A DNA stretch of 64,000 nucleotides from Paraspadella gotoi (Eukaryota; Animalia; Chaetognatha). How positions within the stretch are numbered: position 1 is the first letter of the stretch; every line of letters begins with the position of its first letter. Below, one piece after another: positions 1-64,000 of the stretch. The stretch spans positions 10,006,291 through 10,070,290 of the forward strand of contig CM119271.1 of the NCBI GenBank assembly GCA_051294375.1, given 5' to 3'. The notes beneath the pieces were generated by a model. That model was not told where the DNA came from and did not search any database. It worked only from the letters and a program-made list of their open reading frames with translations. The position numbers were made by a program, and so were the translations under genes.

Positions 1-538
1 TCGTCATGTTTTTGTGCCACTTGGACATTTGGCGATACATCACCTACAGGTTGAATGCATTTAAAAAGTAATAAAAAGGTTCCGGCTCTTTGAGTCGAGG
101 AGGTCAGAAACACGGTTTGCCAAAATAAAAAGACTAAAAAGCGGCTAAAATTGTCAATTAGAAGAAAAAAGCGGACATAATTCCTGACAAAATTCTCACC
201 AGGAATGCGCGCATCATTTCCTTGTGTCCCTGAGAGTTTTGTTGGATGACGACGCTTTGAAGTTCGTCGATGGAATCTTTGATGGGTTTCAAATCGATGA
301 CGTTGACGGCGCCACTTTCTCTACCGCCGGCGACGTCGCAGTTCCGACGGCGCCATCCACGCACCGGGCGCCCACGCACGACGGATGGGCGTGGCCTGGC
401 GCCGCTCGAGGAAGAAGCTTCATCGTCAACGGGCGAAGAGGAGGCGAACGATGAAGAGGAATAAAGCGCGAAACTGGCGAGGACGGAAAAAACGAGGGGA
501 AGCGTCAAGAAGAGCTGACGCGACGTTGGAGACGTCAT
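1..538 (-). CDS. Uncharacterised protein with hydrophobic N-terminus (signal peptide/anchor); 3' end runs off the window
   Basis: ATG at 538, hydrophobic LFLTLPLVFSVLASFALY, GTGAG donor near 200, TGTAG acceptor near 45 continuing as VMYRQMSKWHKNMT. Confidence 0.55.
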
Positions 539-766
539 GGTTGCTTATGGTGAAGCGAAAAGGCACATTGGTTGAGGAGCATCCATTGCCGAAATCGTCG
601 TCCAAAAGTTTTAAGAATTGCTGAAAGTCATGACGCGACTAAACGTCACGCGTATAAACGCTTCCCCCACTGAAGAATAACAAATCAAGAAACGGATAAT
701 GAATATCGACATCGACTTAATACTCGACACTATAAATTTAAAAAAACAAAAAAAACAAGACGTAAA

Positions 767-1373
767 TCATATCAACGAGTCTCTGTTCTTCATACGGTTC
801 GTCCCCCACAACGCCCTCTTCACGCCGCAAAGTCTCCCGTGATCCGCTTCCTCGCGGAACACGAACCGCGAGAGGCGCCAGGGCATAACTTTTCCGCGGG
901 CCCGTGACGTGATGGCGCAGCAGTCCGAGTATCGAACGGGATTGGTTCGACGGGGCAGAGCGTCCAGAGCCGACTTGGCCTCCTCGCGTAGGAAAGGGGG
1001 CAGGACGTGATGGGCCAGCATGAGGCCCTCGAGGCGGCGACGTTCCGGTGCCGCGCGGGCCGCGATCGCTCGGAACTTGACGTCACGACGCATTTTGCGA
1101 TCTTGGTAGCTTTTTATGAAAAGGGGAAAAAAAGGAGGGGGTGTGTGGGGTGAAGCCGGGATAGAATATCGACGTATATGCAAGTAAATATTCAGTTATT
1201 ATATATATAAAATATTAAATATATTCAATTATTCACCCTCTGATCTGCTGCTTCCCAAGGCAATCGCCATGCGCAACGATTCCCGCTCCCGTCGTTACGA
1301 AGATTTCAGATTTTAAAGTTAAACTGTGACAAACGCGCCGAGTCTGAGTCAGGATCGATTTCAAGATCGACAT
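767..1373 (-). CDS. MRPS14: Mitochondrial ribosomal protein S14 (2 exons)
   Basis: Spliced MSILKSILTQTRR...QQIRG/YQDRKMRRDVKFR; S14 motif CAITSRARGKVMPWRLSRFVFREEADHGRLCGVKRALW. Confidence 0.93.
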
Positions 1374-1658
1374 TTTGTTTTTCAGATTTCCTAACGGCCA
1401 GAAAAAAAAAACGGCGGATATTCAATACTGTGCAAAAAAAAAGAAAAAAGAAGCTGTTGGATTTTTAAAGAGAAGAAGAGAGAAAGAAAACCCTTCCCCC
1501 CCCCTCTTCCCTTCCAATCAGTTTTTCCTACTAAATCCATCGAATGCCTCGCAAGAATCGGATCCCAAAAATACGGGAGACGAAAATCGCGTTTTCTCTT
1601 TGTTTTTTTTATCATTTTCGAATAATTTAGAGACAAAGAGATAATGTATTTTTTTCTC

Positions 1659-2277
<619 letters not shown>

Positions 2278-2560
2278 TGTCAATAGAATTATTTAAATGT
2301 TTTATTTCATAAATTAACCGACTTATAAAAAATAAATAAATAAACCATCATCAAAATAAATTAGGCTTGATTATTATAAAAAAATTATACTAACTACAAA
2401 TTTTTTTTATTAATAAAATATATTCCCTTGGAACAACAGCACGTGAAGTGAAGTGAAGTAGCGCATAATTTAGGCAAAAGTCATTAATCACAAAATTAAA
2501 AACCACGAAACAGATCCAGAGTTCCATTTCGATACGAAGACTAACACCAACACTTCTCCG

Positions 2561-4079
2561 TCACCACAACGACGTCCGAGAAAACCTCCTGCTCCCGCCG
2601 CCCAACGATTGATCGAGCGAGAGGCTGCCGGATCCGGAAATCGCCGCCAACTCGGCCTTGATCCGACTAAGCTCCGTCTTGGGATAGAGGGTGGCGTAAG
2701 GCGCTTGAAGGCGGTAGGAAGACGACGTCGTCGTCGGCATCCATATGAAGGCGCTGGCGATGCTGCCGTCGAGAGGATCTGTTTTTTAATGGAGGAAGAG
2801 ATGACGTAATCATTAATCAAGATTTATGAAAAAATATTTTTCTTTTTTTTTTTCTTTTTTTTTAACCGGCGGGTCGAGGGACGGCGTTGACGATGGGAGC
2901 TCTCTCGGTTTTGGTCCAATCCCTGACGGGTGAGTCGTCGTCGTCGTCGTTATTGTTTTCTGATTCGAACTTATTTTCGTTTTCTTGTCTGGCGTCGTCG
3001 CCCTTCTCACGGATCCTTTCCATCTGGTCCACGCTGCTGTGAAAAGTCACTGATTTTTTCGGTGATTCCCAAGACGCTTTCCCCGATTGATCATCGAGGG
3101 GGGAACTAGAGCGTCGATCCCCGCTTAAGGAATCTTTTGTAATATTTGTTTCCCGTTCGACACAACTCGAACCCGCCCTTTCGATCATCCCGACTTCGTT
3201 CTGCGTCCCCGCGAACGCGAGCAGCTGCTGCTGTCGCTGATACATCGCCTCGTCGATACTGCTCGCTGCGTTGCCAGCGTTCTGTCTACCGACGAAAGGC
3301 TGTACCTGCTGCTGCCGTTGATACATCGCTTCATCGATGCCGCCCGGAGCGGCAAGCTCGAACGCTGCATCTACGGCGTCTAGACTACCGACGAAAGGCT
3401 GCAGCTGCTGCTGTCGCTGAAGCATCGCCTCGTCGATCGGCGATCGCTTTTTGTCCGGCGAACGAGGCGGTTCGTAAGGGAAAAACTTGACAACCCCGCG
3501 CTGGCCAGGGTTTTCGTCGAAAAAGCCGGAGACGATGTAGAACTGATTGTATTGAGGGATCGATTCGGTCAGACCGTAATGTTTCCTCAAAAACGGAATC
3601 AACTTGGTCGAGGGCCGATCGTAAGCGATGTGACGTGGCTTGAGATCCATTACACTGCAGCCTTCCAGCATGCGATCGAAGAGCCGCTTCCCGCGTCCCT
3701 GCCGCTGTCGCGACTCGTGCACGTAAAAGTCGAGCACGCAGAGCGGGCGCGTCTTGACGAGCTCCTCCCGCTCGTTGTGGAGGAAGAGATCCTTGGTGCC
3801 GACCTTGAGAAAGCCCAGCGCCGCGCCGCGACCGCCGTTGGCCGACGCGTCCTTGAGCACGAAGAGTTGAGCGTCGTCGCTGAGCAGAAATTTGTAGAGC
3901 ATCGTGACAGGGTGCGGCAGAGACTGCGCCACGGCGGAACCCTTGCCGAGGTGGTCGATGACCCGCTTGAACTTTTCCTTGATCACGCGATCGTTTTTCA
4001 GGCGGAGGTTCAACGATCGCGACTGAAAGTGGGTGATCTCGTCGGGGAACAAGGAATTAATGTCAAAGTCGAACTCCAT
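2561..4079 (-). CDS. ATAT1: Alpha-tubulin N-acetyltransferase (MEC-17), 2 exons
   Basis: MEFDFDINSLF start, GFLKVGTKDLFL, PLCVLDFYVHESRQRQGRGKRLF, AYDRPSTKLIPFLRKHY; spliced last exon ends SRTSLW*. Confidence 0.95.
3195..3440 (-). repeat. Three copies of coding repeat IDEAM(L/Y)QRQQQ in the ATAT1 tail
   Basis: Seen in the translation and as repeated ctgctgctgtcgctga DNA. Confidence 0.85.
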
Positions 4080-4243
4080 CGTAAGAGAGAAAACGGCGGG
4101 AAAATCCGAGATCGAAAAGTTGACGATCGAAAAATAATTTTCTACGATTAAACCAAAAACTAATGTCTCTGTCTCTATTTCTCCTACGAAGATAAAAAGG
4201 GAGACAAAAAAGTATTTTTTTTTTCGAGAAGAAGAATCGAACA

Positions 4244-5188
4244 TCAAGAAGAGGGAATTCTCTCGATGATCACGGGCGAGTCTTCCCGAGAGGCGGGCGG
4301 TCGAAGAAGCGGCGACTTGTGCCAAGTCTCCAAAGACTTGTTGACGACGATGTCCGCGCTGTCCGATGGGATCTTGTCCAGGAAGGCCAGCATGTCTTCG
4401 ACAAGGTTCATGGTGAGCAGAGGGCGTTTGTGGGTGAGCAGCACGGCAACGGCGACGTGGACGAGGATCATGCAAGATCCGGCGACGACTTTGTCCCAAA
4501 TCTTTTCCAAGGCCACGCTGGGAATGATGCCGGCGAAGCAGCCGCGAAACCACCTCGAGTAGGGCAGCTTGCGAAACAACTCGGCTCTATGGAGGTGATC
4601 GTAAAGTCGGTCGTCGACGTCTTGTTGCCGCAACTGCTTGATCAAGCAGTCGGGCAAAAGGTGGAAGCAGTCGTGGAAGCGATCCTGAAGAGTCTTGAAG
4701 AAGCAGACGGAAGCAAAAAAGGCGTCGATCTCCGCCTCAAAGGTCTCCCCCATGGCGTCGGAGATGAAGCAAAAAGGCTCGAGCTGCTCTTGATCGCGCA
4801 TCCTCATCACCGCATCGTCGTCCCCACGAAGCCCGAGCTTCCCTTCCTCCAAGAGAAACATCTTGAGAAAGAGAAGACTACGCGGAGTCGCGTCGACGAC
4901 AAGATCGAGGATTCGAAGGCACCCGCGGAGTTGCTCGAACTGTTGGCGCCGCATTTCGTCGACGAAGTCGTGGTTCACACGGTGCGGCGGCAGAACCGTC
5001 AGCGCGACCTTCCAGACGAGCGGCCGCAGCATCACGGGTACGGTGAACTTGAGGCAGAAAGCGGTGAGTTTCTTGACGTCGACGACGCCAGAGCTGAGGA
5101 TCGTCTCCAGCGACTTCTTTTCCTCGACGCCGCGAAAACCGACTTTGTCGTAGTATTGATTGCGAAAGTTTCTCTCTTCCGACGACAT
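4244..5188 (-). CDS. TBC1D7: TBC1 domain family member 7 (TSC complex subunit), single exon
   Basis: MSSEERNFRNQYYDKVGFRGVEEKKSLE, RPLVWKVAL, WFRGCFAG, IWDKVVAGSC. Confidence 0.95.
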   Translation of the reverse strand: MSSEERNFRNQYYDKVGFRGVEEKKSLETILSSGVVDVKKLTAFCLKFTVPVMLRPLVWKVALTVLPPHRVNHDFVDEMRRQQFEQLRGCLRILDLVVDATPRSLLFLKMFLLEEGKLGLRGDDDAVMRMRDQEQLEPFCFISDAMGETFEAEIDAFFASVCFFKTLQDRFHDCFHLLPDCLIKQLRQQDVDDRLYDHLHRAELFRKLPYSRWFRGCFAGIIPSVALEKIWDKVVAGSCMILVHVAVAVLLTHKRPLLTMNLVEDMLAFLDKIPSDSADIVVNKSLETWHKSPLLRPPASREDSPVIIERIPSS

Positions 5189-5320
5189 GGTCGATCGAGA
5201 CTGGATCCAAACTTCTCGATCCTTTTTGTTAATGAAAAGAATAATTTGAAAACAGAATTTCAAAATGGCACGAGTAAAAAACAAACGGGGTAAAACAATA
5301 AGTTAAACGATATATAACAT

Positions 5321-6758
5321 TCAAGGTTCGTCCCACAAACAAAGTTCTTTGTGTTTAGTCTGATAAGTGAAGTAGCGGCATTTTTGACAAGTTTTAATGC
5401 CGCATCGGTAATTGAGGAATTTTCCGGCCGAATCTTTTCCTCGACAGTATTTTAAGCCGCAGGGGTACCTGAAATAAAGGATAAGCTTAGAATGCACGGC
5501 ATAACGTAATTGGTTACTAAGTACTTTAATAAGTTAACAACCAGTTCACAACCACTTTAAAGTTTATCATCACATGAATAAGTTAAACGAACGAATATAA
5601 AGGGGCTCAAAGAAGAAAGTGACCGACTACAAAGCAAAAAATATCAACAGTTTCCCCCAAGTCTTTCCCCCACCTTCCCTTTTACTCCTCACCATCCGAC
5701 GCAAATCTCCCACTGGCAGAAGCAGGCGGCGCCCCAGTCCCTGACGTCTCGACACTTGGGCTCCGTGTCGACGTAAGGATTGGCGGCGGCGCGGGTGGCG
5801 TTGAGAAGAGGGATGAGTCGGGCGGCGGCGGCGAGGCGCTCGTAGTCCTTGTTGAGAATTTTGGCCAAGAGGCGGAGGTCCTGATCTCGGACGTAGGTGG
5901 ACCCGTCGGCTTCGGCGCAGAGCCGAGGGATGTGCGGGGAGATGAAGGCGGAACGGGAGACGTCGACGAGAGAGTCCATGAGGAAGGTCTCCAATCCTTT
6001 GTCCTCCTCGGGACGACGGATAGCGCCCGGGTTCTTCTGGCGCAACTTGGACATAGCGTCGGCCGAGATGAAGTCGCTCTTGGAGAGACGGATCACGTGA
6101 CAGAGAACCTGGGAAAATGAAATGAGAATAGAACGTTAATATATATTGTAGCAAGGAAATGTTTTGAAATATTAATTCTGATTTTTTTTTTCCCTAGATT
6201 TTTTCACACTATGGCAATTAATATAAAATAATTTAAGATAATACTCTTTTAAGGAAACACGTCACCAACTAATCTGGACAAACTTTTAATTCCGAGAAAT
6301 TATTCTGCAAAGAAGTCGATAAAATTTAATCTCCGCTTTGATAACGTTCTTACAGCAAATAACGTGAGATTCTCCTACATTGTTTATCGAATAAATAAAA
6401 CATTAAACTAAACGAGGCCGTTTCAGCAAGGATTAAGCCAATTTAGCATAAGCCTCGACCAACTTCTCACCTGATACGCGTCTCCCCGCTGACCTCTCTC
6501 CTCCTCTCCCATAGTTATCATCCTAAAGATTTGAACTTCGGACGCGAAGTCTATGAGTTGCGTGATGAGCGACCCGTCGGGACGGAGAAATTCCAGCGTC
6601 ACCGTGTCCTCGGTGGTGTTGGCACCGATGCCCTCCTGCAGCACGTCGCCGCCGCTGTTGCGGACGTTGACGACGAGTTGGGAGCAGGAGACGCCGAGAG
6701 TTGCCGTTAACAAGAAGAGTAGCAGCGGAGGCGTGGGAGGGGGAAAGGACGGTTTCAT
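5321..6758 (-). CDS. OAF: Out at first protein homolog (3 exons)
   Basis: Signal peptide, QLVVNVRNSGGDVLQE, DFISADAMSKLRQKNPGAIR, spliced C-terminus WYPCGLKYCRGKD...RCGIKTCQKC...CLWDEP*. Confidence 0.93.
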
Positions 6759-7127
6759 CGTTTTAATGCTAAAGTTGTCTATCGCGCAGCGACTGAGTAT
6801 TTCTTGCCAGCGAACGGCGGCGCCAGCGGAAACGAGCATAGATTTGAATAAAGCACTAGGAAAACAAAAAGAGTGAACAACAGCCGAACTAACAAAAGTC
6901 AACGAAGTCGGTCGAGAGAGAATGAGAGAGTGAGAAAACGACTCGACATTTATCGCAATCGAAAAACTCTCGAGATGAAAAATAAAAGCTTATATTATAT
7001 TTTATATAAATTATCGTTTTTACCATAAAAAAAAAAATACGTTGCTTAAAATATTACGCCGAATGTCATTTAACTCTAAATTCGCATTCTCAATCCTACT
7101 AAATTGTAATCTTTAAACAAAAGAGCA

Positions 7128-7916
7128 TCAAACCGCCCCGCGCCCCGACTTTTTCACAGAGTTCATCCTCTTTTCTAAGAGCCTCTTCTCGTTCATCATC
7201 GCCGCTCGCTTCACCCGCCGCGCCGCCTCTTCCGGGGTTTCTTCCTTGGGCGTGGCAGCTTGTTCCGCCTCCCGGATGTAATGGCGAATGCGGTCCAGGC
7301 AGTCCGCCTGATTCAACATCTGATTCCGAGTTCTTTCGCTGGTGATCACAAACTCGTTGGCTTTGTTCACCCGATTTTTTTGCATTTCTACGAAAGTTTT
7401 CTGAGGAGGAGAAAAGGAGGGAGAGATAGAAATAGATGGGGGGAAAAGACAGAGATAAAAATATCTCACCTTTATCCAAACGGGAATCCAGTCCGCCTCG
7501 TCTAAACTAAATCTAACTTCGACTTTAGTGTTGGAGGTGTTGACGCTCTGACCCCCGGGACCCGAACTCCGCATCGACTTGATTTTAAGGGCGTTTATCG
7601 GGATGTAGCCTTTTTGACGTTGGATCGAAGAATATTAAAAACTTAAAATTCGACAAATGACGCGAAGGTTTAAAGACTCACCCGAAAAACTCTCCCGCTT
7701 TTCGCCCGAGTAAGTCTTCGCGTAGAGATGATCAGTGGAGGTTGCGACGTCCGCAGCTCGACTCCCGGGATAAACGTCGTCGATAGAGTAACGACTTTTA
7801 AAAGCTGCGGAAAGTGAGGGCGTCGAGACGAAGAGAGATCGATGATGATGGGGCTGCCTCGTCGAGGAGATCGCCCTGAAAAGTGGGCGAAGAAATCGCG
7901 GCGCCGCGGAGTTCAT
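7128..7916 (-). CDS. MRPL58: Mitochondrial peptidyl-tRNA hydrolase ICT1/mL62 (3 exons)
   Basis: RSSGPGGQSVNTSNTKVEVRF (GGQ motif), ITSERTRNQMLNQADC, basic C-terminus. Confidence 0.93.
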
Positions 7917-8100
7917 GGCGGCGGGCGAGGGGCAGCGGCGGCGGGCTTATTGTTTGGATGTCGAGGGCGCGGGGCCTTTGATGACGCGAAAGCTGGTGGA
8001 TTCGCAGGATCGTGCCTATTTTATTCGGGATTTTAGAGAATGAAAAAAAAAGAGGAGGGGGGGGGAAATCGAAATTGAAGATTTAATTCCCTGCGGAGAA

Positions 8101-8474
8101 TTAGAATTCTAAGCCTAAGGCTGAGGAGGTTCTCGAGTTTACCTTTCCTATCAACTCGGCCTCGATCGCTTTGTTGATGTTCTTCGAAACTTCCTTCTTT
8201 CGTTGAGACTGTAACACGGCCTTGGATTTTTTCGCCTGGAAACGATGGGACGAACAAGATAAAAAAAAAAATTCAAGCTTTGCTTTGTTTCTTTTTGTTA
8301 AAAAAAAAAGAGTGAAATTCAATCTTTTTCGTGTTCCACTTTTTTTATCTTTTTTTTCACCTTAAGGTCGCGAGGTCCTTTTTTCAATCCGAGGTTTTTC
8401 TTGTTGGGATTCTTTTGTTTTTGCTTCGAATTTTCTGGCGCTTTAACCTTCGTTTTTAATTTCCCTTGAGCCAT
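8101..8474 (-). CDS. C19orf53: C19orf53 / Leydig cell tumor 10 kDa protein homolog (UPF0390), 2 exons
   Basis: MAQGKLKTKVKAP...LKKGPR, second exon KKEVSKNINKAIEAEL. Confidence 0.8.
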
Positions 8475-8908
8475 TACAAAGGAATCATTGAATCGGCCCA
8501 AAATAGTTTTCTATAGCCTATTTCAAAAGTATAACATTTATTTCGCGAAATGAGTAAATAATTGTAAATAATTCCATGAGACCGACATTTATTATAGTTA
8601 CTTCGACATGTAACGGTGAAGTCCCCCTCCAACAAAATAAACATAAAAGAGAACCGAAAGATTTTGGTATGAGAGTAAATGAATGGGCGTCCGTATTTGT
8701 CAGAACAGAAACATAAAATTAAAAAAAAAAAAAAACATCGATAAAAAATTTGGATAGATTTAGGTAATTTCTGGGATGCAAGGAAGTAATACAAAAAAAA
8801 AATCATTTAAAATTTTGCGCGATTATTCTTGTTTAGTACCATTTAATTTTTCATTCTTTCCCCCACCAGGGGGGGCGATTCTTGTCATTTTCTCCAACAG
8901 ACCGCGTC

Positions 8909-9861
8909 TCAAACCCCCGTCTTGATAACAAAGTACAAATCTGCGACGGCGACGACGGTGGCGACGACGACGCCGACGAGAGCCTCGGCGGCGAGGTTCG
9001 GCTCCGGCATCGAGTAGCGCGTCGCGAAAAACCCGAAGACGAAGGAGGCGGCGACGGTGAGGACGACGTTGACGACGATGATGAGGCCGCGGGAAGACGA
9101 CTTGACCGCCTTGGCGTATTCCGTCGACAAGTCCGCCGTCGTCGAGACGGTGGTGTTGGAGACGTCGGACACCTTTGGGGTGGGGGGGGGATGGGAAAAC
9201 AAAAACAAAATATCCACGGATTAAAAAACAATCAAAATGTCGGCGGATGAGAAGACAAAAACATTATTAAATAAATTGTAAATATTTTGTTTGTTTTTTT
9301 GTCTTCACTAAATAAAATGGTGAAGGATCATTAATATGATAAAGAAGAAAGAGAATATGGCTACAAAACATTCACAGATGAAAAAAAAAAAATTCACTGA
9401 TGAGAAAAGAAATCGATACAAATTTTAACAAATGTAGAACAAACGTTTTAAACAAAATGTGTTAAAAGTCCGTAACCCACCATTCTCTGATAATCCCTCT
9501 CTCGTTGCTCTCGCTCGAGGCGACGACATCTCGCCTCCAACTCGGGGTTTCTCTCTGGTTTAGGCAGTGGAGGAATGTGCAAAGAAGATCCGCTGAGAAG
9601 TTCGTGGAGGTAGCGACACCGGACTCGTTCGTCGACGCTCTCCGTCGCCCCATTCTCCGAATTCTGGAGTTTTTCGTGGAGCCAACGGATCGTTTTGAAG
9701 GGAATCGTGGCCTCGCCGCTTTTCTCGTTTTGTTTCGAATACTTTTTCAATTCTGTCCTCTGCGTGGCGCTCAACGCGTCGCCCATCGCCAGTCCCATGC
9801 GCACGTGATCGGCGATAACGGGCGTCAAACGTACTTCCGGTTCCGTCAAGCGGAACCCCAT
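8909..9861 (-). CDS. TMEM199: V-ATPase assembly factor Vma12/TMEM199 (2 exons)
   Basis: YLHELLSGS, PERNPELEARCRRLEREQRERDYQRMV, two TM helices, VAVADLYFVIK. Confidence 0.9.
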
Positions 9862-9946
9862 GGTTAAAAAAATATTTTCAGAACCGGGGACTGGTTAAAT
9901 AACTGGAAACTAACATCGATTTACAATAAAAAAAAACACAAATGAA

Positions 9947-11731
9947 TCACAATGACTTTGCGGCCTCGGCTCTGACGATGTTGATGAGATCGACATTTAT
10001 AAGGAAGATGAATCTGAGTCCCGCGATTTCGACGACGGCGTTGTTGGAGAGTTTGTACTTGGCGCCGATGGCCACGGGTTTCCCGTCAACGTAGATGGCG
10101 CGCTGGCCTTCGTTGGACACGAAAAAGTCCCCGTTGTTCTTGAGTTTTATGATCCCCTGACGGCGAGAGACTTTCCAAGCGGGACCCTCGAGGGAGAGAT
10201 CCACGTCGATCTGGTTGTCTTTAGTAGCGCGACCTGGAAATCGGTTTGTTCATTTGTTTAAAATTTTTTGTTCCGTATTCGTTAATTTTTAATTCCTTTA
10301 TGGAATCTTAATTCTATATCGGTCCGCCTCGCCACGAAATGCCCCTTTTTTTCGCGATCTATCGACTACCGCGAACAAAAGGGCATTTCGTGGCGAGGCG
10401 GACTGATATGAGAATTTAAACGATGCAGGATGTCAATGAAATTGAATCAATAATAAAATAACCAAAATATTTTTTTTTCACTCACCAATGGTAATCTCTC
10501 TCGATCTCATGAGATAGCGCACGAGTCGACCTCTCAGCACCGCCAGGGTTTGACTATCGAATTCAGGCGGGGAAACGCCCGTAACGGCGTCCACCAACAC
10601 TTGCCATCTCGGCAACTCCGCCTCTAAGCGACGAATCTCCTTTTTTTGTCTACGATCGGAGACGGAAAACTCGTGCTGCAACGCCTCGTCCGGTGGATCC
10701 TTAAACCATCAACAAAAGATCGATGCACGATCCTCTTTTTCATGATTAAATGAACAAAGAGTTTACTTGAAGTTCGGCGTCGTCTATGGCGTCTTCGGCG
10801 TCGGAAAAGTTGAGGACGTGATCTCCTTTGGGCAAAGGTTGGACGGTTTGATCGGGGAGAAGGTGGTACATTTTCATGCCGATCCAGTGGTTCTGAGACA
10901 GAATTATCAGTTTTTAATTTAACAAGAATATCATTAAAACGATTATAAGTACTATAAAATTACTTGCAAAGACTTGGCCGTCCGTCCCCGATGAAAGACG
11001 TCCGGATGTCGATCGAGAATCTCCTGAAAAATCTCCAAAGTGGGCGACGCCGTCGACGCCATCTTCCCCAGCAACGCTTCCTCCGCCTCGCTGAAGAGAG
11101 CCTTCCTGTGAATCTCGGCCACCGTGTCCGGGTGGAGCTTCTTCATGGCGGCGACGGCCAATTGCGAGATGACGGGATCGTAGAGCAGGGAGTGCCATCT
11201 CTCCTGAATCTCTTTGAGGCCGAATTTGCAAGAGAACTTGACGCCGGTGTGGACCATCTGGAGGTCGCGGGTCTGCTCGACGCCGGAGACGAGGAGCATG
11301 TCGTCCTGCGGCTTCCACCTGCCCAGATCCTTGACGGCGGCGGCGGAGGAGACGAAGAGTTTCTTCTTTGTGCTTTTCTTGGAGGAGGATTTTTTGGTGG
11401 CGGAAGAGGATTTGACGAGACGCTTCTCTTCCGAGGGGCGGGTGGGGGTAGAGGTGGAGAAGGTGGAAGGGTTGCCTGGGGGTATTAGGAAGAGCTTAAT
11501 TGATTGATGATTGATGATATAAATTAACGCGTCATTGGAATATGAAACAATGTTTTATTTAACAAATTATAAATAGAGATAAAATATCAGCTCCAGAGAT
11601 CCTTCAAGCGTCTAGCATCCCCACTTTAACTCACCATGTCTCGAAGATGTGGAAGGGCCGTTCGAGCTTGCGGCGGGCGAATTCAAGCTGTCGACGGACG
11701 CTGAAGATTTTTCCGATTGCATTTTCATCAT
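9947..11731 (-). CDS. MCRS1: Microspherule protein 1 (FHA domain; INO80/NSL subunit), 5 exons
   Basis: VHTGVKFSCKFGLKEIQERWHSLLYDP, LAVLRGRLVRYLMRSREITIG, DLSLEGPAWKVSRRQGIIKL. Confidence 0.95.
10316..10409. repeat. Near-perfect ~40 bp-arm inverted repeat in an MCRS1 intron (mini-MITE or hairpin RNA)
   Basis: atatcggtccgcctcgccacgaaatgccc...gggcatttcgtggcgaggcggactgatat. Confidence 0.9.
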
Positions 11732-11884
11732 GAAGAGAAACAGTCATTCAAGGTTTCGCCCAAAATATATAAGCACTACTATAAAAGAATAACATTTAAG
11801 AACAAAAAAAAAATACTAACGATATAACGATAAAAAATATGTAATATGAAGCGTATTTGTAACAAATATATCACAAGCGATCGT

Positions 11885-14800
11885 TTAATCATCACAGATA
11901 GTTGAGACTTCATTCGAGGCTCCGATGCTCGTTTTCCGGCGAGATTCGTCCCTCTGCGTCGACGTGATCATTCGAGCGACGCCGGCGCCGGATTCCGTCT
12001 CGATCCTCGGCCGTTTGGCCATCTTCTTGGCAGTCTTCTTCCCCTTTCTCTTCACATTTTCCTCGTTTTCTTTTCCCTCTTCTTTCTCCTCGAGCGTCAT
12101 GGCCTCTTGCACCTTGTCGGCTGTGATGCGAAAGTCTCGGGCCACGTTCTTCGTGCTCACGGACAAGTCGAGTTTGGTCTTTTTGGCCAGTTGGAGGACG
12201 ATCCCGTCGAACTGTTCCATGGCGAAGATGAGCTGCGGAATCTGCAGGGAATCCCTGTTGGCAGTTTTCAGCTGCAGCAACTTCTCCGACCTTTTCTTCG
12301 CTTCGGTCGTTCCCGCCGTTTCCAAGTAGAAGATGAAAGGGTGGACGTTATGCGACAATTTCTTCGTCAATTTTTCCAAAAATCTCCGGAATTTCTCGTC
12401 GACGGAACGAGCGACGTCGGTGCCGACTTTGCCCTGGCACCCGAGCAAATAGACTTTGGAAACCGTGGCGGCGGTGACGTAAAATTTGATGATTTGCTTG
12501 AGTAGATCCTTTAAAATGGAAGACCCGAACGGCATCTTGGAAAAACACAACTCGCCCAAGATCTTTTGGACGAGATTCAATCTATCGCACGATCGTTCCC
12601 GCCACTTTTTCATCTTTTCTTCCAACGCTTCGTCGGGTCCTTCTTCGTCCCGATTCGTCTCCTTCGCCTCGATCGACGCCGCCCTCAATTTCGCCGCCAC
12701 GAAACTCACGTCGTCCAAAACCTTGCCGACTTGGTCCAAAACGATGGCGACGACGGAGGCCGCGGTTCTGATGGAAATCGATTGGAAATTGAGTTCCTTT
12801 TCGTCGTTGTCGTCGTCCATCGTCTCCTCCTCTAGTTCGCCGAAATGACTCCTCGCGTCGACGGCGACGAGCATCATCTTTTCGTCCAAATCAGTTTTGC
12901 TGTTGAAGATGATGGAGAAGAGAATCTTGACGACGTTCGGGTCGTCCATTTGTTCGCCCTGAGCGAACTCCATCAGCCAATCGAATATTTTCTCGTAAGA
13001 TTCCTCCCCGGGTTTCACGGTTGAATGAAAAAGCCCCAACAAGTTGAGCAGCATCGCCAACTCGCTCCATTTTTCTCTCCTTTCCTTTTTTCTCAAAACT
13101 CGAGCGACTTCGCGCCGAACGGTTTTGGAGAGATCGAAGAGCGCGGATCGAGAGTCGAAGCTGGCCAGGTCGTCGTCCTTTCTCATCGCCTCCGCGTGGA
13201 GAACCTGCACCAACTCTTCCCAATGCGACGCGGAAAACCGATCCTTGACTAAATTCAGAACGGCGGAAATTATATCCAGCATCAACAGCTTCAAGGGTTG
13301 TCCGCCTTTCTTTACGCTCTTGGTTTCGTTGGCTTCGTTTTGCTGAGCCGTGGCGTCGGACACCGAGATTGGATTGAAGAAATGACCCCAGGCCGCCAAG
13401 CAAACGTCGCAAAGACAGTGGAACAATTGCGCTACGGTCAGGTTGAAAGCTCCTTCGCAGAATCCCTTCTCCGAAAGTTGAGCTATTTTTTGCAAGGAAA
13501 CCTGAAAAAGATGCCGGACGAGAGAATGATTGGATCGCAGGAGGTTGGAGATGGCGACGTCGTCCGAACTGTCGTCGAGACAAACTTTTTTCAAAAGTTG
13601 AGAAAGGCAGTCGAGGCTGAGGGAACTGGATATCTTTTGCGGCGCGGAGGCAAGAGGAGCGTTGGCGCTAGAACTGGGCGTGGCGCCATCGTCGTCTTTC
13701 TCCTTCTTTCCAGACTTGAAACCGTCTTTCAAAAATTCTTGAATCGACACGTAAAACCTCAAAATGCCTTCGATGAGTTTAACGTCTTGAGAAGTCGTGT
13801 TCAAAGTTTTAAATTCTAACAATGATTCCAATGCTCCTAACAAAATATTGAGCTTCAACACGTTTTTCAATCCGTTGGTCGTCAGAGAAATTTCCGTAGT
13901 TTTGTCCATTTCGAAATCATCCAAATCGCACTTTGCCAACCTCTTGCAAAGTAAGTTCAAAAGCTCTTGAACGTCGACCATGGAGGATTGACTCTCACAG
14001 TCAGTTTCTTCGTTCGACGCGACCTTGATGGCACCGGTGCAACAACGAATCAAATTTCCCAACGGTTCTATAACGACCACAGAAGAATTCGACATGATTT
14101 GAACGCATTTGTGCAAGAGCAGAGGGGGCCCTCCGAAATCGTCGTCGAGCGCGCTGCGATCCAGGTAAATGACCAACTGGTTGAGCAACAACTCGAACAC
14201 GACCTCCTTCAACTCGCTGTTCCTCTTGACGATAACGGGCAGGCATTCCAGAACCAAAGCCTTCACGTCCGCCTGATGACCGAAGGTTCTCTTCAACGAC
14301 TGCATGAGCTCCACGCAAAGCGCCTTGTTCCCGTCGGACTCGGTCGGCCCAGCGAATCTCGTCTCCACGTCGGCCACTTGGGAAAACTGGTAGGTTTGAG
14401 AGAGTTGGGAACTGGAAAGATCGGAAGACCCCGCGCAGCGGAAATTCCTCAAGAGAAGCAAATAACCGTGAACGGCGGCTTTTCTCGCCTCTGACTTTCG
14501 GTTGAAGAGACACTTGCGCAGAACTAACAAAAGATAATCGCGAGCGACGTGGGACAATTTAAAAACGGGCATTAGGGCGGACAAGACGTTCTTTGAAAGC
14601 GCCGGAGCGAAACTGGGCAGCTGATCGACGCACTCTTGGACTCTTATTCGATTGGAGGATTCGATGAGGGAAAAGGGCGATGCGTTGGCGACGCGGGCGA
14701 GAGCTTCGCTGTAGACAAAGGCGGCGCCGGGGACGTGGGCGTAGAGAGCCACGCGGGTAAGGAGTTGATCCACGATCTCGGCCCGCGCCTCCTCGTGGCG

Positions 14801-16201
14801 TTTGAAGAGAGAGACGAGCATCTTCCCGCCGAGAGAAGAGCAGAGTTGTTCCGGTTTGGCTTTGCCCCCCGTGGATTTTTCGCTTAAAGACAAAGGGATC
14901 AACGGGGAATGCTCCGTCTCCGCCGTCCCGCCCGTCTTTCCCGGCGCTATCTTTGAAGCCCCGATCTCCATCAGGATCAAAGAGAATTTTACAAGGCCTT
15001 CCAAGGCGTGCTCCCAGCCGGTCGTCACGGAATCGACGACGCTTTCCAGTCGGGATGAAACGTCCTCGAGCGGATGGACGGAGGATCGATCGGACGAGAG
15101 AAACAGCTCGCGAAGCCATCCGGAATGATTGGTAACGATGGCGTCTTTGAAGTTACCCAACACGCAGTCTTTGAGCAGTTTGAAGACGTTATCCTCGTGG
15201 GAGGGAATTTTGGCAAGAGCGAAGGCCAGGGCCATGTTGAACAACTGAAGTATTTTCTTCGGGTTTACCGAGGCGAGGTTTTTCAGATATTTCCAAACTT
15301 CTTGACTCAACTGCCGACTGTGCCTCATTGCCGTTGAGATGTGCAGCAAAACGGTGCCTTGCGTTCTTTTGACTTCCATCGCGAGACTTTGGCTTTGCCT
15401 GCCGTTGGAGACTTCCATCTCGATGGAATCGCCGTCCTTGTCTCCTGCGAAGACGCGACTCTGACGCTGAAAGAATTCCGCCAACCCATCGAGGACGAAC
15501 CGCTGGTGACCCCGTTTGGCCGAGAGGAGCATGGATTGATAGACGACGGGCGGAAGATCCTTGAGGTCCAAATCGTCCAGACTCGTCAAGACTTTCTTCA
15601 GCAGACGCTTCTCCTCCGCCTCCTCGAGATCCAAATCTTTGCAGAGAGCGACGAGACGGACGACGCTCTGCGGTCGCCACATGAGGTCGGTCAGTCGCGC
15701 GACGAAGATCGATCGATAATCGCTGGACTTGGAGGAATCGTCTTTGTTCTTGGAGGAGAGAACGCGGAGAATCTTGGGAAGTAGTTCGATGCTCTCGTCC
15801 GAACTGACGTCGGCGGATTTAATTCGATCGAGGAAAAACTCGAGGAGTTCGAAGAGCGATTCCGTCGGGAAGAGGTCGAGTTGGAACTGGAGATGGGTTA
15901 AAAGATTTCCTGCGACGCGGGTCGAAGACACGGCGTCTCGTTGCAACAAATGGACGACGTGACGAAGGACGAAGAGTTTCTTGTCGAGGCCGTCTTCATC
16001 GTCGTTGGAGACTTTCTCCAGAATGTTTTTGAGAAGTTCTTCCGGCGGCACGACGGAGCCCTCTGCCGAGGCGGTCAAGAGTCTCCCCAAACTGTCTTTA
16101 TCAATTCGGGCCAAGCGGTCCCAGGCTGCATTGGTATTAGACCCGTCTTTTTGAGCCAAGTCACTCAAAAAGGCTTTGGGGTCTTCTATGTGCACGGCCA
16201 T
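11885..16201 (-). CDS. FANCI: Fanconi anemia group I protein, single 1438-aa exon
   Basis: DLPPVVYQSMLLS, RDYLLLVLRKCLF, SSSQLSQ phospho-cluster, IPQLIFAMEQF, ARDFRI. Confidence 0.92.
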   Translation of the reverse strand: MAVHIEDPKAFLSDLAQKDGSNTNAAWDRLARIDKDSLGRLLTASAEGSVVPPEELLKNILEKVSNDDEDGLDKKLFVLRHVVHLLQRDAVSSTRVAGNLLTHLQFQLDLFPTESLFELLEFFLDRIKSADVSSDESIELLPKILRVLSSKNKDDSSKSSDYRSIFVARLTDLMWRPQSVVRLVALCKDLDLEEAEEKRLLKKVLTSLDDLDLKDLPPVVYQSMLLSAKRGHQRFVLDGLAEFFQRQSRVFAGDKDGDSIEMEVSNGRQSQSLAMEVKRTQGTVLLHISTAMRHSRQLSQEVWKYLKNLASVNPKKILQLFNMALAFALAKIPSHEDNVFKLLKDCVLGNFKDAIVTNHSGWLRELFLSSDRSSVHPLEDVSSRLESVVDSVTTGWEHALEGLVKFSLILMEIGASKIAPGKTGGTAETEHSPLIPLSLSEKSTGGKAKPEQLCSSLGGKMLVSLFKRHEEARAEIVDQLLTRVALYAHVPGAAFVYSEALARVANASPFSLIESSNRIRVQECVDQLPSFAPALSKNVLSALMPVFKLSHVARDYLLLVLRKCLFNRKSEARKAAVHGYLLLLRNFRCAGSSDLSSSQLSQTYQFSQVADVETRFAGPTESDGNKALCVELMQSLKRTFGHQADVKALVLECLPVIVKRNSELKEVVFELLLNQLVIYLDRSALDDDFGGPPLLLHKCVQIMSNSSVVVIEPLGNLIRCCTGAIKVASNEETDCESQSSMVDVQELLNLLCKRLAKCDLDDFEMDKTTEISLTTNGLKNVLKLNILLGALESLLEFKTLNTTSQDVKLIEGILRFYVSIQEFLKDGFKSGKKEKDDDGATPSSSANAPLASAPQKISSSLSLDCLSQLLKKVCLDDSSDDVAISNLLRSNHSLVRHLFQVSLQKIAQLSEKGFCEGAFNLTVAQLFHCLCDVCLAAWGHFFNPISVSDATAQQNEANETKSVKKGGQPLKLLMLDIISAVLNLVKDRFSASHWEELVQVLHAEAMRKDDDLASFDSRSALFDLSKTVRREVARVLRKKERREKWSELAMLLNLLGLFHSTVKPGEESYEKIFDWLMEFAQGEQMDDPNVVKILFSIIFNSKTDLDEKMMLVAVDARSHFGELEEETMDDDNDEKELNFQSISIRTAASVVAIVLDQVGKVLDDVSFVAAKLRAASIEAKETNRDEEGPDEALEEKMKKWRERSCDRLNLVQKILGELCFSKMPFGSSILKDLLKQIIKFYVTAATVSKVYLLGCQGKVGTDVARSVDEKFRRFLEKLTKKLSHNVHPFIFYLETAGTTEAKKRSEKLLQLKTANRDSLQIPQLIFAMEQFDGIVLQLAKKTKLDLSVSTKNVARDFRITADKVQEAMTLEEKEEGKENEENVKRKGKKTAKKMAKRPRIETESGAGVARMITSTQRDESRRKTSIGASNEVSTICDD

Positions 16202-16320
16202 GTCCTCGACTAAAAATAAATCCCGTATAAGTTAACGAAGAAAATAAAGACTAGATTCATCAACAGCGTCATCTTCTGAGTAAATTTCAAAAGCCAAAAA
16301 TATCAACTATTGTCTGTTAA

Positions 16321-19300
16321 CTAGGTCAACTTGAATCTGAACATCAAACTGTCGGCCATTTCGATGAGTTGGTCGGAATTACTGTCAACGTCGAGTTTTT
16401 GGCTAATGTTTGTTTCGGAATGTTCTTGATCTAAATCTTCGGGCGAGGATTCTTGATGATCGACGTTTTCGGTGACTTGCCTGAAAAAAAAAATTGTTTC
16501 ATTATGCATACGATTGAGCCTGCAAGGCAAGAAATGAGACTCACCCGTTTTTCGAAGGAGGCGATTCGAGAGGCTCGTCGAAAAGGTCCGAAGGGTCAGC
16601 CGGGCAGCTCAGATCTGGAAAGTCGAAGGCGGGCAACCCCGACTCGTAGAGAGTCGTCGAGGTCGTCAACGCCAGAGATTCGCCCACTGAAGACTCTGGA
16701 GATGTATAGAATCTTCCCTCGACCGGGCATTGGGGAGTTGGGTTCGGAGACGCTTCTGAAAATCGTAATTGAATCTTAGAGTCAAGGAAACGTTGCTCAA
16801 TTTTATAATTTGCACTTCCTTCATTATATTAACTATTTTTTGCTTTCCTTCCAAATTTTTTTTTTTTGCTTTCCTCTTCCAAAAAAACAAAATTCTTCAG
16901 CTTTTGTTTATTATTCGAAAGCAACCGTGCCAAGATTTAATTTTAACTTCAAGGTAGTTATTTCGGGTGAACAGTCAAGCGGCTCGATCTTAGTTTTAAA
17001 TCACAAAAAAAAAAAAAAAATCGAAGCAAAACCTTTTCGCAGCGGAGATCTTTCGTCGAGTTCCGCCTCCAACTCTTGATTTCGGATGCTGAGCAAATTA
17101 CAAACGACTTTTTGTTGGTTCAGGGATTCGTTGAGGTCGTTTAACTATAAAAAAAAATACGATTAATTAACAAATCAAATTGATTTAAACATTGGTTTCT
17201 ACACTCACCATTTCGGCCAACAAGAGCGCGGCCTCGGTCCGCACGGCCCTCGCCATCTCTCTCCTCTCTTCCCCGATCTGTCTGACTCTCGTCTCCTCGT
17301 TGGCCTGCGCCGAAGCGAGGAGCTTCCAATCGTCGGTGTTGAGTTGGTGGAGGACCCACTTGAAGGTGTCCTGGGCGCGTCGCTTCTTTTGAGAATTAAC
17401 ATCTACGAAGGGGAAAAAAAAAGGAAAAGACGTTGCGCTGCCTGGACTCGTTGGATTTGACCATTCGTTTTTTTTTTTTACAAGCATCGGCTTTCAATCC
17501 TTATTTGCATATTAGGTTCTTATGTTATCTATCACTCACGATTCGACGTCGCGTCACCGATTCCTTCATCCTCGGCCTCCTCCACTTTCGTCGACATGAC
17601 GACGAGCTGCCGCGCGAGATCACGACCGCGTTGAATCTGCTCGTCCATGGCGACGCGGTAGGCGACGGCCAGCCGCTTCGCCTCCTCCCTCTCAGCCACC
17701 CTCGAATCCAACTGCGGATTGGATGGAGAAAGAGTATCGGAAAAAAAAAATTCCGATTTTGGTAAGTCGCTCTAGTCGCTTACCTCGACGGAGAGATCCG
17801 AGATCTTCTTCCTGAGGTGAGTGGCGACTCTCGCGCAGGGACAGGGACTCGGGTCGCACGCGCACGCGCCTAGAACCATCCAGTCGGCCAAATCGGACGG
17901 GGGTCGAGCCAAATCCTGAGACGATTGGACATCGAGGGTTCATAAATCCGGTTAACATTTACACATTAATTTATAGGCTACTCGTACTCTACCTCGGGGC
18001 TCGAAATTTCCGTCAACTTGGCCATCCGAGATTTCTCCTTGGTGTCGCAAAGTACGAGCAGTTCCTCTTTTTCCCTCTGCAAGGCGTCGATGCGAAGATG
18101 CAGATCGCGACACTGATTTGGTTCGTTTTATTTGTATTTACTTGTTATAAAATATAAAAATTAAAACTTACTTGTTCGGATTTAGCTTGTAACGTCATCA
18201 TCAACGCGTGATTTTCCTCCGAAACTCTGCGATTAAAAACGGAATCTATGACTTACTTTTTCAATATGGATCGAGGATAATCGATCAAACTCTTTCCCCC
18301 GCACCTGTCGAATCTTTGCGCCCACGTTTCCTGCGAGGAGATTAGCGAGCCTTCCTTGCAATGGCTCTCGAACATCACTTTGTTTATTTCTCGCTCCATC
18401 AACTCGATCCTTTCCTTCGCTTTCCGCTCCCCCGCTTCTTTGGCCGCTGTGGTTTGCTCCAGCTAGAGAGATGCGTGAGCAAATTGAGTCAAAATAGAAT
18501 TGACGTGCGATTGACGTTAAAACTATCAATGCGCAATGTTCAAATGATTCCAACGTTTGCCAACCTGAGCGTGGATAATTTTTACGGCCTTTTGTTTGGC
18601 TTTGAGCAATTCATCTCGCCGATCCAACTCGGCCTTGAGGGAAGCGTTTTCGGTCCTCAACGCAGCCACGGAGTCTCTATCGAAGGCCCACCGCTTGAGA
18701 CGAGTCTCGATCGGTGAGTTAGGCCTTAGGGTGGGTTTCGTCAAGTCCCACGAGTTATCTGCGTGTTAGAGATATCATGTTAAGAAATTGTAATTTATTT
18801 TTCAATGTTTGACGCGCAAATCCATTTTTCCGGAAACCTCTGTACATCCGACGCTTAGGTTGGATTTTTGGAGAATTCCCCGAATCAGATCTGACATCCC
18901 AGGCGCCGTTCTTGACGCCGAGTCGCGGCGAATCTCCGCCGTTACGTTCGAAGACACCGTCGACGGCGCTTTTCGGCGAGGGAGAGCGCTTCCGGCGGCG
19001 CGCCACGTATTCGTCGATGTACTTTCGCAAGCTTCCGTTCGAAAAGTCCCGCCGGTCGCGGAAAGGATCGTCGTCGCGTTTTCGACGGAGAACGTCGGCG
19101 ACGTTGAAGGGTTCGACGTCGCTGCTGCTCGTCGAGAGGGTCTCCAAGAGGAAGTCGTCAAAGAAAACCCCGTCATTGACGTCGGAGGGATATCTGAGAA
19201 TAAAAAGGACCTTAATTTATTTCAATATCATGAAAATTAAACAAAAAATTACGATTGGAAACCATTATTTAAACGCACAAATATTTTAGATCCTTGAAAC

Positions 19301-19510
19301 AAATTGATTCAAATGAGATTAAAGAACTCTTTATCATATCTCATTTTAATTTCGGCCCGATCGACACCAGTTGTCTCACTTGGCATAAGGATCCGAGCTG
19401 ACTCGATCGTTGTTGTTGTTGCTTCGATCCTCGACTTCAGGGTCGACGATTCCGCCGGGTTTTCGACCGTGACCCAGTCCGAGATCTCCGCTCTCAACAT
19501 CCCCGTCCAT
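16321..19510 (-). CDS. Uncharacterised multi-exon coiled-coil protein
   Basis: Chain of GC-rich exons with GT-AG boundaries starting MDGDVESGDLG; heptad-rich segments such as LRTENASLKAELDRRDELLKAKQK; family not recognised. Confidence 0.65.
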
Positions 19511-19792
19511 GGAAGGACGATGAAGGAAAGGGGAGCGACAATGGGATTCCATCAGGGCGAAAGATCGGGCGGGAAGAATGAATACATTGGGACGGGAAAG
19601 GCGGGTAAAAGAGTACTAAGGCACAGTGTGTTTTTGATTTTTAGAGTTTTCGCCTCATATTTAATACTTTTGAGCTAAAACGAAACAAACATAACGGTAA
19701 AAGCATAACAAAAACGTAAGCATTTAACAAAAACCATCGACGAGCTTAAGAAACGCGCGAATAAAAATCAGTAAAAATTACGAGTTTCCCTC

Positions 19793-20695
19793 TCAAACCG
19801 AAGACCGAAATTGATTTTTCAAACCCGGAACTCCTCTAAGCCCGGTTCCGTCGATGACGACGTCGCATCCGACGCCCGATGGCAAAAACGGACATCGATC
19901 GACGACGATCCGTCTCATCGTCGCCTCCCACTTCCGGTCTTCGTCGACGAGCGTCACCGTCCGGCGCCGGAGACGCGAGACGCGAAGCCGAGTCGTGACG
20001 AAGTTGGACCAAGCGAGACCCAAGGCCGGAGAGAAGAGCTCCTCTCCGTCGTCGTCTCTTTTTCCGGGAATCGACGTCACTTGATTGACGCAGACGACGC
20101 AGAGTTCGGGTCGAAGCGCCGTCAGCTCGTGGAGGGCGTGGCCGAGGCGAGAGAGGTGGCGCCACCGGTCTCCGGCTTCGTCTCGTTCGTAGGCGCGAAA
20201 GATGGCGGCGACGGAGTCGACGACGACGAGACGAACGGAACGACGACGACAGAGACTCGGGATTTTCTCCGTGACGGCGTCGAGGAGTTGATCAAAGTCG
20301 GCCGCGTGATCCACGAGCACGTTGTCGGTCCATGTCGACGAAGGGGCCGACGAGGTTGTTGGCGATCGGCGAGCGAGCTGCTCGAGGCGAGCGGACGGGA
20401 AGGAGCCTTCGGTGGAGACGTAGACGGCCGTCGGGGCGGCGCAGTCGTCGGTCGGATCGAGTTTCTCTTGAGCCGCGAGGCAGAGTTGGAGGCAGAGTTG
20501 CGTCTTCCCGCTGGCGCTCTCTCCGCAGATCTCGGTGACGCCGTCGGCGCGGACGGCGCCGGGTAAGGCGGCGTCGAGGACGGGACAGCCGAGACGCAGC
20601 GGCGTCGAGGGTGGAGAGCGGTGGAGGTACGAAATGGAATGGAAGGGCGGAGGGGAGGTCGTCGACGATGAAGAGACGTTGGCGAAGAGCGCCAT
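19793..20695 (-). CDS. XRCC3: RAD51 paralog XRCC3, single exon
   Basis: Walker A GESASGKTQLCLQL, YVSTEGSFPSARLEQL, Walker B LVVVDSVAA, PALGLAWSN. Confidence 0.9.
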   Translation of the reverse strand: MALFANVSSSSTTSPPPFHSISYLHRSPPSTPLRLGCPVLDAALPGAVRADGVTEICGESASGKTQLCLQLCLAAQEKLDPTDDCAAPTAVYVSTEGSFPSARLEQLARRSPTTSSAPSSTWTDNVLVDHAADFDQLLDAVTEKIPSLCRRRSVRLVVVDSVAAIFRAYERDEAGDRWRHLSRLGHALHELTALRPELCVVCVNQVTSIPGKRDDDGEELFSPALGLAWSNFVTTRLRVSRLRRRTVTLVDEDRKWEATMRRIVVDRCPFLPSGVGCDVVIDGTGLRGVPGLKNQFRSSV

Positions 20696-23111
20696 CTACG
20701 TCACGTGATTAATAGCATTATGGGAGAATTAATCGTTAGAAGTTTCAATCCTCTCAGACAGCTTTAGCGATTCCCAAAGAAGACGCGATTCAAAGTTTTT
20801 CATTATTTATGATTGTTGCTTAATCTCATTTCAGTTCGCTTCAATCCTATTTTCGCATCCTAGATTCCAAGTCTGCTAATTATCTTCCCTACATTGTTCA
20901 ATGTTCATTGACATCGTTTTTGGAACTACATACGTTTCATGTTTTTCATCTCTGGAGACCAAACACAAAAGTGACGAGAGATTATGTCTTCCAACACCTC
21001 TCAACAATCAACCCGATTGTAGTCTAAAACTTTCACAAACCATTTGGCACACCATAAGATCTAATACTTCCCATTTGACAAAACAGTAGGGTTAAAGTGA
21101 AATAGTTTCTCGTAGTTTCTGGTGGGGCAAAATTACTTCATATTCATTCTGGAATCCGTTAACCAGGTAAGCATGGAATAAATATAAAATTACTCGTAAC
21201 ATGTAAATGTTTGGAAAAGCCCATTACAGATGATTAATGCTGGATTTCAGTAAATATCGAATAAGCATAATTTTTACTTAAGTTAAACCATAAGTTAAAC
21301 CATTTATTGTGGCAAAACATCACAAAATTCAGACAATCGGATTTAGCCATATCTTTATGATCTATCATATCTCGCCTGATCGATGGTGTGAAATGCAGTA
21401 AGGATTTCTAGTGCCAAAATCGACTGTAGCAAAACATTTAAAACACTGGTCAATTCGCTTAAAAAGAAATATATTTAGTCAAGATAAGAATCACAAATTT
21501 TGGTCTTTCACGAAAAAGATTCCAATTTCAGTAAGATGACAAAAAATCATGCAAAACAAATAATAAAAATAAAAATGAACGTAGAGTTGAATGTAAAAAA
21601 AAATTAAGACCTTTTCCCTATAATTCCAACAAATTTCTTCTCTATAATTTCTCCTCTTGCAACAAAATTTTCTTTTTTAAGAAACCAAGATTTCGGACCA
21701 CAAATGAAAATTGGACCGGTTGCTGACATCGAAATAACCATTTTCTTAATTTTATGAAGTGACATTCCTTATCTGCGGCAAAGTGCATTATGTCAATGTG
21801 CCAACTGCCGTCAGTGCAGTGTTGTAAGCGCTTAAGCATAAAAATTTAAGCGGAAAAATGCGTTATGCGAATGGCTTTTAATCGGATTTTATGGAAGACC
21901 GATTGAAAAAAAGGATATGAGATGAAATACGTAGTTGTATAAGAAGTTTTTCCATGCATTATTTGCGGTTTGTTTGCAAACTTTACATGATAGATCTACT
22001 ACAGGGAAAGATTGAAACTCAGATGACCTAATTCGTCTTGGTATTTATTGGAAATTGTACTAATGGCAATTTCAAAATCAGATAGAAAAAAAATTTAAAT
22101 TGACTCATTATTTTAAGTATTTTTTATAATAACGGCGTATATCAATCTTGCATGTTAAACCATTTAAAAATATATCATCGAGAAACACCCGTGAGGAAAA
22201 AAACTTCAGAAAACAAATCAGTTCTGAACAGAAAATAGATAATGAAGAATATCTTTTAATTTGTTTTATTTAGTTTATGGATTAGAAAAGCGACAGCTAA
22301 AAAACATACTGAGTGGTAATAAAGAAACTAACTTTAAAAGCTTCTAAAACTAACGCAAAACTATCTTCGGAGATGATTCACAGCTCAAATTGAATATTTA
22401 AAATTGATAACATTAAAAAATGAGAGATCTTCAGTCTTGGTACAGCATGCAAATTAATCAAAACCTAGTCAATTTTAAGTTTAACTCAACACTATTTTCT
22501 AAAATAAATTTAAACTAATAAGACAAAAATATTGAGATCAGCCGGTATAAATGATTTCATGCCTCAAATTATCGAAAATAGAATTTTTATTATATAGACT
22601 TTTTAGATGAAAAACCAACTTTAATAAGTCTGTCGGTGTTACTAGTAAATCTTACAAAAAGTGATCATGGCTTACATTTAATCATTTCTTCACCCTCATA
22701 TTCGCGACATATTTAAGAATTGTACGCAAACATAATCGGAATGGTAAGTATATTACTTCGCTTTTTGAAAATTATTTAAATATAATAGAATTAATATTAG
22801 ATAAATCATGTCGTTTGTATTTTTCTTTCATCTCAAGTTAGCCATAGTGCTTTAAGAAGCAAAGCAGGCTCCCAAACCAATGTCAAAACTATAAACGGTC
22901 GCGACATCAAAAAACGAAATCAACTCGTACTTTTGTTAAACATAATTGTAAGTATTAAAAAAGCGTCAAGTTAGTGTTCGTGAAGTTCGATAGGCGATTA
23001 AAAAAGAAAGGTAAGAGATCCTCTTTTTTTTTCGTCAGCTTCTCTAAAACATTTGGGATCATAAAATTCAACAGCAGTTTCATGTAGTATTCATTTTTTT
23101 TTTGGTAGGAT

Positions 23112-26100
23112 TCAGGATGACTGGCAAAAGATATTTTGAGCCTGAATTTGGTCGGAGCGTTGAAGACCGACGAGTTTGCAAACGCGTTTATGATTCGCCC
23201 AGTTCACGCCCTAAGGGGAAGGAGGTGATAAAGAACGATTGTACGAAAAATGTCTGGCATGATGAACCCGATCTTAATATCATCGTTACCTGGCAACTCG
23301 TATCGCAATACGAAGCGACTTTGCACCGTTTACATTTCATGAGGCGCTTCTTCTCCGCGACGGCGTCTCGCCCGCACTCGAAACAAATGAACGTAGTTTC
23401 CAGCGGAAGAACGCCACCTGCCATTTACAAATAAATATCATTTTCAATGTAATACATGAAATATAAACTAATTACTAGCATTTGAAATATTATTTCACTT
23501 TTTCTTCACAAACGCGGATTCGTAAAACAAAAAACAAAAAACAAAACATTTTTACCCGACAATCTGCTTTTCAGCAACATGGTGTTCCATCCAGTTTCTG
23601 AGAGCCCCAAGAGACGCAAGGTTCGCTCGTTGAGAACAATCGGTCCGTCGCCAAACAAGTTTTCTACGAGGAAATTTGTAAACAAATCATCGAATCCGCG
23701 AAACAGGAATAACAAAAAAAAAAAAAAAAAAGATGGATCGATCCATTTTCGACTCTCTTCACCGTGAATCTTAGCTCCCTTTTCGGTCCCGTTCTCGGCG
23801 TGACGAGGCGACGTCGCCTTGTCCATCGTCGCCGTTTTGGGATTTCGCGAGGCGGCGCCGTCTCCGAGTCCGTCGACGCCGTTGACGCCGTCTCCGAGTC
23901 CGTCGACGCCGTTGGCGACGATGGAATCGACGGCGGCGGTCACGTGACTCGTCTCGCGCGCCACTTCCTCCTCGGATCGGGATGGCGAAGTCACGTGGGG
24001 CGGAGGCGGCGTCACGCCCAACTTTTGAATCTGGGCATTGGCCTTTCGCTTTCGGCTCTGCACGCCTTCATTCTCTGCCGAAACGGGAGAAAAAATCTTT
24101 TTTTGAATATTGTAGTTTTTATGTGGAATCTCGATTTTTCGAGATTTACATTTTTCTAAGGTCATGCTTACTTTTTGTTAACTTATTAAATAGTAAATAT
24201 TCGAAAATCACTAACCTTGGTAAGCAGACGAAGATTCGACCTTCTTCGTTTTCGGCGACTTTTCTTTAATTTTTGGTTGATTGGTTGCCTTGATATAGAA
24301 ATGACTCACGTGAGAAAATCAAAATGTTACATATCTAAAGAGGTTCTACAATTTATCTACTTTGTGTATTTTTCTCTCTTTTCGTAGTTTATCTACTTTA
24401 TTTTATTTCAATTTTGTTAATACTGTTTCTAGTATTAATAAAAAAAAAATATATATATATATATTTACTTTAATCAATTTCAATGTTTTCTCCACGTTCT
24501 TACCTTCTCTCGGATGACCGGCTCCATCTTAAGCGGGCTGTCGGCCTTGAACGTGAAAGTCTCTTGCGAAGGAAGATGATCGTTTCCTCCATAAGATCCT
24601 TGGTGTTGTTCTTTTTTCGATCCGACGCCGGGAGATTTGAGGATCACTTTGGAAGGTTTGACCTCGGCGTCGAAAGCGGAGGCGGCGACAGGCTCCGCCA
24701 CGAAAGCCTTTACACCACTTCGGTCCTCCGTGCCCCGACCGACTTCGCCACCTGGTTGTGGAGCCTGCGCCAAAATTTCTTTGGCCGCCTCGATGGCTTT
24801 TTGAGCCTCGGCCGCCGCCTTCTTGGCGGTATCTAGCGCAACTATTTCCTCTTTGTCCTCCTTTGCTCTCCCAGTGGACTTCTTCGAGGCTATCTCCTTT
24901 GCTTCATTATTGTCTTCACTGATAGACGTTCGTTCTGCCTTCTTTTCAGCTTCCCTTGCAGCAGATCCAATAGGAACTGCTGTGAAAAGATCAAACGCAT
25001 CAATATCGTCGTCGTTGTCATTTAAAGCTTGTTCAGCTTCCTTTTCAGCTTCCCTCGCAGCAGATCCAATAGGAACTGCTGTGAAAAGATCAAATGCATC
25101 AATATCGTCGTCGTTGTCATTTAAAGCTTGTTCAGCTTCCTTTTCCGCCTCCCTCGCAGCAGATCCAAGAGGAACTGCTGTAAAAAGATCAAACGCATCA
25201 ATATCATTGTCATTGTCTTTTAAAACCTTTTCTGATTCTCTTTCTGCTTCTTTCTCAGCTTCTCTTGCAGCAGACCCAATAGGAACTGCTGTGAAAAGAT
25301 CAAATGCATCAACATCATCCTCATCATCACCCGTTTCTCTTTCCGCTACTTTCTCCGCTTCTCTTGCAGCAGACCCAATAGGAACTGCTGTGAAAAGATC
25401 AAATGCATCAATTTCTTCTTCACTGTTATTGGTTTCTTTTTCAGCCTTTAATTCGGCTTCTCTCGCGGCAGAACCAATTGGAACGGCAGTAAAAAGATCA
25501 AAAGCATCGATTTCGTCAACATTCTCACTGGATGCTTTCTCTGCCTCCTTCTCTGCTTCCCTAGCTGCTGACCCAATCGGGACTGCCGTGAAAAGATCAA
25601 ACGCATCAACTTCGTCTTCATTGTCATTCGACATTGTCTCTGCTTTTTTTTCAGCTTCCCTTGCAGCAGAGCCAATAGGAACCGCAGTGAAAAGATCAAA
25701 CGCGTCTATTTCATCGTCATTCTGATCCAATACTTTTCCCGCCCGTTTTCGAGCCTCACCTGCAACAGCTTTCGATCTCTCTGCCTTTTTGTCTTCGCCG
25801 CTCTTCTTCACGGTTTTCGCAGGCCGCGGAGACTTTTTCACCGACTTGGGAATTTTCTCTGCGACAGAATTATCCGTTATCGCTTGTCGCGCGAGTTCGT
25901 TGGCCCTTCGCACGTGGAACGCGGTTTCAGCGTCTTCGAAACGACGCTGCTCTGTCCAAACGCTCTGGAGGCTCAGACACGAAACTGGATCGATTTCGAC
26001 GGCCTTCTTTTTGAGATCTTTTCCCGCAACTGCATTCGCCGATTGGTCGAAGTCGTTTGAACGCTCCTTCGCACCACGCGCGCTTCCCCGCGAGCCCCAG

Positions 26101-28938
26101 TTGACATCTTTAGAGAGAGCATCATCGTATCGCGTTTGATCAAACCAAATGGATTCTTGTCTCAGGGCCGTCAACAAAAGCTCTTCGTTGGAAGTAACAG
26201 GTTTTCTTTCCTTACTACATCCGGAATAAAAGAACGGATAAGGAAGGGAACCAGCCTCTGGTTGATCTCTTGATCTTTTGATCTTCGATGGAACCGGATT
26301 CGCTTTGGCAATTGGCGAAGATTGGACCACGCGCGCGGCGTCTTTCTTTTGAGATTCCTCGCTCCTTGCAGAGAGAGAGGCGGCCAAGGCTTCCTCGTAA
26401 CGGCTGTGATCGAACCAGATAGATTCGCGGTTAAGTGGCGAGTCCGACTCGATCTTCACCCCCAACGCCCGCTGTTCCACTCGTTTAGCCTCGTTCAAAG
26501 CTTCTTCGTATCGCGGCCGCTCAAACCAGACGTTCTCATGAGCCAAACCAGATAGGATCCTCGGAGGGACAGGTCGCGTCGATGCATCATCCACGATCGG
26601 GGCCTCGCTCCGCGGAGCCTCGTTGATCGAGTGCGAGAGGGCCACCGCCAGCGCCATCTCCGCGGCCTCGTAAACGGGCCGTTTTAGCCAAACGTCGTTG
26701 CAAGTGAGACCGAGTTTTTTCGGACCCTGCAATATTATAAAATATTTTGAAAAAAGGTAATTAATACATTTTGGCCCAAGGTTTTTTTTTTTAATTTATT
26801 AGTTTTCACCCTTACCTCAGCACGATCCTGAAGATTTTCGGAACCGGAAGGATCGTCTCTGCCGTCACCACCTCCTCCTCCTCCTCCTCCTCCACCACCA
26901 CAACCCGCTCCACCCTTCTTCCCGCTCCTTTTCTCCTCTCTACTTTTCTTATCCCCTTCGCTTTTCTTAGCGTCCTTCTTCTTCTCTCCTTTCTTTCCTT
27001 TCTCCGCCTTTCCTTCGGATCGCGAGGCCTCGCTCTCGGCCGCATCGACGTTTCCGGAAGCGACCGTGGGGGAAACCGCGGCGGCTTGTGGCGAGGCTTT
27101 CTTTTTTTCCAATTTTCCCTTCTTTCCCTCTTTCTTTCTACTCTTCGCCGGCGCGGCGGCGTCGGGGCTCGTGGCCGTGGCGACGACGACCGCTGCCGCG
27201 GGACCCGGCGACGCCGCAGTCGTCCTAACCATCGGCGCTGCGTCTTCGAACGCGACACGCTTCGGCGCGACCATGGGCGGAGACGTCACGTTATCGTTCA
27301 TTTTAATCTGAGATTTTTGGCGAAATCGAAGCGGAATATTTGTTATTAAAAACAGATTTACCGTAGCCCCGAAATATTAGATTATGTTGTAGACAACAGT
27401 CGTACGAGCCCTCTTTTCCGTGTGTGATCCAATGAACGTTAAAAAAATCAATACCAAGATCTCGCAAAACGCGCAGATTTTTGTAAGGTTATGCGGGCTC
27501 CTCTGGGTTTTGGGAATGAGCCAGAGAGAAATTAGATTTAGTCGTTGGTTTTTTGTCATTCCTCAGTAGGATTTTTTTCTCCCAAATTTATTTAAAAAAA
27601 AAAAAAACAAGAAAAAATTCGTACGTCATTTAAAATTGTAGTAGCAGTAGTGGTTGTTTTTTCTGTTTTGTTTGGTTTTCGTCTTCGGTTTTTCATCTTC
27701 CGTTTTCATTCTACGATAGTATCATATTCAGCAGTATTTTTAAGCGATTTTTTTCATAATTGTGTCTTTAATTTATTCGTCATTGCATTTATTTTGGCAT
27801 TTACCTTACAATAAATATAGGTTTATTATTGTTTAAAACTTAAAAGGGAATAAAGTTATTTTTAATTTAAAAGTATTCAAGATTATAAAAAGCTTTTTGA
27901 GAAAATTAAGAGATTAACAATTGATGTATGATCTGGCAATAAAAAAAAAATAAAAGAGTCAGTTTTTAATCGTCGCCGAGTTGAGTCCTTAAAACGGACG
28001 AGCGACATCGGTGATTGATACTTTTTTCTCAACAAATTTTATATTTTATAATTTTTATTATAATTTTATATCTCCCTAAAATTATTCTATAAACCACAAA
28101 GAATTCCCCCCCCTCCTGCCTTGGACTTACCTCTCCGTCTGTGGTCGAGACCGAAGGTTGCATCCGCAGTTCGAGGAGCGGGACGTCGGAGGTCGAGGCT
28201 GGTTCCGGCTGCACCATGGAATGGTCGACGTGGACGAAATCATCCTGTAACCAGAAAAAAAAAAGCATCATCCCATTCTTAATCTTATGTTTGAGGTATT
28301 TCCTAATACAATAGTTAACCTCTACTCCAAAATATTAAACCAACAAAACAACCCACACGAACGCTCACCTTCGATCCCGAGGAATCGTTTCGTCCTAATT
28401 CGCCCGCCGAAATATCGTCCCCGCTAGCGACGTCCGCGTCCGGCGTCCCGGCCGACATTCCGAACACGGCCGAATCCGTCGCCGGAGTTACCAAATCCTC
28501 TGTTAGTTTCGCAAAGAAGAGCACCGAATTTAAATTCTCAAATTAAAACCAGAAGGGCAACCACAACAACCAAAGCAACAACTCACCAGTGGCGTCCTCG
28601 CGATTCGCGGTCCGGTCGGTGAATTTCGCCGAAGACTCGTTGGAATCGGTGGCGATCCCGTTGCTTAGCAACGAGTCGTTGAGATCCTCGTCGTCGATGG
28701 GCGACGGCGTCGAGGCGGCGATGGGCGGCGGAAGCGACGATGTCGCCGCCGCGGCCGGGATTGAAGCGTCGGTCTTGGGTTTGGGCTTTTTAGGGGAGCG
28801 AAGTCCCGCTTGGATCTTCGAGGAGAGGGCTGAAAAGTGATGGGGGGGGGGAGGGTCGGGGTGAGTGAGAGATCCAAGTGAGTGGGCAATGTCAGGGAGA
28901 AACCTTCGCGAAGATTGATCATAAGAACGTCTATTCAT
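23112..28938 (-). CDS. Large low-complexity protein with eEF1B-delta-like N-terminal motif repeats, 8 acidic DAFDLF repeats and a C-terminal MYND zinc finger (start uncertain)
   Basis: Exons joined by GT-AG introns; MYND CFECG...MKCKRCKVASYCDTSCQ/GVNWANHKRVC; 750-aa ORF 24480-26732 holds the repeats. Confidence 0.7.
24935..25720 (-). repeat. Eight tandem coding repeats (~35-40 aa) with core DAFDLFTAVP(I/L)GSAAREAE
   Basis: Counted in the translation; DNA copies differ mainly at synonymous positions. Confidence 0.95.
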
Positions 28939-29142
28939 TTTGAATATTCAATGAATGAATGAATATTATTCATTCAGTTACAAATGAAACATTTGGCTAA
29001 GGGATTGATTGATCGATCGATATTTATTTTCCATTACCTTTCATTGCCTTACAAGGTCATTAGCTAAACAGACACGACTATTTATCATACGGAGTCAAGG
29101 GATACGCTAAAAACCCAAACGTTTATCAAAACTTTGTGTCCA

Positions 29143-29161
29143 ACACACACACACACACACA

Positions 29162-29226
<65 letters not shown>
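29143..29226. repeat. (CA)n microsatellite
   Basis: About 40 CA units with one interruption. Confidence 0.98.
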
Positions 29227-29229
<3 letters not shown>

Positions 29230-29234
29230 GGATC

Positions 29235-31184
29235 CTATGGACGCGACCCGCTAAAGAAGCTGGTTGGCTTTGACTTGGCGGCGACGGCGATCTCCTTCTG
29301 CTCCTTTTTCGTCGACGAAGGAAGGAAGAGAGAAACGGAAGCCGCGTTCATCTTCGATTCCACGATGGGACTTTGGAACAGAGTCCAGTGATATCCTCTG
29401 AGAAAAAGAAAGAGAAAGGCAAATGATAAGTTTCGACTTTGGAACAGAGTCCAGTGATATCCTCTGAGAAAAAGAAAGAGAAAAGGCAAAGGATTGGATT
29501 TCGATTTAGGAAATTGCATAAGCAAAAGAGATGGAGAGGAAAGTTACCTGCCGGGAACCTCGTGCTTCCCCGCCAATCGAATGGGTTGCATCGTTAGAAA
29601 ATGAGGATAATTGAGATAATCCAGAGCCAGATCGCACATCATTTTCATACCTGCGAATTAATTGGGTAATTTCATTTTAAATGATTTTAGTATTCGACCC
29701 GAAATATCTTTTTCTCGATCTTTCACCGATGGAAAAATAAATTCCATTCATCGATTTCAATGATTTCAAGCAAGCAGAGGTAAAATACATTTTTCCCGCC
29801 ACGAAGGATCGTTACCGTCGTCGTCCTTAGACCCCGTGACGTAGAGGACGCTGGCGACGGGGAGCATGGCGACGTGATCGCCCTTCACCTTCAGCTTCTT
29901 AATCGTCTCGGGGAGGCAGATCAAAGAGGCGCTCAGCTCGTCGGGAAGTTTGGCGCGGTACAGCGAGGTTCCCTGGAAAGGGGGCGCTCATTAGTTTATG
30001 GTCTTTGACTCGACCTCACTCTCCCCATCTCCAGTCCTCACCTGGACGGGCTTTTCCCACGCCTTCTTGATATTCCCCATTTCGAGAATCCTGGTCTTGA
30101 GATTCGATCGCGCCTCCTTCAAGGCGTCGAGGCCGAAGTTGTTCCTCCACTCGGTCACCTCCTCCTTCGTCACGTAGCGACGGAACTTGCCGTAGTTCAG
30201 CGCCAGAGTCAGGGCCACGAGCTCCGTCACGCTCTCTATCGGATCCTTTTGAGGATAGAAAACAAAAAAACCGTTGAACAAATGAAGAGCTCGGAAAAAA
30301 GATATAAACAAATGGCCCGTGCCTGGAAGATTGTCTCCTTGCAGCCGTGAGATATCATGGTGTCCTGGTAGGACTCGAACCATTGGGGAGTTTTGACCAT
30401 CGGGTAGAGTTGTTTGAGATCGGCGGCGTCGACGGTCATGGCCGGTTGAGAGTAGAACGTCAGTCCGTCGGTGGAATCGTTGATGATCTCTTTCACCTTG
30501 GAGGTTAAAAAGGTTTTTTTCATTGGAATCTCTTTCATTCTCTTTCTCTCTCAATTTTCCGCACCCATGAACACGAAGACGTCAGACCCATCTCCGCGAG
30601 AGTTATCTCTCAAAAAACATGATTTATTTGGTTTTCGAAAAAAAAAAATTAAACAAAAACAAGTAAAAATAAGAATCGATAGGGTAGAGAATAGTTTGTC
30701 TAATAGAGACGGAATCTATGAGGGAATTGTGTCGAGAATTGTGATCAATCATTCCATGGTTGGAGCTAGACTTTCTGCCACGCCTTTACTCTCAATCATT
30801 ACCCGCAGGATTCGCCCCATAACAATTGACCGACAGGAAAGTTGAGAAAGACGATACTAATCCGCTCACCTTTTCCAAATTAATGTCGGCGCCGTAGGAG
30901 AGCATGCATTGGTAGCGATTCTGCAAGTACATCTTGCCGATATTCTCGGGATTGAGCTTGTTCTTGAAGAGGATGCAAAAGTTGTCGTGATCGAGTTCGA
31001 AGTCGAACTTATCGCCGTAGGACTCGTTGACGGAGGCCAGCGCCATCTCGGCGAACTGCGGTCGCAACAGAAAAGGGGCGGAGGAAGCGGGGGACGCCAT
31101 TGGGGCGGCGGAGGCGTTGGCGGAGCGGGGATGCGAGACGGGGAACGGCGGTTCTGGTTGAGACGAACTGCAGGAGCACCCCAT
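29235..31184 (-). CDS. Putatively N-acylated protein with a bacterial-like DUF1444/YtpQ-type domain (6 exons)
   Basis: MGCSCSS N-terminus; spliced ALKEARSNL...SASLICLPETIKKLKVKGDHVAMLPVASVLYVTGSKDDDGMKMMCDLA...PHFLTMQPIRL; family call from memory. Confidence 0.65.
29369..29500. repeat. 66-bp tandem duplication spanning a 3' splice acceptor
   Basis: gactttggaacagagtccagtgatatcctctgagaaaaagaaagagaaa at 29369 and 29435. Confidence 0.92.
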
Positions 31185-31512
31185 CAACCGGGCGCCGAGT
31201 AAGGGGGCGAGATGGAAGCGGGGAAGCGGCGACGAGGGAGGGAGAGAAAATTTTGTGTAAAGGATGAAGAGATTAAATAATTTGGGTTTTTTGCCGCTGC
31301 GGATTTTTTTTTGGTCGAGTTTTTTTTTATGCTTTGAGGTAAATTTAGCGGATTCAAAAACGAATTGGAATGTGTTAACCTCGAAAAAAAAAACTAGAAA
31401 ACAACAAAAGGGGCAAATTTAATCGTTAGAGATCACAATCGAACGAATATAATTCAAAAACAGACGTGATGAAATGTAAAACAGTCGGAAAAAAAAACGT
31501 CACACAAGCCCG

Positions 31513-33646
31513 TCACGTTTTGTTTCTGACATCGACGGCCAAGAGACGCTCGGCCTCTACGGCGATTTCCGCGTGAATGTCGTTGACTTCGGACTGCGTC
31601 AAGGCCCGACTCATGTGACGATAAACAATGCGGTAGGCGTGGCTCCATCGCCGAGTCTTGGGGTGATAAAACTCGTCGAAGAGCTTGACCTGTTCGATGA
31701 CGTCGCCGCCGACGGCGCGGACAATCTCGCAAAAGTCATTCGAATCGAAATCGCTCTTGGGGGTGGGGGGCGGCGAAATAGCAGAAACGTTCAATATTCC
31801 TTCTATAATTCTACAAGTTTGAAAAAAGGTTTCAAATTCTCTCACCGATTCCTCCGGCAGCCAAAACGACATGTCGTTGAAAATTTGAGGAAATTTGCTA
31901 ATTGGGACGAACTTAAAGGAGTCTCCGGGAGTCTTCCCCTCGAACTGCGACACAAATCCCGAGTCCGTCGTCCAAAAGAGTCGAATGTCAGGGATTCCGA
32001 AGAGCACCATGGCGAGGCGCTCCAGGCCGAGACCAAAGGCCCATCCAACACGATTCTCGACGCCGGCCGAGGAGATGATGGGCTGCTCGACGACGCCGCA
32101 GCCGAGGACTTCCAACCAGTCGTCGTCGTAGAAGACTTCCATCTCCCAGCTGGGGTGGGTGAAGGGGAAGTAGGCGTCGACCCATCTAAAGGGGGGACGA
32201 AGGGTTGAAGTTCCAATTATTTCGGAGACACAAAAAATGAGAAATTTAACCTGATATCGATTTTCTTTCCAAAGAGATAATGGGCCAATCCAGTTAGAGT
32301 CGACTTGAGATGGAACTCGAGCATCTTGGCCGTCTCGGAAGAGTGATGTTGTTGTTTCGACGGGGTTCTGCTTCCGTTATCCTGCGGGAATTAAAACGCC
32401 TGATACGGTAATGCAATAAATACAACAAAAAACATTTGAGCCGGAAAACTAACTTCGAAAAGTTTGAGCCCTTCGACTTTTCGTCCGCTTTGATCCTTGA
32501 AAAGTTGAACGTCTGAGAATAATCTGACTCCTTCCATTTGATGGAAAACGGGGTAATGATTCTTGTCAATCCAGTCTCTTAAAATTAATTTTAATAAATT
32601 ATAACCGGTAAAGTTTAAAATTTTTTCCAAATTAATTAAAATTAAATTTTACCTCCTGTAAACATCACCGACCAATAGGAAACTGTTTAGCCCGCTTCGG
32701 ATGAGATCTTTCTGGCAGAAACAAATGGTTTATAAATATTTAAAAAAATATAAAAATGTTAAAAAAATAATTTATACTAACTTTTAGTGCAAAAACTAAA
32801 ATAGAATCGATAAAGCAAAAAACATCAAAAGACAAAACCTTCAAATCGCCATAACCCAAATTATTTTTTTCACATCGAAAAACACAAAAAGATAAATCTG
32901 GGAAACCTGATGCGCGGACGTGTGCGCCCTCAACATCATCTTCTCGTTGATGTAGTAAGAGTCGGTGTTTTTCCGACTCACGTGATCGAGAGGAACGAGG
33001 AGATCGTCGAAGTTCATCTCCGTCGTCACCACGGGATTCAAATTGTCGAAGACCGAGTGAATGGAATCGTCCCTGGGCGAAGGAGACGACTAAATTGAGC
33101 GAGTTGATTGAGCGATCGTTTGAGATTCTACACACTTCGGGGGAACTGACTTCCCCCTTCACTCGGGTTTTTCCCTCACTTGTGAAGAACGAAATCCTTT
33201 TGGTTTTGCTCGAAGAATCTCTCGATTTTTTTCCGCAGAAGGAAGAGAGGATGATGCGGTTGGGCGTGCAAGTTGCTTCCCAACTTTGACAAGACGTTCG
33301 GAGAGAGATTCGTCCACTCATCGACGGGGTAGTGTCGTCCGTTGACTGAGGTTGAGATCGAAAGGGAGGAAGGATTTGAAGGATCCGTGAAGAGGAAACG
33401 AGACAATTTTCAAATCGCCCCCCAAATTCCCGCGAAATTACCTTCGATTCGTCCGTCCTTGATGAGAAGACCCACGTCGATGTTGGGCCGACGATTCCGC
33501 GCCGCCGACACATAACGCCATCTTTTGAAGACGTTGGGGCAAGAGAGGGCGCCGCAGCGAGGCGAAAAAATTTCTCCGAGTTCCGGACAAAAAGTCGTGG
33601 GAAGAGGACGAGTGTGAAGGCGGGAAAACAAATGACCGACCCTCAT
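31513..33646 (-). CDS. FARS2: Mitochondrial phenylalanyl-tRNA ligase (multi-exon)
   Basis: [56 protein letters not shown]-terminal FDX-ACB domain. Confidence 0.96.
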
Positions 33647-34015
33647 GATTCAAAATAACAGGGGTGGGGGACGCAAGTCCGAACACCCGAAATCTATGGA
33701 ATGAATCAAACAGTCGATAAAAATAATAAATTTAAAACGAGATTAAAAAAAAACAAATCTGAAGTAAAATGTATCTAACTGTAAACTTTGTTTGGTTTTG
33801 AAAGTCTGATAAAATAAAAGTAACGATATGGCGCAATTCACTACCGAAATTCACGCCAATTTTTCACTTTTACATATAAATTGAGCCGAGGAGTCATGAA
33901 AAATCTTTTAATGGAAAAAACCAAAACAAAATAACAAAGAATGTTGAGATTTCTTCATGTCGAAGTCGTCAAATCTGGAGGGAATCAATGGTTCGTAACA
34001 AATTTTCTTCGGAAA

Positions 34016-37727
<3,712 letters not shown>

Positions 37728-38064
37728 GGATCTATGGACAATGGCTTTAGTTGGAGTTCTCTCCCTACACCACCTCCTTTTTAGCGTCCTGCGCTAAAGT
37801 CAGTTCGATTCCATTTTAAGTGAAAAAGTTGCTAGAGAAAAACAAATCTCGAAAGTAACAACGACAGAGGCGAAAAGAACCACTAAAAAAGCTATAAGAG
37901 AAAGAAATAAAAGAAAAAATATTTGTTTTTTTCATTTACGTAGTCAAATAAGCCTTCTTAAGATTTTTCCGACGAAGGAATATAATTATAAAAGTTGCAA
38001 AATTACTCGTTTCACTATCTTTATTTTTTATTTTTTAGATTTAAAATAACTAATATTTATGATT

Positions 38065-40214
38065 TTATTTATTTGTTAAATAAACATTTTTCATGAGTAT
38101 ATTACAATACAATGGGCAACTTTTTTTATGTCTTTCGAGTCCTGTTTTTGAGTTGCAAGAATAACTACATTTTTCACAACTGAAACTGGGAGGACAACAT
38201 ATACGCTGATGTAAAATGAGCCCTTGAATGGTTGTGAATGTTCTACTACATTTTTTACATGTTTTAAGTTTCTGATGCTTAACTTGTTGCTCAGCCTCAT
38301 CTTTAGGCGTGTTAAAAGAAGGATGGGCGATATATTGATGGGACTCAAGACTTCTCTTCGTCGCGCCAACGTAACTACATAATTCACAACTGCGAAGTTA
38401 CAATTGTTCATGCTTCTCATGACGAGAAAATCATTTTAATGTCCTAGCACATATTTTTCTCTGCATCTTAACCCCATCGTTTTCATTGCCATAACTTAAC
38501 CCATTGGACATTTTTATGTCACGTAGAAGTTTTACGCATTTCGCATTTCGTTCGATGGACACGTTCATGAGAACATAATAGATCTTTACTTGTACAGAAA
38601 TAATTACAATTTCGCTCATAACAAAAGAAGAGATCATTGTGAACGGCAATTTCATGGCGGCGGAGAATTGTTTTGTTAAGAAAAACTAAACTGCACTCCT
38701 TGCAACGAACTGTCGGATTTGAATTTATTTGAGAAGAATCAGTGCCCAGCACACAATATGAAGATCTGAACGACTGCTTGTCTATGCAAGAAAAAGTGCA
38801 ACCTATCTCATTACAACCCACCATTTCCGGTTCATTTTTTTTAATTAGATTAGAGCTTGACTCAATCTGTATATTTTTAGACGAAACAGCATGATACTGC
38901 AAGAAATGTTTTTTAAGCTCTTGAAAATTTGAAAATTCCGAGGAACAAATTACACACTTTTGACTTTTATAGGTCCAATCGGGTAATCCTAAAAGATAAA
39001 AAATAATTCTTTTTGGTTAAATGCTAATTACGGTAGATACAAATCGTTCCAAGATGAATAAAAAAATCATGAATCTTACCGTGTCGTTTTTCACGATGTA
39101 ACAACAGGTTTTTCTTCCATTTCGTGCGCAAACAGCACAGGTCGCATTCATGGTTTTTTCCATCGTAATGGGTAAGATTGTGAAGATCCAAACATTTCTC
39201 GTACGGGGAAACAAAATGGCAAATGCTGCACTCGAAAATTGGCTTGAAATTCATAGGGCGACTGTATTTCAAAGAATTTTCTCCATCATGGCCATCATAC
39301 TTTCCATCCTCGTGATTTTGAAGGTGAACGTTGAAAAGGGATTCAGACTGAGAAGTAAAATTACACATGGAGCACCTATAGATCTTGCATCGAGAGCAGG
39401 TCCAGGAGGAACCGACGATCTCCGCGTTTCCTTGGTTCGATTGAACTCCGCAAAAGGAACAATCTACGTATTTGTCTCGGCGCTTGACTCGGGTCTTGAC
39501 TCGGGGCTGAGAGGATGGCAAAGGGATCTCGAGTCGACGTTTTTTGTGAACGTCGACGAGGTGGCTCAAAAGGGCAACGGGAGATCGACCCAAGAACGAA
39601 CAGAATTCGCATTTAAATTTCGTTTCGTTCTTCAAGTCGCATATCGTTTGATGTTGTTCATATTCTGATCGGTCGGCGGAGGCGAAGCCGCATTTGTCGC
39701 ATTTGAAGGGTTTTATCTCGGAACACTGTTGCGAAGGATCGAAGGAAGTCTCGTGACCCGTTTCATCCTCATATTTGATTAAATTTTCGTCGAACGAATG
39801 GCTCTCTTGACAATAAGGATCATCAACCGCGCAGGGCTCCTTTTTGAAATTTTCGTGCGTCACTTGGTTAAGAGCGATATGATCAGCGTCTGCGTTATTT
39901 TGATCGCATCCATTTTGAAGCTCTGCTAGGTGTTCCACTTTGAAATTGTCTGGAGAAAAATCTGTCTCTGTGTCAAGAACCGATTGGTACGAGCCGATAT
40001 TGCTATTGCATGGACGCCAAAGATAAGAGTCTGGATGACTCGAATCGGGTTGACCCGCAGATGGGCCTTGGAATTTTTCTTCGGGGCAACCGATTGGGTC
40101 GTCTTCGAACTTATTTACGACGGCTTCTCCATCAAACGTCATCACTGGTTTTTTAATTTCGTCAAAATATAAATCATTATCTGCGAAGGCATCGTGTTCA
40201 CAGTGCGTGTTCAT
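38065..40214 (-). CDS. C2H2 zinc finger protein (3 exons)
   Basis: Multiple CxxC-x12-HxxxH fingers (FKCDKCGF, FKCEFCSF, YRCSMCNF, CELCSYVGATKRSLESHQYIAH). Confidence 0.85.
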
Positions 40215-40316
40215 TTTTCCTTGTATAAAAAATAAAATAAAAATCTTAAAGCATAAGGATCGTCGCAATCGCATAAGAAAAATCTGGATTGTCGACAAAT
40301 TTTGATACTAAAAAAA

Positions 40317-40696
40317 AAAGAAAATTTGAGAAAAGAAAATTAATTTATTATATATATAATTTATTGAGAAAGAAAAATTATATTTTGCGATTGTCAATTT
40401 AAAAAAATAATAAAGTACCGAGGAAAAGTTATAGTTTCTGAAAAAAAAATTTAAAAAAATAAAGTTTTTTTTTTCATTGTCAAATAAACTGATCAGCAGA
40501 CGCAGCCCTTGAGAAAAAAAATTTGAGAAAAGAAAATGAATTTATAAACAGAAAGAAAAATTATATTTTACGATTGTCATTTAAAAAAAATAAAGTACTG
40601 AAAAAAATTAAAGTTACAATTTCTGAAAAAAAAAAGAAAAACTTTTTCATTGTCAAAAAATAAACTGATCAGCAGACGCAGTCCCTGAGAAAAAAA
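40317..40696. repeat. Two diverged ~190-bp direct repeats (A-rich, ending taaactgatcagcagacgcag)
   Basis: Shared blocks aaatttgagaaaagaaaa, agaaaaattatatttt, taaagtac, tttttcattgtcaaa, taaactgatcagcagacgcag. Confidence 0.85.
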
Positions 40697-40804
40697 CGAA
40701 ATAAAAACACGATGTTACGATAACAAAATGATAACATGCAAAAATGCGATGCCTAATTTTACGAGTTCAATCCTAATTCAATTTTTTTTTCATTAATAAA
40801 ATGC

Positions 40805-40837
<33 letters not shown>

Positions 40838-41040
40838 GAGAAGGAAAGAATTAAAAGGCAGCAGCAGAAGCAGCAAGAGAAAAAGAGAGATCCTCTGCAG
40901 AGCCAGCTGCAGAATCGGCAGCAGCAGAAGCAGCAGGAAAAAAAGAGAGAAAAAAAAGAGCCCCTGCAGAGCCAGCTGCAGATTCGTTTTTTCCCCGATG
41001 AATCAGCACTGGGGAAAAGAGAGAGAGAGAGAGAGAAAGA
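40805..41040. repeat. GA-rich tracts flanking a 2x ~60-bp repeat
   Basis: ggcagcagcagaagcagca...ctgcagagccagctgcaga occurs twice (40857-40985). Confidence 0.85.
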
Positions 41041-41349
41041 GAAAGCTACATATATTTAAAAGAGAAAAGAGAAGGAAATATAAAAATAAAAGAGGAAATT
41101 TGTTTGTTGATATAAAACGTAAACAAACATATTTAATAACTGTCCTGACCCAATTTTAAGCACATCGATGATGAGAAGCTGTATATAAATTTTCAGCTTC
41201 ATACACCCAAATTTAATCATTAAAAAGGCATCTATAATTTGGAAACGCCGACGACGACGACGCCACTTATGCGCAAAAGCTAAGCGATTGCGACGATAAA
41301 AATTATTAAAAACGCTTCGCTTTGGCGATGATTTCGACAAACCGGTATA

Positions 41350-41606
41350 CTGTGGCGGTTTATTCACACCGCCTCACGTCCATCATCGTTCAGCCAATCC
41401 ATTGGCTCAGAGGGGGAACGCACCATCCCAGGCGTTGCGTTCCATCAACAGTCCTAACGAGTAACGACTTCCCTCTGTGTAAGCAAAGCGAGACCGTCCT
41501 AGGGTAACCGCGCCAGTGACAGGGAGCGTCACTGAGGGTCGGAAGCCCCAAAGCCAACAGTGAGATGCCCCATCCCAATGGGCATCACAGGCAACCCGGC
41601 TGTTGC
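41350..41606. ncRNA. Candidate structured non-coding RNA, family unidentified
   Basis: GC-rich island in an AT-rich gap with six or more hairpins and no credible coding frame. Confidence 0.4.
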
Positions 41607-42000
41607 ATTAATACCACTTTAGAAAGCTTATAAAAAATGTTTGCAACCATTCCCGCAATTATTTGTTTGCTCGTTTTCTTTTAAAAAAATAAAAAACTTT
41701 AAAAAGCTTAAGAAAATGCTAACCATTTACGGGGTAAGACGTAATTTAGTTGCCTAATTTTTCGTTTCAGCCCGTTTTTCTTTTCGGGGAAAGTATCAGA
41801 ACGTAAATATTTAAACTGAAAAGTAACAAATAATCGTGTGAAAAAAAAACCGAAAAACAGATCAACGGAAAAGAACAAAACGAAAAAGTCGACTTTTAAA
41901 TAACAGTCTCGGTCACTCTCGATCTCTCACTCCAGTCACAAATATTAACCGTCTTAGTTAACGAATCCAATCACAAGTTCACAGTTTGTTTGATCGCGCC

Positions 42001-43077
42001 TCAGGGATGCAATCGCAAAGCGCCGTCTATTCGGATGACTTGGCCGTCAATGGCGGGGCTCTCGATGATCGTCTGGACTAAGTGGGCGAATTCGTCGGGT
42101 CGTCCCAACCTGTAGAGCGAGTTGGATCAATAAGGAATTAAGGGATCGTTAAAAGAACATATAATTGACAAACCTAGGATCGTTAAAAGAACATATAATT
42201 GACAAACCTAGGATCGTTAAAATAACATAATTGACAAACCTAGGATAGTTAAAACTTAAAAAGAACATAATTGACAAACCTAGGAGGATTGGGGACCGTC
42301 GACTCCAAAAACGTCTTGACCTTTTGCGGCAAATTACCCAGGATGGGCGTGTCGAAATATCCGGGAGCGACGGTGTTGATTCGGATGCCGAAATTCGAGA
42401 GGTCGGCGGCGGCGGGAAGCGTGAGACCGTTGACGCCGCCGGTCGAGGCGGCAAAGGCGGCTTGCCCGCGTTGACCCTCGAAGGCGGAGACGGAAGAGGT
42501 GTTGACGATAACGCCGCGTTCTCCGTTGACGTCCGGGGCGTTGTCTTTCATAGAGTCGGCACAGAGACGAATCACGTTGAACGTGCCGATGAGATTTGTG
42601 TTCACCAGTTTCTGAATAATTGAATAAATAAACGAACGAATGAAATAATGAATAAATTTTCAAATCAGCATCGTGCGATAATCTAGGATATTTACGAAAT
42701 TAAACATTTACTTGAAACAACTCCAAGTTATGATATCGAGCCTCCGGATGATCCTTCTTCGGATTAAACGTCAAAATGGAGACGCCGATTCCTGCGCAGT
42801 TGACGTTGACGTTGGGAGGTCCGAAGAGGCGCCTCGTCTCGGTCAAGGCTTTGCGGACGTCGTCTTCGGACATGACGTCGGCGATGAGGAAGGCTGCGTT
42901 ATCGGCGCCCAACCGATTGGCAATCTCTCGTCCTTTCTCCTCTTGCTTCGCCAAATCGCAGAAGACGACTTTGGCGCCCTGAGCAGCGAAGCGCTCGACC
43001 GTTCCGGCGCCGAGTCCGGAGGCGCCGCCAGTTACGAAAGCGATGCGACCAGCGAGTCGGCCAACGGCGGACGACAT
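42001..43077 (-). CDS. HSD17B10: 3-hydroxyacyl-CoA dehydrogenase type 2 (scully/MRPP2), 3 exons
   Basis: [63 protein letters not shown]. Confidence 0.93.
42143..42285. repeat. Four ~34-bp tandem repeats each containing the 5' splice donor of HSD17B10 intron 2
   Basis: ttgacaaacctagga at 42165, 42199, 42231 and 42271. Confidence 0.92.
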
Positions 43078-43350
43078 CGCGAAAAAAGTTTGTTTTTTAA
43101 AAACTTGCGCGACTAAAAAGAGATTATGGGCGGGAATTGTAAAAAGATGAGTTACAATGTGAGTAACATTCTGATCTCCATTCTCCACTACTGTAAATAT
43201 AATATAATTTTTCAGGTAGACTAATAGTAATACTTTGACTGGCAAATATAAGGCAAATTCGGTGATAATCCTAACACCCACGGATTGTGAAATATCAGAG
43301 ATTAAAAAAAAAGCATCTCGAGAAAAACCTCGAGAAAGAGAGATTCACAG

Positions 43351-44337
43351 CTAGTGTGTTGCCGGCATTAGGGGTGTGGACGTGCGATTCTTGCCGAATC
43401 TGGCTTCCAAATGCCCGTCGGGATTCTCCATCAAAAGTTTCTCGTCCTTGAGAAATTGACAAGAGTCGCGAATGACGTCTTCTTCTCTCCCCGTGGCTAC
43501 GACGAGCTGTTCCAGCGTCGCGCCGTCCGCGACTGTCGCGTGCGCCAATATGAGGGCGTTGAGAGCGTACGCCTCCCGCGCGGGGGAGGGAGAGGGTGTC
43601 GGAGAGAAGGTGGCCAGGTCATCGACGACCTCCTTTCCGGAAAATTGAGTGGTCAGGGAGACAATGTCCTCGAGCGTTCCGTCGGGCGACGCCAAGTGGT
43701 TTCTCTCCTCGATGAGCACGCTTCGCTCCATATCCTCTCGACTTCCGGCTTCGTAGTCGATAATAATCGATTTGCGTTTGGCGACGAAGCGTTCGTACTT
43801 GATGCCAACCATGTCGAAGAGCCTCCGAGCGGCGGCCATTTCCGGCTTGGCGTGATGCTTGTCGCTCAGGTAGACGACGCGCGCGATGCCGGCCTGAATG
43901 GCCAGCTTGGCGCACTCGTTACAGGGGAAGAGTGTGACGTACATTACGCAACCGCGGACGTCGCTAGAGTTCTTGTTGACGATGGCGTTGAGTTCGGCGT
44001 GGCAGACGTAAGGGTATTTGGTTTCCAATCGGTCGTCGCCCGTCTTGGACCAGGGCAGTTCGTCGTCGGAGCAGCCGATGGGGAAACCGTTGTAGCCGAC
44101 GCCGACGATCTTGAGTTGATCGTTAACGATGCAGGCGCCGACCTGAAGAGCCAAAGATAATGGATTCCGATCGGTTTTAGTTTCTCCGATAATGGATGTT
44201 CATTTTTCAATTATCGAACAAACCTGAGTGGAGGGATCTTTACTTCGCTGGGCGGCCAGAAAGGCGACGCCCATAAAATATTCGTCCCATTCCAAATACC
44301 CTTGGCGCTTTGTTGAAATAAGTCCCGAGGAATTCAT
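43351..44337 (-). CDS. DCTD: dCMP deaminase with long C-terminal extension (2 exons)
   Basis: [42 protein letters not shown]. Confidence 0.96.
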
Positions 44338-44473
44338 TTTAACGAGGGAATAAAGACTAAGGACTAAGCGGAAGAAAAAAAAAATAACAAAAAAGCATCG
44401 AATCAAATCTTTAAATACAAAAGAGGCGCGAAACAACGAATCTAAAGCAAATAAATGTCGGTTCCCCATTTCG

Positions 44474-45317
44474 TCAAACGCGCCGGACTTTTCTCGGACG
44501 CGGACCTGGACTGTCGCCGGGATCGATCCCGTAAACTCGAGACTCGTCACTGATGGAGACGACGTTAAGTCCGCCCATGACGAGACCCTGCACGCCGGAA
44601 AGACGCCCCGCTCCGCGGCCCCTGACGATGACGCGAACGTGTTTGATTTTAACTTGTCGCACGAGCCGTTTGGCGAAGCTCATGGCCGCCGTCTGCGCCG
44701 CGATGTTGGTCCCTCGCTTTTTACGGAGGAAGCCCTCGACCCCGGCCGACGTGTACATCTTGGTGCGGAATCGAGAATCTGGGGAGTTTCCGATTCGAGA
44801 TCGAAGTCGAATTGAAACTATGTCAACGAGCTAAAAATAGAATCGACTATATCTTCTCACCCATCATGGCGATCTTCGTGTTGTTCTTCGACGCGTTGAG
44901 GAACATGATGGGAAGATCGACATACTTAATTCCGTCGTACTCCTTCTCATAGTCTTCCGGCCTGGGCATGAAATCGAGCGGCCGGACGCGGCGACGGTCA
45001 CCCGGCTCTCGATCCTCGACCGCCTTCTCTTCCAACGCACGAACCTCTTCCGCGTGAGTGAGGGAGAGTTCGCCGGAGGTTCCGTCGTCGACGGATCGGA
45101 TAGTCTGAGCGAGGGCGGCCTTTCGCTCGAAGGATTCTCGAGAGAGGAAGGGGGAGAGGGAGATGGTTCGAACGAGGGGAGATGGCGGGAGGGAGGAAAG
45201 CGAAGGTCGAAGCAAGTCGGGGGATCGTGGCAGGATAGAGGGAAGAGCGAGAGAGAGAGAGTCGAGCGAGAAGGTCGTTCGCCTTAATCCGGCGAGCAAG
45301 AGTTTGGAGGTTGTCAT
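44474..45317 (-). CDS. MRPS11: Mitochondrial ribosomal protein S11 (2 exons)
   Basis: [47 protein letters not shown]. Confidence 0.92.
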
Positions 45318-46213
45318 TTCTCGACGTTTCTCTTAAATCTGTTAATGACAAATATAACCGATGGTGTAATCGCTTGAAGGAAGAATCGTTCGGCATTTGA
45401 GCATTAGGCGGAAACCCTTGACCAGCATTTGATATTCAAAACCCAAAAGCGTTGAGATCTCGAATCTTTATAAGAACTTCAATTAATATAAATATTGAAT
45501 TTAACTCGGTAATACAACTACATCGCGATATAATTATATTGGTTGTACCAATTTCAAAAGCTGCTTGAGCCGGGGAAAGCTGACTTTAAACCTTTTTGAA
45601 TTCTTGAGAGGGAGGCAACAAATTTTCAACACTTATTCATTTTTTACATATTAGAGTATTGCTTGTTCAAACTTTCAAACTAGTTCGATGCCTCTAATAA
45701 ATAAAATACCATGAAACCCATGTAAAAATAAAAAAAAAGAATCGGCAGTGGTAAGCGGCGGAGTCGCGGACCGATGCTCATCGATCCAATCTCACGAACA
45801 TCGCGATCGAAACAAAAAAGCCCAAATTTGTCGAGAGTTCAGCACGACTTATTTTTCGTCCGGAAAACGTTGACAAAAATTTGTAACAATTTAAATCTCC
45901 TCTAACAAGATTTGATACTAATCGCAATAATCAGAAAACGAGAGAAATAAATAATGGAATGGAGTAACCGTCTCTGTTAGATCGAAGAATACCAAACAAA
46001 GCCTACCCACCAGTAAACCCTTTCGCCCAAATTTTAAAAATCTTTTCATTGACATGTATATATATTATATACAGTATACAAACGGTTAATATGATTATAT
46101 TTTCAGCGCACAATATAATTATAGCGAGGTGCGGACGCAGTCTGTCAACACAGGGTCCCTCTTGATTAAAATAGTTGCAGGCTGCGGTGCAGAGACTCTA
46201 TCGGCCCAAGCTT

Positions 46214-49200
46214 TTAAAAGAGCGGCATTTCGTCGTCGTCGTCGTCGTTGTCTTCGATGGAGGAAAGGCAGGAGGACGAGTCGCTCGAAGGAGGGCGGCG
46301 GGGGAAGAGGAGCGGGGGTTGGTCGGCGTCGCGGGGTCGGGATGCAGCTGAGAAAATAAAGATATGTATTATGTAGGCTATTGAATATTAAATACTTCGT
46401 AAAATGAAAGTTATTATTGAGCGAATCCCTCTCACCCTCGATGGTATTCCCGTTTTCCGACGAGGTAACGCTGTTGGAGTCCGCGGTCGTCACCGAAGAC
46501 GCGTCAACCGAAATCTGCATCGACTCCTCTGTCTCCGCCGGCGTCGACGTCACGATCGTCGGCGGTCGACGGCTCGATCGTCGCGGCGGCAGAGGCGGCT
46601 CCGCTGCGGCGGGGAGAGGTGGCGGAGGTCGGCGGGCGGGGCGGAGAGCCGCCGCGACCGAAGTGGCGGATGCGGCGCGTCGTTGAGGGGAAAAGCTTGG
46701 AACTGGTAGGGAATCGTCGGAGACGTCGTCGATGAGGGGAAGGTCGTCGGCTACGCAGCCATCTTGAAATCGTTAAAAGACGCAAAGAAATAGTAAAAAC
46801 TTAAGAAGAATTGGACCAAAGAATCGGCCGCACTCCTCAACCCCACCTTCGTGATCCTCGAGCAACCTCGCATCGCTCCCGTCCTCGGCGACCGACGAGG
46901 AAATCTCGAGCCTTTCCGAATTCTCGGACGAGTCGCGCTCGGGCTTCGGAGTTTCCGCCTCCGAATTGTCGACGACGCCGCTGGAGTTCAAAAGCGTCGA
47001 CGAGAAATTAGAGGAGGACGTAGGTTGAAACGACGACGACGACGACTCCGCTGGAGGAGAATGAGAGTCTTCGAACCGACTCGAAGAGTTTGTGTTGAAA
47101 AGCGCGAGCGGCGTTCCTCCCTCGAGAGAGTCCAAGTATGCGGGATTTGTTGCGCCCCCAGCTGGAGGGAAAAGCGATGACTTTACATTTCATATAGTGA
47201 TATACATATGTACAAATAAAATAGCAATACTAAATTAGAATCTTCAGACTTTATACTTTCTAGTTAGTTTCTCTCACCGTTGATGACGGCGGCCTCCGAG
47301 CTGCTCCGACCGGCGGGCTGTTCGGAAGAGCGACTTCTCCGGCCTCGTCCGCCCGCAGAGAGGGTCGTCGTGGCGAGAGGGAGCATAAATTGACCGGGGG
47401 AAAGGCCGAGTCCGTCGCGGGAGCTGTTGCCTCGAACGGGGATCTGAGTTCCAAGGAAGACATTTACGATTTAAAGTCGGTTAAACGAGTTGTATTACAA
47501 AATGATTAAAAAGTAAAACAAACGCAATCTTTGGGTCTCCACCTGTTGTATGGAGGCAGATCGGGAGGGGCGATCGGAGGGGGGCCACGTCGGCGGGACC
47601 AGAGGCCGCGATGGTACCGGAGCAGCCGACCACTGACTTCGGGACGAACCTGAACGACTACCGCTCCGTCGCCCCCGTAGACCTGGGAGAATTCGAAACG
47701 CGAGTTAAAATTAAGAAAATACCATCGATAAACAAACATTATTAACAAACATAAAGCAGGAATATTTACTTTCGGCGTGTCTCCTCTCCCTGTCTCTCCT
47801 GCGATGGGAGCTGGAACTGCTCGAGCCACGCCCATTGCAGGAAGTCGACGACGAGGACGAAGCCGCATTGGCGGCGCTGCCAGACGTGCCGCCGCCCCCG
47901 CCATTTCGCCGAAGCGACAGCATCAACCGAATTTGGTCAAGAAAAACGGAATGCGCTTCTTCGTATCTGATGTCGATAAACGAATGTATGAAATCATATA
48001 TAAGATTTAAATATTATTTATTTAGATAATCTTACGGGTCTGTTATTCCCATGGCAGCGTTGTAGGAAGGTGGGGCTTCTCGAGCTCGGAATATCTCCGC
48101 CTCGAGGCGAGAAAGAGGCGACGATGCGTTGGCGACCATTCGGCGATAAGAATTCCCGTTTCTAGAGAGAATAAAGCCAAGTCTTAAATAGGAAGAAGGC
48201 GAAATACTAGAGGTATTAAAATACTGACCGGTTTCCCCGACCAGAACGATGGAATCGGTCGCTTCCCACGTCGGCCATTCGAAGGGCGTAAAGTTTGCAA
48301 GTGCAGCCCAAAGCTTAAGCAAAGAAATAAAATTTTGGATCAATTCGGGACACATAACCGACCCGGTTGAGACGTGTTCCTTACCAATGACGAGCAGCAG
48401 GCCGCAGATCAGGGATCCAATGACGGCGGCCGTAACGACGCGAATGGAGAGGGCAGGCGTGCAATCCTCCTCATCCGAATTGTCGGTGCAATCGTTCGTG
48501 TTGTCGCACTTCCACGACTCATAGATACACCTACGTTACAATCCAAACCAAGTTAAATACAAAAAATACAGACAAAAGACAACTAGTAGAAGCTTACTTC
48601 TTGTTTTTACACAAAAAGGTTCCGTGTTGCGCGTTGCACTTGAGCGCAGTGCAGCTATTCTCGTCGCTGTTATCGAAACAATGACCGATGCCGTTGCAGA
48701 GGTCTCTCTCGGGGAAGCAGCCTTTGACAGAGGCGCAGGGTATCATTGTCGAGGAGCAGTTGTGCCTTTGAAGGTAAACGAAAATATTAGTTTTATTTCT
48801 AGTACTCCTAACGGTTTCTATTAAACTGACTTGTTATATCCGCGGCAGCCCTTTTCGTCATTCCCGTTGGAGCAATGAATGACGCCGTCGCACCTTTCGG
48901 TTAGCGGGTCGTAGCAGGTGTTGGTTTCGTCGTCGCAAGACACGAGATCAGCGCGACAGATGCCGTCCATCTGGATTGAAGAAAGATACGAAAGAATTTA
49001 AAATCGCTAACCAAAAAAAAAACAACAATAACATTCAACTTGCCTGAAAAGTGAGATTAAATCCGACCGAGACTCCGTGCGAATCGGACACAAATTTAAT
49101 GACGGCCGTATTGGACAAAGTCTTTAAGTAGCCGTGGGGCGTGGAGGTTCCCGTGAATTTACCTGAGACGTTCCATGGTAAAAAGTAAGTTTTTGTGTTT

Positions 49201-50951
49201 CCGTTTTTTTTTTTTCGTTTTAACTTTTCAACGAACCTATCTTCTTAAAGTCGGTGATGTCTCCGCCCTTGGAGCGCTTCTCTCCGGTGTATACCTCGAC
49301 GTAATCCTTGGAGTTGACGTCTTGATCCAATTCGAAGGCGAGAAAGTTGAGTTGGATCACGTGACCCGGATTCACGGTCAAGTACCATGAACACGAAGCG
49401 TCGTTGGGATAGTCGTTCTGAAAAATTTGGAAAGAGTGTTAAAGCGGTTGGAAAGATCGATTGATGACCGAGTGCAAACAGGGCTTTAAAAATAACAAAA
49501 TAAAATAACGGCCTCCACAATATTTTACGTAAATGCTCATTATTACAAATAATTTGTTCGGGATCTGAGCATGCAACGCACTAAGAAATAACTCACATGA
49601 GGATATCCAGGAGTAGCGATCCAACCGGACTGAGCCTGGATCTTTCCACCGCACGTGTCCGAGTGGAATTGGAATGGATCTAAGTTCGTTTTGTAATAAA
49701 TTTAATGAGGAAACGCTTATGTTACGGAGAAAACCTCACCCTTACCTCTGGTGAAGGCGCAGTTCTTTTCATCCCATCCGTTGAGACAGTCCTTGAACCC
49801 GTTGCACTTCATCGAATCGCTAAAACATTCCACAGTTCGCGTCAGATCGGAGATGCAGCTGAGGAGAAAGAACGTTGGCATTTAGAGTTTCCTTCGATAA
49901 TATTTTATTAAAATTTAATAAATTTATAATCGAAGGTGTAGAGTCGAATCGCGGTAACGAACCCAAATTTTCCTTTGCTGCAAATCCGAGGTTTCAGAGG
50001 AAAGGTCTCGTTTCTGCAAAACTTTTCGTCGCTGGCGTCGCCGCACTCGTCGACGCCGTTGCAGCGCCACTTGTTCAGGACGCACTTTTTGTTTAGGCAT
50101 CGAAACTCATCGGGACGGCAAGACTTTGCCGGCACTTTGCCTAAGAGAATAATATTTTAATTATATGTTATAACTTGAAATTGATTTTCGAAAACTAATC
50201 ATTAACCCACCCGCTATAAAGTCAAAGGAGAATCCTCTGCCGTGGACGGAGGAGTCCGAGTGAAACTTGACCCAGACGGAGGACTTAAAAGATATAAAGG
50301 GTTTAAGTGGGAGCCGTTTGCCACAGACCCTGAAGGGCTTTCGATTGGGCGCCGTGGGGCCGATTTCCACGTAATCCGAGAGGCAACTCGTGGAATCTAA
50401 GTAAGAAAGAGTAAATTTATCCTTGGAACGATTTCTATGAAATTGGTACAACCAATATAAAAATTATCCATTCATTTAATAAACAAGCTATCATGCCCCT
50501 TACTTTGGACAGGCTTTGGTGGTTTAAGGCCTCCATCGCTCTTACTAGATAAGTAAAACATGATTTAGCGACGAACCTTTCCGAACGGGACCGATGTCCA
50601 CGGCGCTAAAGCTGATGGTAATGGTGGAGCCCTTCGAGCCCTTGATGTACCACTCGCAGTCCACACGCTTCGGATAATAATCGGGATAATTCGGAGAAGT
50701 GACCCTCCCGCGCTTGGCGGTTAACCTTTGACCTGGAATCGTCAAAGAGTTCGAAAAATAAACTAATAAACGAGACTAATAAGTTAAAGTAATGCAAATT
50801 GAGAAGCACCTTTGCAAGATTTAGGTTTTACGGAACGATGACGCCATTCGATAAGATGGATGGCCGTCGAAGGGTTGGGCGATGGTGTCGAGGCCACAGC
50901 GCAACCGGCGACCACGAAGACGACTAAGAGACGAGTCACTATCGACGACAT
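46214..50951 (-). CDS. LRP3/10/12-family receptor (CUB + LDLa repeats, TM, PPSY motif, acidic C-terminal sorting motif)
   Basis: CUB SPNYPDYYPKRVDCEWYI, LDLa CNGVDECGDASDE, TM AAVIGSLICGLLLVI, REAPPSYNAAM, ends DDDDEMPLF*. Confidence 0.88.
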
Positions 50952-51173
50952 GTTAGAGTATCAGGTGGTTTTCCACTGTTCGATGTGTCACCGCATTTCA
51001 AGTTTAAGCCGATACCATGGGTCCGATATCGACTTCATGGTGTTCGAAGTTGGGGATCGGGTTTTGAGTAATATATTCAAGATTATCAAAGTTTCTCAAC
51101 AAACTCAAAAAAGAGAACTAGTTTGCTGGAAAAGAAGCGAAAAAAAAAATCAAAACTTAACTCTCATCTCAAC

Positions 51174-53808
51174 TTAACAACAACAAAAACAAGAGGCGGA
51201 ACAAGTTCGTCGTTCAGTTCGTCTTTTTTGAAAACTTTTTTCCTTTCGCTTTCCCTTTTGGACTTTTATGCGGTCCATTTTTATGAGCGGCCTTCCCTTT
51301 TCCCTTTCCCTTTCCCGCCGTCTTGACCCTTTTCGACTGTCCCGATTCGATAACCGCCGTTCGCTTCCGCTTTTGTCTCCCGCCCGTCGAGGCGTCTCCC
51401 GTTTCGACGCCTTCGCCGCTGCCGATCCCGGAGTCATCGCCGCCGCCGCCGAAGGGGGCGTTTAGAACCGCCAATGTCTCTTCGTTTGAGTTTTTTTCTG
51501 TGAAACGTAAATTGAAAAAAATATTAAGAGATATGGCCTTGACTAAGATTCTTAACGGCTTTGTACTTACAAGCAATCGACAAATATAACAATAAAAACT
51601 GTAAATAAAGCTTTCTACCCTCACTAAATAAGTTATGGGAAAGGTTGCGGGATCGGATCTCGGTCGTTGCGCTTTTCATTTTATTGGATGAAATTCCTTG
51701 GTAGTACAAATTGGTGACTCACTAAAGTGATCGACCTGGAACCGGAAGAAACCGGGATCGAATGCCGCACATTTCTACTTACTCTCTTCTTCCCCGGGAA
51801 TCTTGTTGCTGAACTTTTTCAGCTTGGCGACGAAGAAGCCATCCATGTTGTGGGCGTGAGGATAAAACCTTTTGCAGAGATTTGTCGAGGGATGGAAACG
51901 ATCTTGACGGAAGTTAATGAAGCCGGAGGCGCCAAAGTCCAAACCTATGAAAGGATATCACAAGCTATGATATAATAAAAAATATTATATTATCAAAATA
52001 TGACATTAATTTTCACCAGTGGGCACTAGTTTGACGTTCCGCTTCTTGAGGGCGTAGTTGACGACGGCTTCGTTCTCGTCGATCATGATAGAGCAGGTGG
52101 AGTAGACGATGTAGCCACCGGTGGAGCTGTTGGCGTCCACGGAGTCGATCGCCGCGAGGATCAACTCCTTCTGCAGCGTCGTGCATCGATGAAAATCGTT
52201 GGCGTCCTGAACGAAAGAATATATATTTTCAAGTCAAGTCTTGTCGAGTTTAACAATTTCGCGCAAATAAAAATATAAAATACCTTGCTGATTTTGACGG
52301 AGTTGTCTTTGGAAATGACTCCGGTGCCGGAGCAGGGCGCGTCGAGAAGGCAACGATCGAAACCCCTTTGAACGTCCGGAATGCGTCGTCCGTCGTGGGC
52401 GCTGACGACGGCGTTCGAGACACCGAGTCGATGAAGGTTTCCGACGATTGCTCGGCATCTGAAACAATAGTTTGAATCTTATTAAAAACAAAAACAAACA
52501 AACATAAGAAAGACTGATCGAAATCAAAAACCTTTCTTTGTTGGAGTCGTTGGCCAGAATCATTCCGGTATTCTTCATCAGCGCGGCGATGTACGAAGTT
52601 TTAGCACCCGGCGCCGCGCACATGTCCAGCACCCTCTCGCCTTCTTGCGGCGCCAGCGCCATTACCGGGCAGAACGAGGAGGCTCCTTGAAGGATGTAGT
52701 GACCGGCCAGGTATTCTGGCGTCGCCCCTAGAGGAACTTGGGATTCGAAAACGACGAGCCCCACCTTGGTCCACTTGCCCAAAGGCTCCAGATTGACCCC
52801 TCGCCCAATGAGCGCCTGCGCAACATCTCGTCGTCGCGTCTTGAGTGTGTTGGCGCGGAGGGTGACGGGTCGCGGAACCTCGTTGGCCTCCAAAAACTCG
52901 AGCAGCTCATTGATCGGAAAGAGTGACATGAGTCGCGCCATGAGAAACTCGTTGTATGAATAATACGAGCAAAGATCCCGGCGGAGCTGCGCCGTATAAT
53001 CCTGTCGATCGCGACCCGCGACGGCTCGTTCCTTGAAGTTGGCGAGGACGGCGACGACCTCCTTGATGCGCTGATCGAGAATCTCCAAGTCGGGCGCCAA
53101 CGTCTTTTCCCGTTCCACATTCTCGCTATCGGGTAAGAGAAACTTCTCACCCTGAGAGATGTTCGTCTTTAACTCTTCCTCCGCCATCGCTTCATCCTTC
53201 TTCTGTCGCTTCTCTAGTTTCTCGGAGGCCTTTTCGATGGGCAACTTCTCGTCAGCGTCGTCTTCGTCCGACTTTTCCTCATCTTCGTCGTCGCTATCGT
53301 CCTCATCGTCGTGGTCATCACCATCATCGTCTTCCCCACCAAAATCGTCCGGCATATCGTCGCTATCGTCGTCATCTTCCAGTAGGTCTTTCTTCCTTTT
53401 CTTTGGTTTCAACCACTCCTGATTATCGTCGCCAAAGCCCGCGTCGCTTGCGTCGTCGTCCGACAGATCCTGATCCATCGCTTCGTCGGACGAGTCCGTC
53501 CCTCCCTCATCCTCATCCTCGCTTTCGGAAGCTGCCGAGTTTCCACTCGGCCCGATCTTCCCCTTTTTCCCGCCATTTGCAACTCGGAGTTTCTTGTCCG
53601 GTCGCGAATTTTCTTCCGATTTCGTCTCCTTTTTCGTGAGTATGTTTTCCAACTTTTGGATTCGCTTAGTTTTTCGTTGTTTCTGTTTGTGACTCAGTTT
53701 GGTCGGTTCCTTTTCGGCGTCATCGTCCACGAAGACGGGATCGAGCTGCTTGGATTTTTTACCAGTTACTTTCTTCGCGGGTTTGTCTTTAGTAACTTTT
53801 CGACCCAT
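51174..53808 (-). CDS. NOP2: 25S/28S rRNA m5C methyltransferase NOP2/NSUN1
   Basis: MGRK start, [62 protein letters not shown]. Confidence 0.96.
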
Positions 53809-54133
53809 CGTTTAAAAATATATAGTATATAGCTAATCTTTAAATAATGTAGTTTCCAATTTTTTTTAACCGGAACTATCACACAGAAACATAGGGACGA
53901 AAACAGAACTCTTTATTAAAGTAGAGATAAAATTTAAAACAAAGAAAAACCACAGCCACTCCAACGAACAAATCCACAATAAGGAGCGAAAATAACCATT
54001 GACTAGTTGCTCATTATGTTTCAGTCTACGCTGCGCACACGAATGTAAAATTTAAATGATGTTCTAAATAATAATAATAATAAATGTGACACGACGTTTA
54101 TATTGGATTAGTTCAACCATTTTTCGATCGTCT

Positions 54134-58260
<4,127 letters not shown>

Positions 58261-58473
58261 GATGAAGCTTTCTCACTCCCTTTTTATATTAATAAATAAA
58301 AACTTAAAAAATATTTGTCCGGCGAGACCTGGCAATAAAAAAAAATGTTTCAACGCTTCGCATCATGATTTTTATTTGAAAACGAACAACGCTTTTTAAT
58401 TTGAAAACATGATTTTTTCATAACACTTGAGATGTAAATATTTCCACTTGACTGAGAAAAAAATAGTTTGTAT

Positions 58474-59302
58474 TCAAACTCTCTTGGCTTTGTAGGCCGC
58501 AATGCCGTCGTTTGCTTCCGCCAATTCCGCTTCCATCGTCTCCCGATCCTTGGGGACGATTTGATCGGCGTTGGGGAACAACTCGAGATACATTTCGTAA
58601 GTCATGCTGCGAGCGGCTAAATTTGGGTTGAGGGATTGGACATGGGAGAGTAGTAAATAATTCATTAATTAATCAAAAATTAACAAATTGCCTTGGCGCT
58701 TTTCACACTTACGAGGAATCTTTTCAAAAAATGCGATGTCCTTTTTCGATTCGCTGCATTTGACTTCGACTTCGGCGACGATTTCCTTGGTCGTCTGTTT
58801 GATGGCGGCATCCGTCGATTCCGCCGTCCTCATCTTGTCCTTAGCGTCTACGGGATACGGAATGGTCAGCGCTTCGTACTTGGCCTGCGAAAAGGTTTCA
58901 GATAGAAGCAGAGTTGTCAACTTTCAAAGAGGCAGTATTTATATCTTAGGTAATTCTTACAAAACTAATTAAACTGAAATCTTACCTGAAAGTCGCTAAC
59001 CATGGACGAATCGGGAAGCATTCGGTTATAATAACTCCAGTCGATCTTCGGAAGGGTGGCGGGATTGGCGGCGATGCGCGTCATAAGAAGCTCGGCGCTA
59101 TTTTTTGCCGCCTAATTGGCAGAAATGCAATAAATTATAAAATAAACGTCGAGAACCAAAAAGGCAAAACATGTCCCCCCCCCAAAAAAAAGAGAGCGAA
59201 CTACAGCGGACTTACCGCGAAGACTTCCCGACTCTTTCCGCCGGGCATTCTATGACTCAATGCCGTCCAATTTATGGCGGAAGCTGCACGTTGGGACGCC
59301 AT
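58474..59302 (-). CDS. ATP5PD: Mitochondrial ATP synthase subunit d (4 exons)
   Basis: MASQRAASAINWTAL, PKIDWSYY, FQAKYEALTIPYPVD, MTYEMYLELFP. Confidence 0.88.
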
Positions 59303-59992
59303 TATTCTGATTAAGTCTGAAACGTTAAGCCAACGTCAATATCAATTTTATATCAATGTCAATTTTATATTGGTTCTACCAATTTTATAAAATAATAACA
59401 AAATATTAATATTTTTTAAAATTATTAGTCCCAATAGTTCGATAGTTCAATAGTTCGACCCGGAAATAAAGTCTTGAATTTGCGGTGTCATCGGAGAAAA
59501 GACGAAACGAGAAGCCATGATGTCCGGTCATCATTTGGGAGCTTCGGTAAACTTGATTCCAGTGATTCGGAGGATGTGACGCAACTCTTAATCCTCGACG
59601 TCAATGAGACGGGGTATAAATGTCGACAGCGTTCATCGCCTCATAAAAACCTCTGTTCCTTCTTTCCTCCCATATCTTTTAATTTAACTTTCTCGCACAA
59701 CTCCCTTACGTCATTTCATTTCCCACTTTCCTTTTTCTCGATCTCCCCATGTCTTCTCTCCTCTCATTTCGTATATCCTCTCTCCTTTTCCTTTCTCTCC
59801 CCTTCTCCACACACTCTCTCACTCTCTCTCTCTAATCGCCTCCTCTTTTTTTCTGAGGAAAAATTCGGTAGGTCTCCGGCAAACCCTGACCCGTCTCTCA
59901 TCTCGCTCTCTCTCTCTCCCCTTGCTTATTAATGTCTGTGAACATCTTAAGATAAGATGTGTAGTTCTCACAAACTTTTATTGATAGCATAG

Positions 59993-60220
59993 GGAATAGT
60001 ATTCCGTTAACAGTAGCATCAAGTAGCCCTAAGACCGCGCGTGCGGCAGGCGAAGTCCCTAGTATAGTATTGTGCCCTAAGACCCCAAGTGCGGCAGGCT
60101 TCTCTTTTTACCGGAGTAGTACTCCGTAAAGTATTTTAACCGCCCTAAGACCGCTCGTGCGGCCGGCAACGTTTTACTTTAAACTGTAGTAAATATTGCC
60201 CTAAGAGCTTATGCTCGGGC
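59993..60220. repeat. Four spaced GCCCTAAGA-hairpin motifs
   Basis: gccctaaga at ~60027, 60075, 60142, 60198, each followed by a short stem-loop and ggc. Confidence 0.8.
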
Positions 60221-61124
60221 ATTTTAAGTTTTTGTTATCATCATCTCTCCCCTGTATATTCTTGCAATAAAAGAAAAACGAAGAAAAAGTCCACAAAGTC
60301 AACACGATGGCCCAACGACGTCTCTCTCTCTGTCTCTCCCGTCCTCGTCCTCCGTCCCTCTCCGTCAAGGACGGCGCCATGTTGCCTCCTCGCCAAACAA
60401 AAGGGCAACTTCTTGTGATATAAAGTTCCTGTGATATATTATATTATGACATGATTACTAAGCTATATTCTCATTTTACAACTCTTTTAAACTTGTTTTT
60501 GCTTATTATTATGTCCTTTTTTGAAATTTTCTTAGAATATCGCATCGACTTCTCATGGGTCCCACGTCGGCCCTTTCGGATGAGCTCGTCCAGATGGAGA
60601 CGATGGTCGTCGAGACGTCATCGTTATGTTTTGCTTTCTTTTTTATTATTATTTATTTTTTCTTAGGTTTCGTGAGTAAAAAAAACTCGCTCAAATCATT
60701 TCAGGGTGACGGGTGATTTTGACTAAGAACTGTAATAATGTTTAACTTTGAACGGTCCATGAATATCACTATATATATATATAACTGCATCGTCGCACTT
60801 GAAAAAACTTCAACAAGTGAATATTATAAACTGAAATAAAGGGTAAACTTTGAAAATATAAATGCTCAAATAAATTATAAAGTGAGTTAAACTGGTAAGA
60901 CTCGGAATTTAAAAATATACAATATCTCGACTAGTTGGGACAAAATCTTTTTCGGAAAAAGTTTATCTCACTGGATTATTTTTATGCTTTGTCATAATTT
61001 AGATCACTGACAATTAGAATTTTTAGATATAAAGATCACCAACTCGAACAATTAAAAAAGTCTCTGCCTTGGAATTCTATACGCTGTAATATAATCTTGA
61101 TGCTAATGTAAAACGTTGAAAGAT

Positions 61125-64000
61125 TTAAAAGCCATTCCGCGCCCGTTCGTCCTTGAGAAAGGCCTGCGGCCCGCCGGCGGGTTGTTGGTCAACCGGATCC
61201 AATTCGCCGCTTGACTTTTTGACAGGATCTCGAATGCTCAGCTTCACTTCGCCATTCCACCCATCGTTGGTCTCCTCCAACGCCTCCAGTGGATCGCCCA
61301 GAGGGTCCAACATCTCGTCGACCTTATTTCTTCGATGTTCCGACAATTTCGCTTCGATACTGAAAAAAATTAATTTAGTGTAAATAATAATACTTCATAT
61401 TGTCAAAACTAGATATCCAATTCGAACCAATTTACCTGTTCCAAATTTGTCTCATCCTTTCTTTTCCTTCTACTTGAGGATTCGTACCAACGACCGATGG
61501 TTGCTTTTCTTTTTCGTTTTTATTGTTGTTGTTGTCGTCGCCGTAATCTTCATCGTCGACGACCTCGAGGTTTTTCGAGTCAGTGAAAGTCGCTTCTTCT
61601 CCGTCGCATTCGGCGAGCCTCTGCGGAGGATTGCTCCCTTGAAGTCTGACGTACATGCGTCTGAATTGATTCGCCCCAACGGAGGCGGTTTTTCTCAGAA
61701 AGTGCAAGCTTTTGCCGCGGGAGGCTGTCGTCTTCGTGGTCGTCGTCGGACCGGAAACCTCGTCTTCGATCAACTCTTCTCCACGTCGGCGTCTCTTAAA
61801 GAGGACGACGACGTTGCTACGCAGCAACTCCGGTCGCACTTTCTTCACATAAATGATGGAAACGACGAAGGCGGCGACGATGGCAACGAGAAAGAAAATT
61901 AAAATGCCGAGCGCGGTATGTGACGATGAGATCTTTGCTCCAGCGGCAGTGGGTGCCTCCTCTGTTTCTGCAAGTTTCTTCTCCTTGGACCCAGGCGGGT
62001 GCTGGAAGACAACAGAGTCGTCCTCGTCGTAAGCCTCGAAGTCGTAATCTTCTGACATCGAAAAAATGTGATAGATGAAGTGATTCTGAATGAAACGGTT
62101 TTCGCTTCCCGGGCAGCCGTATCCTCGACGGTAGCCGTAAGAGAGGACGCAGAGTTGTGTGCAAGGGTTGTCCTCGCAGGGATTGTGATTCGCGGGTTGC
62201 TTGAAGGGGTGGTCTACCTTAACGGCTGTGGGTTCGTGATCCAGCCATGGAAATTGATGAAGCTTCACGCGGTCGCGCGGGTGAAAAAGGTTAAATTGGA
62301 AAACGTAGTAGTAAAAGTCGCTAAGGATGTAAGCGTAATCTTCAAAGATGTCGAGCTGCGATGGCATTTCCACAGGCGCCGTCGTTAACAACTGAGGTTT
62401 CAAATTCTTCGCTTCGGAGAAGATCTTGACGTAGTAAATGCCACCTCGCCAATTGTCGATCCAATAAAGTATCTCCCTCGCGAAATCTAGCGTCACCGAC
62501 GAAGGCCGCGTCACGTCGGAGACGACGAGCCGCCGATCGTAGCCGTCCATGGACGAGGCCTCGATGGCGGCCTTGCCTAGATGATTTTCGCTGTAACGGC
62601 TCCAGAACATGGTGCGATTGGCCGGATGCAGCGCGATCGAAGTAGGTTTGTCCACAAGAGGAACGAGATTGTCGATGCAGGAAAATGTTGTCGATGAGCA
62701 GACCGCGATGCCGCGGTTCTTTGCGTCACCAATGTACAAGTTTTTAGTGACCCAATCCAAGGCGATTGCCGACGGAGAGTAGGAAGTGTTGACTTCCTAA
62801 AAAATAATAAATAAAAAAAAGAAAATGCGATAATTGTTTTCAAAGGGTTCACAAAAAAATTCTAACCCAGTTTTAACTTACCCTTAATTCGTGCATTGAA
62901 GCTTGCGAAAAATTTGAGATAAGAATTCGGCCGTCGGGAAAAGCCCAAAATGTTTCCCGTGAATGTATATCGAAATCAAAAACGTATTCTTTCGTTTGGT
63001 TGAATCTGTAACTCTTAAAAGAATTCTGAAAGTAGCTCTCATGATGCGAGAGAAGCAGCTTTGGTCCTACAGAATTCATTTCATAAATTCGATTCGATTG
63101 GGCGACTAAAAGTTTGCACGCCTTGGTACTATCTGGCTTACACCAAAGCTCATGGTGTGGACTTTTTTCACGATTTTGACCCAAGAATCCGTCAACACCG
63201 CCATGAATAAATGTTGTAGTTTCAAAATATCCTTCAGCACAGCGGCAACTAAAGCTCCCTCTCAAGTTTATGCAAACTTGCAAATGTCGACAAATAAAAG
63301 GTGACGCATGGCATTCATTAATGTCGATGCATTGCCCATCAATTATTTCGAATCCTGGTTTGCAAAAACATCGAGAGCCTCGAGGCGTTGGATGACAAGA
63401 CTGTTGACATCCCCCATATTGTTGCTTACAAGCCACTTCACATAATCCGCCTTCGTCCGAATCATCGAAGCAATCTGGAACAAGGTCACAAACTTTTTTC
63501 ATGTCAATGCATTTACGTCGGTCATCGCAGAGAAATCTCGAGTTGTTGCAGGCCTTGGGGTCAAAACCTGCACAATGTTGTTCATCTTCACCACCAGGAC
63601 AGTTAACCACAGTGTCACAACGTTGCTTTTCACTAAAGCAAGTTTTACCATCGGAGCAAAGCATTTGATCTTTAGGACAACTAAAGCAACTCTTTTCATC
63701 CAAGCCATCTGGGCAATCAACTTGACGATTGCATTGAAATTTTTCAGGGATGCAGTGGTTGGGCCCACATGCAAATTCATTTAAGGCACAACCGGTATGA
63801 TTAAACACTTCAAAATGTGCACAAACGTGTGCTCTTTCATCCTCTCCTTGAGAACAATCGGAATGGCCATCACAGAATTTTATCGATGGTATACAAGAGC
63901 CGTCCTCACATGTCCACTCATGTACATTGCAAAAATCCTTTTTAAAAGATTCGCAATGGCTTTCATCAATTCCAATTGCTGAAGAAGTATGATTAATACA
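61125..64000 (-). CDS. LDL-receptor-family protein (vitellogenin receptor/LRP-like), 3' part only
   Basis: LDLa repeats (CNRQVDCPDGLDE), Ca-EGF (DINECH), YWTD-type propeller (DWVTKNLYIGD, LYWID), TM segment, cytoplasmic tail. Confidence 0.9.

Follow-up and report, generated by a model that had tools for sequence, protein, structure and literature searches.

The window, by which we mean the whole 64,000-nt stretch of Paraspadella gotoi DNA analyzed here, is gene-dense, and its blocks of at least thirteen, five, and seven (or four plus three) same-strand genes are probably operons, with promoters in the gaps and mRNAs resolved by spliced-leader (SL) trans-splicing. This mechanism is already known in the phylum; what stands out is an unusually long candidate operon.

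All twenty-six gene models lie on the minus strand and together cover 81 per cent of the window. None of the twenty-five junctions between them is a divergent pair. Twenty-one models have Pfam matches above the curated cut-off, and the matches for ATP5H and a DUF2462 gene fall below it. For the remaining three (a coiled-coil gene, gene X, and gene Z) the Pfam search returned no convincing family. On the plus strand, none of 232 ORFs of at least 60 amino acids reached the Pfam cut-off, and two weak matches (E 0.001–0.002) are antisense to a repeat exon. Scans of the window for tRNAs and Rfam families gave no match. We treated two sets of contigs, X1 and X2, as RNA because they are spliced. Every joint listed (15 of 26 in one RNA-contig alignment and 2 of 2 in a second) is a minus-strand GT–AG junction (CT..AC), so that 17 of the 101 modelled introns are listed as RNA joints. 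A preliminary description had placed every recognizable gene on the minus strand, and the models, the plus-strand ORFs, and the splice joints all agree with it. A home-made gene finder was dropped, as it gave comparable-scoring plus-strand shadow models over minus-strand exons and did not discriminate.

Twenty-one of the twenty-five stop-to-ATG spacers measure 30–434 bp (median spacer 262 bp, with 21/25 under 500 bp), and both UTRs must fit inside them. The six spacers given in the preliminary description (85, 119, 132, 136, 153, and 164 bp) are exact, and its three gaps of 1.8–2.4 kb measure 1822, 1786, and 2416 bp, leaving blocks of one, seven, five, and at least thirteen genes in the direction of transcription. 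The features are as follows, from the 5' end of the minus strand.

61125..64000, minus strand: 3' part of an LDL-receptor-family (LRP-like) gene, the one gene ahead of the first gap (Pfam; spliced contig)
59303..61124, no strand: gap, 1822 bp, with the LRP-like 3' UTR and a repeated element at about 59900–60340 (RNA contig)
42001..59302, minus strand: block 3, seven genes with spacers of 213, 325, 262, 896, 136, and 273 bp (Pfam and models)
59302–58474, minus strand: ATP5H (sub-cut-off Pfam, model)
58260–54134, minus strand: enolase-TPI fusion (Pfam, model)
54984..55329, minus strand: junction exon that runs in frame from the enolase C-terminus into the TPI N-terminus (sequence comparison)
53808–51214, minus strand: NOP2 (Pfam, model)
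50951–46214, minus strand: LRP12-like (Pfam, model)
45317–44474, minus strand: MRPS11 (Pfam, model)
44337–43351, minus strand: DCTD (Pfam, model)
43077–42001, minus strand: HSD17B10 (Pfam, model)
40215..42000, no strand: gap, 1786 bp, with a GC-rich segment at 41230–41620 (sequence)
23112..40214, minus strand: block 2, five genes with spacers of 337, 369, 328, and 312 bp (Pfam and models)
40214 to about 38065, minus strand: C2H2 zinc finger, 3' end approximate (Pfam, model)
37727–34016, minus strand: EZH2 (Pfam, model)
33646–31513, minus strand: FARS2 (Pfam, model)
31184–29235, minus strand: gene X, predicted; X/Y boundary from the model
28922–23112, minus strand: gene Y, 33-aa repeats and a MYND finger (Pfam, model; X/Y boundary from the model)
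20696..23111, no strand: AT-rich gap, 2416 bp, candidate block 1 promoter site (composition)
1..20695, minus strand: block 1, candidate operon of at least thirteen genes that continues past the window end, with spacers of 240, 119, 153, 85, 434, 30, 369, 132, 164, 283, 285, and 228 bp in order (Pfam, models, spliced contigs)
19793..20695, minus strand: single-exon RAD51 paralogue, first in block 1, which we take to be XRCC3 (Rad51 E 1.5e-22)
16321..19552, minus strand: coiled-coil gene, 12 exons (model; six X1 joints)
11885..16201, minus strand: FANCI, one 4.3 kb exon (five FANCI domains, Pfam)
11731–9947, minus strand: MCRS1 (Pfam; spliced contig)
9861–8909, minus strand: TMEM199 (Pfam; spliced contig)
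8474–7947, minus strand: C19orf53-like DUF2462 gene (sub-cut-off Pfam; model)
7916–7128, minus strand: ICT1/MRPL58 (Pfam; model)
6758–5321, minus strand: OAF (Pfam; spliced contig)
5188–4244, minus strand: TBC1D7, single exon (Pfam; spliced contig)
4079–2561, minus strand: ATAT1 (Pfam; spliced contig)
2277–1659, minus strand: NDUFAB1 (Pfam; spliced contig)
1373–767, minus strand: MRPS14, mitochondrial S14 (Pfam; spliced contig)
1..538, minus strand: gene Z, predicted, with a hydrophobic N-terminus, truncated by the window end (model)

RNA-contig cover is absent at 59462–59755, which says nothing on a boundary. No X1 contig aligned to 57110–59314, over ATP5H and enolase sequence, although X1 contains words from that stretch; filtering of the alignments may account for this. 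A relaxed Rfam scan of 41150–41750 gave matches that were all far below gathering scores.

RNA evidence that bridges spacers comes from block 1. Spliced X1 contigs cross six of its twelve spacers unbroken, including one of 369 bp and one of 285 bp, though such contigs are not proof of single molecules. One carries MCRS1 and TMEM199 (8909..11731, across the 85 bp spacer) and another NDUFAB1 and MRPS14 (767..2277). By length arithmetic, a five-gene X1 contig adjoins the MCRS1–TMEM199 contig at 8710–8743. Against reading these as one transcript, overlapping UTRs would give the same two-gene contigs. If the blocks are operons, transcription of each whole block would start at a promoter within the gap that precedes it, with the 2416 bp gap predicted to carry that of block 1, and 3' cleavage and SL trans-splicing in each 30–430 bp spacer would release single mRNAs.

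We also looked for a leader. In block 3, enolase and TPI form a single fused ORF, and eighteen fused relatives share 77–84 per cent identity over the junction exon. The closest of them, P0002, is 82 per cent identical to the full-length model, and in a TPI tree (one gene) the enolase-TPI of the window clusters with the fused relatives, including P0002, with support of 100/99. The contig encoding P0002 (L001) opens with 26/26 nt of the 3' 26 nt of SL2.0 (Table 3, PMC2481426). It is on this contig of a relative, and not on a window transcript, that SL2.0 was found, which marks the lineage as leader-bearing. On the sequence evidence a chaetognath origin is very likely; we rejected origins in nematodes, tunicates, or flatworms because the leader on L001 is the chaetognath type. 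Since most trans-spliced genes of P. gotoi lie outside operons, a leader on L001 speaks to trans-splicing only. Among the loose ends listed for window transcripts (12 of 99 and 6 of 7, in assembled contigs) none was leader-like, and a leader-gene motif sought within the window was not found. The polycistronic transcription in an intron-rich animal proposed in the preliminary description thus gains indirect support (the relative's leader, the operons of the phylum, and the spacer-crossing contigs) and none from a leader on window transcripts; for the window genes themselves we infer trans-splicing. The fusion may also serve as a marker for Chaetognatha. For TBC1D7, the closest full-length matches have 54–62 per cent identity, and named animals about 43 per cent or less. 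A profile search against 50% representatives contributed no further taxonomic information.

The spacers themselves were less informative about acceptors. With a position weight matrix, cis-type acceptor sites were not richer in the spacers than in shuffles (Fisher P = 0.34, 22 spacers) or on the opposite strand (Wilcoxon P = 0.20). AG sites exist ahead of the downstream genes, and strong donors occur in only three of the twenty short spacers scored. The shortest spacer (30 bp) separates the C19orf53-like gene from ICT1, and near the start of ICT1 the sole AG coincides in part with the stop codon of the upstream gene. On the sense strand T exceeds A in 21/21 short spacers, and k-mer enrichment gave weak U/GU-rich words only (P uncorrected). 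The longest spacer within a block, 896 bp between LRP12-like and MRPS11, lies inside the seven-gene block.

One alternative is that the blocks are parts of a single directional cluster, in one-way arrays of at least 100 kb like those of kinetoplastids or dinoflagellates, either because transcription runs through the larger gaps or because opposed neighbors are selected against. All 26 window genes are co-oriented, and P. gotoi shows little TAD structure. The preliminary description put the odds of such uniformity at 1 in 3x10^7. The arithmetic is sound (2x0.5^26 = 3e-8), but the null is wrong because genes within an operon do not vary independently in orientation; taking blocks as units (four to five co-oriented), P is just 0.125–0.06. 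At this block level (P about 0.1) the kinetoplastid-like clusters it suggested are not needed here, although a second chaetognath locus is equally strand-uniform. In Spadella cephaloptera BAC 35A21 (158 kb), the named host genes with a given orientation, which extend across about 120 kb, are '+' in 14/14 cases, and the four '-' rows among 24 are all transposon-labelled (Table S5, PMC2481426). Grouping these genes into six clusters gave P = 0.03, but the BAC was chosen by a search for same-orientation clusters and only its SwissProt-matched genes are listed. The LRP-like contig also terminates at 60539, 586 nt beyond its stop codon. In kinetoplastids all mRNAs are trans-spliced and genes are nearly intron-free. 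In P. gotoi, by contrast, roughly one gene in two lacks trans-splicing, and these genes have more regulatory elements (PMC12460157). We consider such arrays unlikely. A related reading, in which chaetognath chromosomes are one-way arrays of 60–150 kb or more built of co-facing operons of up to thirteen or more genes, fares slightly better, and we hold it tentatively as the less expected outcome.

It is very unlikely that these are housekeeping genes packed closely together, most of them driven by short promoters of their own and some trans-spliced, in operons of two to five genes, such that the thirteen-gene block is several units: the leader and acceptor searches were null, spacers of 369–434 bp have room for a small promoter, and a strict 250 bp stop-to-ATG rule breaks block 1 into runs of 5, 2, 3, 1, and 2+, but spacers of 30–164 bp leave almost no space for a 3' UTR, terminator, promoter, and 5' UTR, divergent pairs are absent, and RNA contigs traverse two of the longer spacers. 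In Oikopleura, internal operon promoters are common (PMC6389100).

Returning to SL-resolved operons, the blocks resemble known chaetognath operons (PMC2481426, PMC12460157) in their head-to-tail housekeeping genes (mitochondrial translation, RNA metabolism, DNA repair), their very short spacers, and the SL2.0 on the closest relative's contig. In P. gotoi about half of genes are trans-spliced and 18 per cent are in operons (PMC12460157), and in the RPS14–PCNA operon of S. cephaloptera the poly(A) site is 3 nt from the acceptor (PMC2481426). Chaetognaths are without an operon-specific leader, whereas nematodes have SL2 (PMC12460157). Operon genes of P. gotoi are depleted for signalling and development (PMC12460157), and the blocks here include EZH2 and LRP-family genes. 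Functionally unrelated, closely spaced, co-oriented housekeeping genes are likewise found in the operons of Ciona, Oikopleura, nematodes, and parasitic flatworms. C. elegans operons hold up to eight genes and those of Oikopleura up to eleven. A unit of thirteen or more genes would top the reported maxima of nine in chaetognaths, nine in flatworms (candidate, 300 bp rule), and six in Ciona (candidate, 100 bp rule), although the chaetognath nine comes from a 250 bp rule on annotated genes and is not directly comparable with stop-to-ATG distances. Measured from stop to ATG, only ten of the twenty-one short spacers fall below 250 bp, so what the published rule would count hinges on where the UTRs end. 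A unit of thirteen or more genes could indicate that operons come out too short when they are called by distance.

After block 1 come further same-strand blocks, a matter that the main text of the 2025 P. gotoi paper leaves undiscussed. The directional clusters of kinetoplastids and the unidirectional arrays of dinoflagellates likewise keep unrelated genes on one strand over long runs, in leader-adding organisms; the window differs in its intron-rich genes and in a run of 26 genes in 64 kb broken by probable promoter gaps. Were strand uniformity to hold across the whole genome, directional gene arrays of the protist type would have arisen convergently in an intron-rich animal, a counterpart that the published genome paper does not mention.

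Block growth might work as a ratchet, in which a gene copy inserted in the sense direction would be expressed without its own promoter and an antisense copy would not. That XRCC3, FANCI, and TBC1D7 each have one exon would be in keeping with such growth. Ciona operons often have a single-exon 5'-most gene, the position that XRCC3 occupies here.

Hand-built models place 26 genes in the window, all on the minus strand, with 101 introns and 81 per cent of the window covered; the 3′ end of the ZnF gene and the boundary between genes X and Y (both block 2 models) are uncertain. We compared all stop-to-stop ORFs of at least 60 aa on both strands with Pfam. Among 267 minus-strand ORFs scanned, families above the cut-off were found for 21 of the 26 genes, and none of the 232 plus-strand ORFs in the whole window reached a curated cut-off; two weak plus-strand matches are antisense to a repeat exon. 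The models and the plus-strand scan thus bear out the claim of the preliminary description that every gene is on the minus strand, and the strand-uniform feature is real. Human-style gene names are our presumed assignments, based in part on Pfam families. Several models have unusual features:

34957-35021, minus, GC-AG intron of EZH2
30246-30322, minus, GC-AG intron of gene X (both GC-AG introns are modelled)
29400-29520, acceptor segment duplicated ahead of the last exon of gene X
24831-25835, minus, gene Y: 33-aa tandem repeats (about nine) plus several WF-x-x-x-RY motifs, then a MYND finger
11885-16201, minus, FANCI, single exon (4.3 kb)
19793-20695, minus, XRCC3, single exon
4244-5188, minus, TBC1D7, single exon

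No family was found for the gene Y repeats when one was sought; its WF-x-x-x-RY motifs are reminiscent of the long EF1-delta N-terminus. FANCI, XRCC3 and TBC1D7 lie among intron-rich neighbours, and their orthologues in other animals are multi-exon; they are possible retrocopies.

Spacers (stop-to-ATG distances, in transcription order) were recomputed from the models, and those given in the preliminary description proved exact:

Gap ahead of block 3 (seven genes): 1822 bp
Block 3: 213, 325, 262, 896, 136, 273 bp
Gap between blocks 3 and 2 (five genes): 1786 bp
Block 2: 337, 369, 328, 312 bp
Gap between blocks 2 and 1: 2416 bp
Block 1: 240, 119, 153, 85, 434, 30, 369, 132, 164, 283, 285, 228 bp

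The 30-bp spacer (7916-7947, minus, 93 per cent GC) runs from the C19orf53-like stop to the ICT1 start. The upstream mRNA must extend into ICT1 at its 3′ end, so the two genes are likely either to share a stable mRNA or to be processed in mutually exclusive ways. The gene X-gene Y spacer has a long (GT)n microsatellite (29110-29230). Within the 1786-bp gap, a GC-rich segment chosen by eye (41230-41620) forms several hairpins, with z -2.2 on the minus strand and -2.7 on the plus strand, matched no Rfam family and may be an ncRNA, promoter or repeat. MITE-like repeated elements with inverted ends lie at 59901-60338 (third gap) and 10316-10409 (MCRS1 intron).

Two sequencing runs taken as RNA, X1 and X2, contained 61 and 9 per cent of sampled words of 51200-59320. 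CT..AC ends, those of minus-strand GT-AG introns, were present at all 15 joints displayed of 26 on 1-20000. In displayed unbroken pieces, spliced X1 contigs crossed at least six spacers (350 further pieces exist), which does not prove single transcripts:

NDUFAB1-MRPS14
OAF-TBC1D7
TBC1D7-ATAT1
ICT1-OAF
MCRS1-TMEM199
coiled-coil-FANCI

Summing modelled exons would put the end of record 2 (an X1 contig of 4777 nt) at 8743 and that of record 3 at 8710, at the repeat where records are split. Judging from these length sums, the assembly graph probably runs without a break through the seven genes from MCRS1 to ATAT1. No leader-like loose end appeared among the 12 of 99 displayed on 1-20000 or the 6 of 7 near the third gap, which is weak evidence because the listings were cut short and short leader branches are often lost in assembly.

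Trans-spliced operons are known in chaetognaths. The parts of PMC2481426 used here describe 36 nt leaders, an RPS14-PCNA operon and, on a BAC, further closely clustered genes in the same orientation. For P. gotoi, PMC12460157 reports that about half of the genes are trans-spliced, that 18 per cent lie in operons as defined by a 250 bp rule, and that no leader is specific to operons; the longest operon it gives has nine genes. The words 'strand', 'orientation' and 'enolase' do not occur in its main text. Maxima given in the excerpts consulted are six genes in Ciona (PMC2760879) and nine in flatworms (PMC12582326), whereas block 1 is a candidate unit of at least 13, which would exceed all three.

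We consider it quite likely that the feature represents unusually long chaetognath operons made by a known mechanism. Each block would most likely be a Pol II unit whose transcription starts in the preceding gap; within every spacer, the mRNA of the upstream gene would be cleaved and polyadenylated, and that of the downstream gene capped by leader trans-splicing. Promoterless gene copies captured in the sense direction only would lengthen blocks over time; part of PMC11067885 suggests that operons allow gene insertion without an own promoter. The sense strand is T-rich in 21/21 short spacers, but introns are too, and spacers did not score above shuffles with a cis-acceptor matrix, so acceptors are not readable from sequence.

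The strand probability in the preliminary description treated genes as independent; counting blocks instead, four or five in number, gives 0.125-0.06. Separate blocks may share a strand by chance (p about 0.1), because of internal promoters inside a single longer unit, or through selection against transcription in opposed directions. Table S5 of PMC2481426 (columns taken from the PDF layout of the portion used) has 24 entries for the BAC of 158 kb, of which 19 are '+', 4 are '-' and one lacks an orientation. Every named host gene for which an orientation is given (14 in all) is '+', whereas the four '-' entries all carry a transposon label. Grouped by us into six clusters, the genes give p = 0.03. 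Since the BAC was selected for same-orientation clusters and unannotated models were left out of the table, it is only suggestive as a second locus for one-way arrays. That such arrays are a genome-wide chaetognath trait seems rather unlikely; we found no publication on strand-uniform arrays in chaetognaths or on a chaetognath enolase-TPI fusion, in an incomplete literature coverage.

Enolase and TPI form a single 693-aa ORF (54134-58260, minus), joined in frame within one exon. The best relatives of the junction exon are 18 fused proteins (77-84 per cent identity); a second, distant group of fusions, dinoflagellates among them, has 41-51 per cent. In a 29-row tree, the TPI part clusters with the nine close relatives included (support 100/99), apart from dinoflagellate-type fusions. 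The closest relative, P0002, is 82 per cent identical to the modelled fusion. A junction-pattern search returned one contig, L001, which encodes P0002 and whose first 26 nt are the last 26 nt of the chaetognath leader SL2.0 (Table 3, PMC2481426); the same source, in the part used, describes chaetognath leaders as unlike those of any other phylum. The fusion, shared by at least 18 relatives, is possibly a chaetognath marker. For TBC1D7, top matches reach 54-62 per cent, and named animals about 43 per cent or less over full length. We regard a chaetognath origin of the window as very probable. A 1.4 kb enolase intron carries, at 55757-56970, tandem repeats of 51 bp as well as a foldback element in which inverted repeats are nested.
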